Below, one piece after another: positions 1 through 64,000 of a stretch of DNA of 64,000 bases. This DNA is from a virus (lineage: Duplodnaviria > Caudoviricetes). The DNA lies in IMG/VR virus record IMGVR_UViG_3300028832_000097, positions 96,001 through 160,000 of that record; one strand, given 5' to 3'. The translations under genes and the position numbers were made by a program. Under the pieces are notes generated by a model. The model was not told the DNA's origin. It searched no databases and worked only from the letters and a program-made list of their open reading frames with translations. Each line of letters starts with the position of its first letter. Positions within the stretch are counted from its first letter, which is position 1.

Positions 1-354
1 TGTAATAGATTTTGGAATCATCAACCGTGTACCTTCAGGACAACTGTAACCATCCGATATTCTGTTGAAGTATGCAATGACCCAACCATAGGTAGCATCT
101 CCAAGTGTCTTGTAGGCTATGATATCTAATCGATTTTCTTCATGAGCAGGTACATCATAAAAATCTACATTAGCGGTAGTAGTAAAGGGATTAGGTGTTT
201 CAAGTGCAACAAATCGTTCTTCACTACTCGGGCAATGAACAATCTGACGCAATCCTCTATAACGTGATATATGATTGAAATCACGACAAACGCCATAATC
301 AATTCCTTCGTAATCTAGAACTTTGTATGGTGTAGTAGTATTAAGTATTTTCAT
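1..354 (-). CDS. Baseplate wedge protein, LysM/T4 gp53-like (runs off the window edge)
   Basis: Not in ORF track; hand-translated MKILNTTTPYKV...ENRLDIIAYKTLGDATYGWVIAYFNRISDG...LMIP. The RLDxIAxxxxG..W.I...N motif is typical of gp53-like proteins; ATGA overlap with the upstream stop. Confidence 0.7.
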   Translation of the reverse strand, partial: MKILNTTTPYKVLDYEGIDYGVCRDFNHISRYRGLRQIVHCPSSEERFVALETPNPFTTTANVDFYDVPAHEENRLDIIAYKTLGDATYGWVIAYFNRISDGYSCPEGTRLMIPKSIT

Positions 355-1361
355 CCAATAACCCCCATTTGCATAACTGTATCATGACTAAGTGCTTGCG
401 GAGCTACTTCTGTTATGCTTAACGTCAATTTGCAATGTAAGTACCAACCATCATGGCCTAAAGGGCCATCCCAATCTACAGAAACATCATTCATTATTCC
501 GGAAATAAGTATTTTACCTTTTACATACAGTGTTACAATAGCTGTATTTACAGCAGCGCCTACATATCTCGGATAGCATTGAGCTTGGCAGAATCGTATT
601 AGACGGTTTGCTCCGCCTCTGTTATGATCTCCATTCCACATATCTCTATGAAAATCAAATACATAACTATTAGTACGAGGCCCGGAACTCTGATAAAGTT
701 GCCAAGGCTCATATTGATAAAGTAATTCAGGCATCTCTGTATAATTGGCCTTCCTAGTATCACTTACGGATTCCGGATACACAGGAAAATCAACATGTTC
801 ATTGTCTAAGGAAGAATACAGAGAAATATCTCCCCATGGTATTTTGAAGAATTCAAACACTTTAGCATCTGGGCGCGTATAGTCAGAAAATCTTGAAGGC
901 ACTATTGAACTATATTCATTAAATATATTAGGGTCTACACTATGGGGTATTTCTGACAAAGAATTCATTGTACGATTGTATACATTAGCCGATACACCCT
1001 GTTTATTACCTAATACACGTGCGCTATCAGGGATAACAAGACCTATTGGTATCTTTATACAAGTAGGAAATGAGCCTTTTGCAGATATAAATTTCCAAGC
1101 AGAAGCGCCAGATAAAGCTGCGGTCTCAAATACATCAGAATCACCTGCAAATGAATTAAGTACTGAAGATTTTCTTTGCCAATCAACATCTTCCGTTATG
1201 GATTCAATAACAGATTGTGCGTTAGATAAGTATGTTTCACCAATATTAGGAACTCGTGGCAGTTCGTTTACATGCAAAACTTGATCTACATTTCGACTAC
1301 CTACAAGATTAGACAGTTCAGATAACTTTGTATCTTTAGTAACTTCCCAAAACTGCATCAT
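351..1361 (-). CDS. Baseplate/tail-tube initiator-like protein (contractile tail)
   Basis: C-terminal FPVYPESVSDTRKANY...YEPWQLYQSSGPRT...F pattern of tube-fold baseplate proteins; lies between tape measure and gp53-like gene. Confidence 0.55.
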   Translation of the reverse strand: MMQFWEVTKDTKLSELSNLVGSRNVDQVLHVNELPRVPNIGETYLSNAQSVIESITEDVDWQRKSSVLNSFAGDSDVFETAALSGASAWKFISAKGSFPTCIKIPIGLVIPDSARVLGNKQGVSANVYNRTMNSLSEIPHSVDPNIFNEYSSIVPSRFSDYTRPDAKVFEFFKIPWGDISLYSSLDNEHVDFPVYPESVSDTRKANYTEMPELLYQYEPWQLYQSSGPRTNSYVFDFHRDMWNGDHNRGGANRLIRFCQAQCYPRYVGAAVNTAIVTLYVKGKILISGIMNDVSVDWDGPLGHDGWYLHCKLTLSITEVAPQALSHDTVMQMGVIG

Positions 1362-1936
1362 CTACCTCCCTGTACCATGCTCAATGAATCTAGACGTAAT
1401 GACTTAAGTACATGTGGTTCGCCAAAAAGTGCAGGAGAACGATGGTCGCGTTCTGCAGGTAGCATCTTTCTTAGCCACATAGAGCTTATTTCATAACATT
1501 TTGCTTGAGCTTCTGGAGTGAAAATATCATCAATATTATCCACATCCATGAGTACTAACATATCATGTATATCTAATTTAGAACTATCTGTACTAATTAC
1601 AGCATTGAGCATATAAGAATATATCCAATCAGGTAACCTGCGGTTAGGATTATCAGACGATTTAAACGCATTTAAATGATATCCTAAGTTTTCAATGAAT
1701 TCTCTATATGCGCCTTCTAACCCAGGATTTACTAACGGATAATACCATTTAAACCATGACATAGAATCATCATCAAGAAACTGTTCCCACAACTCATCAC
1801 TAGTTTTAGTATCATCTGTAGGATACTTCAGAAATGCATCACACATTTCATCATCGGAAATAAGGTGAGGAGGATAATTGGGTAAGAAACCTTCCTTAAC
1901 CATGTTTATCTTGATGATATCATGTATAAATGTCAT
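1358..1936 (-). CDS. Hypothetical protein (tail module)
   Basis: ORF track; start moved to ATG at 1936 (GGAGG SD, ATGA overlap). Confidence 0.6.
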   Translation of the reverse strand: MTFIHDIIKINMVKEGFLPNYPPHLISDDEMCDAFLKYPTDDTKTSDELWEQFLDDDSMSWFKWYYPLVNPGLEGAYREFIENLGYHLNAFKSSDNPNRRLPDWIYSYMLNAVISTDSSKLDIHDMLVLMDVDNIDDIFTPEAQAKCYEISSMWLRKMLPAERDHRSPALFGEPHVLKSLRLDSLSMVQGGR

Positions 1937-4551
1937 GATACTGTGCCTCCTACAAATTGATTGAATACACCGCTTTGCCATGCATCAATTGAAGATGTTG
2001 ATACTATGCCGGATATAGAAGTTACATCAGAAATAGTGGTCTTAAATGCAATCTGACCGTCATACAATGTGTTGTTTCTATAATTCTGACTCAATGCAGA
2101 GAATGTAGTTTCTTTAACTTTGTAACCTTCTTCCGCAATTGAACTAATAGGATATGCAGTTATGAATGTTCCAGTAACTTTAAGTGGACTAGTTAGTTTA
2201 CTTGCAGGATAAGGTAGTTCTGAACTCTGAGGTAATGTGAACTTAAATACTGACATGTATGTTCCATTTGCTACGTTACCTGTTATATTGTCAGTTACTA
2301 ATAATTTACAACCTAGTATGCTACCATTGTCTGCGAATGTAATAGATTTAAGTGCATAACTATAATGATTATCATTAGGTGCAGTGCTATCCCAGTATTC
2401 ATCGGAATGTGGTGTAGTAGTGCCTGCAAACTCCACTGTCATATCATTTACAACTAGGTCAGAATCATTTGCACTGAATCTTTCATACCACAAGGTTAAT
2501 TCTGTAATGTTTGTGAGTTCATCAAGAATCGCAGCGTCGTAATAAAGATTACATCTATAAGAATTCAATATGTAATCACCACTTAGTTGATTATCTATTC
2601 TAAGCTTCTGACAATCTACAAAATTAATTGTTGAACCTGCGGACACACTACCTAATAGATGAACATATACGCTAGTATTGAATCTACTATCAATATTCAT
2701 TATATTAAGTATGCCTGCCGTATCATCCTCAGTTAGATTAACATATACATGAATTACATCTGGATCAGAAGTAGAGGTTAACTGAGATGCATTGGGGAAT
2801 GCAACGCGATTATTAACATATTCATCTAATTCTTCTTGTATACTTGCCATATCCATTCCAGAAGCTGTTGTGTAGTTCTGCCCTAACTGATATGCAAGCG
2901 TACCAGAAGCTAATAACTCATAATCAAGTAATCGTAAGTGACCATCGGATGTTAAATATATATAACCATTTCCGTAAGCAGTTTCTGGGACATTCAAGAA
3001 TCCACCAATAGCTGTTTCTGTAGCAAATGGTATCTGACCTGTAACCCAAACAGGTTCTGAATACTCGTATTCACCAGCAATAGATACTGCATAATAGTAA
3101 TACAGCGGATCGCTTCCAGATGCATCTACAACAGTAAAGAAGTCTTTATTTACGATACCTCTATATCCTGTAGATAAATCAAACAAACTATTGATAAATG
3201 TCATGTCCGTAGGGTCAAAAGTAGTTTCCGACTCGTAGTATCCTAACTGTACACCACCTGCTAGCGATGCAGGAATTACAGAAGACGGAGGTACCTGCTC
3301 GACCTTTGCGATAGCGTTGACATAGCCAGGAAGTACCACATACATTGTTGCAGGTAATCTTGCAGTTTCGTCGTCAATATCAAGTGTTCCATCCTGGTTT
3401 ACTAATACGTAATCACCAACATCCCAACCAGTTATTTTAGGTAGCTCACTTCTCTCAAGCATGATTCCTGAAATATAATATTTGAGCTTACCTTGCGGCA
3501 AATAATACAGGTTATCAATCTTGCGTTCAATAGCCCGGATGCTCTCAGTATATGCAGGTGTAACAGTACCACCGGTTTTTGTACCAAAATTAGCTGCAGG
3601 TAAATCAATTACTTTATCTGCATAATATTGTGAATCACCGCTACTGTTAGACATACCATCTGGTTGTTTGTGCGGCATATGTAACTGTGTGTATCCGGTA
3701 ACTGGATTGTAGATAAACTGTGCAGAATTCAATCCAGGATTTTCACCATCCATGAGTACAGGATGTGCATCCCAAACAATCAAACTATCGAGTGAATCAC
3801 ACCAAGTATCATAACCTGTTTGAGGGTCTGTACCTTTACCTGCAAACGTGTAAATCTTCTTTGGATCTAACCCACGCTTACTTACATAAGTACTATCTAC
3901 TAAAGATCCTGTATTAGAAATTCTATCAGGAGATAATACTGCGGTCTTATCAGGATTTATTACTATTCCAGAAATAACTCCACTTCTATAAGTAAACTCA
4001 CCTAATTTAAGATGCGCATTTACTTTAGATTCATCAGTCGGTGAATCAGATGGCAGTGTAAATTTAGTGCCTACTTCTCCATACTTTGGGAGAATGACAA
4101 TTTGTACACCTTCATAAAGATTTGCAGCGTTTTCTACAAGCATTGAACCTGCCATTGTAGTTTCTGTGCTATACATTATCCTAAGACCTACGCAGAGCTC
4201 ACCCTTCAAAGGCTCTTCACCTTCTTGTTGTGCAGATATGTTAGCTTCTGCGATATCAATAACAATAGGAGCCAAAGATTCTACAAAGTGTCCGTTGACA
4301 AGTGCACGTCCTTCGCTGATTTGGAGTGAAGTTGAACTAATAGGGACACCTGTACTATCAAGCTGTTGCGAAATTGCAAAATCTTCTGCAGAATGTGCGT
4401 ATGATGGGCCTATGTGATATCTAACAGACGGATCTGTTCCTACACTTTCACGAGATCTGAGATTCCATTCTGTAGCGTATTGGCCTCCAGCATGTGAATT
4501 AACAATAGGAAATATATTTGTGCTTCCTACAGGAAATAATACAAAATTCAT
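1933..4551 (-). CDS. Large virion structural protein (baseplate/tail-associated)
   Basis: 872 aa, S/T/G/D-rich, beta-rich composition; GRALVNGHFV motif; strong SD; tail context. Confidence 0.5.
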   Translation of the reverse strand: MNFVLFPVGSTNIFPIVNSHAGGQYATEWNLRSRESVGTDPSVRYHIGPSYAHSAEDFAISQQLDSTGVPISSTSLQISEGRALVNGHFVESLAPIVIDIAEANISAQQEGEEPLKGELCVGLRIMYSTETTMAGSMLVENAANLYEGVQIVILPKYGEVGTKFTLPSDSPTDESKVNAHLKLGEFTYRSGVISGIVINPDKTAVLSPDRISNTGSLVDSTYVSKRGLDPKKIYTFAGKGTDPQTGYDTWCDSLDSLIVWDAHPVLMDGENPGLNSAQFIYNPVTGYTQLHMPHKQPDGMSNSSGDSQYYADKVIDLPAANFGTKTGGTVTPAYTESIRAIERKIDNLYYLPQGKLKYYISGIMLERSELPKITGWDVGDYVLVNQDGTLDIDDETARLPATMYVVLPGYVNAIAKVEQVPPSSVIPASLAGGVQLGYYESETTFDPTDMTFINSLFDLSTGYRGIVNKDFFTVVDASGSDPLYYYYAVSIAGEYEYSEPVWVTGQIPFATETAIGGFLNVPETAYGNGYIYLTSDGHLRLLDYELLASGTLAYQLGQNYTTASGMDMASIQEELDEYVNNRVAFPNASQLTSTSDPDVIHVYVNLTEDDTAGILNIMNIDSRFNTSVYVHLLGSVSAGSTINFVDCQKLRIDNQLSGDYILNSYRCNLYYDAAILDELTNITELTLWYERFSANDSDLVVNDMTVEFAGTTTPHSDEYWDSTAPNDNHYSYALKSITFADNGSILGCKLLVTDNITGNVANGTYMSVFKFTLPQSSELPYPASKLTSPLKVTGTFITAYPISSIAEEGYKVKETTFSALSQNYRNNTLYDGQIAFKTTISDVTSISGIVSTSSIDAWQSGVFNQFVGGTVS

Positions 4552-4594
4552 TAGTGCCTCCTATATTATATTTATTGATATTTAAGGTGTTTAT

Positions 4595-7500
4595 TTATAC
4601 TTTATATGTACCGCCCATTGCAAGTGCAGCTAATGTATCCGCAAGTCCAGATGACGCCCCTGCATTGTTTGTTTGGTTCTGGATAGCATTGATTACTACA
4701 AGGATCTGCGATAACAATGCATTTGTTTGTAAGGTTGGATCTTTCAAATCAGCAGTGTTAGCAGTTAATGCTTCTGCTAATGCATATATAGCATCACCCT
4801 TCTGTGTTTGCTCCTGCCTCTGTATTTCTGCAACTTTCTTGTAATAACTTTCACCACCTAATGCTTGATCATAGTATACATGATTTATGTAATAGTTTGA
4901 CCAATCTGTGACATATTTTTTCATTGTAGACTGATGCTTGTCCCAATTCTCCCGCCATTCATCCCATCGCTCTACCATTGAATTTAACGTATCAAACAAA
5001 GGTGTTTGGAAATTTTCAGGGAATTGTAATTTGTAGAAATCTACACCTAATGAATAAAATTCTCGCTCTACCTGCCGATACTGCTCTGCTTCTTGTGCAG
5101 CTACTTGCGCTTGTTTTGATTCAAAATATCTACCTAATGCAGATTCGTCATATCCTGCAGATTCTAATGCATCCGACAAATTAACTATGCCGTGCTTCCG
5201 TGCTTTTGAAGCAAAATCTGTGTAGGACTTACTACTAGAAATAAGATCATACAATAAACTGCTAGTGCGATTTGAAGATGATGTACTATGTGTAGCTACT
5301 TGTGCAAAATTATAATCTGAACCTCCAAGTAATGACGATATTACGCTTTGGCTTGATTTTCCTAATATGTTCCAGCTGTATCCGGAAGACACGTTAGTAG
5401 AACGAGACCTACCTAACATACTGGATACAGCACCACTTATGCTACCAATCACTGCAGCATCTACATAATCGTCTAAATCTCCTATACGACTTAATAGTGA
5501 TATGCCAGTATTAATGTTACCGCCTGATAAGTATCGTCTTCCAAATTGCATTATTCCATAATTTGATCTGCCTCCAAGCTGACTAACTAGTGAACTCGTC
5601 AGATTAAGATTTGCATCACGAGTAAGGAGATTACTCAAAGTAGTCCTATTTGCAGAACCTACATTTCCTAATTCTAATACTTGACGTATATCACTCTTCC
5701 ATGCCTCAGCTTCTGCAAAAGTAGATAACTGCTCTATACTTTCTGTGATACCTTCCATACCTGGTATCAACCATATTATAATATTCTGTATTGCAGAGAG
5801 TATTCCTAACAATGCATCTAATGCAGCGCCTTGCAGATTAACACCATATTCGGCTTCCATCATCTCACGAGCAAGCTGCTCATCCCACATATGTTTTTGG
5901 ATTTCTCTAGCTGCTTCATTATCAAGTACATAAGATAATCCGTTTTCAATCATGTATTGGTTAATCTGTCGATTTTTAAGTTGCTCTGCAGTGAGTGTAG
6001 TTTCTCCCGAAACCATGAGTTCCATGTTTTCGTTGAGTGCATCGCTATTTGTGTTCATCTGTGAAATTGCCTGCGCAAGATAGTTGAAATCTATTCTAGC
6101 AAATGCATCAGAAGATAATCCAAACAGCTCTGCGTAACCTTCCGCCTTCTCCATGTAGGCTGCAGAAGAGTCATTGTACATACTTGCAAGGTTTGTAAAC
6201 AAAGTAGAAAATACTTTCTGCGGATCACTTGCAAGTGCTTGTAAGAATTCTGTGTTAGATGCGTTTATACCTGCAAGCGATCTCAAGGCAACGGTACTAC
6301 TAGCGTTACCTCCTGTCGCAGCACTATATACTGCATCAGTTATAGCATTTGCAAGATCAGGAGCAACTGCACCTACAATTGCAGCTACAGACGTCATAAC
6401 GCCGGATATTCCTGAAATATTACCGGACCGTGCAGCTTGTGCAATTCTTACAGATTGTTCATATATGCTCTGTGCATTAGTAAGTCCAGTTGAATAACCA
6501 CCCGCAAGTTGTCTACCAGCGTATAGCAAATTATTTGCAAAGGTTAATAAACTATCATTTGCTTCTTGAATTGCTTCATCTTGCGATTTACCTAAACGTA
6601 TTGCATTTGCTGCAATAGACGAATATGTAGAAGCATACCCGAAGAAATCTTGTGTGGGAATTGCATTTCCAAGTATAGTTGCCTGGTATGCAAATTCTTC
6701 TGCAACTCTACCGCTCAATCCAGACGAAATAACTTTAGACAGATTGTCTACTAAGCTGCTACCACTGATTATATCAGTAAGACCTTCATCTCGTAATCTC
6801 TGTGCGTATGCAGACATCAGATCTTGTACATCTGATTTAGTGTATCCTTGTGTGGCAGAAATTATTCTGAGGTTACTGTCGAAAGCTTGCGTAAGTGAAT
6901 TTGCAGATTCTTCTAGTATCTTGAAAGGCTCGCTTACAAGTGTTCTAACATCTGCAAGTAATCGATCTTTTGCAAGTTTTGAATTTTCTCTTGCAGAATT
7001 CTGTTGACGCTTAGAAGCAGCATCTAATGCCTTGTTATACTCTTGAAATCCTTCAATTGCAGGTTGTATTGCTTCTTCTAATTCGTTTAGTTTATATATT
7101 ACAGCAGCGCCTGCGAGCGCAAGTGGGCCTAACTTTGTAACTACTTCTCCTAAACCAGATGCAAGCTGTCCTGCATTATTTCCTACAATTTGTGCGCCTC
7201 GAGATAGCGCCTGGGTTAAAGACCCACTAGCATCTAATGTAGCATTAAACCCAGTGAGTGCCTTATCAAATACAGCACCTACTTCGCCTAATCCGCTCTC
7301 AACACCAGAAGATCTGAGAATTCGTTGACCAATCTCTTTACCTATTCTGCCAGGAATATCTTTTAAATTGAGATTCTCACCAAAGGCCTTTACAACAGCA
7401 TCCTGTATTTTCTTACTAGTTGCATCATTAAATACATTCTTGAGCAGCCCGTCTTTTATGGCCTTTGTGAATTCATCTTCAAATGAACCATAACTGCGAG

Positions 7501-7723
7501 ACTGCCCTGACCCACTGCGAGACGAAGAATAATCATTATAATTATTACGCATCCTGTTAGACGTAGCATTACGTATTGCATCGCTAACAGATGACTGAGA
7601 ACCATTTTGTATAAAACCTTGAAGTTCTTTGAGGCTCTTATCAATAGACTCAAGGTGTCCCTGTGTTGGACCTAAACTTTCTTGTACTAATCTAGCTAAT
7701 ACATCTGAATCTACTGATGCCAT
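4595..7723 (-). CDS. Tail tape measure protein
   Basis: 1042 aa, Ala/Ser/Gly/Leu-rich helical protein directly downstream of a chaperone pair and upstream of baseplate genes. Confidence 0.7.
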   Translation of the reverse strand: MASVDSDVLARLVQESLGPTQGHLESIDKSLKELQGFIQNGSQSSVSDAIRNATSNRMRNNYNDYSSSRSGSGQSRSYGSFEDEFTKAIKDGLLKNVFNDATSKKIQDAVVKAFGENLNLKDIPGRIGKEIGQRILRSSGVESGLGEVGAVFDKALTGFNATLDASGSLTQALSRGAQIVGNNAGQLASGLGEVVTKLGPLALAGAAVIYKLNELEEAIQPAIEGFQEYNKALDAASKRQQNSARENSKLAKDRLLADVRTLVSEPFKILEESANSLTQAFDSNLRIISATQGYTKSDVQDLMSAYAQRLRDEGLTDIISGSSLVDNLSKVISSGLSGRVAEEFAYQATILGNAIPTQDFFGYASTYSSIAANAIRLGKSQDEAIQEANDSLLTFANNLLYAGRQLAGGYSTGLTNAQSIYEQSVRIAQAARSGNISGISGVMTSVAAIVGAVAPDLANAITDAVYSAATGGNASSTVALRSLAGINASNTEFLQALASDPQKVFSTLFTNLASMYNDSSAAYMEKAEGYAELFGLSSDAFARIDFNYLAQAISQMNTNSDALNENMELMVSGETTLTAEQLKNRQINQYMIENGLSYVLDNEAAREIQKHMWDEQLAREMMEAEYGVNLQGAALDALLGILSAIQNIIIWLIPGMEGITESIEQLSTFAEAEAWKSDIRQVLELGNVGSANRTTLSNLLTRDANLNLTSSLVSQLGGRSNYGIMQFGRRYLSGGNINTGISLLSRIGDLDDYVDAAVIGSISGAVSSMLGRSRSTNVSSGYSWNILGKSSQSVISSLLGGSDYNFAQVATHSTSSSNRTSSLLYDLISSSKSYTDFASKARKHGIVNLSDALESAGYDESALGRYFESKQAQVAAQEAEQYRQVEREFYSLGVDFYKLQFPENFQTPLFDTLNSMVERWDEWRENWDKHQSTMKKYVTDWSNYYINHVYYDQALGGESYYKKVAEIQRQEQTQKGDAIYALAEALTANTADLKDPTLQTNALLSQILVVINAIQNQTNNAGASSGLADTLAALAMGGTYKV

Positions 7724-7792
7724 TGTGTTCTCCTTTGTAACAATTATGAGGTAGTGATTACAATGATTGTAATCCTACCCCACGCTTAATAG

Positions 7793-8032
7793 TTATTTCT
7801 TACTTGTACGTGCGTTTCTACTCGACTGAAGGGCTTCTTCGCGTTCTTTAACCTCTTTAGTGAATAGCTTCACGTATTTCTTACGTATGAATATTGGTTG
7901 TGTCATTATCCATTCGGCAGAAACTGCACCTTCGGATGCTCTGGATATGAATAATGCTTCATCAACTATTTGTTCATATAGTTCTTGCCGCACCTCATGA
8001 CGACTTTTCATCTCCCCCTGCACGTCTATCAT
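7793..8032 (-). CDS. Tail assembly chaperone C-terminal part (probably a +1 frameshift extension of 7995..8792)
   Basis: Overlaps the upstream ORF in the +1 frame, which opens just before TTT TTT CGT at 8072-8064; precedes tape measure. Confidence 0.55.
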   Translation of the reverse strand: MIDVQGEMKSRHEVRQELYEQIVDEALFISRASEGAVSAEWIMTQPIFIRKKYVKLFTKEVKEREEALQSSRNARTSKK

Positions 8033-8792
8033 CTCTCCACTTTCGTAGATCTCCCATGGTCGGACGAAAAAACTTATCGTTCACCAATGCAAGGAAAGCA
8101 GCGTCATTCTTACCACATTTAGGGCATTTCGCAACACCTGCGGCACGCAGACCGTAATCTGTAAGTTCTTGGATCTTATTTTTCAAGATTATATAATCAG
8201 CAGAATTGAATCGCTGTGTTACAAGCATTTTTGCTTCAACAGGGTTAAGATTCTTTTTTGTTCCTACTTCTGAAATCATGTAGCAGATACGAGCAAGCTG
8301 TGTATTGGATTTATCACCTACCTTGAACGAATTATCATTCTCAGCATTCAGCATATCCTGAATTGTAGGTAATTTAACATGTACGTCTTCGTTGAAGTCA
8401 AGGAACTCGTCTTTAGATATTACAATATCATTAGTAAACTTGGGCGGAAGTACTTTACAATCTACAGTACGCAGATCTACAGTGTATTCACCGTGTGAAG
8501 ATTCCCCGCAATTACTGCAGAACAATACATTAGTTGTAAAATAAGGTCCATAATTGAGAATTCGAAGTGCCCTACAAATCCAATGAAAATCGATTTCAAG
8601 TAACTGTCGGAAATCAATCTTTTCTTGAACAGCTTGTGGTAATATGCTATCAAGCATAGTTTGTTCAAAATCCTCTGAACTTACAAATTCGAGTTCACTA
8701 GCAGTAGGTATGCTCTGTAATGTCAATACATCCGGTATTGAATTATACAGTCCTTTGCCCAGTAACTCGATTTTTTCAGAATTAGCAGCCAT
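7995..8792 (-). CDS. Tail/baseplate-hub assembly chaperone (T4 gp26-like, two CxxC)
   Basis: CSNC and CPKC motifs, D.HWICRALRILNYG, KLPTIQD, ends FFRP; upstream of tape measure. Confidence 0.65.
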   Translation of the reverse strand: MAANSEKIELLGKGLYNSIPDVLTLQSIPTASELEFVSSEDFEQTMLDSILPQAVQEKIDFRQLLEIDFHWICRALRILNYGPYFTTNVLFCSNCGESSHGEYTVDLRTVDCKVLPPKFTNDIVISKDEFLDFNEDVHVKLPTIQDMLNAENDNSFKVGDKSNTQLARICYMISEVGTKKNLNPVEAKMLVTQRFNSADYIILKNKIQELTDYGLRAAGVAKCPKCGKNDAAFLALVNDKFFRPTMGDLRKWRDDRRAGGDEKSS

Positions 8793-8870
8793 GTTGTGTC
8801 CTCCTAAAGGTTTTAGAATTTTGTGTGGCTTTATAAAATTATTAAAGGTTCAAACTGTGAATTTTCAACC

Positions 8871-9263
8871 CTATGAAGCAATGAGTGAATTCCAGCCCTC
8901 AATAGCAGCCCGCCAAGTCTTACCAGGTAATGACGCAGAAGTAAGTCCGCATTTCTTGCATTCAATATATTTGAAGTTAACATCCGAAATGTGTGTACGT
9001 TTATTGAATCTTGTGCTACCACACGATGGGCAAGCAGATAGTTTTGGAAGCGGTGTCCTAGGTTTAGATCCAGGGACAGGTTGCAGTGGACAGCTTGCAC
9101 ACTTACAATCTACATTAACCGGTTTCCGAGTGATTAAACAAAAATTCTTACCTTCACATGTTTTCATACAGAGTTTGCATTCGCCACAGTGGGAAGGCAT
9201 TTTCATATTCAATATTACTTTATCTTGCGAATTAACTTTCCGAGTCGTCATCGTCATCCTCAT
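8871..9263 (-). CDS. Lar-like (restriction alleviation family) zinc-ribbon protein
   Basis: LSACPSCG...IECKKCG...AAIEGWN matches the Lar family pattern; start uncertain. Confidence 0.55.
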   Translation of the reverse strand: MRMTMTTRKVNSQDKVILNMKMPSHCGECKLCMKTCEGKNFCLITRKPVNVDCKCASCPLQPVPGSKPRTPLPKLSACPSCGSTRFNKRTHISDVNFKYIECKKCGLTSASLPGKTWRAAIEGWNSLIAS

Positions 9264-9435
9264 TCTTTAAGCTGATTCGACATTTAGCAAGCACAGTACC
9301 TAATTTGAATCCTTGTTGAAATCCTGCATTCTTGCCGCAGAAATATCCTGCCATCAAACACAGCCCACATTCAATAATGTATTTTATACAAAATAAAATC
9401 AAAGCTGATCTGTTGATATCAAGCATATCTATCAA
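9232..9435 (-). CDS. Small membrane protein
   Basis: Hydrophobic N-half, G-rich segment, acidic tail. Confidence 0.45.
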   Translation of the reverse strand: MIDMLDINRSALILFCIKYIIECGLCLMAGYFCGKNAGFQQGFKLGTVLAKCRISLKNEDDDDDSES

Positions 9436-9766
9436 TGATGGTACGCAACATATCTACAATTGCTTCTGCAGCAGCTCCAGACTCCTCAAGCAGCTTAACT
9501 GCACTACGCTCATTCTCCCATGCATCATAAAATGCTTCAACTTCGTCATCCGGAATATCATCAAAGAAAGAAGTATCTTCAATATTGACGAAACCTTTAC
9601 CCTCGTCATCATCAAAATACTTCCAGTTATCAGTATACTTATCTACAAAGGGTTCAATTGCTTTGATAATGTCATCAATGAAGTTATCAATAGCATCGCC
9701 CTTATCTGATGCTAGTTTTGCTAACTCTTCTCCGGTCTGTATGTAGTTGTCACGTGTAATAGCCAT
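9419..9766 (-). CDS. Hypothetical acidic protein
   Basis: ORF with GGAGG SD and upstream ATCGTTA motif. Confidence 0.6.
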   Translation of the reverse strand: MAITRDNYIQTGEELAKLASDKGDAIDNFIDDIIKAIEPFVDKYTDNWKYFDDDEGKGFVNIEDTSFFDDIPDDEVEAFYDAWENERSAVKLLEESGAAAEAIVDMLRTIIDRYA

Positions 9767-9787
9767 TGTGCGCCTCCTATAATGTAT

Positions 9788-9979
9788 TCATAATGTACTT
9801 AATAACGATTGTAATTGTTTAATTTGGAACAACTCCGGTTGATGATGGATGTTCTTGTAAGATGTTGAAACTTCTGCATCTATCAGGGCATCTTGGATCG
9901 AACATATATACGCTTGATAGTATATATTGAATGGATCCACTGACGCTTCAAGTAACTTAGTGACATCGTCTAACATCAT
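9788..9979 (-). CDS. Hypothetical protein
   Basis: Short ORF, ATGA-coupled to the upstream gene. Confidence 0.45.
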   Translation of the reverse strand: MMLDDVTKLLEASVDPFNIYYQAYICSIQDALIDAEVSTSYKNIHHQPELFQIKQLQSLLSTL

Positions 9980-10689
9980 TTCTCCTGCTTTGCCATAGAA
10001 TAATTATTAATATTAGTTACTACGATCTCAAACACTACTGCGTTTGCAGACCTTGCAAGTCGATTAAATACTAGATTGTCGTAGCATAAATCGCGAAGTA
10101 GCATTATTACATTCTCCATGACGTTATTCAAATTTACACTGTCGTTGTAATGGATCCAGAGTTCGTCATCTTTCTGAAGTATATAACTTACACCTGCAGT
10201 ATCTTCTCGAGCATTAAGTGTGCCTTGTAATGCTTCTAAATCAAGTTTATTTTGAATCATAACAGAACTTTCTACAGAATTTTCAGAAGCAACTTCTTCT
10301 ACATCCGTTTTGCTTTCTGCCGATTGCGCAGGTTCTTCATTCATATTATTCTCAAATTCTTTTAGGTCATTCATATGATCTGATTTAGAAGTAAACGTTG
10401 CGGGCTTAGATGTCGATTTAGTGCTAGGAGTTTCTGCAACAGCTTCAGGTTCAGCAGTTTCTTCATTATCACTAGAAGTATCATCTAACTGTTGATCAAC
10501 CTCGGTAATATTTTCAGTATCTTCAACTTCTTCAGGTACAGCTGTAAGTTCCTCTACTACTTCGTCGTCGAGATAAGAACGCAACTGCTGCACTAACTCA
10601 GCATTAACAGGACTCTGCAATGCGCTTCTAATTGCTGCTTTATTCTTAGAAGCTTTAAACAATGTACTTGCGTAAATTTTATCTAACAT
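9976..10689 (-). CDS. Hypothetical protein with acidic low-complexity linker
   Basis: 237 aa ORF, GGAGG SD. Confidence 0.6.
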   Translation of the reverse strand: MLDKIYASTLFKASKNKAAIRSALQSPVNAELVQQLRSYLDDEVVEELTAVPEEVEDTENITEVDQQLDDTSSDNEETAEPEAVAETPSTKSTSKPATFTSKSDHMNDLKEFENNMNEEPAQSAESKTDVEEVASENSVESSVMIQNKLDLEALQGTLNAREDTAGVSYILQKDDELWIHYNDSVNLNNVMENVIMLLRDLCYDNLVFNRLARSANAVVFEIVVTNINNYSMAKQEK

Positions 10690-10701
10690 ATATCTGCCTC
10701 C

Positions 10702-11733
10702 TCAAAATTCAGTCCGTGTGAAATCTTTAAGATATTGATTGATTGCATCCTTTGCGTCCCTCAAACTCCAAGTTTCTACATAATACTTCCAAGTATTATC
10801 ATCTCCGGGTATTGGTTTGATTGCAAATTCATATTTGTTCTTCTGTTCATAAGAATCATAATAAGTATCTGCGGAAGTAACATAAGGACGAATTGCTTCC
10901 GGTAAGCTCAACAGAAGTTTTCTATCTCCATAGAAACGTTCATTCACCTGTATCTTAGACGCTTGGACATGTCGATTCAATTCATAAGCAGTATCGTACA
11001 TCTTCTGCTTAGCACGCTTATAGTTCACTTCTGCATTCTTATCAAAATCAGCTGCAGGATTTATCTTGATTATAGTTTTGCAAATCTTCCATACCGAACG
11101 CCCGCTGTTATCTACATACAAGAATTTATAACTATGATAGTATGTGAATTTATCATATTTCGCTGTATACGAATCGGATATCTGTAAATTTATGTCGCTA
11201 TATTTATCAATCAACTGAAGCTTATAGTCGTCCAATTTCTTGTCTACAAATGTAGCAAGCTCAGTTACATCAACATCATCATGTAAATCAGAACCTGCAC
11301 CACCTCGAACATCTACACATAACGCAACAAATTGTTTAGAAGAATCCCAAGAATCATAGATAGTACCATTTATGATTGGCAGTATATGATTTGTTCTTCC
11401 GCGTTTTGCACGATCTTCAGTAGGTGAAGTAATTACTAACCAAGTACCGTTGGGGTGTGCATTTGCAAACTCCTCTACCGTACTAATAACCCCACCTGGA
11501 GGTGTTGTAATCTTATCACCACGACGCTGTATGAATTTGAAATATACGTCATGCTCGTTGTAAGCATAGCCACCGACATCTCGCTTAATTTTATTTAACT
11601 CAGAAGCTACTTCATCATAATCCATGCGGTATGCAAGACTTAGACCACGCTTAACACAATCGCCTACAGACTTTCCTCGAGTGTTTGCATTATAATAAAC
11701 TAAATCGGAACCTAAGATAACTACTTTAGCCAT
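10702..11733 (-). CDS. Hypothetical phage protein (N-terminal YYNAN...GDCVKR domain)
   Basis: GDCV.R...H...I..G.IYDSWDS pattern suggests a Cys/His/Asp papain-like domain; start moved to MAKVV (AAGGAG SD). Confidence 0.5.
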   Translation of the reverse strand: MAKVVILGSDLVYYNANTRGKSVGDCVKRGLSLAYRMDYDEVASELNKIKRDVGGYAYNEHDVYFKFIQRRGDKITTPPGGVISTVEEFANAHPNGTWLVITSPTEDRAKRGRTNHILPIINGTIYDSWDSSKQFVALCVDVRGGAGSDLHDDVDVTELATFVDKKLDDYKLQLIDKYSDINLQISDSYTAKYDKFTYYHSYKFLYVDNSGRSVWKICKTIIKINPAADFDKNAEVNYKRAKQKMYDTAYELNRHVQASKIQVNERFYGDRKLLLSLPEAIRPYVTSADTYYDSYEQKNKYEFAIKPIPGDDNTWKYYVETWSLRDAKDAINQYLKDFTRTEF

Positions 11734-12118
11734 TGCATGCACACTCCTTGTGATCCATATATACATATGGCTTTTCAGGTTTGTTACACTGTAGTGTATA
11801 ATCGAAATAAAGGGTTACCACAATTTCATCGTTTGTTAGTCTCACCCGATACTTGTGATATCCTGCAGATAGATTCAAAGAGTCTTTAGGAATATCTGCC
11901 CAAATATTGTGCGGTTCACGCTTAGTAGTTTCTAATATGTTTTCCGGTTCATCAATGTTACTACCTACTTCAAAGATATCTACAATATCAAAAGGTCTAG
12001 CCCAAGTAGGAAGTTCAAGATACACTGTATCTGAAATTTCATAACATGAAATTACTTCACTGTTTCCATATAATTCTGAAGATTTACGGGCAATGAATTT
12101 GATTACCGGATATTCCAT
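11726..12118 (-). CDS. Hypothetical protein
   Basis: ORF; start moved to MEYP after GGAGG. Confidence 0.55.
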   Translation of the reverse strand: MEYPVIKFIARKSSELYGNSEVISCYEISDTVYLELPTWARPFDIVDIFEVGSNIDEPENILETTKREPHNIWADIPKDSLNLSAGYHKYRVRLTNDEIVVTLYFDYTLQCNKPEKPYVYMDHKECACNG

Positions 12119-12120
12119 AA

Positions 12121-12387
12121 TCAGAAACCTCCAATTATCCAACGTTTGTTAGGATCTGCTGCACGATTATCTGAAAGAACTTGATAGCCGTTGGCTTCAA
12201 GTGCATCTTTTAAAGTATCAGGCATCTCTTTAGACCAGACTACAGTATGTGCACCAGTGTTTGCTGCTGTGTTGATCAAATAAGCAGCTTCCATCTCATA
12301 TTGATCTTCAATTGCACCATCAGCAACAGTCTTGACAGCACTAGCAAGTTTGAGTTCATGTAATTCATCTTTTGGAATAAGGCTCAT
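12121..12387 (-). CDS. Hypothetical protein
   Basis: ORF; start moved to MSLIPK after GGAGG. Confidence 0.6.
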   Translation of the reverse strand: MSLIPKDELHELKLASAVKTVADGAIEDQYEMEAAYLINTAANTGAHTVVWSKEMPDTLKDALEANGYQVLSDNRAADPNKRWIIGGF

Positions 12388-12431
12388 AAATAACCTCCAA
12401 TTAGAGTTGATATAATTAGTAAAGGTTAAAA

Positions 12432-13050
12432 TTGGAGTTTTCAAATATAAGAAAAGCAAGTGTGCTGGAAGCAGCTTTCACCAATAAGGAGTGCTTCCAG
12501 CGGAATACTCAATCGCACTTGCAACGACCGGCTTTCATTTGCAGTTAGCTCGCACCTTACCACTCGACGTTAGTATTTCATTCCGCCTTTGCGCTACGTG
12601 GTATAGGACTTGGTGCGGATGACAGGACTTGAACCTGCACGCCTTGCGGCACGAGAACCTAAATCTCGCATGTCTGCGAATTCCATCACATCCGCGTTTA
12701 AATCTGCCTACTCCCCACCGGGTTTGCGACAATGCGTAACCTCCGGTGGCTTTCGGCAAGGGCTCAACCCTTTTTGTCAGAGTTATCAGTCATGTCTCTG
12801 AGTTCCCGATAGCTCTAGACTGTATTTCGCAAGCACGGTGTTGACGATGAAGAGCCCAACCTCTTCTGGCAGGATATCTCACCCTGGAGTTCCCTTTGTC
12901 TCATTTATATACCGCAAGTATAAGGTGGGTGGACTGTTGCAACAGTCCAGTGCGGATTGGTACAGGACTACCCTCCCGTTGCAACGATTAACTCCACACG
13001 AACTTGTCTATCGGATTACTCCTGTATCGCTAAGAGTAGAGGTTTGTCCT
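12432..13050 (-). ncRNA. Candidate large structured RNA(s) flanking tRNA-Leu(TAG)
   Basis: GC-richer non-coding stretch with many complementary segments (GCGGAAU/AUUCCGC, GCUGGAAGCA/UGCUUCCAGC, GCAAGUG/CACUUGC, CCACCGG/CCGGUGG, UGGACUGUUGCAACAGUCCA). Confidence 0.4.
12611..12695 (-). tRNA. tRNA-Leu(TAG)
   Basis: GCGGATG...CATCCGC-A-CCA acceptor, CGAGA-TTTAGGT-TCTCG anticodon arm, long variable arm, GGTTCAAGTCC T-arm. Confidence 0.95.
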
Positions 13051-13052
13051 GT

Positions 13053-13149
13053 TGGTGAAGTAGGCAGGAGTTGAACCTGCAATTCTACAATATGTTTTGA
13101 TCACATATAACGAGACACATCCGGCGTTTCCCTATTTCGCCACTACTTC
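13053..13149 (-). tRNA. tRNA-like element with non-canonical anticodon region
   Basis: Perfect GAAGTAG/CTACTTC acceptor plus ACCA, D-arm and GCAGG-TTCAACT-CCTGC T-arm; the 43-nt middle has no normal anticodon arm. Confidence 0.6.
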
Positions 13150-13184
13150 ATGTTGATAATAGTACTTAGGTACATAACCAAGGT

Positions 13185-13682
13185 TTACTTCAACCCTAGA
13201 AATATAGGTTCAACCAATTTTCTATATTCGTCTACTCCATGATCTATTTTATCTAAGAGCAACGGCATTGTAGCGTCCTCAATCGCACAACAAATTCTCA
13301 TGAGCAATTTTGCTGCTTCAGGTGTTACCTCAAATTCTGGATAATTACCTTTACCGTCATGATTGAATTTACCTGAACGATTATCCGCTAAGAAGCCATA
13401 CAACTCTTTCACATAATCGCTATTTGTATCACCCATGAAACAAAATAGGTTGTTGTGTAACATCTCCTTACTAGGTTTTTTAGTCTTTGGCTTGAGCGTG
13501 AAATCGTCTGCTGCTTGAATCCACTTTGCTACAGAAGTTATCCACCCATTGACATCATCTGGTCGAATATCTGAATACATGAGAAGTTTGATAATATGTT
13601 CAATGATAACACTAGAGTAAGATCTCATAAGAGATCCTGCTCTGTCTTTGTCGGTAGACATAGCTAATATGTATCGTTTCAT
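13185..13682 (-). CDS. DUF29-like protein with MKRYI leader
   Basis: IIEHIIKLL...GWITSV..W resembles the DUF29 core; N-terminus MKRYILAM. Confidence 0.45.
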   Translation of the reverse strand: MKRYILAMSTDKDRAGSLMRSYSSVIIEHIIKLLMYSDIRPDDVNGWITSVAKWIQAADDFTLKPKTKKPSKEMLHNNLFCFMGDTNSDYVKELYGFLADNRSGKFNHDGKGNYPEFEVTPEAAKLLMRICCAIEDATMPLLLDKIDHGVDEYRKLVEPIFLGLK

Positions 13683-13854
13683 TTTTACATGCCCTCCTTA
13701 TTGGTACTAGATTTTTAAGAGAGAACCTAGCAAACTCCTGCAAGTTATGAAGCAACTACCACCTTGCTACGGCCCATATTATTTATATAGCACTCCAAAC
13801 CTCTTAATGAAGAGTAATCCCGTCAGATTGGTTGCATGGCCATCCGAGTGCTTA

Positions 13855-13930
13855 TGGTGTTCCAGAGGCGACTCGAACGCCCGACCCATTGATTAAAAGT
13901 CAATTGCTCTACCGACTGAGCTACTGGAGC
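13855..13930 (-). tRNA. tRNA-Lys(TTT)
   Basis: 76 nt; TAGCTCAGTCGGTAGAGC D-arm, ATTGA-CTTTTAA-TCAAT anticodon arm, GTTCGAGT T-loop, CCA. Confidence 0.95.
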
Positions 13931-14029
13931 ATAAATGCCATTTGTTTTCTTTTCAAAAACTACTGCCGATGGCTCGACGGAGAGTAGGTTTTCATCTCTC
14001 GTGATCTCCGCAAAGATCACCCGCTATCC

Positions 14030-14106
14030 TGGTCTCCTGGACGGGAGTCGAACCCGTAAAACTCGGATTTTAAATCCGATACCTATGCCAATTCGGTTAC
14101 CAGGAG
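14030..14106 (-). tRNA. tRNA-Leu(TAA), short variable loop
   Basis: CTCCTGG/CCAGGAG acceptor, TCGGA-TTTAAAA-TCCGA anticodon arm, GGTTCGACTCC, CCA. Confidence 0.9.
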
Positions 14107-14215
14107 ATGTAACTGGCTGTAACAGTAAGGGAGAAAGTAGTCCAGAGAACCCTTGCTACGAATTTCACGCAGATCTTAAGAAAGAAGACACCGTTCATCT
14201 ACAGGAAGAACGATG

Positions 14216-14289
14216 TGGTCGGAGTGACAGGATTTAAACCTGCGCCCTCATGCTCCCAAAGCACGCGCTATCAGCTGCGCCACACCCCG
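14216..14289 (-). tRNA. tRNA-Pro(TGG), slightly degenerate D and T loops
   Basis: CGGGGTG/CACTCCG acceptor, CGTGC-TTTGGGA-GCATG anticodon arm, T-loop TTTAAAT, shortened D-arm, CCA. Confidence 0.8.
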
Positions 14290-14293
14290 ATGA

Positions 14294-14447
14294 TTACTAC
14301 CAAATGACTTTGGCCATTTGTAAACTAATTACTCAATCCTGGTTAGGCTCAGTTCAAGGCAGAGCTTCCAATAACGGCCTCACTTGTAATCCTTTAATTG
14401 AGTGATTACCTAACAGTTCACAAATAACCAGAGTCATCTGGTAGTAA
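14294..14447 (-). ncRNA. Candidate pseudoknotted long-hairpin RNA
   Basis: 33-bp outer stem with 4 G-U pairs on the minus strand, 12-bp inner stem, and a 7-bp GUUAGGU/GCCUAAC cross-pairing. Confidence 0.5.
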
Positions 14448-14552
14448 AAATGTCAGCAAACTTTAGAGAACTTTGTACTAGTATTATCATACAAGAGAAA
14501 TGTAAATCTGACATCCAAGTGCTGTTGCTTACTTGGTTTTCTTCTCTTTATG

Positions 14553-14627
14553 TGGTTGACGATGCAGGACTCGAACCTACAATAGTTGAGTCAAAGTCAA
14601 CTGTGATAACCGTTTCACTAATCGTCA
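14553..14627 (-). tRNA. tRNA-Gln(TTG)
   Basis: TGACGAT/ATCGTCA acceptor, GTTGA-CTTTGAC-TCAAC anticodon arm, GGTTCGAGTCC, CCA. Confidence 0.93.
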
Positions 14628-14913
14628 GTACATGATGCCTTTCTAAACATGTATTGAAGATGTACACAATGCAATGAGATGTGTGGTGTAGGTATCTCTT
14701 CTTAGGAGCGTGAATCGCGTTGTCATATCTTCGACTAATACATAAGCTTTCACCGGCAGTTTACGACAGATTAACGTATGAACCTGTGTTGCTATATATT
14801 TACGGATGAATATTTGAATCGACAGTACGTAAACTTCGGAGGGCAAATAATTAACAATAGAATATTAAATTGTCAAGTTACTGTGTTATACACACTATAA
14901 CGATTCGTAAAAG

Positions 14914-15198
14914 TTAACTATCATTTGATCTACTAAGCATATCTTTTATAGTAGCATTTAAGGTTTCAAACGCCTTATTAGTGCCATCATTCCAACCACG
15001 TGCATACGCATGGCTTAAAGTTTCTTCCGGATCCATTTCAATGTTGTGAGACATATCAGAATACGCAGTTAATTTTTGCAAACCGTGCTCGTCAAACACT
15101 AAGGAATTAAATCCCTTTACTTTATACAATTTATTCCCATTGTAGTCTAAATACATTTTATCAATTTCAATTATAAACTTTTTACCAACGTAACTCAT
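14914..15198 (-). CDS. Hypothetical phage protein
   Basis: ORF with GGAGG SD; LYKVKGFNSLVFDEHGLQKL motif. Confidence 0.6.
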   Translation of the reverse strand: MSYVGKKFIIEIDKMYLDYNGNKLYKVKGFNSLVFDEHGLQKLTAYSDMSHNIEMDPEETLSHAYARGWNDGTNKAFETLNATIKDMLSRSNDS

Positions 15199-15214
15199 TC
15201 AATGTACCTCCTGC

Positions 15215-16330
15215 TTAAAATAGCTTCTTAACTCTTTTTATCTGTGTATCAGGGTTTAGCCCTTTAACACGATTTACTCTATTATGAACACGCAACCTCA
15301 ATGATTCTGAATCTACATGTAGTAGTTTTGCTGCTGACTCAATGCTTTCATACCTAACACCATCAATCTCGATAGGAATTACTCTAGGATTATTTTCTGA
15401 TCTATTACTATTGAGACCAGTTGCCCATGCATGATTTACATTTTCTTGATTAGTGACCCATTCAAGATTTTCTACTCGATTATCTGTTTTAACTCCATTT
15501 TTATGATTAACCTGAGGTTTATTTTCGGGATTAGGTAGGAATGCCATCGCAACTAACCGATGTAAGAATGCATCAAATCTTGATTGGCTATCACCAGTTA
15601 GTGTTATTCTATGATAACCATCTTGGTCATAATCGGGTTCAAGTACCCTGCCATGAATAGTTATTAAATGATCTCCACGTTGTTCCTTTCGAGGACATGT
15701 GTAAAATCGACCTAGCGAAGATATCATGTACCTACCTTCGTACCCTTCAACGTATTTCCACTCTTCAGTATCTAATGTAGGAGGATGTATACCAAGTTTC
15801 AGGTTATCTGCTTCATCGTTTGACATATCTCCATCAATATGTGTGATAGGCTCATCTATCCACCCTAAAAATGTGCTTGCTACTAGCTCCTCAACCCGGT
15901 ATTCTTTATTATCAAGCATGATCTTGTTACTACAATTTATATTACCTTGCGCAATCTTAAGCAAGCTGTCTTCGGCACAAGATTTGATTCTTCCTAAATT
16001 AGATACGCTATAATGTTTGAAAATCGGTAACCAAACTTCTCCAGGTAATGATTGTATTTGAGATTCACAGGTTAAATTAGATACAGCACAATTGAACCTA
16101 TCACCATCAACATGATGTAGTTTAATCAATTTTGGATCATATGTTGGATCTACAAATAATTGATATATCAGTACATCAAGTGTAAATTCTCTGTTACTAC
16201 CATCTTTACGCAAACTAACTTTACCTGAAGAAGAGACTTTCAGCGGTGTATTCTTTCGCAGATTAATTATCTGCCCACAATCTTGAGCAAGATACAATCC
16301 TTCATATCCTAGTACAGGTAACTCAATCAT
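15215..16330 (-). CDS. NUMOD4/HNH homing endonuclease with three tandem NUMOD4-HNH-like units
   Basis: EEWKYVEGYEGRYMISSLGR; HRLVAMAFLPNPENKPQVNHKNGVKTDNRVENLEWVT. Confidence 0.85.
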   Translation of the reverse strand: MIELPVLGYEGLYLAQDCGQIINLRKNTPLKVSSSGKVSLRKDGSNREFTLDVLIYQLFVDPTYDPKLIKLHHVDGDRFNCAVSNLTCESQIQSLPGEVWLPIFKHYSVSNLGRIKSCAEDSLLKIAQGNINCSNKIMLDNKEYRVEELVASTFLGWIDEPITHIDGDMSNDEADNLKLGIHPPTLDTEEWKYVEGYEGRYMISSLGRFYTCPRKEQRGDHLITIHGRVLEPDYDQDGYHRITLTGDSQSRFDAFLHRLVAMAFLPNPENKPQVNHKNGVKTDNRVENLEWVTNQENVNHAWATGLNSNRSENNPRVIPIEIDGVRYESIESAAKLLHVDSESLRLRVHNRVNRVKGLNPDTQIKRVKKLF

Positions 16331-16336
16331 ACTAGA

Positions 16337-17329
16337 TTAAAACAACCTCTTAGTACGCCTTATCTTATTAGGATCATATGCATATTTTGTGCCAATCAGC
16401 TTCTGAATACTGTGTATATTGAAAGCAACTCGTGCTGAAGAATCATTTCTAATCTGATCCATTGTTAAATTACACGCTGCAACTTCTTGCTCAAGAATCT
16501 TAACATTATGCTCATCTGCAAGTGAAAAGAAACTCATACTTGACTTATTCCTAGTTGTCCTATCACGATCTGTCACAGAAATTACACCAAATGTAGGTGA
16601 AAGAATTTTACAGTATGCAGCAATGTGTCTGTGACTTATTGAATCCGCGGAATAACAAGGAAGCTTGCTTAACCCTTCTAACGAAGTATATCCATACAAA
16701 TGTGTTTTTACATTAGGATTAGACGAAGCATGGATCAAATCTGCACATTCTTTTAGGTAGATGTCCTTCATCGCTACGCTGGCGTCATTCGCCGGCGACA
16801 ACCCTATGTAATCTAAGGGTTCCCCATTTTCATCTGTCCATTCTAACATATCTTTCAACACCTGCATAGACTCTCCATAATGGAATACAGGCATAACTTT
16901 ATGTGGACTCTTAACTTTTGTACGCATATACAAAAAGTTTTCCCAAGATTTCTTTGCAGATTCTACATAATCTTCTGCAGATTTGGGCTGTCCAAACTTA
17001 CCTGGAATAGTATCAAGTTGTGCGCACACATCAATATCATCGTCAATACTGTTTATATAATCAATGTATGCATCTTCCCAGTCTCTGAAGGTTGGCTGTT
17101 CAGTGCTCTTCCATCCGGGTAGTTTAGCGTTACCAGTATGTATACTAAACGCACCAGAATCAATAAACAACCATCTGCAAAATCCTTCATGTTTCCACTT
17201 AATAGTTTTAGTAATTGCACTGCGATCTAACTGAGTTATGAGTATATCTAGAGGTTCAAAATCTGGGATACCTACTAAATAATCATGCATTTGCTGTGTT
17301 AATGACCCTGACATTACATATTTTTCCAA
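16337..17329 (-). CDS. tRNA-guanine transglycosylase-like (DpdA-type) base-exchange enzyme
   Basis: LFIDSGAFS, QLDTIP, MPVFHYGE, THLYG and YSADS motifs of TGT/DpdA-like TIM barrels; TTG start with GGAGG SD and its own ATCGTTA motif. Confidence 0.65.
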   Translation of the reverse strand: MEKYVMSGSLTQQMHDYLVGIPDFEPLDILITQLDRSAITKTIKWKHEGFCRWLFIDSGAFSIHTGNAKLPGWKSTEQPTFRDWEDAYIDYINSIDDDIDVCAQLDTIPGKFGQPKSAEDYVESAKKSWENFLYMRTKVKSPHKVMPVFHYGESMQVLKDMLEWTDENGEPLDYIGLSPANDASVAMKDIYLKECADLIHASSNPNVKTHLYGYTSLEGLSKLPCYSADSISHRHIAAYCKILSPTFGVISVTDRDRTTRNKSSMSFFSLADEHNVKILEQEVAACNLTMDQIRNDSSARVAFNIHSIQKLIGTKYAYDPNKIRRTKRLF

Positions 17330-17378
17330 AATCCGCTACCTCCTAATTACTTATATGTAACATAACGATTTTGATGTA

Positions 17379-17672
17379 TCAAGAATTGTAGCCCCATTCA
17401 CCCGTTACAGGGTCTAGTCCAATTGTGGAAGATCCGTCATTTCCGGATTCATTGGATGTATCATTAGTGTCAATTTGTATGGCATCAAATTTTATATTAT
17501 CGCTTAGCATAGGGCAAGTTACTAAAGACCTATGGATCTGCTTAGCATTGTTTCCACCGGCAAGATTAATCACATTGTCTTCTCTACAAACAACAAGAAA
17601 AACTTCTTCAGTATCCGCATCTTCATATAGTATTACGTCCAATCTATCTTTGATTTTTCCACCAATCTTCAT
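17379..17672 (-). CDS. Hypothetical protein
   Basis: ORF track; in operon. Confidence 0.5.
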   Translation of the reverse strand: MKIGGKIKDRLDVILYEDADTEEVFLVVCREDNVINLAGGNNAKQIHRSLVTCPMLSDNIKFDAIQIDTNDTSNESGNDGSSTIGLDPVTGEWGYNS

Positions 17673-17675
17673 AGT

Positions 17676-18452
17676 TCATACCCCATACTTGAAATCAAAT
17701 GCAAACTTCGCAAGTACCGCATGCGAAGACATTCGTCTATATTCTAACTCATTCAATGTAGATATGCATAACTTTTTAATTTCTGGATTAGTTGTTGTAT
17801 TAAGAATACAACGGAATACAAATCGCAGATTACTTTCTTCATTGTTATCATAATGCCCAAGTTTCCATGACAAATTAGAAACACTATCGTTACGTGACAA
17901 ATTAGTTATACTTTGATAATATGATAGGTGTTCTGAGGAAAGTTTAACAATATCATCTATGTCCTTAAATGACATTAATGCGCCATATATGGACATAGTT
18001 GTTAAATTTACCTTATCAGGATATTTTACAGTAAGATAATCTGTCAACTCCTGACGCGTAGGATGACCTACTGTAACTACCACAGAACGACTTACAATTG
18101 TATTAGGTATTCTGTATCTGTTAGAACATGTGATAACAATATATATGTTACTTCTAGGTTCTTCTAAGAACTTAAGCATAACATATGAAGAAGATAACTG
18201 ACCAGAATCTAGCCCTTCAATACAGACAACTACAGGAGTATCTACATTGTAGCAATTTTCAAGCATTGTGCGGAGATCAGCTACAGTAGAATTTATAGAT
18301 ACTATATCATTGATATCAAGTAACTTTCCATAATATGCAGCAAGATAGCTCTTACCACAGCCTGCAGGCCCTTCTATCAATATACTGTGGCGCTTTGAAT
18401 CTGCGCACTGCTTAAGTTCTAATATTGCAGCATCTTGACATCGTAGTATCAT
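17676..18452 (-). CDS. holB: Clamp loader delta-prime-like subunit (AAA+)
   Basis: HSILIEGPAGCGKS, MLKFLEEP, IPNTIVSRS. Confidence 0.7.
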   Translation of the reverse strand: MILRCQDAAILELKQCADSKRHSILIEGPAGCGKSYLAAYYGKLLDINDIVSINSTVADLRTMLENCYNVDTPVVVCIEGLDSGQLSSSYVMLKFLEEPRSNIYIVITCSNRYRIPNTIVSRSVVVTVGHPTRQELTDYLTVKYPDKVNLTTMSIYGALMSFKDIDDIVKLSSEHLSYYQSITNLSRNDSVSNLSWKLGHYDNNEESNLRFVFRCILNTTTNPEIKKLCISTLNELEYRRMSSHAVLAKFAFDFKYGV

Positions 18453-19363
18453 TGTAACACCTCTACTGATGGTACTTGCGAAAATTGCATCAAGCTCAAT
18501 AAGTATATTGACAAATCATATGTGTTAGCGGATATTGTGCGAGTTTTCAATACACATTCATATGCTTGCATAAACATGTTATATGTATCCTCACGACTCC
18601 AGCGTTTTGCATATTGTGTTAGTATAGATTGTGTATATGGCTGTACCTGTATTTTCTCCAATTCGATCATAGTAGACATTATGATATATAAAATATCATC
18701 ATTAGATTTCAAGTACTCATCTAGCAAACTCAGAACATATTCTAAATTTCTAGAAGCAATTCCAATTTTCAAAGACCGCTCATCGGAACCATTTGCCCCG
18801 CCAAATAGATGTTTAAGTTGAGTATCATTAAAAGTATAGAGCACTTCCGGTGCAACTTGTGACATCGCACGACATATACTAGATGCTTGAAAATAGTCGC
18901 TACTTATATCTATAGCCAGATTTATGAACCTATCTGGAAAATTAGGAAAATCAGAATGCAGATATTTAAATATGAAATTATCATTTACTTTATCAATAGA
19001 TACTGTGTAATTTGGCAGATACTTAGCTAGTTTAGCTGAAGATTTTTCATCTTGATAAATACATACAATACAACCACGTATCTTACATTTAGCAATTCTA
19101 TTAACGGAATTAACATCTAATGATTTTATAAAATCTTGATCATATCGTACTATATACACTGCAGGGTCAGGTTCAATGATATGTTTAGTTTCGAACAACT
19201 TCAATACCGCATCTACGGACGCATGCTCAATCTTGTTACCATAGACATTCACTAGCATATCTATATAACGCAACTTTATCCCATACTCTTCTCCGCAAAA
19301 TACATAGAATGATTTAGGAGTTTTATTCATTATCTCTAAACCTACTTCTTGTATTGTTCTCAT
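18449..19363 (-). CDS. holA: Clamp loader delta-like subunit
   Basis: N-terminal FYVFCGEEYGIK as in HolA; adjacent to the holB-like gene. Confidence 0.55.
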   Translation of the reverse strand: MRTIQEVGLEIMNKTPKSFYVFCGEEYGIKLRYIDMLVNVYGNKIEHASVDAVLKLFETKHIIEPDPAVYIVRYDQDFIKSLDVNSVNRIAKCKIRGCIVCIYQDEKSSAKLAKYLPNYTVSIDKVNDNFIFKYLHSDFPNFPDRFINLAIDISSDYFQASSICRAMSQVAPEVLYTFNDTQLKHLFGGANGSDERSLKIGIASRNLEYVLSLLDEYLKSNDDILYIIMSTMIELEKIQVQPYTQSILTQYAKRWSREDTYNMFMQAYECVLKTRTISANTYDLSIYLLSLMQFSQVPSVEVLQ

Positions 19364-19842
19364 CGCTGAAACAACTCCTGAAACATGTTAAAATGCATTA
19401 TGTACATGGTGCATTCATCTGCGACACCATAATATACTACTGACTCATTCAATAACGATTGTCGAAATGTTGCGGTAGATTTTATTAATTTTGGATATTT
19501 CTGAATGGTTATATTAGGGTAAAGCTCAGCAATGTCGATAGTTTCAGGTATCATACACCAAGTGTTAGATAACAACTGACTACCGTCATCTACAAACAAA
19601 ACAGGATACCGCTGACGGGCTGCAGCTTCTTCAGAAATCTTATGCCATACTTTCAAATTAAACACAATTGCGCAATTAGGTGTAATATGTGTTTTACATT
19701 CACCTAACCAATCAATTCCGCACACATCTCCAGGATACAGATGCCTAGCACCGCTTCCAGGGACAACGTTCCAGCCTAATGCTTGTGCAATCTGATGTTC
19801 TTGTTTATCACTGAAATAGCGTTTGCCCTTACTGTTAGACAC
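19360..19842 (-). CDS. Holliday junction resolvase (PD-(D/E)XK, Hjc-like)
   Basis: QEHQIA...PGSGA...GDV...LGECKT; next to recA. Confidence 0.7.
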   Translation of the reverse strand: MSNSKGKRYFSDKQEHQIAQALGWNVVPGSGARHLYPGDVCGIDWLGECKTHITPNCAIVFNLKVWHKISEEAAARQRYPVLFVDDGSQLLSNTWCMIPETIDIAELYPNITIQKYPKLIKSTATFRQSLLNESVVYYGVADECTMYIMHFNMFQELFQR

Positions 19843-20995
19843 TTATACCCTCCGAAATTCCGTTTGCTTCAATATCTTCCATTATAACCTGCTTCAATGT
19901 CTCAAAATAATCCGGATGTTGCTGGACATATTCTAGAACTTTAGCGAATCCATTGAGCTTGACAGGCTTATTTTCAGCATCTATAAGAGGTTCGCGAGTT
20001 CTTGGGTCTAGCATAGTCATCCAAGCTCCGCCCTTCTTAATTATACCATATTTTTTCATAGCTAACTGACAAAAATCAATATCAACACGAATTCCAGACT
20101 GTGACATCAAGTAGTATTCGCCATTCCTTCTATCGTTAGGTGCTGATTTTTGTTTAACTAACTTAGCTGTTATCTTATAGCCTGCAGGATTTTCTGCAGA
20201 TGCAGGCAAATCATTACCAAGAAAATCTACAGGAGTACCAATCTTAAATAGTATTCGCAATGCAGAATAGAATTTAATTGCTTGTCCTCCAGGAGTTGAA
20301 ACAACATAAGGATTGTCCATGTTGTCCCTGACCTGGTTGATCAATAACATAGTGCATTCGTATCGAGCAAGTAAGGGCACTATTTTTCTGAGGAATATTG
20401 TCATCAGCCCAGCAAGTGCGGATACAGTTCGTTCACCATATTTCTTTTCAAGTTCAGATTTAGTTACAAGTGAAGGTATTGAATCAAGCACTAGGAGCCC
20501 AACTTGCCCAGATTCAATAAGTTCTTGAACCTTCTGAAGAATATCCTCAGCTGCAATGTTAGGTGGTTGCATAACTTCAATTTCAGTATTATCAATACCT
20601 AATGTGTGGGCCCACTTAGAATCAAAAGAATGCTCTAGATCAATATATAATACTTTTTTGGGTCCAATCTCTTGTAATTCCTCAATAGAAACAAGTGCAG
20701 ATTTATCCCCTGCAGATGCCTTTTCCTGCAATGAAATTATCCTATCCTCAAATTCTTTCTGAAAAATTTCAATAGAATTTTTACAGATATCAACAGCTGT
20801 AGTAGATTTACCACCCTGCGGATTACCGAAAAATTCTGTTATCATGTTTCTAGGAATGCCACCATAAGTTGAGTAATTTAGTTGAGGACTAGAAAATGGT
20901 AATCTAGGTTTCTGTGCAGATGCAGCTGCATCCATCAATTCTGGGCAGTCCCAATCCTTCTTACATTTATTTATTATGTCATCGAAACTCGACAT
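19835..20995 (-). CDS. recA: RecA recombinase
   Basis: GGIPRNMITEFFGNPQGGKST, YIDLEHSFD, LVLDSIPSL, INQVRD, TPGGQAIKFYSALR. Confidence 0.95.
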   Translation of the reverse strand: MSSFDDIINKCKKDWDCPELMDAAASAQKPRLPFSSPQLNYSTYGGIPRNMITEFFGNPQGGKSTTAVDICKNSIEIFQKEFEDRIISLQEKASAGDKSALVSIEELQEIGPKKVLYIDLEHSFDSKWAHTLGIDNTEIEVMQPPNIAAEDILQKVQELIESGQVGLLVLDSIPSLVTKSELEKKYGERTVSALAGLMTIFLRKIVPLLARYECTMLLINQVRDNMDNPYVVSTPGGQAIKFYSALRILFKIGTPVDFLGNDLPASAENPAGYKITAKLVKQKSAPNDRRNGEYYLMSQSGIRVDIDFCQLAMKKYGIIKKGGAWMTMLDPRTREPLIDAENKPVKLNGFAKVLEYVQQHPDYFETLKQVIMEDIEANGISEGISV

Positions 20996-21010
20996 ATAGT
21001 ATATCCTCCT

Positions 21011-21562
21011 TTACAATTGATATGGGGGTAGATCCTGTGTGCTCATAGGATTTATAGGATTAGATGATTCCGCAGCACGTCTTGAATCCCATATCTTCTT
21101 AGCACCCATGATTAATTCTCTAGAATATGTTAATTGATTTTCTACTCGAGTAATGATAGACGTGTAGCAAACTTCCATTATTCGATATTCAGCCATCGAC
21201 TGAACCAACTCATCTTTAATGATTTGCGAAAGTATGCTAGATTTCTCTCCAGTTTTAAGTAATTCAGCATTAAATGTTTTCTTCTGCTCAATCTCACGTT
21301 TGTTGTTTTCTAACTTTGTAACTTCTAGCTTTAAACGCAATTTATTTAAAGATTCGGAAACACTAAATAAATCCAGTGGGAGCTCGGTGAGAATGTATGT
21401 TAATTCTGCGTCAGTTATAGGAACTTGTTCAGACTTCATCCTAGCATGCAGCTTCTGTACTTCTGCAAATGTCGGAGCAAACACAGATTCGTAGATACTA
21501 TCACAGAACTGCTCCGCAGGTGCACATTGATTATCAAGTTCCTGTTGTATTTTTTCAAACAT
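21011..21562 (-). CDS. Coiled-coil protein, possible recombination mediator
   Basis: Helical 183 aa protein directly upstream of recA; function inferred from position only. Confidence 0.4.
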   Translation of the reverse strand: MFEKIQQELDNQCAPAEQFCDSIYESVFAPTFAEVQKLHARMKSEQVPITDAELTYILTELPLDLFSVSESLNKLRLKLEVTKLENNKREIEQKKTFNAELLKTGEKSSILSQIIKDELVQSMAEYRIMEVCYTSIITRVENQLTYSRELIMGAKKIWDSRRAAESSNPINPMSTQDLPPYQL

Positions 21563-21564
21563 AT

Positions 21565-22596
21565 TTATTGATGCTCCTTCTTAGGTAATTGACATAAATA
21601 AGTTAAAGCGACCTCTTGTAAATACTGTGTCGATTTCAATTCGTTGTTCATACTCAAGAGCTTATTTGCAAGTTTAAGGCACACGATAGAATGTGCTGTC
21701 CCATACTTAGAGATCTTATCATTGTACTGTGAGGGTATCAAAGTTTTTTCAATGTCCTGCAAAAAGATGTATTTAACTACATTGATTATAAAACTATGAA
21801 ACCCTTCAAACCACTTAACAAAGTTAACACCGGAATTATAGACTTCTGAAACAATACGTGTTACTTCAGAATTATCTTTGCTTGCATACGCTTGCAACAA
21901 TGCGAAATAATCATCATAGTTAGGTAGATTCAATGCAATTTCTAAGTTCGACAAAGTTACATCATCACTATAAGTAAGAGCCTTGTCTAATAAAGTTAAC
22001 GCATCTCTCATACCACCATTGGCCAATTTTGCAATAAAATTGATAGCCGACTCTTCATAAGTAATGTTGCGACCTTCTGCAATCTCGCAATCTAAAACAT
22101 ACTTTAACCTGGCAGTTATGCCCGCTAGACTAATTTTAGATAACTGAAACGTTTGTACTCTGGAAAGTATTGTCGCAGGTATTTTCTCAGGATTAGTAGT
22201 GCAAAACAGAAAAATACTTTTTGCTACACCAGATTCAATAGGTATGAGCAAACTTTGGAAAGCACTTTGGCTCAATGCATGGACCTCATCTATAATGAAT
22301 ACTTTATATCGGCCTACAATTGGATACTGCTGTGCTTCTTTCATGAGATTTCGCATATGCTCAACACCGCTGTTAGACGCCGCGTCAATCTCAATAGGCT
22401 CACCTTGACCCTCATTGAGTACGTTTGCAATACAACGTGCTATGGAAGTCTTTCCACAGCCCGCAGGTCCAATAAACAAGAAATTGCGATTGATATGATC
22501 TTTGTCCTCACACATCTTTCGAACAATATCTACAACAAGGGACTGCTCTGTGAAATCATCGAAAGTTTTTGGCCTATATTTCGTAGCTAAACTCAT
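21565..22596 (-). CDS. dnaX: DNA polymerase III gamma/tau-like clamp loader ATPase
   Basis: LATKYRPKTFDD, GPAGCGKTS, EIDAASNSGV, IIDEVHALS, TTNPEKIPATILSR, GGMRDALTLLD. Confidence 0.93.
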   Translation of the reverse strand: MSLATKYRPKTFDDFTEQSLVVDIVRKMCEDKDHINRNFLFIGPAGCGKTSIARCIANVLNEGQGEPIEIDAASNSGVEHMRNLMKEAQQYPIVGRYKVFIIDEVHALSQSAFQSLLIPIESGVAKSIFLFCTTNPEKIPATILSRVQTFQLSKISLAGITARLKYVLDCEIAEGRNITYEESAINFIAKLANGGMRDALTLLDKALTYSDDVTLSNLEIALNLPNYDDYFALLQAYASKDNSEVTRIVSEVYNSGVNFVKWFEGFHSFIINVVKYIFLQDIEKTLIPSQYNDKISKYGTAHSIVCLKLANKLLSMNNELKSTQYLQEVALTYLCQLPKKEHQ

Positions 22597-22641
22597 GTAT
22601 AACCTCCAAAATTATATCACAATTCACCAATAATAACGATT

Positions 22642-23430
22642 TTATCGCCCATATTCCTTACACTTCTTATAGTAAGGGCAGAAATTAGGTGTACACCATT
22701 TATCACCGGCAGGAAGACCTTCAGGAGCTATGTTTTTATCAACCATGTCCATAACATAATTAAATTTATCCCAAGTTTGAGATAATACGTAATCTGGGAC
22801 AGATAATTCGTAACATTTGATGTTCCCATATTGACGATCTACATACAGCATGATAACATGTTTTAATTTAAGCAGTGCACAATAAGCATACACTTGATCA
22901 ATATGTTCTTGCTTAGGACCTGTAAGGTTGTTCCATACACTGAATTCACATGATTTTATTTCAAATAAGTGATATTCACCATTCACACGAATAATTCCAT
23001 CAACTGCGCATCTTACTGGAGGGTTCACAATATCTAAGAAACTTTCAAGCGAATCTTCAGAAGGTGTACAGGTATAGGTGTAGTCAGGTGATAGTTCGTT
23101 TAAGTAATCCTCTAAAGAAATCCAATCGCCTTTTAAAAGTTCTGCAAGATTTGATTGTATTACACGATGGATAGCTGTGCCGATATCTGCAGTAAATTGA
23201 AGACCTCGGTCCGGATTAGGCATTGTATCAGGATCTACTCCTCTAATCCGAAACCAAGACCTCCTATTGCATCTAAGTTGTGAAGGTGCAAAGGTCTTAT
23301 GAGGTGCCCTTGCACGGTCTGCAACAATCTTAGAATCTACAAATTTCTCATAGTTATCCAGAAATTTTGCGCTAGTTATAGAATTAAATCTAGAAACTGC
23401 AGCAGAATTGATAGATCTAAAGGACATCAT
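22642..23430 (-). CDS. Cas4-like PD-(D/E)XK exonuclease (Fe-S cysteines)
   Basis: PSQLRC, GTAIH, DGII, EIKS, QVYAY, C-terminal C...CPY..KC. Confidence 0.8.
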   Translation of the reverse strand: MMSFRSINSAAVSRFNSITSAKFLDNYEKFVDSKIVADRARAPHKTFAPSQLRCNRRSWFRIRGVDPDTMPNPDRGLQFTADIGTAIHRVIQSNLAELLKGDWISLEDYLNELSPDYTYTCTPSEDSLESFLDIVNPPVRCAVDGIIRVNGEYHLFEIKSCEFSVWNNLTGPKQEHIDQVYAYCALLKLKHVIMLYVDRQYGNIKCYELSVPDYVLSQTWDKFNYVMDMVDKNIAPEGLPAGDKWCTPNFCPYYKKCKEYGR

Positions 23431-24533
23431 TCTACTCCAGCAAGTATAGTAGTAAGTGTGCCATCGTTGACGATGATCCCCTGTATCTCACCTTCTGATT
23501 TGAATGGACTTATTGATACATCGGATTCTCCGTAGTTACTGATGATTTTCTTCAGTGCTGCAAGCTTGAATTCTGAAGTATAAGCTTCAGAAGTTCCTGC
23601 AACATCAATAGCGCAGTTTACATTTTTATCATGTAATGAAACCTTACCAGATTCTACTGTAAAATTAATAGTATCTTCGGAAGTCGTTGAAAGCAACTCA
23701 GCCTGTGACAGAAACTTGCTGAGTTGAGAAGCTTTGCATTGAATTCCAGAATCATCTGTTTTCAGTATGTTGAGTATCATTTCGGAATTGTAACTTCCTA
23801 CACCTTCGTCAGACTCGTAGTATGGAGTGAATTCAGAAAGATATGTATAACTATCTGTAGTAGCAGAAATCAGATAGTTTCGTCCGTCAGCTGCCTTAGA
23901 AATCTTGCTATCATCCGGCAAAGAAGTAAACAAGTTAATTACAGTATCAGATAATAGACAAGTGTTGCCAAGCTTACCAAGTTTAGAATGTGTAAAAAGT
24001 GAATTATCAATATCACCTACTAATACATCACCATCACTGCCGACCCATACACGTGTATACACAGGATGTATGAAGGAAATTGCTAGTGCAAACAGCTGAT
24101 TATCTTTGATATACTTCCAACTAGACTTATCAATAGCAATGCGTGTACCATCGGAAGTTAACGGAGCCGGTGTATCTAGTTCGAGTTCATCTCCATCAAT
24201 CATCTTTGGCAATGTAAATTTAGACTTTCCAGAAGTGATGACTAACCCTGAGTCATTGATATCTAGCGTAACTGTATTAGACTCAATAGAAGACACAAGC
24301 TGCTTGAGAAGTAAACTTCCTACAAATATCCTAGAATCTCCTGAACCTTCTGAACTACCTTTAACCGATATTTCTGTTTTGATCGACGCAGTTTCAACGT
24401 TGATTTTAAGGATATTTTCTCCGATTGTCAGCTGAACTATGTTGCTCTTCTTATGATAGTTAGAAACATTAGAATTAATGATTCCAATATCAAGTGCGTT
24501 TGAAAGTGGTGTTGTGTTACAAGTAAATTTCAT
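23427..24533 (-). CDS. dnaN: Beta sliding clamp-like protein
   Basis: 368 aa, starts MKFTC, ITSGKSKFTLP motif, three-domain length; in operon with clamp loader and polymerase. Confidence 0.7.
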   Translation of the reverse strand: MKFTCNTTPLSNALDIGIINSNVSNYHKKSNIVQLTIGENILKINVETASIKTEISVKGSSEGSGDSRIFVGSLLLKQLVSSIESNTVTLDINDSGLVITSGKSKFTLPKMIDGDELELDTPAPLTSDGTRIAIDKSSWKYIKDNQLFALAISFIHPVYTRVWVGSDGDVLVGDIDNSLFTHSKLGKLGNTCLLSDTVINLFTSLPDDSKISKAADGRNYLISATTDSYTYLSEFTPYYESDEGVGSYNSEMILNILKTDDSGIQCKASQLSKFLSQAELLSTTSEDTINFTVESGKVSLHDKNVNCAIDVAGTSEAYTSEFKLAALKKIISNYGESDVSISPFKSEGEIQGIIVNDGTLTTILAGVE

Positions 24534-24576
24534 GTATTGACCTCCTTATGATTATACATATACTATAACGATTTTA

Positions 24577-27141
24577 CTATTTCCCGTAAGTCACTCTTCG
24601 CTCAATATCGTCAAGAAATTCTTCCTGTGTTACGTGAAATCTACCTAAATAATGTGTAATACCTTCATTGTATTCATCACTTATGATTCCATTAACACCT
24701 AAAGCAGCATCACCTCTAGGTTTACTGCCGTCTTCATTTTTAAAAACTGGTAATTTATATTCCATTTCAAATAAATGATACTGTATCCATTTCACTTCTT
24801 CCGGATCTTTAGTTAGAATACTAGTAGGTTTAGGGTACTTGCAAGGATATTCCATGCCGTACCACCGAAGTGTAGTTGTTACGTCGCATTTACTTGGAAA
24901 TGGCAAGTATTCTGCAGCTTTACACATCATTTCACTGAGAAGTTCACCGCCACGTTTATAATTTTCAATCTTAACTTCTGCAAGCAACTCATCATGTATA
25001 GGGGTTAATAACCTACCTCCTATGTCTTTCCACTCCTGATTATTTTCTAGCATCAAGATAGCAAGTTTGGTTTGGTCTGCAGCACTGCCTTGTATTACAC
25101 TATTAACAGTCTGTCTTGTAGCATCATTGATCTTACTAGAATTATTAGTTACTTTAATACCTTCCTCGTATAGCTCACGAGTTCTTCTCGCAATCTGACC
25201 AAAATATTTGTAACTATTGAATTCATCAGTAAGTAGTTTAACAATTCTTTCTGGAATGTCAGATTTATGCTGAAGCGTTGTAGGATCTAACGGATCTATA
25301 TCAGGGTTCACATAATTCTTCATTGCGGAGAATTGAAATCTAGGTAACTGCATGTCTGGAAGATGCCTACGCCTTCCAAGAATTGTTTCAGTGTATCCTA
25401 ATTTTCGAGCAGATGCTTGAGTATTAACCATAAGCCGCTGAAGTCCCGGAAATGCTTTCATAACAGAGTCATATACTCGTTGTGCAGCTTTTACTTTAGC
25501 TTCATCTGACATATCATCTCTATGACCATAAAGCTGCTCCGCAATAGACGGAATAGCACGGCCATAACAAATACCTAACAATACTGTTTTGGCCTCACCT
25601 CTTCGAGCTTTACCATCAGGCTGATATTCATGAGTTTCAGGATGGAATTCCAAACAGTTTTCATAAGGTACACCAAATGCTAAACTAGCGATACTTGCAT
25701 AAATATCTCTATCTTGAATAAATGAATCAATCATTCCTTTATCTTGAGATACAAATGCTGTTATTCTAGGTTCCTGGGCCGAGTAATCGCTGGACAACAT
25801 AACATATCCAGGAGTAGCTCTAAACATATGGCGAATATCTGTTGCATGCGAAGGAATGTTCATCATGTTTGGCTCCGAAGAACTCAGACGTCCTGTGGAT
25901 GCGCCGATCTGATTGAACCTAGCATGAATTCTACTATCAGAAGTAGTTGCTTTAGGCATCTTCTCTACAAACGTACTTATGAGTACCCCAAAACTTCTGA
26001 CCTTCAGTATCTGATTTGTGATAGGAAGATTCATTTCTTTGAGTACTTCTTTATCAGTAGACTGTCCTTTGCCTGCAGGCAATTCCATTATGTTATACAA
26101 TAGATGTTTTACATGCAAAGTAGATTTAGGGTTGAAATTAGCCCCGCTAGTAAACGGTTGAGTTGTACCAAATGATTTTGTATATGGATGATCCGCTAAC
26201 TGTTGATCTACCATTTCTGCAAGTTTTGCTTTCTCTTTAGCCTCCTCTTCCTTGTATCGAGGTACAAGCATACTTGCAGTTTCTTTATCAAGATAGATAC
26301 CTAATCTATGCATGTTTTGACAGATAGGTGCAAGTGGAAATTCTACATTCCAAACCAAATCAGCAATACTTTCTAAATGTGCCTTTTTACACTTCTCATG
26401 AGTTTTTGTTACATAAGGTAACTGCCATTTGAAAAGTTCATAAGTAATCTTAGCGTCGTTGGCTGCATATAACTTAGCAACATCTGGCTTACAATATGGA
26501 AATAGTTTTGGAGAGAAGAAATCGTTGAACTTCATTGGATCTCCGTGGCCTTTAAGCACATACTTATTATAAAGTACTTTCAAGGCATTGTCAGGCTCAT
26601 TCTCCTTCAAACATCTCCATGCTAAAATTACATCATAGTAGAATGCAGGATTTAAATCTACTTTTAGATCCTTATACACCATTGCAGAGTCGAAATCAAA
26701 GTTAGCAAAAATCAGCTTAGTATCTGCATCTACTAATCTTTGAAATTCTAACCCTACATCCTCATATGAAAGTTGATTTTTGTACGGTGTATCAAATATA
26801 GGGACTAGATGCTTCATAGGGATGTAACATTCATCACCCCCGGGATAATACAAAGAAGCCCCTACAATAGTATCTCGTATTCTATCAAGACCTGTAGTCT
26901 CTGTATCTAGGCCAGCATATCCTGCATCAATACATTCATCTATGTAATCATGTAACTGGAACTTGTCTGTAATAAGTATGGCAGGCGAATCCTTAAAGTA
27001 CTCAATTACTTTTTGAGATGTCGCCTGCAGCTCATCATTTATTCCTTTAGATGCAACGGATTTAGGAGGCTCTAGTAATTCTTTGCTTTTGGCAGCAACT
27101 TGATTTATTTGTTCAAGTTGCGATGCACTAAACAGCCCCAT
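24577..27141 (-). CDS. polA: Family A DNA polymerase with 3'-5' exonuclease (Leu at the E. coli 762 position)
   Basis: DTETTGLD and YAANDA exonuclease motifs; TGRLSSSEPN; motif A DYSAQEPR; motif B RGEAKTVLLGICYG; motif C IHDEL. Confidence 0.95.
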   Translation of the reverse strand: MGLFSASQLEQINQVAAKSKELLEPPKSVASKGINDELQATSQKVIEYFKDSPAILITDKFQLHDYIDECIDAGYAGLDTETTGLDRIRDTIVGASLYYPGGDECYIPMKHLVPIFDTPYKNQLSYEDVGLEFQRLVDADTKLIFANFDFDSAMVYKDLKVDLNPAFYYDVILAWRCLKENEPDNALKVLYNKYVLKGHGDPMKFNDFFSPKLFPYCKPDVAKLYAANDAKITYELFKWQLPYVTKTHEKCKKAHLESIADLVWNVEFPLAPICQNMHRLGIYLDKETASMLVPRYKEEEAKEKAKLAEMVDQQLADHPYTKSFGTTQPFTSGANFNPKSTLHVKHLLYNIMELPAGKGQSTDKEVLKEMNLPITNQILKVRSFGVLISTFVEKMPKATTSDSRIHARFNQIGASTGRLSSSEPNMMNIPSHATDIRHMFRATPGYVMLSSDYSAQEPRITAFVSQDKGMIDSFIQDRDIYASIASLAFGVPYENCLEFHPETHEYQPDGKARRGEAKTVLLGICYGRAIPSIAEQLYGHRDDMSDEAKVKAAQRVYDSVMKAFPGLQRLMVNTQASARKLGYTETILGRRRHLPDMQLPRFQFSAMKNYVNPDIDPLDPTTLQHKSDIPERIVKLLTDEFNSYKYFGQIARRTRELYEEGIKVTNNSSKINDATRQTVNSVIQGSAADQTKLAILMLENNQEWKDIGGRLLTPIHDELLAEVKIENYKRGGELLSEMMCKAAEYLPFPSKCDVTTTLRWYGMEYPCKYPKPTSILTKDPEEVKWIQYHLFEMEYKLPVFKNEDGSKPRGDAALGVNGIISDEYNEGITHYLGRFHVTQEEFLDDIERRVTYGK

Positions 27142-27156
27142 CTAGCACCTCCGAAC

Positions 27157-27909
27157 TTAGAAACTTACATCATCGTCATCCAGTGTCTCAACACCCTCAG
27201 CAGTAACATCAACATCTGCAGATGCAGTGTTGTCAATTACAGTAGTTACTGGGGGCATAACAGAATCTACGCGATTGATAGCAGCCGGAACAGATACCCT
27301 AGGAGTTGCTACGTACTCACCAAGATTTGCTGTAGAAGCTGTATTATCACCTGTATTCATGAGTAATTCCGACAACTTGAATGTAGGATATTCGACAACT
27401 ACCTGTTCATAATCTTTAGGCATAGAAGTATTGAACTTGACAAGAATATCATCATAAGTTGCAATGGTATTGAGGCCAATGGCTCGAATTTCATACCTAG
27501 TATCTCGGCTCTGTGCCTCTCCATGACGTGTAATCCTAAATACACACTCGCTTGGATTGGGATACTTGTTAAAAACATCTGCCATCAACTGCGGTTCAAA
27601 ATAAGTTGTACGATCAAAATATCTGATCTCTGGATTCTCCAGCGTCTCTCCGTTCTTTGCAATGACATACAATGGTATGAATATCTTGTTTTGAATTCGG
27701 ATACCCTTTTCGCATGCAGGACAGCCTGCGCCACAACAATGCACATACCCAGAATAATCCGAAGATTTAATGTAATGAACGTCGGCAATCATAACATCTC
27801 CGACGCTCTTATACATAAAGATTACGTCTGCGTATTCTCCGTCGTTCTGGAGTGTAAAAAATCCTTTGTTCTTTTCAGCATTGTACTGATTGAGTGATTT
27901 GAAAGCCAT
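27157..27909 (-). CDS. Single-stranded DNA-binding protein (phage type, Zn-binding)
   Basis: FFTLQNDG, VH...C...CPAC, ITRHG..DTRYE, acidic tail DDDDVSF; upstream of polymerase. Confidence 0.7.
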   Translation of the reverse strand: MAFKSLNQYNAEKNKGFFTLQNDGEYADVIFMYKSVGDVMIADVHYIKSSDYSGYVHCCGAGCPACEKGIRIQNKIFIPLYVIAKNGETLENPEIRYFDRTTYFEPQLMADVFNKYPNPSECVFRITRHGEAQSRDTRYEIRAIGLNTIATYDDILVKFNTSMPKDYEQVVVEYPTFKLSELLMNTGDNTASTANLGEYVATPRVSVPAAINRVDSVMPPVTTVIDNTASADVDVTAEGVETLDDDDVSF

Positions 27910-27945
27910 AAATGGTTCCTCCTGTTTTGATCTTTATTGATATAG

Positions 27946-28368
27946 TTACAATAACGATTCTTTATTCCAACTTACATAAGAATCGTTTGTTTCACGAAGT
28001 TTGAGCTCTTTGAGTATTACTCCGGGTTCTTTGAGATTAAGTAATCCTTGTAATAAAACTGCAATGTTGTTGCATATTGCTTCCGCGCAGAGTGGGTACT
28101 CTACTTCCTTGCTCTGAACGCCACTGCGAGTCATCGCTCGAGCAATGTCCGCTCCGAAAGAATCACCAGCGGAATACAAGAAAGTGTTATCAAAAGAAGC
28201 CTGTTTCATGTATTTTTGCAATCTAGAAAACTCAATTATCATCTTATCATCTTCAGCACGCTGAGGGCATTCCACAGTAGCTTCTAACTTATACTGATAT
28301 GCATTGAGCATTCCATCTCTAACATATGCAGCACTGAATGTAGTTCGTGTAGTTACGTCTAAATTCAT
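27946..28368 (-). CDS. QueD/PTPS-like T-fold protein lacking the Zn-binding histidines
   Basis: FSAA, Y.LEATV, MIIEFSRL, FDNTFL, AEAIC and LRETNDSYV follow the QueD template, but the ORF contains no His. Confidence 0.6.
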   Translation of the reverse strand: MNLDVTTRTTFSAAYVRDGMLNAYQYKLEATVECPQRAEDDKMIIEFSRLQKYMKQASFDNTFLYSAGDSFGADIARAMTRSGVQSKEVEYPLCAEAICNNIAVLLQGLLNLKEPGVILKELKLRETNDSYVSWNKESLL

Positions 28369-28580
28369 AAACTAACCTCCATAACTCCAGAAATATAATC
28401 TCTACAATGTGTATCATTAACTTCGTAAGATATGCATACGCTATGTTCAAACACACCCGGTACGGTACTACTAGGTACAATACTGTACTGGATATCAAGA
28501 ACACGCTTATCTGCAATGAATGCATTTACTGAATCTTCTACAACTAATGCAGACTCATTGTGAAATATTTTGATTTTCAT
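28365..28580 (-). CDS. Small hypothetical protein (Cse60-like pattern)
   Basis: KIKIF...EDSVNAFI...VLDIQYS. Confidence 0.5.
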   Translation of the reverse strand: MKIKIFHNESALVVEDSVNAFIADKRVLDIQYSIVPSSTVPGVFEHSVCISYEVNDTHCRDYISGVMEVSL

Positions 28581-28896
28581 TAGTATTTAACCCCTTTCTG
28601 ATATCCCAAGCTGCTAAGAAATAGAATATCCAAGATTTATCAGATGTTTTGTATCCGTATGCAATTGCATTGACCATGAAGTATGTCAATTGAGAATAAC
28701 ATTCTTCTAAATCGCAAGACATTGTTACCTCATAGTAGATGTCCTGCACCGCAAGATATTCCTCCATATCTCTGATAGCAAAGAGATTATTGCGAGCAGC
28801 TAGTGTAGTGTAATAGCTTTTCAGATCCAGATATCCAATTTTCTTAGAAGAAAGATAAGAAGTATAGTCAGTCTTAACAAATTCATAAGGTGTCAT
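28555..28896 (-). CDS. Hypothetical protein
   Basis: ORF; start moved to MTPY after AAGGAGG. Confidence 0.55.
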   Translation of the reverse strand: MTPYEFVKTDYTSYLSSKKIGYLDLKSYYTTLAARNNLFAIRDMEEYLAVQDIYYEVTMSCDLEECYSQLTYFMVNAIAYGYKTSDKSWIFYFLAAWDIRKGLNTNENQNISQ

Positions 28897-28919
28897 GGTC
28901 ACAACCTCCTTACAAACAA

Positions 28920-29549
28920 TCACTGAAATGCGGGTGCAAACTTAGCAAGCTTGATTCGAAGATCAGAAATGATGCTCGCACGCTTCTCGTCAGAAATACG
29001 TTTAGCAGCAGGCTTCTCACCGATGAGTTCATCTACTATCGCAAGAGTGTTCTTATCGTCACCAACAACGTTCCAGAAATCAATACGCTCAAGATCGGAC
29101 AAACAAGAATCTTCGCATACAGCTTCTAAAAAATCGAAGAGATTCATAGGACCATCAGGGCCTTCTACGATATTACTAGTTTCCTTCTCACCGCGTTCCT
29201 TTGCACTCTTTATATCATGGCAGATACAATACAGGCAGTTATAACTAACTCGGTAGATGTAAGCAGCTGTATATTTCTTCGGATCCTTTTCAAGAACTGC
29301 AACATTCTTCTGGAGATACTGCAATACAGTAGAAACACCATCCTCATCAGTAGAATATCTCAAGAAAGTATCCTGCTTGTACCATGCGTAGATAATCTGA
29401 TCAAAAAACTGCACAAATAAAGCCGCCGCCTTATCTTCAGCAGGGAGTGCATTCCATGCGTTGTAAGACAGCGGATCTGTATATCCAAGATAGTTTATAA
29501 ACAATGAACGAGTTTCATAAAAAGGTGTTTTTACAGTTGAATTAGACAT
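28920..29549 (-). CDS. Divergent sigma-70/ECF region-2-like transcription factor
   Basis: ALFVQFFDQII...EDGVSTVLQYL...YTAAYIYRVSYNCL resembles sigma region 2; no clear region 4. Confidence 0.45.
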   Translation of the reverse strand: MSNSTVKTPFYETRSLFINYLGYTDPLSYNAWNALPAEDKAAALFVQFFDQIIYAWYKQDTFLRYSTDEDGVSTVLQYLQKNVAVLEKDPKKYTAAYIYRVSYNCLYCICHDIKSAKERGEKETSNIVEGPDGPMNLFDFLEAVCEDSCLSDLERIDFWNVVGDDKNTLAIVDELIGEKPAAKRISDEKRASIISDLRIKLAKFAPAFQ

Positions 29550-29668
29550 TGATTTAATCTCCTAACTTAAATGATGTTTGATGTGCTGATAAGTATTGAT
29601 GTTAGCCTCATCCTACAATTATATTATAGACGTTTATTGCAAAATTAAAAGACAAAATTTTGGTTTAT

Positions 29669-29902
29669 TTAAAATTCTTTGTGTGGAATCCGAACAACTA
29701 ACTCATCCACACCTAATGCATCTAAGTACGCTACTAACGTATTCATTCGAGGATACTGTTTACCTTGTTCCACCATACTGATAGTAGAAATACTTACACC
29801 GGAAAGGTTTTCAACTTCAAGTATTTTTAACCCCTTAGATGTTCGCAACTTACGCAACTCTGAACCTAACTCTGATGCACTAGAAATTGTAACTCGGTTC
29901 AT
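29669..29902 (-). CDS. XRE-family HTH regulator
   Basis: LRKLRTSKGL...SGVSISTISMVEQGKQYPRMNTL. Confidence 0.85.
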   Translation of the reverse strand: MNRVTISSASELGSELRKLRTSKGLKILEVENLSGVSISTISMVEQGKQYPRMNTLVAYLDALGVDELVVRIPHKEF

Positions 29903-30129
29903 TTCTTCTTACCCTCCTTCAGTATCTGATATATTTTCCAAATGTTTAACAATAAACAAGCCCCATTCAGCAACCATACACTGAATGCACCAATGATTAG
30001 TCCATATATTACAAACAATATTGATCCTATAGAATTATAAATGCGGATCTTCAACTCACCTTTGTTTAGAAATCCTATGAATATTACACATGTTGCAGAA
30101 ATACCTATTACTTCAATCCAACTCATCAT
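29899..30129 (-). CDS. Small 3-TM membrane protein (YgjV/PQ-loop-like)
   Basis: IEVIGI...KIRIYNSIGSILFVIYGLII...LLN. Confidence 0.6.
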   Translation of the reverse strand: MMSWIEVIGISATCVIFIGFLNKGELKIRIYNSIGSILFVIYGLIIGAFSVWLLNGACLLLNIWKIYQILKEGKKK

Positions 30130-31119
30130 TCAGTCCCTCTCTGCGTATAGCGTATCAAATTCTTGCTTAGTTATATCATTCACGTCCTTACCATCAAACA
30201 TATGCATAGCCCATACTATTGCAGCAGAGCTGAGGGCTTTTTTAAGTTTAGCCGTTGCACGTCTGCCAGCTTCATCTCCATCCATACAGAGCACAAACTC
30301 TTGAACACCTAGTTCTTTAAGTTGTTGCATCTGATAAGATGTACCTGTACCTAACAATGCAACTGCGTAATATCCAAATGTTCTGCAGGTAAGTGCATTT
30401 ATGATACTTTCACATATAACAACTGATCTACACCCTGAAGGTATTCTATCTACACCATACACAGGTTTCTGCGCACCTGACGGTACATGATAGAGCTTAG
30501 TTGCAATTGCTCTACGAATAATACATAACGTCCTACCATATTTATCATGTACAGGAAATGTGATGCAAGGGACAGGCTTCTTTCGACCTTCTGGAATCCA
30601 ATTTGCATCATACCCTACATCATACTCCGCAATCACTTCATCTGTTAAATGACGTTCATACATGTAAGGTACAGTAAATCTATACTTAGCGAGTTCTTCT
30701 TCTGAAACATATTGTGTTGTTTGGTTGAGTTGCTCTAATATATTATTTACCGCAAGTTTGCTGGCTATGGCATCAGATAGTCCCTGTGGAATCAGTCTCT
30801 CTATTTCATCTGGTTGATATCCTGGAACATTCTCCGCAAGCCATTCGCTAGCAGATGTTGTGATGCTATGAGTTTTAAGCATCTCAGCAACAGCCTGTTC
30901 CATTGTATATGCACAACTGCACGAAAAACAATGCCACAACCCGGCAGGATACTGTTGGCCATTTCTATATTCAGAATTAAGTAACACGCCGCAAGAAGGT
31001 TTTCGCTCTTGACCCCCATTATGAAATGGGCAATATACACTTAAGTAATTCCCAATTCTTCGATTCTTTCGGACTAATCCGAATTCAGATAGTTTATCTA
31101 CAATAAGTTCAACATCCAT
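30130..31119 (-). CDS. dnaG: DNA primase (CHC2 zinc finger + TOPRIM)
   Basis: CPFH...ERKPSC...WHCFSC; ICESIINAL; DGDEAGRRA; KDVND. Confidence 0.9.
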   Translation of the reverse strand: MDVELIVDKLSEFGLVRKNRRIGNYLSVYCPFHNGGQERKPSCGVLLNSEYRNGQQYPAGLWHCFSCSCAYTMEQAVAEMLKTHSITTSASEWLAENVPGYQPDEIERLIPQGLSDAIASKLAVNNILEQLNQTTQYVSEEELAKYRFTVPYMYERHLTDEVIAEYDVGYDANWIPEGRKKPVPCITFPVHDKYGRTLCIIRRAIATKLYHVPSGAQKPVYGVDRIPSGCRSVVICESIINALTCRTFGYYAVALLGTGTSYQMQQLKELGVQEFVLCMDGDEAGRRATAKLKKALSSAAIVWAMHMFDGKDVNDITKQEFDTLYAERD

Positions 31120-31972
31120 GTGAATCTTCCTCGGTTACGTATTCAAACATGAGCCCTTTGCGACATCTGTTCAGCTGTATAGATTCTTTCACAGATTCAA
31201 AGTCCATGTTGTAAGTTCGTGCAGCTTCTGAAATGCTTCTGTAAGTTTTCCCGTCAGTAATACACCTAACAGGTTTGCCATGTTTTATCATCTCAATATT
31301 ACCGCACTTTTGTGGATCCCATAGCCCCATAGCTTTTGCGTGATTCATATTCTCCTCACGAGTGACCCACTCTAAGTTAGCTACACTGTTATTTAATTTA
31401 TCTCCATCAATGTGATTAACTTGCGGTTTATTTTCAGGATTCGGTATGTGCGCAGATGCTACCAGACGATGTACTGAATGTAATTTTGAAACACCGTGAG
31501 CCGAAAGCATACAATGCACATAACCATCGTCACCCACATGTAACTTAAGCTCATTACCATAACGAGCTGCCTTGCTTTTCTCATTGTATCGAGTGCAGCT
31601 TCTAATCTTACCATCTGTAGATGCTTGATAAAATCCTTCATACCCTGGTATATCTTTCCAATCACTGTTAGTATCTTCTACAGGTAAAGTTAACGACAAG
31701 TTAGATAATGCATCAGAATCTCCTGAAATATGATAGACCTTTTGACCTGCAGAATACTCAGGAATGAAAGCATTTGCAACAATGTTACACACTCTTATAG
31801 TAGCAACCTTACCACCCTTCGATAAGTAAACCTGACCTTGATAAGGTTTTAACACATTACCTCCAATTCGTGCAACTTGCCCCTGATCATTTACTTGATA
31901 CAGCCCCTCATATCCTACTACATCGTGCCAAATTGTATCATCAATAAAATTCAATAAAGACTTGGATTTCAT
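31109..31972 (-). CDS. NUMOD4/HNH homing endonuclease
   Basis: WKDIPGYEGFYQAS; VHRLVASAHIPNPENKPQVNHIDGDKLNN..NLEWVT; sits between helicase and primase. Confidence 0.88.
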   Translation of the reverse strand: MKSKSLLNFIDDTIWHDVVGYEGLYQVNDQGQVARIGGNVLKPYQGQVYLSKGGKVATIRVCNIVANAFIPEYSAGQKVYHISGDSDALSNLSLTLPVEDTNSDWKDIPGYEGFYQASTDGKIRSCTRYNEKSKAARYGNELKLHVGDDGYVHCMLSAHGVSKLHSVHRLVASAHIPNPENKPQVNHIDGDKLNNSVANLEWVTREENMNHAKAMGLWDPQKCGNIEMIKHGKPVRCITDGKTYRSISEAARTYNMDFESVKESIQLNRCRKGLMFEYVTEEDSHGC

Positions 31973-31984
31973 GACACACCTCCA

Positions 31985-33334
31985 TCAGAATTCCACATTC
32001 TCATCATCTTCAAAGTCATCTTCTAATACTGCAGTATCATCTGAAACATGTTTAGTGATGCTTGAAGGCACTGCAACAGTAGGGGTAACAGAGCCACCAG
32101 GGCCAGTATCACCTCCTGTAGGCAGGTACTGCATGTTACCTGTATTGATATCCCAGGCATAACTTAAGACAGGTTTCTGGTTGTTTGCATTTCTAGATTT
32201 CTCCAATCGGATATCAAGTACATGTTTATCAAAGATCTGCCGTATTGTGAATACTTGCGTAGCTATACGTGCTGGATGGTCGCTTCCTTCGACGTTGTAG
32301 ATAGTCGGGAAGGGGTCACCTTTGTCATCCTTGCATTCTTTAGTCTCTCTATTCGCCTGCATAGCCACAACAACGGCACACCCAAACTGTTTACTCAACC
32401 TAAACAGATCTGTACATAGGTTCTTGTATTTCATGTAATCAGTATCTGACCGATGTGTATCAGTCATGTAAGAAAGACCATCGATGATTAATAATCGTAT
32501 ATGGTGTCGCCTAACAAGCGATTCAAGTCCTCTGACGTTTACTACACCCTCTGAAGTATTCTTATCTTCAAGTACTAATGCGCTAGTTTCTTCCTGGCTC
32601 AATTTATCCAAATACTTCATGTATTCTGTAGTGTATTTACCTTGGAAGAGCTGATTGTTTTGAAAATGTTGCCTCCAAGTGTCAAATCTTGTGCCTAAGA
32701 AAGAAGCTTGCATCTCAGGAGAATAATACAAGACCGGGAATCCATTCTTCTGTGCAGATTCCATCATCTTTGTTAGCAACCAACTCTTACCATTGTTGGT
32801 GCGGGCTACTACTAATGCAAGTTCTTCTACGGTAGATAATCCACCATACATCAGTTTATCTATTTCTGCAAATCCTGTAGGTATTCGTTCTTGTTTACTA
32901 AAATCTACAACCTGCTGTGCTCTTTCATGCGCTTCTTTTACAATATCTAGTGGATGTGTTTCATCTAGTTGTGAAGCTAAATCACATTGATTTTGCAAGT
33001 ATTCCCAAGCAATACTAACATCTCCCGAACCTAAATCTTTCAATTTATTGAATGTTTCAAGCAAAAGTATATGTTGCTTATTTTTTGCAATTTCTGTTTT
33101 AAGATATGCAAGCGGCTCTGAAACTTTAATGAGTGTTACATTAGGAAACTCGGCCTGGAAAGTGAATACATCTGGAACATTTCCATATTTCTGTCGATGT
33201 TCCAATATGAAATGTATTTGATCTTTAAATACAGAATAATATGATTCATCATAACTACAAAGTGAGTTGATTTCATCATCATTATCTGAAGTTAATATTC
33301 TACATATCATCTGAAGTTCAATAGAGGTGATCAC
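31985..33334 (-). CDS. dnaB: DnaB-like replicative helicase
   Basis: IPTGFAEID, ARTNNGKS, YSPEM, LLIIDG, QANR, EKSR; acidic tail. Confidence 0.9.
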   Translation of the reverse strand: MITSIELQMICRILTSDNDDEINSLCSYDESYYSVFKDQIHFILEHRQKYGNVPDVFTFQAEFPNVTLIKVSEPLAYLKTEIAKNKQHILLLETFNKLKDLGSGDVSIAWEYLQNQCDLASQLDETHPLDIVKEAHERAQQVVDFSKQERIPTGFAEIDKLMYGGLSTVEELALVVARTNNGKSWLLTKMMESAQKNGFPVLYYSPEMQASFLGTRFDTWRQHFQNNQLFQGKYTTEYMKYLDKLSQEETSALVLEDKNTSEGVVNVRGLESLVRRHHIRLLIIDGLSYMTDTHRSDTDYMKYKNLCTDLFRLSKQFGCAVVVAMQANRETKECKDDKGDPFPTIYNVEGSDHPARIATQVFTIRQIFDKHVLDIRLEKSRNANNQKPVLSYAWDINTGNMQYLPTGGDTGPGGSVTPTVAVPSSITKHVSDDTAVLEDDFEDDENVEF

Positions 33335-33990
33335 TTGTTACCTCCTAACTGTGCGTCAGATAGATGTATAACTTTTGCACCTTCAGATTTAAGTAACCAA
33401 TTAGATTTCAAAGTTGCAAAAAATGGATTGTTAAATTTAGTGGACATTAACTTCCGAGGTTCTGGAGATACTAGTATAGTAGTTAATCCGGAACTTGAGC
33501 GTGCTTGTATAAGATTAAGCAATGTCTGAGATTCAAATTCTTTGAAATCTACATAGTCGAAATTAGATACTATTAGAACCTTACAGCTCTGTGACCATAT
33601 TCGCATATATTCCAACTGTTCAGGCTCCGATTTTAACGACCAACTCTTTCGAAGCTCATCTAAGTATGTAGAATACTTCAGATTATAGACTGTACAGTGC
33701 AAATTACTTCCTTTCCAATTTTCGCAGACAGCAACATACGCAAGTAAATCAGAAGCACGTATAGTATCAACAGTAGCTGTATCAACAACTAACCCATATG
33801 TTTGACCATCTGCAATGCTAAGCACATTGTGCATTTTCTGTATATCTGAAGATGAACTATTCAGAACAGGATTTTTCATTGTAATGCCATTGCGTTCAAG
33901 TAAATAAGAAACCTGTGCAAGTATTGGGCACGAACCGTCACAGAAGTTTTCAAGGCAATGTGATGTAAATATACAATTATACATTATCAA
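33331..33990 (-). CDS. Degenerate DnaC/IstB-like helicase loader
   Basis: YLDELRKSW...KVLIVSNFD...LLNLIQARSSSGLTTILVS resembles the DnaC C-terminal half; Walker A absent; upstream of helicase. Confidence 0.5.
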   Translation of the reverse strand: MIMYNCIFTSHCLENFCDGSCPILAQVSYLLERNGITMKNPVLNSSSSDIQKMHNVLSIADGQTYGLVVDTATVDTIRASDLLAYVAVCENWKGSNLHCTVYNLKYSTYLDELRKSWSLKSEPEQLEYMRIWSQSCKVLIVSNFDYVDFKEFESQTLLNLIQARSSSGLTTILVSPEPRKLMSTKFNNPFFATLKSNWLLKSEGAKVIHLSDAQLGGNK

Positions 33991-35134
33991 GCCTCCTTAA
34001 CACAGGATTTCTACTCCGCTTAAATGCTACTCTAGAATTAACACAGTTTATGGCAAGTTTCAGCGGATCCTTGTATCCTAATTCAGCATACATTTCAGGA
34101 GTAGTAAATAATGTCAAGAAAGGTTGTAGCTCACCAAACAATGGATAATTATGCTCAACACCACGCAGATCTCGCTCTAACAAGTAACGTCTAACAACAT
34201 ACTCTTTTACAAAGTCACGTGTATAAGGCAGGTTCTTAGATTCAGGAAGTGTATTCCAATACTGGGAGATCTTATGTAGCTCGCCATCTATCTCAATATT
34301 TGTATAGAAGCTAACTAATTCATTATCAACAAGTCTAGTCAATTTGTATATGTGTGGATACTTAATGATGTTATCCATGACTTGTTTTCGTGTAAATCCT
34401 TTTATAGGAATTATCAATCCTAACACAGGATGGTTTTCTAATCCAGGATAATCTAGATACATAGTATCACCACGAGTATGTATAGTGCGTGTTGGGAACA
34501 GGCGCATAAGGTCACTATTTGTCATCTTATTTACATCTGTTGTAACTGATATTTCATTCTGTTTTGTTGGAATTACAGGTAATGATTCATAAACAACATA
34601 TGAAGTATCTCCAATCATGTTACATGCATACGCAGAATTAACATTTAACTGAGGAACAACCGGCGGTTGTAAATATAGATCTTCTTTTGGCGTATCTGCA
34701 GAATAACTAGAAACAATATTTACTGCGGACATAACAGACGGAGTAGGTGTTACTTCAGTAGCAGAAGCTGGAGAATGCAATATAGGTGATGCATTTGCTA
34801 CTTGCTTCTCAATATTATCTAATGACCAATTTATTGCAGTAGAATCAACGTACATTGATTGAGCTAATAAGAATGGACGTATCTCCATATCATCTAATGC
34901 ATCAGCTATGTTAGGTTCTGTGTTTTCTATATAGGCGAAATCTTCATCATTCATCAGCTTATATGATGCAGTATTCATGAAACGAATTATATCTTTAAGA
35001 TACTTAGATGTGCCACAACCCCTGCGAATAACATATGTTATAACATTCGAATGTATTGTAGATAGTTTACCCTTTAAGTTTGAAGGATAATTTAAATATT
35101 CAGGTATCTGAGAAAATCTAGTTATTCTACCCAT
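33977..35134 (-). CDS. Hypothetical protein (replication region)
   Basis: 385 aa ORF with ATCGTTA motif and GGAGG SD. Confidence 0.6.
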   Translation of the reverse strand: MGRITRFSQIPEYLNYPSNLKGKLSTIHSNVITYVIRRGCGTSKYLKDIIRFMNTASYKLMNDEDFAYIENTEPNIADALDDMEIRPFLLAQSMYVDSTAINWSLDNIEKQVANASPILHSPASATEVTPTPSVMSAVNIVSSYSADTPKEDLYLQPPVVPQLNVNSAYACNMIGDTSYVVYESLPVIPTKQNEISVTTDVNKMTNSDLMRLFPTRTIHTRGDTMYLDYPGLENHPVLGLIIPIKGFTRKQVMDNIIKYPHIYKLTRLVDNELVSFYTNIEIDGELHKISQYWNTLPESKNLPYTRDFVKEYVVRRYLLERDLRGVEHNYPLFGELQPFLTLFTTPEMYAELGYKDPLKLAINCVNSRVAFKRSRNPVLRRLDNV

Positions 35135-35135
35135 A

Positions 35136-36002
35136 TTATCCTCCTATCAGCTTATATCTACGTAATAACGATTCATCGTCACCGCAGTAAGTATAATCTT
35201 CTACAATATCAGGACAATAGGCTAAGAATTTGTCTTTAACTAAGTAGGGGGACAATACCACACCATTCAATTCCGAACAATCTAGCGCAGAATACCCGCT
35301 ATCTAGTAACAAATCATACAACCCTAACCCACTGAAAGTTACATAATCTTTAGTCATGTTCCGAGAAATTCTGTGTATACTATAAGGTACTGCATACGTA
35401 GTAGTTATAACACCGGAACCTACGTTATCACACCATCTATTAAATTGTTCAATCTCAGAAAAATCTGAAACACTCAAACAATATCCATAAAGTATTATAA
35501 TATCAACTATCCATTGTGGGATCATTTCAATTCGATACTTAAAATTCTTATCAAAATTAAGAGAAAGATAGAACCTACAATTGAACCACTTATCAATTAA
35601 TTTTGCACACTGTGTAACATGCGAATATTCTATAGGTCTATTTGCAACTTCACGCAACACTGTCTTATATTTCAGAATAATATTGCGTTTTGCACTCATA
35701 CTAGCAGAACGATCTATGAATGTATTCAATTGAGTAACATGGCTCATTGTAGAAGATATATCATTATTTATAGAAATAGCTTCGTCGTTCAGCTCGCCTA
35801 AGTTTTCGCCAAATTCGGTATCCTGCTTGAGTAAGTTATCTGCAAGTATTTGAGATATCAGTTCTACAGAATGACACAACTGTGTGTTTAAATCACCTAG
35901 TCGAGTTCGAGTTTTAGCATACAGTTTTTTATCACTTTTAGAAAGTTCTTCCAGATACTGCACTACTTTTTCCATGTGAGATTCAATGCTATTTAATTCC
36001 AC
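35136..36002 (-). CDS. Hypothetical protein
   Basis: 288 aa ORF, GTG start, GGAGG SD, ATCGTTA motif. Confidence 0.6.
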   Translation of the reverse strand: MELNSIESHMEKVVQYLEELSKSDKKLYAKTRTRLGDLNTQLCHSVELISQILADNLLKQDTEFGENLGELNDEAISINNDISSTMSHVTQLNTFIDRSASMSAKRNIILKYKTVLREVANRPIEYSHVTQCAKLIDKWFNCRFYLSLNFDKNFKYRIEMIPQWIVDIIILYGYCLSVSDFSEIEQFNRWCDNVGSGVITTTYAVPYSIHRISRNMTKDYVTFSGLGLYDLLLDSGYSALDCSELNGVVLSPYLVKDKFLAYCPDIVEDYTYCGDDESLLRRYKLIGG

Positions 36003-36057
36003 CTAACTCTCACCTCCACTTTATACACAACACATTAACGATTTTCCAAAAATTAAA

Positions 36058-36157
36058 TTAGCGAGTGTGGCACTGACACCTGTTGCGGATAATAATCACT
36101 CTACTTCGTGGCGCGGTACACGAAGCAGGCAACAGGCATCAGTGCCGCACTCGCTAA
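36058..36157. repeat. 29-bp imperfect inverted repeat (long hairpin)
   Basis: ttagcgagtgtggcactgacacctgttgc (36058-36086) versus gcaacaggcatcagtgccgcactcgctaa (36129-36157), 3 mismatches. Confidence 0.85.
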
Positions 36158-36349
36158 CGCCGTCTGTGTATCTGATTGTATTATAAGTTGTATTCAAAAT
36201 CAAGGTTGAGTTTATGCAAAATATCAAAGTTGTCAATGCGGCGCGCTGCAGTAGAATCAATACGCATTAAAAATATTTTATAAAGAATAAAGACAAATTA
36301 TGATAAATTTAATTAATTTTACTCTATTTTACTTATATATAATGTTCGC

Positions 36350-36405
36350 AAAACCCGTGAAATCGCCACTTTTTGCGACCAAAAACCCGTGAAATCGCCA
36401 CTTTT
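36350..36405. repeat. 24-bp perfect direct repeat x2 (iteron-like)
   Basis: aaaacccgtgaaatcgccactttt at 36350 and 36382, 32-bp period, next to an AT-rich tract. Confidence 0.85.
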
Positions 36406-36539
36406 GTATCAGATATTAAATTTATTTTAGATTCATGCAATTTCTATGAATTTTTATCAAATTCACACCTGTCTGCAGCTCAAAATTGGAGAATTCTGAT
36501 CAATATTCAAAAATCTACAAATTCTTACTAAATTGATAC

Positions 36540-36567
36540 TTGATTTTATTTGACACTTTATTATAAT
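36540..36567 (+). promoter_or_regulatory. Sigma-A-like promoter for the + strand operon
   Basis: TTGATT-N16-TATAAT upstream of 36602. Confidence 0.45.
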
Positions 36568-36601
36568 AAAATTGTAGTTTTCATTTTTTAAGGTAACATA
36601 C

Positions 36602-37138
36602 ATGAACGAAATCTGGAAACCTATACCTGAATTTCAGGGATATGAAGCATCAAACTTAGGGCGTATTCGTCGTTCAGAATACGTTGCATATTTTCCTGAT
36701 GGTTCATCTAAAACAGTATCTCCAGAAATTTTATCTAACCACATCAATTCAGGTACAGTAGTAACTAACTTTTTAGGAAACACATACCATACCCACAGAT
36801 TAGTGGCTAGTGCGTTTTATGGCAATATTTCACGAAAGCACATTCGATTCATAGACGGTGATAGATTAAATGTTAAGTTATCTAACTTAAGGTGTTGCAC
36901 ACCGTCTGAATCAGTTAAAGAAGATATTGCAGAAGGTGTACGTAAAAATCCACCCGTTTATCGTGGCGTTAAGGTAGTGTGTAACGAAACTGGAAAGATA
37001 TATAGATCAATCAAGAACCTTTCAGAATCATTAAGTATGCCACGATCTTCGGTAAGAAGATACATATATAACAAAAAACCTATACAAGGATTTACATATT
37101 CTATATATTCAGGCGGAGGTGACAGTGATGCCGAGTAA
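36602..37138 (+). CDS. NUMOD4/HNH-family protein (HNH site degenerate)
   Basis: EIWKPIPEFQGYEASNLGRIR, HRLVASAF, RFIDGDRLN..NL. Confidence 0.75.
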   Translation: MNEIWKPIPEFQGYEASNLGRIRRSEYVAYFPDGSSKTVSPEILSNHINSGTVVTNFLGNTYHTHRLVASAFYGNISRKHIRFIDGDRLNVKLSNLRCCTPSESVKEDIAEGVRKNPPVYRGVKVVCNETGKIYRSIKNLSESLSMPRSSVRRYIYNKKPIQGFTYSIYSGGGDSDAE

Positions 37139-37880
37139 TGAATACATTAAGAGACGTACTCAAGAAATATATGATTCTATGCCGCAGGATAAAGAGCTTA
37201 GAAAGAAGTGTTTCAAAGAGCGCGATGAACTTGTAGAACTTAATTATTCATTTTTTGGTTATATTGCTGCACATAAGTTTGTTAATAATTCTTATATAAC
37301 ATATGAAGATAAATTGCAAGCTGCTTTACTTCATTTTTGCGAGATATTTTGGTGGTACAAGTGGAAAGGTGATGAAACTCATAAAGCATATCGAGACGAT
37401 TTAGCATTTACAGTGTTTTTCAAACCTCGTATCACAGAAATGATGGAACGAGATTTTGATGAGGTTAAGTATTCATTACGTCGTCAGTTATGTATGGAAG
37501 CTGCAAACCAATTAGGCATACACTGGGCACAGCTTAAGTATGAAGATCTTGCAAAAGTTAAGTTACCTGAAGATAAGATGATTGCTCTTAGGGCAATATT
37601 TGGTACACTTTACACTGCGGATTTTGAAGAACATGAGATGTTTATTGCAGCACCAGAAGAAACTGTTAGCCCATTTGACGATCCATCAGAAGAATACAAT
37701 TCCATAGAAGAGTTACTTATCCATGATATGATTGTATATGAAGAGCCATTGACAGATTCTAAGTTACGCAAAATGTCTGAAATATATGGGATAGATTTTC
37801 ATATTTTAAAAGAAAAATTACCTGCGGCAGAAAGAATACTGAAACAACGACTGGAAGACGCAATCGCAGATCAATATTAA
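37128..37880 (+). CDS. Divergent sigma-factor-like protein
   Basis: ERDELVELNYSFFGYIA...YEDKLQAALLHF...FTVFFKPRI resembles sigma region 2; C-terminal HTH-like LRKMSEIYGI. Confidence 0.5.
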   Translation: MPSNEYIKRRTQEIYDSMPQDKELRKKCFKERDELVELNYSFFGYIAAHKFVNNSYITYEDKLQAALLHFCEIFWWYKWKGDETHKAYRDDLAFTVFFKPRITEMMERDFDEVKYSLRRQLCMEAANQLGIHWAQLKYEDLAKVKLPEDKMIALRAIFGTLYTADFEEHEMFIAAPEETVSPFDDPSEEYNSIEELLIHDMIVYEEPLTDSKLRKMSEIYGIDFHILKEKLPAAERILKQRLEDAIADQY

Positions 37881-37911
37881 AGGCGCACATTTCTGCACGC
37901 CTTATTTTTTT
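37879..37911 (+). terminator. Rho-independent terminator
   Basis: aaggcg...cgcctt hairpin followed by a T-run, between convergent genes. Confidence 0.6.
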
Positions 37912-37930
37912 TGTTTGGATATCGAAATTA

Positions 37931-38905
37931 CTAGAATTTATCTGCAACTTTCAGGAACTGTAAAGCTTTACTGGTGTTACTGCTATCTCCGGCAAATCCG
38001 GGAATTGTCCTCATTCGTTTATTTAAGTCATATGCATTTGTAAGATTATTGAAATAATGGGAATCAAAATCTGCAAGTGCATTGAATACTTGCCATTTAG
38101 TACCTTTGTAGTTCTGTAAGTTATCAGCTTCCATGCACTGATTCATAAATGTTTCTCGTAAAATAGAAACTTTATCATTACTCTTTGTAGGCAGTATCTG
38201 ACCATCCACTACTTCAAAAGGAAATATGAAATCAAGAAGGTTGATTACAAATCCGTCATCTGTCTTATCTTTAACAAGCGTTTCTGCTTTCTTATTTAGG
38301 TCAATTATACAATCACCTACATTACCTAATACTTTGTTTGCAACCTGTTCATTTATTCCTTGATCTTCTGAAACAGGAATTCGGAACTTAATGAGCGATG
38401 AACTCAATGCTGCATTAAGCGTATTCTGGCAGACCACACGAATTGGGGTATTCAGTACTGTTACCTTTCCATCAGGTTTGAGATGTTCATTCATTATAAC
38501 AAAATAGTGATCTATATCGTCATCAAGGATTTTGTATTTTTCTGAAATTTTAAAACACCCAAAAACAGTTTCACCTCTACCAAGGCTTGCAACACATTCT
38601 ACCGACATATCATCTTTAAGTAAATTCTCCACAGATTCGAATGTTTGCGTATTCTGAATTATGTTAGGCTGCTTAGTTTTTACTACTCCTAGAATCTTTT
38701 GGTTGTCTTCTCGATAAAGTGTCCAATAATCTGGAACTACTCCATGAAGCTCTGTGCTCATAGTTAATGCAGACACGTCCCATCCAAGTTCTGCTTCAGA
38801 AATTATTTCCCCAGAAGTTTGTGGCGGGTTAGTAGTTAAATCTTTACCAAGGGAATGCCACGGGGTTTCGTTTACATAAATCAAACTGTCAATGTTTGCA
38901 GACAT
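37931..38905 (-). CDS. DUF932 family protein (copy 1)
   Basis: ETPWHSLG, AELGWDV, IIQN..F, SLGRGE, TPIRVVCQNTL, GTKWQVFNA. Confidence 0.85.
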   Translation of the reverse strand: MSANIDSLIYVNETPWHSLGKDLTTNPPQTSGEIISEAELGWDVSALTMSTELHGVVPDYWTLYREDNQKILGVVKTKQPNIIQNTQTFESVENLLKDDMSVECVASLGRGETVFGCFKISEKYKILDDDIDHYFVIMNEHLKPDGKVTVLNTPIRVVCQNTLNAALSSSLIKFRIPVSEDQGINEQVANKVLGNVGDCIIDLNKKAETLVKDKTDDGFVINLLDFIFPFEVVDGQILPTKSNDKVSILRETFMNQCMEADNLQNYKGTKWQVFNALADFDSHYFNNLTNAYDLNKRMRTIPGFAGDSSNTSKALQFLKVADKF

Positions 38906-38929
38906 TACATAGTCCTCCTGAAATTTAAT

Positions 38930-39499
38930 TCACCACTGTAACAGAAGTTCAGACAACTTAGCGTAATCGCTTCTTGATACTTTACCATATACAAGATCCA
39001 GTATAGTATCCGCAATTTCAGATTTATCTGAAGTGACTGTTGTGTTAATTGTGATTACAGATTCAGCGGGTTTAACATCTGGAATTGCATTGTGCATATC
39101 CATCTTTTCATGTATGTGTTCGCCGCTAATGGGGTTAGTATACTGTATGTCGGAAATCTCACTAGATGTACACCCTACTACAGGTTCTACTACAGATTCT
39201 ACTACAGGTTCTTCATTCTTAGTAGTTTCAACGTTATTTCGAGTGCGGAGATCCCCATTGTAATACAAGGTGTTCATCCTATTGCAAATATCGCTGATCT
39301 GCCCATATCCTAAATCGAAGATATTCATCAGCTTCTCTTTATGCAAAGGAGTTATTTTCATCTTACCATTAAACATCTTAGATACTTGTGCTGCACTCAT
39401 GTCCATAAGTTCTGCGACATCTGTGACTGTGAGACCGTTGCGAATTCTAAGTTCATGCAGGGGGCTAGATGTTTTTGCAAATAAAGTACCCTTCTTCAT
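38930..39499 (-). CDS. XRE-type HTH protein
   Basis: LRIRNGLTVTDVAELMDMSAAQVSKMFNG; start moved to MKKG. Confidence 0.7.
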   Translation of the reverse strand: MKKGTLFAKTSSPLHELRIRNGLTVTDVAELMDMSAAQVSKMFNGKMKITPLHKEKLMNIFDLGYGQISDICNRMNTLYYNGDLRTRNNVETTKNEEPVVESVVEPVVGCTSSEISDIQYTNPISGEHIHEKMDMHNAIPDVKPAESVITINTTVTSDKSEIADTILDLVYGKVSRSDYAKLSELLLQW

Positions 39500-39565
39500 A
39501 GTGATATGCCTCCGTAAATACATGATATACTAACATTAACGATTTATATTTTGGAAATTACAAAA

Positions 39566-39751
39566 TCAATCATTAGGAACGTATATTCTGATGAATTTTT
39601 CAGTCTTGAGCCGACCAGATGCATATCCATAGTAACTATTTTCTACAGTCTTATGACTAACGTTACATAGTTTAGCAAGTTCTCGTGAACTGTCAGCAAC
39701 TGCTTCTGGCAACATATATTCATCATCACTCAGCTTCATCCAGATTGTCAT
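39566..39751 (-). CDS. Small phage DNA-binding-like protein
   Basis: DEYMLPEAVADSSRELAKLCNVS motif seen in Firmicutes phages. Confidence 0.55.
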   Translation of the reverse strand: MTIWMKLSDDEYMLPEAVADSSRELAKLCNVSHKTVENSYYGYASGRLKTEKFIRIYVPND

Positions 39752-40319
39752 GTAGCACCTGATTGAATAATGATTTAGTATCTACACCTACAGCATGGAA
39801 TTTTTCAGAAAGCGAATTCCATTTGATTATTTCGTAAGTGTAAGAATCTTGAAAATTACCTCTTCGATCTTTAAACACATGTATGTTTACAAGTTTTCTA
39901 CAAGAAGTTAATGCATCTCTACTTATTCGATTCAATATACTATCGTAGAATCTCACAGCTGGATTGTTACTTATTGCGCGAAATTCAATTCTATGTATAT
40001 TTTGATCTTGTAAGTCTTTCATTACTTGTAATATTGCACTAGTTATTGCAGATGAGGGTGTATCTGCTAGTGAAATAAGTCCGAAATTATATGCACCATT
40101 AGAATAGTAATCAATTGTATATCCGATGTACCCAACTAACTTATCTGCATTATCAACAATTGCATATTGAAATCTACCTAGTGTATCGTCGTTTTCACCT
40201 ATACAATAGAATCTACCATCACAGATACATCCATTGTAATATAACATCTTATCAGAATATCTAAGTCGATCAAATGCTTTTGTTAGTTCCTCTTTATAAC
40301 ATATCGCAGGTATAATCAT
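39726..40319 (-). CDS. GNAT-like acetyltransferase
   Basis: QYAIVD..KLVGYIGY, IHRIEF..ISNNPA..FYD. Confidence 0.6.
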   Translation of the reverse strand: MIIPAICYKEELTKAFDRLRYSDKMLYYNGCICDGRFYCIGENDDTLGRFQYAIVDNADKLVGYIGYTIDYYSNGAYNFGLISLADTPSSAITSAILQVMKDLQDQNIHRIEFRAISNNPAVRFYDSILNRISRDALTSCRKLVNIHVFKDRRGNFQDSYTYEIIKWNSLSEKFHAVGVDTKSLFNQVLHDNLDEAE

Positions 40320-40528
40320 ACACTACCTCTTTGCTGTTTGATAGAATACAATGTTAGCACTTCTGAATTTGCAATACCTTTTGCAATCTCGCGAGCTACA
40401 CCCTTAGATGTGTACACAAGTGCATTATTGATATTTGAGGTATATTCATACTTATTCATTGGATCATTGGAGTTTATCTTAGATAGATATTGTTCCTTAT
40501 TGATTTTCTTTATTACTGCGTCCATCAC
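40316..40528 (-). CDS. Hypothetical protein
   Basis: Short coupled ORF with GGAGG SD. Confidence 0.5.
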   Translation of the reverse strand: MMDAVIKKINKEQYLSKINSNDPMNKYEYTSNINNALVYTSKGVAREIAKGIANSEVLTLYSIKQQRGSV

Positions 40529-40543
40529 TACCTCCAGATCTAC

Positions 40544-41425
40544 TCAATTGTTGAGAAACTTAGACAGATCCATGAACGTATCAAAATCAAGGTTGAGATA
40601 CAATTCACGCAACTTACTTTCCGAAATCTTGCCCTTATTCATTATCATAAGATATGTATCTGCATCAATCTTTCCATATAAAGATTTCATGAGTGTGGTC
40701 AAAGCTCGATTACTTGTGCTCGACTTCTTCGGTGCAGGATTGACCTTTATTTCTGGGAGTTCAATAGCTGCAGTATCATCTATACTAACCAGCTTCTTAG
40801 GTTTCTTGTGCTCAATGTGATGATACTGTTCATAGCCTATCTGAAACTCTTCTGCAGCTTGAGAATATGGTATATGAAAATAATCTGCAAACATCTGTGT
40901 AATTTCTTTAGGAGGTCTATTCTTTCCGGAAATGTACTTTATTACTGTAGATTTCTCCTTGCCAATGTACTTTGCAAAATCTGTAGCAGTCACATTGTTA
41001 TCATTGAATCTTTGACGCCACGCAGTAATGTGTTTAATTTTATGAGATGTTTTATCTTCTAATGCAACTGCCTTTTTATTATGCTTCTTTATTACTTTGT
41101 GATCCAATAAAACTGGATCATAAGATGTGTAATCAGGATTAGATGTAGAATTTTTCTTAATCATTTCCTGCTTATGCGTTGCTTGATAGGACATGTATCC
41201 ATTATAGAATTCTGATTTACCTTCTAAGAAAGATACATCGAAAAGCTCACATATCTTTTCAATTACATGATCTTTAGGCATAAGTTTACCCGTAAAATAG
41301 TTGCCCAGCGATCCTCTAGGAATTCCGGTCTTCTCTGCAATCTCAACTATTCTGAGGTTTCGCTCTACTCGCAAATTACTCCAATAGTTATTATGATATG
41401 AAGCGGTGTGGATTGTTTTCTGCAT
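40544..41425 (-). CDS. Protein with two XRE-type HTH domains
   Basis: EIAEKTGIPRGSLGNYFTGKLMP and DFAKYIGKEKSTVIKYISGKNRP; C-terminus related to 38930 ORF (LYGKI/VYGKV). Confidence 0.75.
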   Translation of the reverse strand: MQKTIHTASYHNNYWSNLRVERNLRIVEIAEKTGIPRGSLGNYFTGKLMPKDHVIEKICELFDVSFLEGKSEFYNGYMSYQATHKQEMIKKNSTSNPDYTSYDPVLLDHKVIKKHNKKAVALEDKTSHKIKHITAWRQRFNDNNVTATDFAKYIGKEKSTVIKYISGKNRPPKEITQMFADYFHIPYSQAAEEFQIGYEQYHHIEHKKPKKLVSIDDTAAIELPEIKVNPAPKKSSTSNRALTTLMKSLYGKIDADTYLMIMNKGKISESKLRELYLNLDFDTFMDLSKFLNN

Positions 41426-41476
41426 GTTTTGATATCCTCCTTGAAAAATTAGATACATACATTAACGATCTTGATG

Positions 41477-42016
41477 CTAAATGATCCATTTATCTGTAGG
41501 TGTCATTCCTCCAAATCCCCAATCCTCATCAGAATTTTCTACTACCAATGAAAACCCGTTTCGAGTTAACACCTTTTCTGAACCCTTGTTTCCGGGAAGT
41601 GTGCTTGCAGATATTATTTCAATATCTGTATTTTGATACAGATAATCTACGAGTAACTTAACCGTCTTTGAAGCTAATCCTCTCCCCCAAAATTCTTCTA
41701 GCAATCTGTACCCTAGATGTACAATATGTAATTTTTCATCGTATCCATACAGTTCAGCAAGACCTACAAACGTGTGCCCACCATCAATGTATATCCCTAG
41801 AAACAAAGAATCATGTAATCTGTATGCTTCATTATACATGTATTTTATCACAACTTTAGGGTCTTCATACTGTTTTTCAAGTAAGAATGTAGGCAGATAC
41901 TTGTATATTTTTGCATTGTCCATCATTTTCTTTAGTGCTTCATGATCTTGCAAAGATACTTGCTGTAATGTCACATCATCACTGCGTATTATAGGTATAA
42001 TATTAAATAGCTTCAT
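41477..42016 (-). CDS. GNAT acetyltransferase, RimJ/RimL family
   Basis: LGYRLLEEFWGRGLAS, N..SEKVLTRNGF. Confidence 0.85.
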   Translation of the reverse strand: MKLFNIIPIIRSDDVTLQQVSLQDHEALKKMMDNAKIYKYLPTFLLEKQYEDPKVVIKYMYNEAYRLHDSLFLGIYIDGGHTFVGLAELYGYDEKLHIVHLGYRLLEEFWGRGLASKTVKLLVDYLYQNTDIEIISASTLPGNKGSEKVLTRNGFSLVVENSDEDWGFGGMTPTDKWII

Positions 42017-42046
42017 ATTTAATCACCTCCCGTATACACAATATAA

Positions 42047-42074
42047 CGACCCAACTAAATTAAGTTGAGTCGTC
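42047..42074 (-). terminator. Hairpin (probable terminator) overlapping a promoter motif
   Basis: acgacccaact...agttgagtcgt inverted repeat after the 42112 stop. Confidence 0.45.
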
Positions 42075-42111
42075 ATGGCCTATGCAATAAAGAAAGTAAG
42101 TTTGATATCAA

Positions 42112-43062
42112 CTATTGTTCAATGTACTGCTGAATATCTTGAATTACATTTTTGATAGAAGTGCGTTCGGAAGTTCTATTGCCAGTATAAGTTGTAGTAC
42201 CTCCGCCTTCATCTGTATGTACAACTAATTCATAATCAATAGGCTCTTCGCTATCAGGGAAGAGTGTTAGGTGTTCAACTTCACTCCACTGTCTTCCGTT
42301 ACGGTCCCAATGTGCCCCGCTAGTACGCTTTCCAAAATGTACCGGAATATCATTATTGATAAAATACATGAGAAGCTGTTTAGGTGCCCAGCAAGATTTT
42401 TCCTCAAAAGTGAACAATCCCCTAGAATCTGGTAAATCGTAATTCTTTTCAAACTCCGTACGTGTGTCAGCATACTGTGGATCTGCAGCTACTCGTCTAC
42501 TTATTGCATTAAATGTATCTTCTTTATCGTTTGTCCAGCTCCACCCAAAACTATTATTCTTCTTACATGCAGTTGATAATTCTCCCCAATCAAGTAACTT
42601 GGAAGCGTAGTAGTAAGTAAGCAACTTATTTTCATCTTTGATAGCTTTTACATTTACTTTGCTACCTCTATCACGATAATCTTTGAGTTTATCCAACACA
42701 GCTTTTGAAGGCTTGTAGAGGTCAATATCGATTTCACCTAATTCAGCATTGTAGTCATCTTCAGCTTGCTTAGATTCTGCTTCGTAAGCTTCTTTAAACT
42801 TATTCATGTCGATATAGAAATATAAATCACCATGTTTAGGCTCTATGTACTTACCGCCAGCACTGCGAATTCTAGATTTAAGATCTGCAATTTCTTCAGG
42901 ATCTAACGTATAGTACGTTCTTGTAATATAAAAATTATGTTTGCCAGATGAAGTGTTCACCAGTTTATACTTATCGGACCATCTAGATATGCCGAGCTTA
43001 CTATATAGTCGATCCATAGGTTGTTCAACATATCGCTTGCTTGCTACAATGTATCTTTTCAT
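42112..43062 (-). CDS. Hypothetical protein with MKRYI leader
   Basis: Starts MKRYIVAS; GGAGG SD. Confidence 0.65.
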   Translation of the reverse strand: MKRYIVASKRYVEQPMDRLYSKLGISRWSDKYKLVNTSSGKHNFYITRTYYTLDPEEIADLKSRIRSAGGKYIEPKHGDLYFYIDMNKFKEAYEAESKQAEDDYNAELGEIDIDLYKPSKAVLDKLKDYRDRGSKVNVKAIKDENKLLTYYYASKLLDWGELSTACKKNNSFGWSWTNDKEDTFNAISRRVAADPQYADTRTEFEKNYDLPDSRGLFTFEEKSCWAPKQLLMYFINNDIPVHFGKRTSGAHWDRNGRQWSEVEHLTLFPDSEEPIDYELVVHTDEGGGTTTYTGNRTSERTSIKNVIQDIQQYIEQ

Positions 43063-43075
43063 GAAATAATCCTCC

Positions 43076-43612
43076 TTACATATTTACAGGAATGATACGT
43101 ACCCAAAGTTTATTATCATTATTGTTTGCGCGAACCCAATCACAATAAGCTCGTTGTATCTTCTTAGGTGCATCCCAGATAGAATCATATTTATCCACGA
43201 GACCTAAATCGCGGATCCACATTTTGTAACTAGTTTCAAAATCATCTCCTGCATCGTTCCAGCGTGCATCATCCCATTGAAGGATTTCATCGTCATATAA
43301 TTCATCTTCAAATACAGCGATTTCAATGCTAGGAGCCCACATATCATTGTCCTTACCTTGGATAGATAAGTCAGCTTCGTCGCTTCTTTGCCATTTATCT
43401 ACAATGTAATCCTTAGATTCTAATGAATATTTGATCTGATTGATAACATTATCAATAAGTTGATCTGTGATATCTTCTTTGATGGTTAACAGATATTCTT
43501 CTTCATGTGTATATTTTTCAATTCCAAGAATATGGAGATACTTTCTAAGATTGGGAAGTATCACAGTTTTCCACAATTTTGTATATCGCTGCCATGTAGG
43601 ATATATTGCCAT
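43076..43612 (-). CDS. Hypothetical protein
   Basis: ORF; start moved to MAIY after GGAGG. Confidence 0.55.
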   Translation of the reverse strand: MAIYPTWQRYTKLWKTVILPNLRKYLHILGIEKYTHEEEYLLTIKEDITDQLIDNVINQIKYSLESKDYIVDKWQRSDEADLSIQGKDNDMWAPSIEIAVFEDELYDDEILQWDDARWNDAGDDFETSYKMWIRDLGLVDKYDSIWDAPKKIQRAYCDWVRANNNDNKLWVRIIPVNM

Positions 43613-43628
43613 AGTACTTGCCCCTCCC

Positions 43629-43862
43629 TTAGTTATCAATTTCTGGTGCTAAATATATAGGTAACCGCAGTTTCTTAACTGCAGCGATTTCACTAGTTGA
43701 TAACGCTGTGTATGCACCGACGTATCCAAATTCATACTCCATGTATGCTCGGAATTCATTTTCTGTTCCTTGGATGAATATAGGTTTTTTGAACCCGTTT
43801 TCTATATAAGTGACCATCCAAACTTCTTCAATCTGATCATTTCTAATTACGTAATTATCCAT
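43629..43862 (-). CDS. Hypothetical protein
   Basis: ORF; start moved to MDNY. Confidence 0.5.
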   Translation of the reverse strand: MDNYVIRNDQIEEVWMVTYIENGFKKPIFIQGTENEFRAYMEYEFGYVGAYTALSTSEIAAVKKLRLPIYLAPEIDN

Positions 43863-43866
43863 ATTA

Positions 43867-44223
43867 TCACCAAAGATCAAATGCATTGGAAACCGCGGTT
43901 TCTGCAGTTTCAGGTTCTGCAGCTTCTCTGCCCTCTCCAAGTACATAAACAGTACCTACGTCTATGAATTCATATCCAAATTCTTCCAATGCATCTTCGA
44001 AAGATTCTACACATACATATTGCACAATCTCTTCATAATCGAGTGTTCCCGTATGTGGAATTTCTTGCAGCCAGCCCTGTTTGTCGGAATAATCTCTATT
44101 CACATAATCGTAGATAGCAACAGGTACTAATGTCCAAACTAGATAACTGTCCATATCTTTATGTACGAATCTAGGTTCCATGCTGAATGAATATAAAACA
44201 CTTCCATCGCTTATTAGCTTCAT
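43867..44223 (-). CDS. Hypothetical protein
   Basis: ORF; start moved to MKLI after AAGGAGG. Confidence 0.55.
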   Translation of the reverse strand: MKLISDGSVLYSFSMEPRFVHKDMDSYLVWTLVPVAIYDYVNRDYSDKQGWLQEIPHTGTLDYEEIVQYVCVESFEDALEEFGYEFIDVGTVYVLGEGREAAEPETAETAVSNAFDLW

Positions 44224-44246
44224 ATTGCCCTCCTTCAATATAGATT

Positions 44247-44663
44247 TTATTTATTTATGATAGGTCTATCCTCATGAAACTTAACACCGTTGAATGTTTC
44301 ATTGATATTATGCATTACTTTTGCTAAAGATAATAAAGTATCTTCGTCTAGTTCATCATAAATATGAAGTTTCCATCCGTCGCGAGTCCATGAAATATCA
44401 TAATGATTGCCTGATTTAGTTGTATACAGGCTGTAAAATCCTAAAAGTTGTCCGTTATCAGCTACGCCCACTGAGTCTATATCAGAAAGTTTTAAGTTGC
44501 TTCCAGCAAGACACCTGTTAACCATTTTTACTATGTTTTCTAGCGTATTATATGGACGGTTGTATCGACTATAATTATCTATGTAACAAGCGCCCTGAGA
44601 CCTTACCGCATCGTCATTTGCTTTGATGCATTTACTAGGATATTTTGTAAGTTTCTTTATCAT
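44247..44663 (-). CDS. Hypothetical protein (basic leader ending IKAN)
   Basis: AAGGAGG SD; MIKKLTKYPSKCIKAN. Confidence 0.55.
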   Translation of the reverse strand: MIKKLTKYPSKCIKANDDAVRSQGACYIDNYSRYNRPYNTLENIVKMVNRCLAGSNLKLSDIDSVGVADNGQLLGFYSLYTTKSGNHYDISWTRDGWKLHIYDELDEDTLLSLAKVMHNINETFNGVKFHEDRPIINK

Positions 44664-44780
44664 GTTGCCCTCCTTATATTAGCTGTAACTAAATGTAGAA
44701 ATTTACATTCGATTATCAGTTTATCGCTTTCTAGATCCACACCCCACATATTGCATCGAGTTGTATAAAACACCTTAGGT

Positions 44781-44972
44781 TCACACTCTTTCAAAATATA
44801 TTCTAAATTTGTCCCTGCCTTCTGCATATATTGCAGTTATTGAGGACGATGCAATTTCAGGATCTAATACGGCATCATCGCTGTATCGTTCTCCGGTATC
44901 TGCATCTATGAATTCAAACATACCTGCAGCTAATTGGTTGAACTCATCTACTGTTAAAATGATTGTGTTCAT
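44781..44972 (-). CDS. Hypothetical protein
   Basis: Short ORF with AGGAG SD. Confidence 0.5.
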   Translation of the reverse strand: MNTIILTVDEFNQLAAGMFEFIDADTGERYSDDAVLDPEIASSSITAIYAEGRDKFRIYFERV

Positions 44973-44981
44973 GAATTTCTC

Positions 44982-45347
44982 CTATATCCCGTTTTTCAAT
45001 TTTGTTTTCTTATCGCCAGTTAATTTTGCATATATGAAGTTGTTTCTAATATATTGATGAAAAAAGTGGCCCTTCGAGGGAGCTGCAACTAATCTGCGAT
45101 ACAATGCAGTAGGTACATCATAGTAGACATATATATCATCTGGACCACCTAAAGCACCTTTGAATTGTATATATAAATCCCCATACTGCATCTTAGGGTC
45201 TTTTACATTCATAGCATAACTCCACATGTTTGAAGAGCGGACCCTAACCATGTTTTTAGTTATGTCTTTAGAAGAAATGGCTGCAGTAATTTTACTGCGA
45301 TAACTAACTGGTGCAAATGTAACTGATGCGATTTCAGGATATTTCAT
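44982..45347 (-). CDS. KTSC domain protein
   Basis: VRSSN...LYIQFK...YVYYDVP..LY..LVAAPSKGHFFHQYIR. Confidence 0.85.
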   Translation of the reverse strand: MKYPEIASVTFAPVSYRSKITAAISSKDITKNMVRVRSSNMWSYAMNVKDPKMQYGDLYIQFKGALGGPDDIYVYYDVPTALYRRLVAAPSKGHFFHQYIRNNFIYAKLTGDKKTKLKNGI

Positions 45348-45348
45348 A

Positions 45349-45645
45349 TTATTGATTTCTTAATGTTGTTTTAGCATCGCTGATTGCTTGCATTGTTTCT
45401 TCAGAAGTAGAGGAAAGTAAATAATCATAAATGTACTCCAGACCTTCCCAATCACGTCCAAGCTGTTCTGCACATTCAAGAACACCAAAAAGCCATGCAG
45501 ACTTCTTATCATCTATTATTTTAGTTAGTTTACCTAACATCACGAATTCTGATCTATCACCTTTACAATGCTGGATTGCTTCTACCATGTTAGATATATC
45601 GCCATTATTCGGAAATACAGAGGCGGATGTGATTACTCGTTTCAT
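45349..45645 (-). CDS. Hypothetical protein with MKRVI leader
   Basis: Starts MKRVITSAS; AAGGAG SD. Confidence 0.6.
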   Translation of the reverse strand: MKRVITSASVFPNNGDISNMVEAIQHCKGDRSEFVMLGKLTKIIDDKKSAWLFGVLECAEQLGRDWEGLEYIYDYLLSSTSEETMQAISDAKTTLRNQ

Positions 45646-45690
45646 AGTGTGCTCCTTGTATCATGATTATACAGATATATATAAGGTGAA

Positions 45691-46065
45691 TCAATCTTTA
45701 CACTCCCACGGAAACACAATCCACTTATCAGATTTTTCAGAAACGTAGAAATCAGGTTTTACTAATGCGCCTTCTTTGTAATACATTGTAGCAATTATGT
45801 AGTCAGGTTTGGAGTGTCCTGAGGCATTATTTGCATAATGAAGCAATGTTTCTCCAGAATCACAGATATCATCTATTATGATACAGCCGCTGCAAGGCGC
45901 TGCAAGTAAGGGCACATTCATTCTATGGGAAAGTATTACAGCAAATATGAGCCCGCCACGAGCAGGCCCGTATACACCGGTAATATCAGCATCTTTATAT
46001 TTTCTTGCAACTTGATCACAAAATGATTCTACTTCACTCCACTGAACATATTCTTTGTTGGCCAT
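45691..46065 (-). CDS. Purine phosphoribosyltransferase (Gpt-like, type I PRTase)
   Basis: VYGPARGGL..A..LSH, IIIDDICDSGETL (PRPP loop), WIVFPWE. Confidence 0.88.
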   Translation of the reverse strand: MANKEYVQWSEVESFCDQVARKYKDADITGVYGPARGGLIFAVILSHRMNVPLLAAPCSGCIIIDDICDSGETLLHYANNASGHSKPDYIIATMYYKEGALVKPDFYVSEKSDKWIVFPWECKD

Positions 46066-46209
46066 GTTTAATCCTCCGAATCTATTGATTTTGCAATAAC
46101 AATGTTGCCGTTACAATCAGTAACGATTTTATAATAATCTTGACAGAAAACCAATGAACTTTAGTTCATTGGATGAATGTCGATATAATGCCACCGTCTA
46201 AACGGTGGC

Positions 46210-46623
46210 TTATTTCTTGCCTTGATTTTCAATGTAGTATTGTAGAGTTTGTGAACTTACTTCTCCTATAGATGCTATAAAGTACCCATCTGACCAAAAG
46301 GTGCGTTCGTGCCAGAAGCATTTAGATAGATATGGTTCATACTTCTCCCAAATATGATACGTTGTGTACTGCTTCAAACCTCTAACAAAATCCGACAAAT
46401 TGATATTCGGAGTTGTTTCTATCATATAGTGAATATGGTCTTTATCAGTTTCCATATACTTAATTTTGACATCGTGCTTGTTAGCAATTTCTTCTGACAG
46501 TTTCTTAATGTCTGAAGATACATTGTTACCCCCAAGCAATTTTCTTCTGTACTTGCATACAAAAATTAAGTGATATCTTAATAGAAATTTACATCTGTTT
46601 TTAGAAACATACTCATTACTCAT
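46210..46623 (-). CDS. tnpA: IS200-family HUH (Y1) transposase
   Basis: YHLIFVCKYRR, DKDHIH, FWSDGYF, YYIENQG. Confidence 0.95.
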   Translation of the reverse strand: MSNEYVSKNRCKFLLRYHLIFVCKYRRKLLGGNNVSSDIKKLSEEIANKHDVKIKYMETDKDHIHYMIETTPNINLSDFVRGLKQYTTYHIWEKYEPYLSKCFWHERTFWSDGYFIASIGEVSSQTLQYYIENQGKK

Positions 46624-46726
46624 ATTTCTATATAAGGTTGTAATTAGTTTAGATTTAATATATAATTAGGATATATTAAATAACCTTATATGTATGTGAG
46701 GTTAAATCTATAGAAAGGAGAATGAT

Positions 46727-47992
46727 ATGTCAACTTATGCAGTACAAAGTAATGTCATTCGGGGATTATCCAAGAAGCAGTATGCCTTGCTTAAAGAAAT
46801 GTGTCGATATTCCAATAGTCTGTATAATGTTGCTCTTTACAATATAAGACAACATTATTTTGATACTAAGATGTTTTTGACCTATGAAAGTAATTACCAC
46901 GAATGTAAGACCAATGAAAGTTACAAGTTACTGCAAGCAGGGGTGGCTCAACAAACTATGAAAGTTGTTGACCGCAGTTTTAAGTCATTTTTCAACTTGT
47001 TGAAAAAGTGTAAGGTTGGAGATTATCGCTACCATGATGTAAAGATACCTCATTATAGAAAATCAGGTGGATTATTTAATTTAGTGCTTTCTACTAATGC
47101 GATTATTATTCGTGGTGATTATCTGATGCTCCCTATGAGTAGAGAGTTTAGGGCATTACATCCTGAGGTTAAAGAGATTGCAATACCGTTTCCTAAAAGG
47201 CTTTCAGATAAAACTATTAAAGAAGTTCGTATCTTGCCTTGCAGTAATGGTAGAGTATTCAAAATTCAGTATGCGTATGAAGTAGCAGAAGAACCGATAA
47301 ATCTGAATAAGGACAATGTAATTTCAATTGACATCGGAATAGATAATTTGGCAACTTGCGTTCCCACCATTGGGACACCATTCATTATGGATGGTCGTAA
47401 ACTTAAATCAATCAATCACCAGTGGAATAAAGAAATAGCAAGACTTCGCTCAATATCTATGAAACAGGGTTTGAAAACTACTAATCGTATTCAGAAAATC
47501 ACCGCTAAACGCAACAATCAAGTGAATGACTGCATCAAGAAGACTGCACGATATATTATTGACTATTGTATAACAAATGATATAGGTTCGCTTGTTGTCG
47601 GGTATAATGCTGATTTCAAGAGAAATTCCAATATTGGTAAAGTCAATAACCAGAATTTCGTTCAGATACCTCTTGGAGATTTGAGAAATCAGTTAAGTTT
47701 TCTTTGTTGGAAGTATGGTATTGACTACATCGAACAAGAAGAAGCCTATACATCTAAAAGCAGTTTCCTTGACAAAGATGTATTGCCTAAATACAAGCCT
47801 GAACAACCATATAAAGGCAAGTTTAGCGGTAAAAGAATATGCCGTGGATTGTATTGTTCTGCAAATGGTACAATCGTTAATGCGGATGTAAACGGTGCGG
47901 CAAACATAATGAGAAAATGTAAGCAGAATGTCGATTTCGACAAACTGTGTCTAGGGCTTTTGGCGAGTCCTGCAAGAATAAGGCTCTCGTAG
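46727..47992 (+). CDS. tnpB: TnpB RNA-guided endonuclease
   Basis: RuvC residues present: IDIGIDN, QEEAYTSK, NADVNGAANI; N-terminal LYNVALY HTH. Confidence 0.93.
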   Translation: MSTYAVQSNVIRGLSKKQYALLKEMCRYSNSLYNVALYNIRQHYFDTKMFLTYESNYHECKTNESYKLLQAGVAQQTMKVVDRSFKSFFNLLKKCKVGDYRYHDVKIPHYRKSGGLFNLVLSTNAIIIRGDYLMLPMSREFRALHPEVKEIAIPFPKRLSDKTIKEVRILPCSNGRVFKIQYAYEVAEEPINLNKDNVISIDIGIDNLATCVPTIGTPFIMDGRKLKSINHQWNKEIARLRSISMKQGLKTTNRIQKITAKRNNQVNDCIKKTARYIIDYCITNDIGSLVVGYNADFKRNSNIGKVNNQNFVQIPLGDLRNQLSFLCWKYGIDYIEQEEAYTSKSSFLDKDVLPKYKPEQPYKGKFSGKRICRGLYCSANGTIVNADVNGAANIMRKCKQNVDFDKLCLGLLASPARIRLS

Positions 47993-48959
47993 CAAACTTC
48001 TTGCGAATCCCATTGGCTTTAGCCGATGGGTACGTCAATATCTCGGATTGCTAATCTTAAGTATTCCGAATCTCGTCCAATGTAGTTTGCAGCTTTTGAA
48101 ATTGAAGCAAATGTTTGTACAGCACCGTCTGCACATGTTATCCTACATCTATGCGCATAACAGCGCTTTTTCTTACATTTTGCAATATATTCTACATATG
48201 TTCTATTGTCTCTATCATATCTATAGAATTTGTGTGCAACATCTAATATAGGCCAATTATTCATTATGCAATTTGACACATACCCTTGTGGCATATTTAA
48301 GAATCTATCACATTGCCAAAAACTTGCAAACTCGTGTTCTACATCATCTACAACAAGCTTGCATCGATTTTTATTTGCAGGATCTGGTCTGATATATTTG
48401 ATCCAGTTCTTATCAACCTCTGTGTATACTTCAACAACTTCACCACTTGTAGATGTAATTCTATATCCACGACTGATACATTCTGAAACATAATCTTCAT
48501 ATCGCCCTAAGTAATGACTTGCGACCTTTTGACTATTGAATATATGTTCACCAGAGGTGTCAAGTATTTTAACTCGGACACCGTGACCTTCCTGATTGTT
48601 ATCAAAAGCAGACATCCAGCAAAGATTCTCAATTCTGTTATCTAGTTTGTTGTGATTCTTATGATGCACAGTAGGATTGCACATATGTGCAGGAGGATCT
48701 CCAGCAAATTTAAGCAATACAATGATATGTACCCTTATATTCAATGTTTTACCATCTTTTCGAGGTAACCCAACTTCGTAGTATCCATCATCGGTAATGT
48801 GCGGTTTAAGTATATGATTATTTAGGTTTCTGATAGTACCACAATTAGATATTTCATATGTTGAATTTAGCTGTACATTTCGAATTTCTTGAAATGAAAC
48901 CCAAAGTTCTTTGGGTTGATCTATAGGACATGAAATAGATATTAGAGGTCTGGTGCGTT

Positions 48960-50426
48960 TCATACAACAATCTTATTATAATAATTTGACCAAGGCATCA
49001 TCTGTTCTATTTTGTACGCAACTCTATATACATCTTCGTCAAAGTATCGTCTACCTACTACCTGAACGCCAATAGGAAGATTATTAGAACCAAGTCCTGC
49101 CGGAACTGATGCTGCAGGGTTGCCGGTCATATTCTGTAACCAGGTCTGGCAGAAGCCAATAAGTTGTTCTACACTTGCTCCCTCAATGTTTTCAGGTCCC
49201 TTAGTATCTTCCTCAGAATTAAGTACAGGCATACAGGATGTGACAGGTGAAATAATAATATCGTGATCTTTGAGCACTGCAAGATTTGCATCAAGAATAT
49301 CTGTCCTGATTTCATGGAACTTACGATAGTCGAGCATCGTAGATGCAAATGCTTTATTTGTCCATTCAATAAACTGATCGGGTAAATCTTCTGCATGGTC
49401 TCCCATTAAATCAAACCCGGTAGTTTCTTTCATGATGTGCAAGTCTAATGCTCCATCAACACTAATGCTTCTGAGCCAAGCTTCAACCATTTCTTCAAGA
49501 GAATGCTTGAAAGTAAAATGTACAGGTTCAACAATAGCTCCAGCAGTTTCGAGCACTGTTGCAACTTTGTCTACAGCTGCTTTAATCTCAGGATCAACAA
49601 AAATAAACAAGTCATAGTCATATGTTAGCCCAATTCGCATTCCTTTTATACTTTCTACCTGGGTGTTGAAGAAATTCTTATGTGGAAGCGGTACAGAAAT
49701 CGGATCCATTGGGTCGTATGCCATCATGTTTTCCATAATTATTGCTGAATCTGTAACAGTTCTTGCCGTTGGGCCGTCACAGCAATAAGGATGTGTAGCT
49801 GTCCAAGCATCAGGTCTGCATACGCTAGGTACTATTCCTGCGGAAGGTTTGAAACCAAATGTACTGCACCATGCGGATGGCACGCGTGTACTTCCTCCAG
49901 CGTCGCCGCAGCTAGCCAGTGGGACCATTCGGCTTCCGACAGCCGAGCAACTTCCGCCAGAACTTCCACCAGAATTATATGCAAGATTAAACGGATTATG
50001 TGTATTACCATACATCTTATTGTAGGTTGTTCCTCTAAAACCAAATGAAGGTGCATTTGTTTTGCCTATTGCAATGCAATCAAGTTTCCTTGCAGCTTGC
50101 CAAAAGGTGCAATCAGCATCATCTACAGTTATAAATGATTTTACTCCACCATGTGTAGCTGTCCATCCCTTCTTTGCAGGTAAGAAATCTTTAAGTGCAA
50201 CAGGAACTCCGGCAAATAATCCTACAGATTCACCTTTCATAATCCTATCTTCTAATGCTTTTGCTTCTTCTAGTGCTTCGTCAATCTTTGTGTATGTAAA
50301 CGCATTGAGTGATTTGTTTTTAGTTTCAATCAACTTCGCAAAGTAGTTTATCACCTCCACCGGAGAGATTTCTTTACTCCTAACTAATTTACCTAATTCT
50401 AACGCTGAAAGTGTTTCTAGTTGCAT
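48960..50426 (-). CDS. Amidase-signature family enzyme (GatA-like)
   Basis: GVPVALKD, GKTNAP, GGSSGGS, DAGGSTRVPS, GFKPS, GNPAASVP, LPIGVQ; start moved to MQLE after AAGGAG. Confidence 0.9.
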   Translation of the reverse strand: MQLETLSALELGKLVRSKEISPVEVINYFAKLIETKNKSLNAFTYTKIDEALEEAKALEDRIMKGESVGLFAGVPVALKDFLPAKKGWTATHGGVKSFITVDDADCTFWQAARKLDCIAIGKTNAPSFGFRGTTYNKMYGNTHNPFNLAYNSGGSSGGSCSAVGSRMVPLASCGDAGGSTRVPSAWCSTFGFKPSAGIVPSVCRPDAWTATHPYCCDGPTARTVTDSAIIMENMMAYDPMDPISVPLPHKNFFNTQVESIKGMRIGLTYDYDLFIFVDPEIKAAVDKVATVLETAGAIVEPVHFTFKHSLEEMVEAWLRSISVDGALDLHIMKETTGFDLMGDHAEDLPDQFIEWTNKAFASTMLDYRKFHEIRTDILDANLAVLKDHDIIISPVTSCMPVLNSEEDTKGPENIEGASVEQLIGFCQTWLQNMTGNPAASVPAGLGSNNLPIGVQVVGRRYFDEDVYRVAYKIEQMMPWSNYYNKIVV

Positions 50427-50457
50427 TTGTGAGTTCTCCTTGCTACATATGAAAATT

Positions 50458-50835
50458 TTATTTGAATTCTCCACGTGACTTAAGCGCATTAAACAAATCA
50501 AAATCGTCAAATGATCCGTCTGTATCCATGTAATGCTTAAGCAATAAATCATAATTTCTAGCTACATACTCAATACCTTCTTCAAATGAATCAATCTCGC
50601 TCTGCTTAAATTTAGATAACCAATTTTTAGGTGCGAGCACTACAGGATGATCAGAAATGCTTACAGAAATTGATGCATCACCAATATCAAGTTTAACTCG
50701 AGGAAGTTTATCAGGCTTGTTTCGTAAGCAACCTTGGCCGTCGGACCAGATATTAACTCTAAGTCCTGTTCGTTTCTTATTTATGTTAGCCATCGCCATT
50801 ATAGTATCATTGGTTGTTCTGATATATTTTTTCAT
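50458..50835 (-). CDS. Hypothetical protein (DUF4160-like) with MKKYI leader
   Basis: MANINKKRTGLRVNIWSD...PRVK; N-terminus MKKYIRTT. Confidence 0.5.
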   Translation of the reverse strand: MKKYIRTTNDTIMAMANINKKRTGLRVNIWSDGQGCLRNKPDKLPRVKLDIGDASISVSISDHPVVLAPKNWLSKFKQSEIDSFEEGIEYVARNYDLLLKHYMDTDGSFDDFDLFNALKSRGEFK

Positions 50836-50854
50836 TGTTACGTCTCCTTATGCA

Positions 50855-50986
50855 AAATATAAGCACCGCTGAATGTATCCTCTGTCACAAGTAATACAAT
50901 TGCAAGCGGTGCTATACTATTAGAAATTCCATGTTATGGAACACTAACCAACATTTATATCATTTGCAATCGTATTACTTGTGACA
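50855..50986 (-). ncRNA. Candidate ~130-nt structured RNA
   Basis: 23-bp stem (50964-50986 with 50883-50905, one G-U) beginning at the predicted TSS; second GCACCGCU/AGCGGUGC pairing followed by U-rich tail. Confidence 0.5.
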
Positions 50987-50992
50987 CTTCTA

Positions 50993-51021
50993 ATTATAGA
51001 CGTATGTTATAAGAATGTCAA
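50993..51021 (-). promoter_or_regulatory. Consensus sigma-A promoter
   Basis: TTGACA-N17-TATAAT on the minus strand. Confidence 0.8.
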
Positions 51022-51040
51022 TGTAGTAGAAGTACAAGTA

Positions 51041-51775
51041 TTAACGATTCGCCTGACGATACTGTAGATAATGTTCACCAACTCTATCCTTCTCCCAAGC
51101 TTTATTTGCATTGTAGCCGAATGGGCTGAATACTATTTCGCAGAGTAATTCAAATATCCCTGCGGTAATTGAGCAAGTTATAACCTGTGTCATACTCCAC
51201 CCGAAGAATACATAACTTACTATTAGTGCGAATATCATGTTGTCTATGAATTGCCCAATGAACGTTGAGATGTATGATCTTATTGCAAACGCTATGAAGT
51301 TATTGTTTTTGAGTTTCTTCCCGATTTTCTCGTTAAGTATTGAATTCACTATAGCGGAAACTAAGAATGCAGTTGCACTGCCTAATACTACATACCAAGT
51401 TCCTCCGAAAGTTTCATGTAAAGCATCATTTGCTACTGTGTTTTGTGTTGTGTAGTATGCTCCCCAGTTTCCTGGAAGTTTCATTATTAGGAATAGTATT
51501 CCGGATATGAATAGATTGATTGCAAGTGCAAATATAGAGATTTCAATACTTGCTTTGGCTCCAAATCGCTTGGTAATCATATCTTGTGCGAGAAAGCCCA
51601 TCCATGATACTGAGAATCCGCAATCTAGTGCGAGCCATGAAACACCTAGATCTAATTCTTTATTTGCAAGAAGATTCATAAGTATTACAGATACCACAAA
51701 GAATGTTAGTGCGGTTGCCGGGATATTTCTTAAGAGCACACGAAATTCTCTAAATTCACAGTCTAATTTTTCCAT
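51041..51775 (-). CDS. VUT/YhhQ-family (queuosine precursor) transporter, copy 1
   Basis: MNLLANK, FLAQD..KRFG, LGSATAFLVS..VN, RSYISTFIGQFIDN..F; about 6 TM segments. Confidence 0.85.
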   Translation of the reverse strand: MEKLDCEFREFRVLLRNIPATALTFFVVSVILMNLLANKELDLGVSWLALDCGFSVSWMGFLAQDMITKRFGAKASIEISIFALAINLFISGILFLIMKLPGNWGAYYTTQNTVANDALHETFGGTWYVVLGSATAFLVSAIVNSILNEKIGKKLKNNNFIAFAIRSYISTFIGQFIDNMIFALIVSYVFFGWSMTQVITCSITAGIFELLCEIVFSPFGYNANKAWEKDRVGEHYLQYRQANR

Positions 51776-51848
51776 ATATGTTATCTCGCCACACAATAAT
51801 AGTGCAACTGTTGTAGCTGCACTATGTATAACGATTTTGTATCTTTAA

Positions 51849-52346
51849 TTAGAATTCGTCGCTCCAACCATGACCTATATCCCAATGGATATCTTTCTCA
51901 AATTCTGTGCCTTTGGGAAGGTTGAATTCATCTAGAATGTACTGCCTAACATGAGGATAATCGTCTATCCAGTCACCTGTGAATACAATAAATCCCTTAT
52001 TTTTGAATTCAAATACTCTTCCGCGAGGTACAAGTGTATGATCTCCTTGAAATCTTATATCTTTTCCTCTAAAGTATTCTTTCTGCCATATGTTCTTATG
52101 AAGGTGCTTATCTGTTCTAATATCGGTATTCCATTGATTTGAATGATACCAATTGAGATCTGTAGCTACTGTACTTTTGATCCCAAATAATTCGTCTGCT
52201 TCGGGATCATACCAAAACATTGCAACTTCTGGATCATCTTTATATTTATCGTTTTCAAACATCACATCCATAGCCGAAGATGCTTCGGATGTTCGAGCAG
52301 ATCTTTCTTGTGCTGCTTCTTCAGGAGATTTGATGTATCGTTTCAT
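51849..52346 (-). CDS. Hypothetical protein with MKRYI leader
   Basis: Starts MKRYIKS; HK.IW, PRGRVF and D.HW motifs. Confidence 0.6.
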   Translation of the reverse strand: MKRYIKSPEEAAQERSARTSEASSAMDVMFENDKYKDDPEVAMFWYDPEADELFGIKSTVATDLNWYHSNQWNTDIRTDKHLHKNIWQKEYFRGKDIRFQGDHTLVPRGRVFEFKNKGFIVFTGDWIDDYPHVRQYILDEFNLPKGTEFEKDIHWDIGHGWSDEF

Positions 52347-52413
52347 GATAATAGATCCTACTTAGCTCAATTACATATGCTATAACGATCATATCAAGAT
52401 AAACACTACTCAA

Positions 52414-52686
52414 TCAATACCACATTTCTCGGAGTTTATCATACACATATTCTTTGAACTCTTGAGTATCAACTTTATCCTGGTATTCCGGCCACTCTTC
52501 TGGTTGTATTTCGTTGATTACATCATAGACGTGTTCCCACGCGATGTCATATATATCTTCTTCAGAACAATCGTACCTATAATTCTCTATGGTGCAACGT
52601 AGTTCATCTGCGATAAGCAAATCAAGGCGCGGTGATTCAATTCGTGATGCAGTCATAACTGGTACTTTTCTAAATTGTCTTTTCAT
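52414..52686 (-). CDS. Hypothetical acidic protein with basic leader
   Basis: MKRQFRKVPVMTAS followed by an acidic body. Confidence 0.55.
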   Translation of the reverse strand: MKRQFRKVPVMTASRIESPRLDLLIADELRCTIENYRYDCSEEDIYDIAWEHVYDVINEIQPEEWPEYQDKVDTQEFKEYVYDKLREMWY

Positions 52687-52701
52687 AATACAAAAATCCT
52701 T

Positions 52702-53022
52702 TCACATCAAATTATTCTCTTTCAGTATATTTATAATATCTGGAGTAACATCAATCAATTGATTATCTGTGTAGACTCCTAAGAAATCTGCAGGAAATTT
52801 ACTCCCAGTACCAATGATATGATATATTACATCATATCCATTATCATCTAGCACTTCTGCAAATTCAGGTTTTACTTTATGGATACCATATACTGTATAT
52901 TCTTTTTCATATCCAGGAATTAATTCTTTTTCTACTGTGCTATCTTCATAATCAAAGAATCCTGGAAAGATTTCATCTTCCGCGTCATCATAGTATTTTT
53001 CAATTATTTCCCATGCGTCCAT
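52702..53022 (-). CDS. Hypothetical acidic protein
   Basis: ORF with AAGGAG SD. Confidence 0.55.
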   Translation of the reverse strand: MDAWEIIEKYYDDAEDEIFPGFFDYEDSTVEKELIPGYEKEYTVYGIHKVKPEFAEVLDDNGYDVIYHIIGTGSKFPADFLGVYTDNQLIDVTPDIINILKENNLM

Positions 53023-53023
53023 A

Positions 53024-53329
53024 TTATATGCTCCTTGAATCTATTTCAGACATTAGATTATCAATGAATTCTTCAGTGTCAATTGTCATCGCATCTTCTT
53101 CAGTAGCTACTTCTACAATGTAGATGCTATCAAGAAATTTGAATTTGCGCTCGTTAGTTTCAAATGGGCTTTCAAATATCTCTTGTGCTTGTTCGCAGGC
53201 GATTTTATTAGCAGCCCTTTGGCTATTGGCACCACCTAATAGACAATCTTTACCATCAGGGCTTATCCAATGTACTTGATACGTAGTTTTCCAAGGAGTA
53301 ACTCCAGAAGATCTAATGTAGCGTTTCAT
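53024..53329 (-). CDS. Hypothetical protein with MKRYI leader
   Basis: Starts MKRYIRSS; preceded by AACCTT motif. Confidence 0.6.
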   Translation of the reverse strand: MKRYIRSSGVTPWKTTYQVHWISPDGKDCLLGGANSQRAANKIACEQAQEIFESPFETNERKFKFLDSIYIVEVATEEDAMTIDTEEFIDNLMSEIDSRSI

Positions 53330-53382
53330 ATTATCACCTTTTCGAAATAATCTTATGTAAGTATTAAAGGTTCAATATCACA

Positions 53383-53655
53383 TTATTCTTCCGATTCATA
53401 CGTAAACACAATGGATTCTACAGCTGCACGTTTCTGCGTCAATTCTGCAATCTCTTCATCAATTTCTTTGAGCATTTGAGCTTTCGCTTTTTCTACATAC
53501 TTAGATACTCTACTCTTAGGGCAATAATACACTATTGCATTTTCACCCTCTTTGCAACCATACAGCATTTGAATAGCATAATCAGGGCTGATATCCTTAA
53601 CTGTATACTTTCCGGTTTCAAAAACCCAAAGCTCAACCATATCTTGTTTACTCAT
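53383..53655 (-). CDS. Hypothetical protein
   Basis: ORF track. Confidence 0.5.
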   Translation of the reverse strand: MSKQDMVELWVFETGKYTVKDISPDYAIQMLYGCKEGENAIVYYCPKSRVSKYVEKAKAQMLKEIDEEIAELTQKRAAVESIVFTYESEE

Positions 53656-53669
53656 ATAATCACCCCCAT

Positions 53670-54323
53670 TTATTCAGGAAAAGCAAGTTTGACCATATCT
53701 TCTGCATAAACATAAATATCAGTCTGCCCGTCAGCACCTTTAGTAACTCTTTGATGAAGATGATACTTAACACCTCGTCTTGTACGACCATACGGTTTAA
53801 GCTCTCTTGGTTCGTACTTACAATCATGCAAGTCGCTAGAACGAGATAGTCCATGAACACGCTGTATTTTAATGTTTCGGGACACACTGCGAATCTTACC
53901 AGATTTGCTTACTTGATATAGGTGTTCATAGCCCTTAATAGGCAACGGTCGCCATTCTTCTATATCAGGATTATCATCAATGTATGTATAAGGTGCCCAT
54001 TCTAAATTATCTGCTTTGTTATCGAACGGACATTTGTTTTTATGTACAACACATTCAAAATTATTAGGATTAGGTATCCAACTTTCTGCAACTAATTGAG
54101 CAACTTTATATGTAGCTGTTTTACCATCTCGAGACAATGGTATGTATGCTACATTAGCTTGTACAAATGATTTACGAATTCTCTCGGAAAGTTTTCGAGT
54201 GTGCAATTCACCTCGCTGAGTGTATTCAATAAGCTGCTCAGAACGCTTGATTCTGCCTAAGTTACTTACTTCGTAACTACCTTCATAACCTTTTACCGGG
54301 CGCCATTCTTCTTTCTGTTTCAT
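53670..54323 (-). CDS. NUMOD4/HNH-family protein
   Basis: EEWRPVKGYEGSYEVSNLGRIK, HKNKCPFDNKADNLEW, second NUMOD4 unit. Confidence 0.8.
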   Translation of the reverse strand: MKQKEEWRPVKGYEGSYEVSNLGRIKRSEQLIEYTQRGELHTRKLSERIRKSFVQANVAYIPLSRDGKTATYKVAQLVAESWIPNPNNFECVVHKNKCPFDNKADNLEWAPYTYIDDNPDIEEWRPLPIKGYEHLYQVSKSGKIRSVSRNIKIQRVHGLSRSSDLHDCKYEPRELKPYGRTRRGVKYHLHQRVTKGADGQTDIYVYAEDMVKLAFPE

Positions 54324-54369
54324 AATACAACCTCCGTGTGATTGATATACTTAAATAACGATCATAAAA

Positions 54370-54399
54370 ATAAGTAGCACCATAATCAGGTGCTACTTA
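54370..54399 (-). terminator. Rho-independent terminator
   Basis: taagtagcacc/ggtgctactta hairpin with a T-run on the minus strand. Confidence 0.65.
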
Positions 54400-54425
54400 A
54401 CTAGTTGTTTGATACTCAACGTAAA

Positions 54426-55187
54426 TTAAGTGTTGATGCTATACTTTGTAAGATAGTCACAACCTACATTGTCTCTCTTCCAATTCTTGGACATTTTGTA
54501 GCCAATAGGGCTAAATACAGCTTCAATACCAAGTTCAAGAAGCATCATCATAAATGAGCAAACTAATACCTGCTTGATGGACCAACCGAAGAAGATGTAA
54601 GATACAAATAGTGCAAATACAATATTGTCTACAAACTGCCCAGCTGCTGTAGACAAGAAGCTTCTAATTGCAAATCCACCAAAGTTGTCCTTCTTATCAA
54701 CAGCCTTGCCAATGAACTTGTTTACGATAGAGTTTACAAGTCCTCCAAGATACATTGCGGCTGCAGAGCCAAGTACTATGAACCAAGAAGACGAGAATGT
54801 TGCGTCTACGCTTGCATTGATTGCATCTGCTACTGCAGGATCTGTTGCGGAATAACTAGCTGCCCATACGCCGGGAATCTTGCAGATAAGCATATATGCA
54901 AGTCCTGCAAGTAAATTAGCTACCATTGCTACAGTATTTAAGATAGTAGCAGCCCTGGCACCAAATCTTTTACAAACTGCATCCATACATAGGAAACTAA
55001 CCCAACTTACAAAAATACCTGCAGTACTTGCAAGCCATGGAAGGTTAAAGATGGATTTGTTTGCGAGAAGATTCATTGACACAACAGACAAAATAAAGAA
55101 TGCAGTTACTAGACCTGGAATTGCGCGCATTGTGTCTTTTACTTCTGTGACCAAAGAAGGCTTGGTCATGGTTTGTTCTGAACTCAT
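54426..55187 (-). CDS. VUT/YhhQ-family (queuosine precursor) transporter, copy 2
   Basis: MNLLANK, FLCMD..KRFG, LGSAAA, RSFLSTAAGQFVDN..F; clear paralog of 51041. Confidence 0.85.
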   Translation of the reverse strand: MSSEQTMTKPSLVTEVKDTMRAIPGLVTAFFILSVVSMNLLANKSIFNLPWLASTAGIFVSWVSFLCMDAVCKRFGARAATILNTVAMVANLLAGLAYMLICKIPGVWAASYSATDPAVADAINASVDATFSSSWFIVLGSAAAMYLGGLVNSIVNKFIGKAVDKKDNFGGFAIRSFLSTAAGQFVDNIVFALFVSYIFFGWSIKQVLVCSFMMMLLELGIEAVFSPIGYKMSKNWKRDNVGCDYLTKYSINT

Positions 55188-55194
55188 AATAAAG

Positions 55195-55259
55195 TTCCTC
55201 CTGTTATTTTTATTTTATAACGCCGAGGCTGTCAAGGAAATACAAAACTCGGCGGTTAT
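55195..55259 (-). promoter_or_regulatory. Candidate translational riboswitch (SD-sequestering pseudoknot)
   Basis: CGCCGAG/CUCGGCG stem; loop UUCCUU complementary to GAGGAA at the SD; A-rich linker. Confidence 0.45.
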
Positions 55260-55283
55260 ATTTTATATTATAACGATTTTAAG

Positions 55284-56198
55284 TCATTTGGACTCAAAAT
55301 AATGTGAGAAAATATAAGTTCTTCCCCACCTACCTAACCCATTGATATAACTATCAAAGGTTATACCGAATATATTATCTAATGAATAAAATTCTGATTC
55401 CAATAGTTTAATATCTCTGAAATTATCACTAAATATGTCAACATACATGGATTCGTAAGTATCTCCATATTCATCTACTTCTGTTTCTATGTATGCATCA
55501 TTTATTGACAGACCGTAATTTTGAATGAGACGAAGTATGTACTGCTCCTCCCTATCAGTTATTGCAGCGGTATGTTGAGGAGAATTGAAATCTAAAGAGC
55601 CAAATATAGATTTATGGTTTTCAGATTCTAAATATGAAATTATCTGCATGAATTCATCAAACGACAGTGCAGATTCACAACTAGAATTGTTATAGTAATC
55701 ACTAATGTAGGATTCAGAATATTGCTTGCGTTTATCACCTTTAAGCTGGTGAAATTTAGGATCTGAAATTAAATTAAGATAACATTCTTCTACATATTCA
55801 ATTTGTTCAGCGCTAAATTTATTTACAACTACATTAAAATCATTGAATTTTTGCTTAGTTGTATATTTAGGTGCAGAAACTCTATTCAAATTTTTATGAT
55901 CTGTGATATTAAATAATTTTAAATCAAGGTCAATATCTTGACCATCGACTGTGTAAAGAAGTATTATATCACCTGTTTTTCTACCATCAAGGTGAATATG
56001 TTCAATTTTCTTTGTGTTCTTAAGCGGACGTGCATATTCTTTCTCATACATGTCAACCCCTAGAATAATCTCGTCAATGATTCTAAATAGTTTAGCTACT
56101 TCTGAAGATAGATTATCATGTTTGAGTTGTGCTAAACCATCGCAAAATTGAGAGGTGCATGTTATATTGTATCTAGTATAATCAATAGAATTACTCAA
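55284..56198 (-). CDS. RelE/YafQ-like ribonuclease domain fused to a C-terminal extension
   Basis: YNI..TSQF...L...EHIHL...DIILLY...LKLFNITDHKNL follows the YafQ template. Confidence 0.55.
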   Translation of the reverse strand: MSNSIDYTRYNITCTSQFCDGLAQLKHDNLSSEVAKLFRIIDEIILGVDMYEKEYARPLKNTKKIEHIHLDGRKTGDIILLYTVDGQDIDLDLKLFNITDHKNLNRVSAPKYTTKQKFNDFNVVVNKFSAEQIEYVEECYLNLISDPKFHQLKGDKRKQYSESYISDYYNNSSCESALSFDEFMQIISYLESENHKSIFGSLDFNSPQHTAAITDREEQYILRLIQNYGLSINDAYIETEVDEYGDTYESMYVDIFSDNFRDIKLLESEFYSLDNIFGITFDSYINGLGRWGRTYIFSHYFESK

Positions 56199-56361
56199 AA
56201 TCGCGCATCTCCTTAAGTATATTCATGAATTCATCTGCAGGGATAGTTTTATTAGGCACATCTCCAAACCTATCGTGCCATCTCTGGAAAAAATCAGATT
56301 TAGCTCGAGGTTCTTGTGAAATGTATCTATCTTTATTATTGATCTCAATCCGTCTTTTCAT
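56191..56361 (-). CDS. 56-aa protein overlapping the YafQ-like gene (possible antitoxin)
   Basis: Below ORF-track cutoff; hand-translated MKRRIEINNKDRYISQEPRAKSDFFQRWHDRFGDVPNKTIPADEFMNILKEMRDFE. Confidence 0.5.
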   Translation of the reverse strand: MKRRIEINNKDRYISQEPRAKSDFFQRWHDRFGDVPNKTIPADEFMNILKEMRDFE

Positions 56362-56412
56362 ATTATCTGCTTCCTAACATATTGTTGTATTCAGCTATGG
56401 ATTCATACAAGG

Positions 56413-57363
56413 TTATACCTGTACCGACCTCATAGCCTGGATCTGCTTAAACATTGCATCTACAAGCGGATGACCTACAATGATCTGGCTCCATCGTGTT
56501 TCCTTGTAATTTTCTGTTGTACGAACAGGAATTGAATGATCTGCGTAATCCGTTATTGCCATCATTGCACCAAAAGCAGTACCGCGATACTTAAGAATAT
56601 CAGGTGCTATCATACAAGCGAATACGTCGGATTTCAACTGTGCTGCTCGAGACTTCTTGAGGTCTGAATCATCTTCCTTTACAGGATAGAGAATATCAAG
56701 AATAGACTCTACAGCTTCATCTGAAAGCTTCATATCTGCAAGAATTTCAGCTTCCTGCTTGAGCGCTTCTGTATATTCTGAAATCATCCCAAGAGTATAT
56801 CTTGCTTCATTGAGCTTTGACTGCATGTCGCCTACATGACGAGTTGACCAAGAACGTTTAGCTGTATTAAGTGCAAGATTAAGTGTATTGTTGCAAACAA
56901 CCCTTACAGGAGTCATGCAAACTCTGATTGAACCTTGGCCATCATGTCTGTTGTTGAAGCAGACATACGGTTCAAGGTCGTCATCGAGAATCTTGTCTTT
57001 AGGCATCTTACCGAGAAGCCATATATTCTTACCGCCTTCGAGCGATCCTGCAGATTCGTATGTAAGTCCCTCATCAAGCAAACTGTCTACAAACTGGAAT
57101 GCATCTCTATTCTGAACGATGGTGTATCTGTTAGTTACTACTCCAAGTACCTTGTTATCTGTGCTACGAGTGTTAGCGAAGTAATTAGGTACTGGAATTG
57201 TCTGATTATTCTGCTGAATGAATACAGGTTTTGCTTCTACATCCCAATTAAGTCCGGCTTCCTGAATTGCAACTTCGGCTGTAGGTGCATTCTCAAGCAC
57301 CTTTCCAATACCGTGCCAAGCGGGCTCTCTTACTACAAAACAATTTTCAACTAATGCGGGCAT
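56413..57363 (-). CDS. DUF932 family protein (copy 2)
   Basis: REPAWHGIG, AGLNWDV, YTIVQNRDAF, ESAGSLEGG, HDG, TPVRVVCNNTL. Confidence 0.9.
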   Translation of the reverse strand: MPALVENCFVVREPAWHGIGKVLENAPTAEVAIQEAGLNWDVEAKPVFIQQNNQTIPVPNYFANTRSTDNKVLGVVTNRYTIVQNRDAFQFVDSLLDEGLTYESAGSLEGGKNIWLLGKMPKDKILDDDLEPYVCFNNRHDGQGSIRVCMTPVRVVCNNTLNLALNTAKRSWSTRHVGDMQSKLNEARYTLGMISEYTEALKQEAEILADMKLSDEAVESILDILYPVKEDDSDLKKSRAAQLKSDVFACMIAPDILKYRGTAFGAMMAITDYADHSIPVRTTENYKETRWSQIIVGHPLVDAMFKQIQAMRSVQV

Positions 57364-57460
57364 TTTTTAAATCCTCCTTGATTGTGTATTGATAGGTTGA
57401 ATTATATCTACAGTTACTATAACGATTCATAAAAATTTAATCAAGGAAGAATAATATCAA

Positions 57461-58017
57461 TTAAATTAAGAAAATTTGATTAGTATGGAAGCATACAAAT
57501 TCAGACGCATTAGCTGCTCCAGATACATTACTGCGATACTTGCCTTGCTTGTAGGAAAATTTAACCCCATCATATCCTGCGTCTTTTACCGCACTGTGAA
57601 TTCTTCTATAGGTGTTTCATCTTCTAGATATGCAAATGGGGCTAATCTCCCATTATATACGCGAGGGCTGATACCTAATGTGAGTAATGTATATATTGAA
57701 TCTGGGTTAGAATATATAAATGGATTGGTGATATTTAAGTATGCACGTTTCACGTTACTTCCATAACTTTGAGATAGCTTGAGAGAGTTGGAGAAATATA
57801 TTCCTTTGCCAAACCATCCAATGTTGCCAGAATTCTGTGAAATAAACTCATCCTTGAATTCATTGAATTCGTTTGGTGTTCCGTGATAACATACAATAAG
57901 ACGTCCATCTCGTGTGCGTATTTTAGAAGATTTTAGTGCAATCGCAATGTCAGAAGGTACAACGTTACCTTCATTATCATATTCAATATGTGCAGATGAG
58001 TTAATGTATCTTTTCAT
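57461..58017 (-). pseudogene. ADP-ribosyltransferase-like (ART-PolyVal) gene with MKRYI leader, frameshifted near 57595
   Basis: YHGT...F..F...G.GIYFS...YG..V..AYLNI.NP in frame; conserved end GYDGV...EFVCFHTNQI continues in the -1 frame to a stop at 57461. Confidence 0.7.
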
Positions 58018-58021
58018 ACGC

Positions 58022-58165
58022 TTACTTTTTCTTTGGTTCCTTCCACCCGCTAAGACGAATAGCTACCCCTTGCTTTTCAGCCTTCTGCTTAGCACCTTTA
58101 CCGTAGTATACTTTACCAGTTTTACCCCATTGATATCCGCCACCAGGTGTTTTATGTACAGGCAT
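58022..58165 (-). CDS. 47-aa basic phage protein
   Basis: Below ORF-track cutoff; MPVHKTPGGGYQWGKTGKVYYGKGAKQKAEKQGVAIRLSGWKEPKKK with GGAGG SD. Confidence 0.65.
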   Translation of the reverse strand: MPVHKTPGGGYQWGKTGKVYYGKGAKQKAEKQGVAIRLSGWKEPKKK

Positions 58166-58169
58166 TGTG

Positions 58170-58739
58170 TTAATCCTCCAAATTAATATCTTCTAGTTTA
58201 GAATATGTTTCGGCAATTTTATCAAGTTTGCTCATCACAGCAAATTCTGCATGTGCATAGTCCTTAAAGTACTTTTGATTAACTACAATACCTCTAGGAA
58301 TAACTTTAACATATCCTGGATAGGTTTCACGGATTTCTTGTAACACCGATTGCTCGTGTTTCCATCGAGCTGATTCAGAATGTTTGGTCATGTTGTGCGT
58401 AGAAATTCGAAAATCTACTATTATTTTTCCTGCCAATTCTCCGTAGGCATTTCTAACCCCTATATAAAAATATAATGACTGCGGTATATCTGTACCAGGA
58501 AAAACAGTTCCAGGTTTTTCTGCTAGTAGAATCAACGATTTATTAGAAGCAATAGTAGATTTCACCATACCAATGAAATCTAACCAATCATTTAATGCTT
58601 GCTGATCGTCCTCAAAATCAGTTTGAATCAATTTAGAAGACTGTATAGTACCTGCAGATTCTACTAAGAAATCTATAGCTAACGTTTCTATAGTAGGCAG
58701 GTCTGCAATGAATCTAGGCATTCTAGTATATTGTCTCAT
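58170..58739 (-). CDS. Hypothetical protein (RISTH motif)
   Basis: SLYF...FRISTH pattern of polyvalent-protein-associated domains; start moved to MRQY. Confidence 0.5.
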   Translation of the reverse strand: MRQYTRMPRFIADLPTIETLAIDFLVESAGTIQSSKLIQTDFEDDQQALNDWLDFIGMVKSTIASNKSLILLAEKPGTVFPGTDIPQSLYFYIGVRNAYGELAGKIIVDFRISTHNMTKHSESARWKHEQSVLQEIRETYPGYVKVIPRGIVVNQKYFKDYAHAEFAVMSKLDKIAETYSKLEDINLED

Positions 58740-58799
58740 TAATGTTACCTCCGTCATACACATATAAACGAATCAAATATGTGAGATGACGTACATAAG

Positions 58800-59045
58800 T
58801 TAAATAGCACCATCAGATTCATAGAAATCTAACTCATCCAAAACAACTTCAGGTTCATTTTCAAACCTGTATTGAGCTTCTTCTAACAATTGTTCCTTGA
58901 CACCCTCATCGTCGATGTGACCATAATGGTCTAGTATCCCATATGGATCAAATTCCCACATGAAATTTACAAGCTGTTCAAGAATGTCATCTGTAAGTAC
59001 TTGAGTTCTGATTGCATCTCTCAGTTCTTCAATGTCGAATCCCAT
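58800..59045 (-). CDS. Hypothetical acidic protein
   Basis: ORF with AGGAG SD. Confidence 0.55.
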   Translation of the reverse strand: MGFDIEELRDAIRTQVLTDDILEQLVNFMWEFDPYGILDHYGHIDDEGVKEQLLEEAQYRFENEPEVVLDELDFYESDGAI

Positions 59046-59049
59046 TATA

Positions 59050-59295
59050 TCACTCTCCTACATAATCACGCAGATAGTCTAATGCGCTGAGAATATCGTC
59101 CATCTCAGATTCAAGCTCTTCAATCTGCTCCTGTATCTTTTCAATTCTAGCTTCTTCAGCCTCAGTTAAATCTCTATCATGGTCGCCGGCATTATCTTCA
59201 ATCTGTGCTTCTTTTTCTTCCAAGATCTCAATCTTGTCATTTATAGTTTCGCAAATATCATCAAGTCTATCTACAATTGCGTTAAGTTTTATCAT
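59050..59295 (-). CDS. Acidic coiled-coil protein
   Basis: Heptad-rich and highly acidic; GGAGG SD. Confidence 0.55.
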   Translation of the reverse strand: MIKLNAIVDRLDDICETINDKIEILEEKEAQIEDNAGDHDRDLTEAEEARIEKIQEQIEELESEMDDILSALDYLRDYVGE

Positions 59296-59316
59296 GATTT
59301 AACCTCCCTTACACAT

Positions 59317-59592
59317 TTAAAGTACTAGGTAAGTGCTATCGTCTATTTCACGAGCCATTCTATTATGACACATACCCTCTAAGCATCCTAATAAATCATA
59401 GAAGTCATCAATACCAAGTTGTTTAGCTTCATAAATCAACCCTCCGGGTTTATCCTCAGGCCAATCAGCTCGTTTACTTATTGTGTGTCCAGATAGATTA
59501 TCAGAAACTAGCTGGCCGTATTTCTCAAATTCATCTTTTCCGAAGTACCATCCGTTTCTGAAAGTTAACCCTGCAGTAATTACTCGTTTCAT
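59317..59592 (-). CDS. Hypothetical protein with MKRVI leader
   Basis: Starts MKRVITAG; GGAGG SD; ATCGTTA motif upstream. Confidence 0.6.
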   Translation of the reverse strand: MKRVITAGLTFRNGWYFGKDEFEKYGQLVSDNLSGHTISKRADWPEDKPGGLIYEAKQLGIDDFYDLLGCLEGMCHNRMAREIDDSTYLVL

Positions 59593-59621
59593 ATTGATTA
59601 TCCTCCAAAATTAATAACGAT

Positions 59622-60026
59622 TCAGAATATAAAAATATATCCCTCAAATAGTTTATTCAATGTTTTTATTAGATTCTTCATAACCCAAGCTTGTGCGTAT
59701 TCTAAGTCCTCTATCTTTTCAGGAGCAATTACAAAAAAGCCTAAAGTACGTTCATCTGGAGCTAATTCAACTAAGTTCATCCTAAGTTTATTCTGATACG
59801 TAGTTAAGTTAATGTCAATATCCATTTCTTGTATTTCAGATAACTTATCAGGATCACCAGGTCTAATTGATTTATAAGGTACCTGATATAATACAGTCAT
59901 GTAGATATCACACATATTAGGACTTATTCTAAACTTATAAGCCCCATCAATATTTTTGTTTAAATACATACCGACTTTATTTACTAATAAACTTGCAGGA
60001 ATATCTTTATAGTATGGTGTGCTCAT
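59622..60026 (-). CDS. Hypothetical protein
   Basis: ORF; start moved to MSTP after AAGGAG. Confidence 0.55.
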   Translation of the reverse strand: MSTPYYKDIPASLLVNKVGMYLNKNIDGAYKFRISPNMCDIYMTVLYQVPYKSIRPGDPDKLSEIQEMDIDINLTTYQNKLRMNLVELAPDERTLGFFVIAPEKIEDLEYAQAWVMKNLIKTLNKLFEGYIFIF

Positions 60027-60036
60027 ATTATGCTCC

Positions 60037-60747
60037 TTATGTAGGTGAATAAGGTGTTCCATCCATGTTGTAGACAGGGTTCTCAGCATCTTCAATACTG
60101 AACCAATATTTTTGTCCACCCTTTTGTCTAACTACATAGAATGGTCTAACTAAATGCCAACCTGTGTTCTGCATCTGCCAAACATACGGTGTTACAGAAG
60201 GAATATATGGATCAAGATTTTCTACAAATACTGGACGATCATTGTATGCCTGATTACATGTACAATATGATTGATTGAATAATAAGAAATGCACTTTTTC
60301 ATTATTAGGGTTAGGTGCGTATATTGTTATGTTCTGCACTCGACAGTAGTATTCAGACCATGTTTTAGGTCCACCAGAAGATGTGCCCTTCTTCCAAAAT
60401 AAATGAGTAGATCCCCATATTTTGCTGCTGTCCCATTGTGAGGGATCTGAAGGTAGTTCCCCAATGTAAAATGCCGCATACATTTCAAAACCATAACTGA
60501 AATAGTGTGTACCTTGTGCAGGAAACTTATTGAGATATGCATCTTTTATGGTACATTGTACAGATAAATCTGGATTTCTTTTAAAATCTTCTAGACGTAA
60601 ATACATACAGAATGCAGGATTACCATTGTAGTGACCAGAGCCTGCTACTTCATAAGGATAAGGTACTTGATAACCTTGTTCATATGCTCTAGAAGCGTTA
60701 CCATGTATAACTATATGATTGCGTTCATATGTATCAAATTCTGCCAT
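60037..60747 (-). CDS. Probable tail-associated structural protein
   Basis: Aromatic/beta-rich; follows the InlB-repeat gene; ends PYVWQM..GW similar to its neighbour. Confidence 0.45.
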   Translation of the reverse strand: MAEFDTYERNHIVIHGNASRAYEQGYQVPYPYEVAGSGHYNGNPAFCMYLRLEDFKRNPDLSVQCTIKDAYLNKFPAQGTHYFSYGFEMYAAFYIGELPSDPSQWDSSKIWGSTHLFWKKGTSSGGPKTWSEYYCRVQNITIYAPNPNNEKVHFLLFNQSYCTCNQAYNDRPVFVENLDPYIPSVTPYVWQMQNTGWHLVRPFYVVRQKGGQKYWFSIEDAENPVYNMDGTPYSPT

Positions 60748-60754
60748 ACTATCC

Positions 60755-62524
60755 TCAACTTTCTACAGGCTTATAAGAAACCCATTTTGCTACTCCGCCT
60801 TCCATAACACGTATCCAAATAGGTGCGAAATCCCACATTGCGGATGAATTTATATCTGATGTTATGTTAGTAAGTGTACCTAAAGTATAATCATAAGGAC
60901 CTGACCATCCTAGTAATGAATAGTTGCCTGGATTTCTAAATACACGACCTTGATATGTTTGTCCTACTACAGGAATTTCTGCAACAGGAACATCGCTGCC
61001 ATTTACTACATTAACTTGTTTTAGAAAATCTTGACCTGCAGGTGAGTACCCATCGTAGAATTTAACTGTCCAAACTTTTGCTTGCCATACAGAATATACA
61101 TGTAGCGGAGCATCTGTAGAGTATGTAAAGTTTACAGTTAAATCTGCAGTAGATGATCCAGAAGTTGTTGAAAACCCTAGTAAGTTGTAGCCTTCTCGGT
61201 TTAAATTGGTTGTTGTATATGGAGAAGAAAATGTTACTCCATGTGTTTTCCATTTAGTAACCGGACCAGAATCTGCTATTATGTCTTTGGAAGCTAAATA
61301 TGTTGTATCTGTAGATGGATAATTTAAGGAACAATCATTCCTATATGAACCACCATAAGACGTTCCTAGATTGAACGCTACATAAGCAGCATTATTTGGA
61401 GTAGTAACAACTGTGTTAGTGTTCTGTATAACATAGGATATAAAAGTATCAGAACTATTGTAATAACAGTATCTCATACTTAGTGTACCAAATCCGCAAT
61501 GGAAGTAATAAGACGTATTAGGTTTCACAGGAAAATGATACTTACTGCGGATCTCATTGTTATCGTCAACTTTTCCGCCCGTATTGGTGTAAGCGCCTAC
61601 TTCCCATTCTTCGTTCCAAATATTAACATGATCGGTGTAATATTCTAAATTTCCTATTACACCTACACTGGAAGTTACTGTTAAAGTAGTAACACCTGTA
61701 TCAAGTGTATATATTGGAACAGGGGTTAATGTGTAAGTGTCCCAAGGATCTTTAGGGGTTCCGTCAGATTCGTACGCGTCTACAAGCTGACCTGTATAGA
61801 AATTAATGCTACCACCATATATAGTTCTGCCAAAGGAAATAGTGTAAGTTTGAGAATTTGCACCATCACTTATAGTAATAGTTGCTCCTGTATAGCCTGA
61901 TACAGAATAATCCATATCGACAGTAGTATTCATAATGATATGATCTTCTACTGCGTCTGTTATAGTAAGCGAACTAGTACCAGTTACTGTGGCAGAAACA
62001 TAATACGGAGGACCTTCTAAACTGTATCCACCGGCTAAATCAAATAGTATTCTGTACTGCCACCTTGCATATAATGCTATGTCCTGTGTAAGCACATAAG
62101 GTATAGAAATGGTGTCAGTGCTGTTCTGTGTGAAAGTCCAGAGATATTCAGGATCAATCCTGTAATCGTCTCGCGGTACAATGTTACCAGAAGTATTAGA
62201 TTCAATGGGTAAACTAGTTAACTTTGGTTGATTACCAAACCAGGAAGCATACAATATTATATCGTCATTAACTGTTATCGGTGCAGAAATGTTATCACCG
62301 TCATCTGCATCTTGTGCAGTGTATGCCCACTCATCTGTGGTTACAGAAAATGTTTCAACGTGCGTAGAGGCTTCTTGATAAAACGTGCCACCGTTAGCAT
62401 TAAATGTAACATCTACTGCCCATGTAGCACTTACAGTAGATACATCAAAAGTTGAACCTGCTGCAACTGTTTGAGGAGCAGGTCCAGATGTTCCACCATT
62501 TACATTAAATGTTATTGTAGGCAT
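60755..62524 (-). CDS. Tail/receptor-binding protein with InlB B-repeat (Flg_new)-like domains
   Basis: Repeated TFNxNGG...LYAxW and REGYNLLGFSTT...VW units; Thr/Ser-rich. Confidence 0.7.
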   Translation of the reverse strand: MPTITFNVNGGTSGPAPQTVAAGSTFDVSTVSATWAVDVTFNANGGTFYQEASTHVETFSVTTDEWAYTAQDADDGDNISAPITVNDDIILYASWFGNQPKLTSLPIESNTSGNIVPRDDYRIDPEYLWTFTQNSTDTISIPYVLTQDIALYARWQYRILFDLAGGYSLEGPPYYVSATVTGTSSLTITDAVEDHIIMNTTVDMDYSVSGYTGATITISDGANSQTYTISFGRTIYGGSINFYTGQLVDAYESDGTPKDPWDTYTLTPVPIYTLDTGVTTLTVTSSVGVIGNLEYYTDHVNIWNEEWEVGAYTNTGGKVDDNNEIRSKYHFPVKPNTSYYFHCGFGTLSMRYCYYNSSDTFISYVIQNTNTVVTTPNNAAYVAFNLGTSYGGSYRNDCSLNYPSTDTTYLASKDIIADSGPVTKWKTHGVTFSSPYTTTNLNREGYNLLGFSTTSGSSTADLTVNFTYSTDAPLHVYSVWQAKVWTVKFYDGYSPAGQDFLKQVNVVNGSDVPVAEIPVVGQTYQGRVFRNPGNYSLLGWSGPYDYTLGTLTNITSDINSSAMWDFAPIWIRVMEGGVAKWVSYKPVES

Positions 62525-62536
62525 TTAGTTACCTCA

Positions 62537-63772
62537 TTAAGATGATGCTAATCCCCAACCAATACCAATAGATCCAATAGGAATATCAGTTCCCGTAGGT
62601 ACTGTGGATGATATGTATAGACGTTTTTTGCTATTTTCAGGTCCAAATTCAATGTAAGGACAACCGTTCGGTGAAGATGATTCCGCCTGCACAAGTGTAG
62701 CTTTTGTAGATTTGAGCCTTTCACCTAATAAATCAATAGATTGATCGTTTGCAAGTGCGGCAAGTAATGCTGACCAAGTTAAATTATCTCCTGCATTATC
62801 TGCAGTTAATGTAATAGATGAATTAGGATTCTGAGATATGGTCACCTGTGTGGGATTCGCTACAGTGGAATCCGGATCAGCAATAGATAATGTCATAGTT
62901 GCTTGAGAAGAGTTAGATGTACTAATTGAATGTACCGCTACTTGCGCAACTTCATCACCTGCCCCAGAATCTGCAGGTGCTGTATATGTTATATCACTTA
63001 CAGCAAGTGATGGTCTGCCCATCATAAAATCTACATAGCTTGTAGGTACGTTGAATAATACTTTACTTGCCCAAGGGAATGCTCCAGGACCTAAGAAGTC
63101 TCCATCTTCTGGATTAGGTGTATTTGTAGATCCTGCAATCAATGAAGATCCAATTATTGTGCTACGTACAGTAAGACCTGTGAGCAGTATTTTTGGACCA
63201 TTAGATATTGGACCCTTAACATGTAATCTCAATCTAGGTACTTCGTGTAAATTAGGTTCTAGGTCTTTTGCCGGAGGAGATAATTGCGGTTGCCACGTAC
63301 CTGGTTGTATTATAATTCCATCTACAATTTTCATGTAGTCAGACAATTCTAACAATGTCTGTGACGAAGGCTCGCCTATGGTCTGTGTAGGTACAGTTCC
63401 TTCTTTAGGTACAGTACCTGAAGGGCTTGATGTAGAATTGTTAGATATGAGTGTACCATAATCCGTAATTCGAGTTGCCCATGATCCGTCAAATTCTGCA
63501 TCTCCATCAAAAAATGATGCCATGATATTATTTGCAGCAACTAGTTTACTATCTGCAGGAAAATAAATATCTACGTATGTATGTGCAGTAGCTGCTTGAG
63601 ATACATTAGGTACTTTAACTATCATAGAACTTCCCATAGCTATCGTAGACGATAACCACTGACGTTCTGAAGGTGGGACTTCTGCAGGATACTCGCTTAA
63701 GAGCTGCTTTATATACAGTTCGTATGCACTATATCCTACAACACGTCCTTCATTCCATATTTCACCTGGCAT
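62537..63772 (-). CDS. Virion structural protein (tail fibre base-like)
   Basis: GYSAYELY...SERQWLSS motif typical of tail-fibre proteins; P/S/T-rich. Confidence 0.55.
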   Translation of the reverse strand: MPGEIWNEGRVVGYSAYELYIKQLLSEYPAEVPPSERQWLSSTIAMGSSMIVKVPNVSQAATAHTYVDIYFPADSKLVAANNIMASFFDGDAEFDGSWATRITDYGTLISNNSTSSPSGTVPKEGTVPTQTIGEPSSQTLLELSDYMKIVDGIIIQPGTWQPQLSPPAKDLEPNLHEVPRLRLHVKGPISNGPKILLTGLTVRSTIIGSSLIAGSTNTPNPEDGDFLGPGAFPWASKVLFNVPTSYVDFMMGRPSLAVSDITYTAPADSGAGDEVAQVAVHSISTSNSSQATMTLSIADPDSTVANPTQVTISQNPNSSITLTADNAGDNLTWSALLAALANDQSIDLLGERLKSTKATLVQAESSSPNGCPYIEFGPENSKKRLYISSTVPTGTDIPIGSIGIGWGLASS

Positions 63773-63824
63773 ACTTGTTACTTCCTCCTGTGGTAATTAC
63801 ATCTTTAAAGAAGGTTGTAAATCA

Positions 63825-64000
63825 TTACTCGGCAGTACCTTTAAGTAAGAAATTCCATGTTTTCTGTCCACATACTCCATCAACAGAAAGTCCAGCAGCC
63901 TTCTGGAAGTTCTTAACTGCGTATTCAAGATTGTTTCCAAAATCTCCATCAACTTCAAGAACTCGTCCGTCTGCACCTGCATAACCAAGTTCTCTCAACA
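63825..64000 (-). CDS. Endolysin C-terminal peptidoglycan-binding (PG_binding_1) domain, partial
   Basis: Hand-translated LRELGY...VDGDFG...AVKNFQKAAGLSVDGVCGQKTWNFL. Confidence 0.85.
   Translation of the reverse strand, partial: LRELGYAGADGRVLEVDGDFGNNLEYAVKNFQKAAGLSVDGVCGQKTWNFLLKGTAE

Follow-up and report, generated by a model that had tools for sequence, protein, structure and literature searches.

In phage T4, the CTS leader MKTYQEFIAE undergoes a single cleavage, and attaching the CTS to any protein leads to its packaging. Across the T-even phages, the leader is the sole part that the internal proteins (Ips) have in common; 10 or more types are on record, and Ip1-3 act as inhibitors of the GmrSD nucleases. 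T4 Alt, found in the tagged head cargo, is an ADP-ribosyltransferase. In the giant phages phiKZ, 201phi2-1 and SPN3US (gp175/gp245), a protease of the gp21 family trims many head-internal proteins at a short motif (PMC5694885, PMC10052503), and the characterised proteases of the S77 family all cut after Glu (PMC5694885). In SPN3US, 42 head proteins were judged to be uncleaved by gp245. Among the herpesviruses, the PrV assemblin (UL26 family) has an R site, Y-L-Q-A|T, and an M site, V-Q-A|S.

A leader common to unrelated proteins

The window analysed here, a stretch of 64,000 nucleotides, belongs to the complete genome (170,977 bp) of an uncultured phage. An earlier note on this DNA had reported nearly identical starts on unrelated ORFs. 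These are real and far more extensive than first noted: 47 out of 243 proteins of our own gene call (~20% of the genes) carry the leader. The eight core starts described there were all correct, namely MKRYI at 13682, 43062, 52346, 53329 and 58017, MKKYI at 50835, and MKRVI at 45645 and 59592, all on the minus strand. The leader is basic and comes in a short form of 8 residues, MK[RK][YV]I-x-[SAC]-[SATN], and a long form of 12-19 residues, MKxFTKxP...I-x-[AS]-[AS], which is common to 19 genes of the genome. Both forms lack a conserved Glu and are very different, sharing only the end motif; in one homologous pair, one member carries the short leader and the other the long one. Once the leader is removed, the 47 proteins fall into 43 families that are unrelated by BLAST.

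MKRYI opens 19 of the 243 proteins, where 0.36 would be expected under position-wise independence, and column shuffles (n=2000) gave at most 4 such starts. KRYI does not occur internally in the ~51,000 residues of the proteome, and the full leader PSSM matched 12 times inside proteins against 11.8 expected, that is, without internal enrichment. The members found in the window, together with the doubtful ones, were as follows:

9976..10689, minus strand: conserved 237-aa protein, no Pfam or PHROG match; possible 8-residue propeptide M..K-I-Y-A-S
10702..11733, minus strand: conserved 343-aa protein (phrog_3754, function unknown); possible short propeptide V-I-L-G-S
13185..13682, minus strand: tagged gene, 165 aa, short leader MKRYILAM; no Pfam or PHROG match
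42112..43062, minus strand: tagged gene, 316 aa, short leader MKRYIVAS; ORFan
44247..44663, minus strand: tagged gene, 138 aa, long-form leader ending I-K-A-N
44982..45347, minus strand: KTSC-domain protein, 121 aa (PF13619, E 3.6e-12); probable variant leader MKYPEIAS plus K-I-T-A-A at residues 19-23
45349..45645, minus strand: tagged gene, 98 aa, short leader MKRVITSA, directly after an AACCTT-type promoter-like motif
50458..50835, minus strand: tagged gene, 125 aa, leader MKKYIRTT
51849..52346, minus strand: tagged gene, 165 aa, leader MKRYIKSP
52414..52686, minus strand: tagged gene, 90 aa, long-form leader ending V-M-T-A-S
53024..53329, minus strand: tagged gene, 101 aa, leader MKRYIRSS, after an AACCTT-type motif
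56191..56361, minus strand: doubtful member, MKRRIEI, without the small-residue end
57476..58017, minus strand: tagged ART-PolyVal ADP-ribosyltransferase, leader MKRYINSS (PF18760, E 1.8e-14, 55 bits against a cut-off of 31.2)
58170..58739, minus strand: possible degenerate long-form member by its N-terminus, MRQYTRMP..F-I-A-D, absent from the first list and of uncertain membership; no Pfam match
59317..59592, minus strand: tagged gene, 91 aa, leader MKRVITAG

Among the looser versions proposed earlier, those starting at 52686 and 44663 turned out to be long-form leaders and that at 45347 is plausible, while the one at 56361 is doubtful. The proteins starting at 10689 and 11733 may carry short propeptides, because their relatives conserve an N-terminal [IVF]-x-[SA]-[SA]: relatives of the former have I-F-A-S or I-L-S-S at the same position, and the G001 relative of the latter has V-F-S-A at the possible propeptide site. 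Two domain claims did not hold. The protein at 13185..13682 had been called DUF29-like and has no such Pfam match, and the recognisable domains do not begin directly after I/V-x-[AGS]-[SAMN], as had been thought, since Pfam places the start of ART at residue 37 and that of KTSC at residue 57.

The ART domain attributed to the gene starting at 58017 was borne out by the Pfam match, although the copy in the window is frameshifted. By tblastn, the frame is broken near 57595, with residues 1-141 in one frame and residues 142-181 in the next; an intact ART frame with the C-terminal conserved Glu segment was not found, the S-E-F-V-C-F segment lying in another frame. The 186-aa orthologues retain the leader (M1 and K2 invariant, I5 in at least 90%), and its conservation in this family equals that of the catalytic core.

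Conservation in related genomes

Applied to five related genomes, the strict leader regex picked out 24, 26, 16, 5 and 2 true N-termini and no internal-Met pseudo-N-terminus. Four related complete genomes likewise tag many unrelated proteins, the tagged sets comprising 26 proteins from 17 families in G002 and 16 proteins from 16 families in G001. A variant peculiar to G004, MS[IV]Y[VIL]K (MSIYVK), begins 14 proteins from 13 families, which reduces the conserved core of the leader to Y-[IV]-[KR]-small-small. The leader was mostly retained in homologues of tagged proteins. The G001 homologue of the 13185..13682 protein keeps Y-I-x-A-M-S, preceded by an extra MKMYIKSQK, and that of the 51849..52346 protein (53% identity) begins with MKRHIMAE; in G002, the body of the 59317..59592 protein makes up the C-terminal portion of a longer tagged homologue of 163 aa. 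The nearest cultured capsid relative showed only ~27% identity.

Nature and context of the tagged proteins

Replication, transcription and structural domains were absent from all 47 tagged proteins, in agreement with the earlier remark that no replication gene carries the leader, and the only Pfam domains in the set were LRV/HEAT, LRR_5 and ART-PolyVal. Without the leader, the proteins are acidic, with a median pI of 4.7 and no value over 8, and a TM-like segment was predicted in 0 out of 47 tagged compared with 19 out of 196 untagged proteins. The genes look accessory, fast-evolving and non-essential. Tagged genes were more frequent behind the structural-operon promoter-like motif (29/105 versus 18/126, Fisher p 0.014). 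The phage has a head module resembling that of T4, with a Gp23 capsid protein (PF07068), a T4-like portal and a single S77 protease, and is otherwise not T4-like, as illustrated by its family A DNA polymerase.

The head protease and the putative cut-site motif

The protease was assigned to S77 by Pfam (PF03420, 34-36 bits against a cut-off of 27) and by phrog_207 (E 7e-25); neither an S78 nor a ClpP protease was found in the phage. The nearest structure to the modelled protease domain was T4 gp21 (PDB 5JBL, Foldseek E 2.5e-6, TM 0.62-0.68), followed by the herpesvirus proteases (Foldseek probability 0.8-0.96, TM 0.4-0.5). H66 and S121, the putative catalytic residues, were invariant in 22 sequences. 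The protease is joined to a coiled-coil, scaffold-like tail, and immediately C-terminal to the protease fold stands I-A-A-[SA], in which A162 and A163 are invariant and S164 is present in at least 90% of sequences; pLDDT falls at residues 164-167, and further sites of the motif are conserved along the tail.

The earlier note had asked whether an I-x-[AS]-S site also occurs in capsid or scaffold propeptides, and it does, being conserved in ~40 relatives. When all 243 proteins were ranked by enrichment in [IV]-x-[AS]-[SAG], the top rank went to the capsid protein, with 12 sites (p 4e-6), and the next to the protease, with 10 (p 1e-4). The propeptide of the major capsid protein is basic and repeats the end motif. 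The capsid propeptides of relatives, 29 distinct ones, contained a median of 5 end-motif sites, no [IVLM]-x-E site and at most 3 acidic residues; the density of end-motif sites was 0.079 per residue in the propeptide compared with 0.018 in the mature part. The end motif is low in information (background 0.46% per residue) and the full PSSM is not internally enriched, so that the link to capsid and protease is carried by a loose motif and its conservation. The P2 preference, K or R in the leaders versus T or M in the capsid sites, counts against a shared site.

Discussion

The leader, its restriction to N-termini, the unrelated bodies behind it, its conservation in the clade and the match of its end to the substrate motif can all be read directly from the sequences. 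As the motif at this end recurs in the capsid propeptide and the protease-scaffold protein, the tag most likely means "load, then trim". The idea of a processing signal, put forward in the earlier note, is well supported by the presence of the site motif in capsid and protease and by the single gp21-family protease; the note's further idea, that effectors are packaged and injected, stands as an inference from the T4 analogy. We think it probable that the leader is a propeptide for head loading that is then trimmed by the head protease, as in T4. The leader would mark soluble accessory proteins for entry into the assembling prohead, and the single gp21-type protease (Peptidase S77, assemblin fold) would remove it at [IV]-x-[AS] before [SA], the predicted scissile bond. 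The same motif would be cut in the basic capsid propeptide, after the protease domain and along the scaffold-like tail. The trimmed proteins would remain in the head and enter the host alongside the DNA, with the T4 internal proteins and Alt as a model, and once injected they could take effect immediately, for instance against host defences or in taking over the host.

A broader proposal seems to us evenly poised between right and wrong. In an uncultured clade with genomes of ~160-170 kb, a scaffold-fused protease of the gp21 family would have moved from Glu to a herpesvirus-like [IV]-x-Ala|Ser specificity, and an 8-residue leader would load dozens of unrelated, acidic, fast-evolving proteins (~20% of the genes) for co-injection. 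As the characterised S77 proteases are Glu-specific, cutting at Ala/Ser would need a changed specificity, and the resemblance between the motifs is a lead towards a herpesvirus-like one.

The leader might be a cleavage signal and nothing else, the head protease or another endopeptidase trimming the proteins in the cytoplasm as a means of activation or timing, with no packaging or injection at any stage. The match to a protease-substrate motif speaks for cleavage and not for targeting, the acidic cargo and the very many tagged genes fit the T4 internal-protein model less well, and the replication-associated one of the two promoter-like motifs precedes 18 tagged genes, which counts against head loading. 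We nevertheless regard cleavage alone as unlikely: judging by T4, gp21-type proteases are active only within assembled proheads, the connection to a scaffold-like tail would also place the protease there, and the conserved MKRY or Y-[IV]-K upstream exceeds what such a protease would need. Less likely still is a tag recognised by the host (a ClpXP-type N-terminal degron or a chaperone signal) that would set the lifetime or folding of accessory proteins. It would leave unexplained why the leader end matches the capsid-propeptide and protease-tail motif, why two very different forms have only that end in common and why G004 swaps MKR for MSI yet retains Y-V-K-small-small, even though the leader is strictly N-terminal and a Met-basic-hydrophobic start is reminiscent of one of the classes of N-terminal signal recognised by ClpX.

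An RNA or translation feature, such as a start-proximal operator or an early-elongation ramp with peptide conservation as a by-product, appears very improbable. It draws on the codons of the G000 MKRYI leaders, where Tyr is TAC in 17/20 compared with 30% genome-wide and Arg is NGA in 18/20; however, internal Y-I pairs already use TAC in 51%, so that most of this bias is a codon-pair effect, and the same search in G002 gave TAT in 12/20 MKRYI starts with freely variable R, K and I codons. The different codons used between copies, reported earlier, were also confirmed (K AAA/AAG; R CGA/AGA/AGG/CGC; I ATT/ATC/ATA). A Shine-Dalgarno-like site precedes each of the eight core starts. The upstream DNA of the core leader genes showed no conservation, no nucleotide pattern was common to the long and short forms, and the leader is absent from the structural genes, which are highly expressed.

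If loading followed by trimming is correct, the proteins injected by the phage could be listed from sequence alone, with ~47 candidates here and hundreds in the clade. Nearly all lack a known family and would be a rich source in which to look for factors of anti-defence and host takeover. Proteases of the gp21 type would not be limited to cutting after Glu, the parallel between phages and herpesviruses would be tightened by a protease-scaffold fusion combined with a Y-hydrophobic-x-Ala|Ser site, and foreign proteins could be packaged in phage capsids by means of a compact tag of 8 residues, a use to which the T4 CTS is already put.

Comparison with known systems

Like the T4 CTS (IPI-III, Alt; gp21), the leader described here is short, N-terminal, carried by otherwise unrelated proteins and ends at what would be the site of the head protease, here judged from sequence alone. 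The protease belongs to the same S77 family, with a fold nearest to 5JBL, and an ADP-ribosyltransferase is found among the tagged proteins in both cases. Only M-K-x-Y and a later I-x-small/acid are shared with MKTYQEFIAE, in a stretch too short for a test. Unlike in T4, the predicted cut adjoins Ala/Ser rather than following Glu, with no [LI]-x-E sites in the capsid propeptides; the cargo is acidic whereas the T4 Ips are basic, and 47 genes are tagged per genome compared with 3-4 in T4. To our knowledge, ~20% of the genes and 47 cargo types are far above any characterised phage with one shared leader.

As in phiKZ, 201phi2-1 and SPN3US, where the protease cuts its own C-terminus, several copies of the motif lie within propeptides (PMC5694885, PMC10052503). 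The giant-phage proteases differ in cutting after Glu, at [S/A/G]-x-E, and their propeptides often exceed 100 residues instead of being one shared leader. With herpesvirus assemblin, the resemblance lies in the predicted site, Y-[IV]-[KR]-[AS]-[SA], which reads almost alike, and in the protease-scaffold fusion with a site right behind the protease domain, while the fold similarity is much weaker than that to T4 gp21 (TM values above). We are not aware of any herpesvirus in which cargo proteins share an N-terminal tag. Finally, the tagged ART recalls the polyvalent proteins of phages and conjugative elements, as it belongs to PF18760, a family named for these proteins, which are presumably delivered with the DNA. 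One relative has a tagged protein of 1171 aa including a domain that stands alone in G000; unlike in polyvalent proteins, where they are joined in one giant multidomain protein, most domains here form small proteins of their own, each behind a separate leader.

Extent of the leader in the virus genome

The virus contig (170,977 bp, 36.9% G+C, CheckV completeness 100%; window, its bases 96,001-160,000) carries nearly all of its genes on the minus strand. Using a codon-usage score and a Shine-Dalgarno score, we called 243 genes. A short form of the leader, MK[RK][YV]I-x-[SAC]-[SATN], was present at the start of 28 proteins, and a long form, MKxFTKxP followed by 0-9 residues and [IV]-x-[AS]-[AS], at the start of another 19, resulting in 47 tagged (leader-bearing) proteins. 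All starts listed in the earlier note are present in the sequence, and that note had already found the ten tagged genes that lie within the window; genome-wide, the leader is far commoner than the window alone suggests. When the leader was removed, the 47 remaining bodies fell into 43 BLAST families (E <= 1e-3), and in one pair of homologous bodies, one was preceded by the short leader and its partner by the long leader. A GGAGG-like site precedes each listed start, and the DNA upstream is not alike between copies. The gene at window 48019-48963 (minus strand) starts with MKRTRP but is homing-endonuclease-like (HNH/NUMOD; PF13392, PF07463) and does not belong to the leader set.

MKRYI occurred at 19 protein starts, compared to 0.36 expected from position-wise independence and a maximum of 4 in 2000 column shuffles. 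KRYI was absent from the ~51,000 internal residues of the proteins of this genome, and the strict leader regex matched no internal-Met pseudo-N-terminus in any of the five genomes compared. The shuffle counts, the internal absence of KRYI and the internal-Met controls indicated that the leader is not a product of MK-start bias, the background explanation that the earlier note had named. The variation of codons between copies was confirmed for Lys, Arg and Ile. An RNA operator or codon-level signal was considered in view of the Tyr codon, which was TAC in 17 of the 20 MKRYI leaders versus 30% overall. However, TAC also made up 51% of internal Tyr-Ile pairs, so the bias largely reflects a general codon-pair effect, and it was absent in the related genome G002, where the same pattern search gave TAT in 12 of 20 MKRYI starts; this signal was consequently rejected. 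Since codons vary, the TAC bias is mostly a codon-pair effect and the short and long forms have only the peptide motif in common, we concluded that selection acts on the leader peptide.

Tagged proteins and their turnover among relatives

Many proteins were tagged in each of four complete related genomes. G002 had 26 strict leaders on 17 body families, G001 had 16 on 16 families and G005 had five (MKRVIRSS). In G004, MKR leaders were few and MS[IV]Y[VIL]K started 14 small proteins from 13 BLAST families (e.g. at G004 75123-78847 and 107547-109714). This is a genome-specific variant, and the conserved leader core is therefore Y-[IV]-[KR]-small-small. In these four genomes, homologues were found for only 10 of the 47 bodies, indicating a fast turnover of the tagged set; the leader was present on most homologues of the tagged bodies and absent from a few. 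In the ART family (39 orthologues), leader conservation equalled that of the catalytic core. G005 also encodes a 1171-aa protein (155262-158777) with the leader MKIVKSS, whose residues 485-535 correspond to a domain encoded as a separate tagged protein in the genome under study; it is possibly a polyprotein or polyvalent form.

Pfam families were found in only five of the 47 tagged proteins (LRV/HEAT in three, LRR_5 and ART-PolyVal), and the four PHROGs matches were all function-unknown entries. Beyond LRV/HEAT, LRR_5 and ART, Pfam and PHROGs gave nothing usable on cargo function for the 47 proteins, nor did Atlas look-ups for window 42112-43062 and 13185-13682; the DUF29 assignment proposed for the latter was not reproduced. 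Replication, transcription and structural domains were found in none of the 47. Tagged proteins are small and acidic (median 118 aa, median pI 4.7), with a pI below 6 in 43 of 47 and above 8 in none. TM-like segments occurred in none of them, compared to 19 of 196 untagged proteins, and a secretion or membrane signal was discarded because none of the 47 has a hydrophobic segment. The tagged ADP-ribosyltransferase (window 57476-58017, minus strand) presented a frameshift near 57595, while its 186-aa orthologues are unbroken; possible explanations are an error in the assembly, a pseudogene and programmed frameshifting. An IS200/IS605-type element lies among the tagged genes:

Window 46210-46623, minus strand: Y1 transposase (PF01797, E 2.8e-35)
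Window 46727-47992, plus strand, opposite to the transposase: TnpB-like protein (OrfB_IS605 and Cas12f1-like TNB)

G001 has a similar 421-aa protein with a near-identical N-terminus, to which the comparison was limited.

The leader end recurs in the capsid protein and the head protease

The head module lies wholly outside the window:

Genome 77,098-78,570: Gp23-type major capsid protein (PF07068, E 2.7e-15)
Genome 78,596-80,071, minus strand, directly upstream of the capsid gene: 491-aa head protease (Peptidase_S77, phrog_207)

Protease residues 1 to ~165 matched Peptidase_S77, the family of the T4 prohead protease gp21, with 34-36 bits (cut-off 27), and phrog_207 with E 7e-25. Searches of the PDB by sequence, single or as a profile, gave no match, and gp21 was found by fold search only: with the protease domain as modelled by AlphaFold (pLDDT 77), it was the nearest fold (5JBL; Foldseek E 2.5e-6, TM 0.62-0.68), followed by herpesvirus proteases (Foldseek probability 0.8-0.96). 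His66 and Ser121 were invariant in 22 clade sequences. The coiled-coil tail of ~320 residues, whose C-terminus is acidic and conserved, resembles a scaffold protein joined to the protease. Other head proteases were rejected because no S78 or ClpP-type protease was found in the genome. The portal is T4-like. The DNA polymerase (window 24577-27141, minus strand) belongs to family A (PF00476 and 3'-5' exonuclease), unlike that of T4, which is of family B.

Leaders end in [IV]-x-[AS]-[SA]. We searched all 243 proteins for the looser [IV]-x-[AS]-[SAG]; by Poisson probability, the top rank went to the capsid protein with 12 sites (p 4e-6), followed by the protease with 10 (p 1e-4). Capsid residues 1-70, which are basic and nearly devoid of acidic residues, contain four or five sites depending on how loosely the motif is defined. 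We fetched 52 related loci from IMG/VR (capsid identity 57-73%), whose capsid N-termini presented site after site up to a conserved I-[TM]-A-A-T-N-T junction. In the 29 distinct propeptides, the median was 5 sites, sites were 4.5-fold denser than in the mature part, and [IVLM]-x-E was absent. The protease has I-A-A-[SA] immediately behind the final strand of its catalytic domain (A162 and A163 invariant, S164 in at least 90%), model confidence collapses at residues 164-167, and more sites occur at conserved alignment columns throughout the tail. The strict leader PSSM, Tyr included, was rejected as an internal cut site since its 12 internal matches were not enriched over the 11.8 expected; the complete leader is thus specific to N-termini, and structural substrates share its end only. 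By eye, the long leader ..T-K-x-P-I-T-A-S resembles the first capsid N-terminal site ..R-R-P-I-[TM]-A-[SG], a likeness without a statistic. The presence of the leader-end motif in the capsid propeptide and protease, and its conservation in relatives, strongly support, at the sequence level, the earlier proposal that the leader is a putative processing signal.

Promoter-like motifs

Two strand-biased promoter-like motifs were found genome-wide, 30-75 nt upstream of starts. ATCGTTA (e.g. window 59621, upstream of 59592) preceded 38 genes, including replication genes, with 51 coding-strand copies versus 7. [AC]ACCTT-n-h-w-w (e.g. AACCTT-type copies at window 45688 and 53372) preceded 30 genes, among them those that open the head, portal, terminase, baseplate and fibre units, with 52 coding-strand copies versus 24. 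Possibly, these are the early/middle and late promoters of the clade, respectively. The T4 late promoter TATAAATA was rejected for the late role, with only 12 coding-strand copies, few of them intergenic. Tagged genes made up 29 of 105 genes behind [AC]ACCTT-n-h-w-w versus 18 of 126 behind ATCGTTA (Fisher p 0.014), which hints at co-expression with head assembly.

Comparison with known systems

Megablast against phage records revealed no close cultured relatives, and the nearest cultured capsid relatives showed 27% identity. The propeptides of both relatives examined, Streptococcus phage GXN1 and Bacillus phage HSE3, are rich in [LI]-x-E, and no recurrent leader was found in the first 50 kb of HSE3. 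No mention of 'MKRYI' was found in the literature searched.

The T4 likeness of the phage is confined to the head genes. T4 internal proteins (Ips) undergo a single cut next to the ~10-residue capsid targeting sequence (CTS) MKTYQEFIAE, which leads to the packaging of any protein to which it is fused. In T-even phages, the CTS leader is the sole part shared by the Ips, of which at least 10 types are reported, with Ip1-3 each inhibiting a different GmrSD nuclease (PMC12373910). By analogy, it is reasonable to infer that the tagged proteins would be targeted to the capsid and injected. The clade differs from the T4 system in its scale, in the sequence of the leader and in the charge of the cargo, and also in the predicted cut; each of the T4, phiKZ, 201phi2-1 and SPN3US proteases cuts after Glu (PMC5694885). 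In the assemblin of the herpesvirus PrV, where protease and scaffold are fused, a release site follows the protease domain, and the sites read YLQA-T and VQA-S (PMC4498786). The clade protease resembles herpesvirus UL26 in its scaffold-like tail and the conserved I-A-A-S right after the catalytic domain. Altogether, the leader system would work like the T4 CTS system except for one defining feature, the Glu-specific cut, because the clade motif is Glu-free and, read from sequence alone, resembles the PrV assemblin sites.
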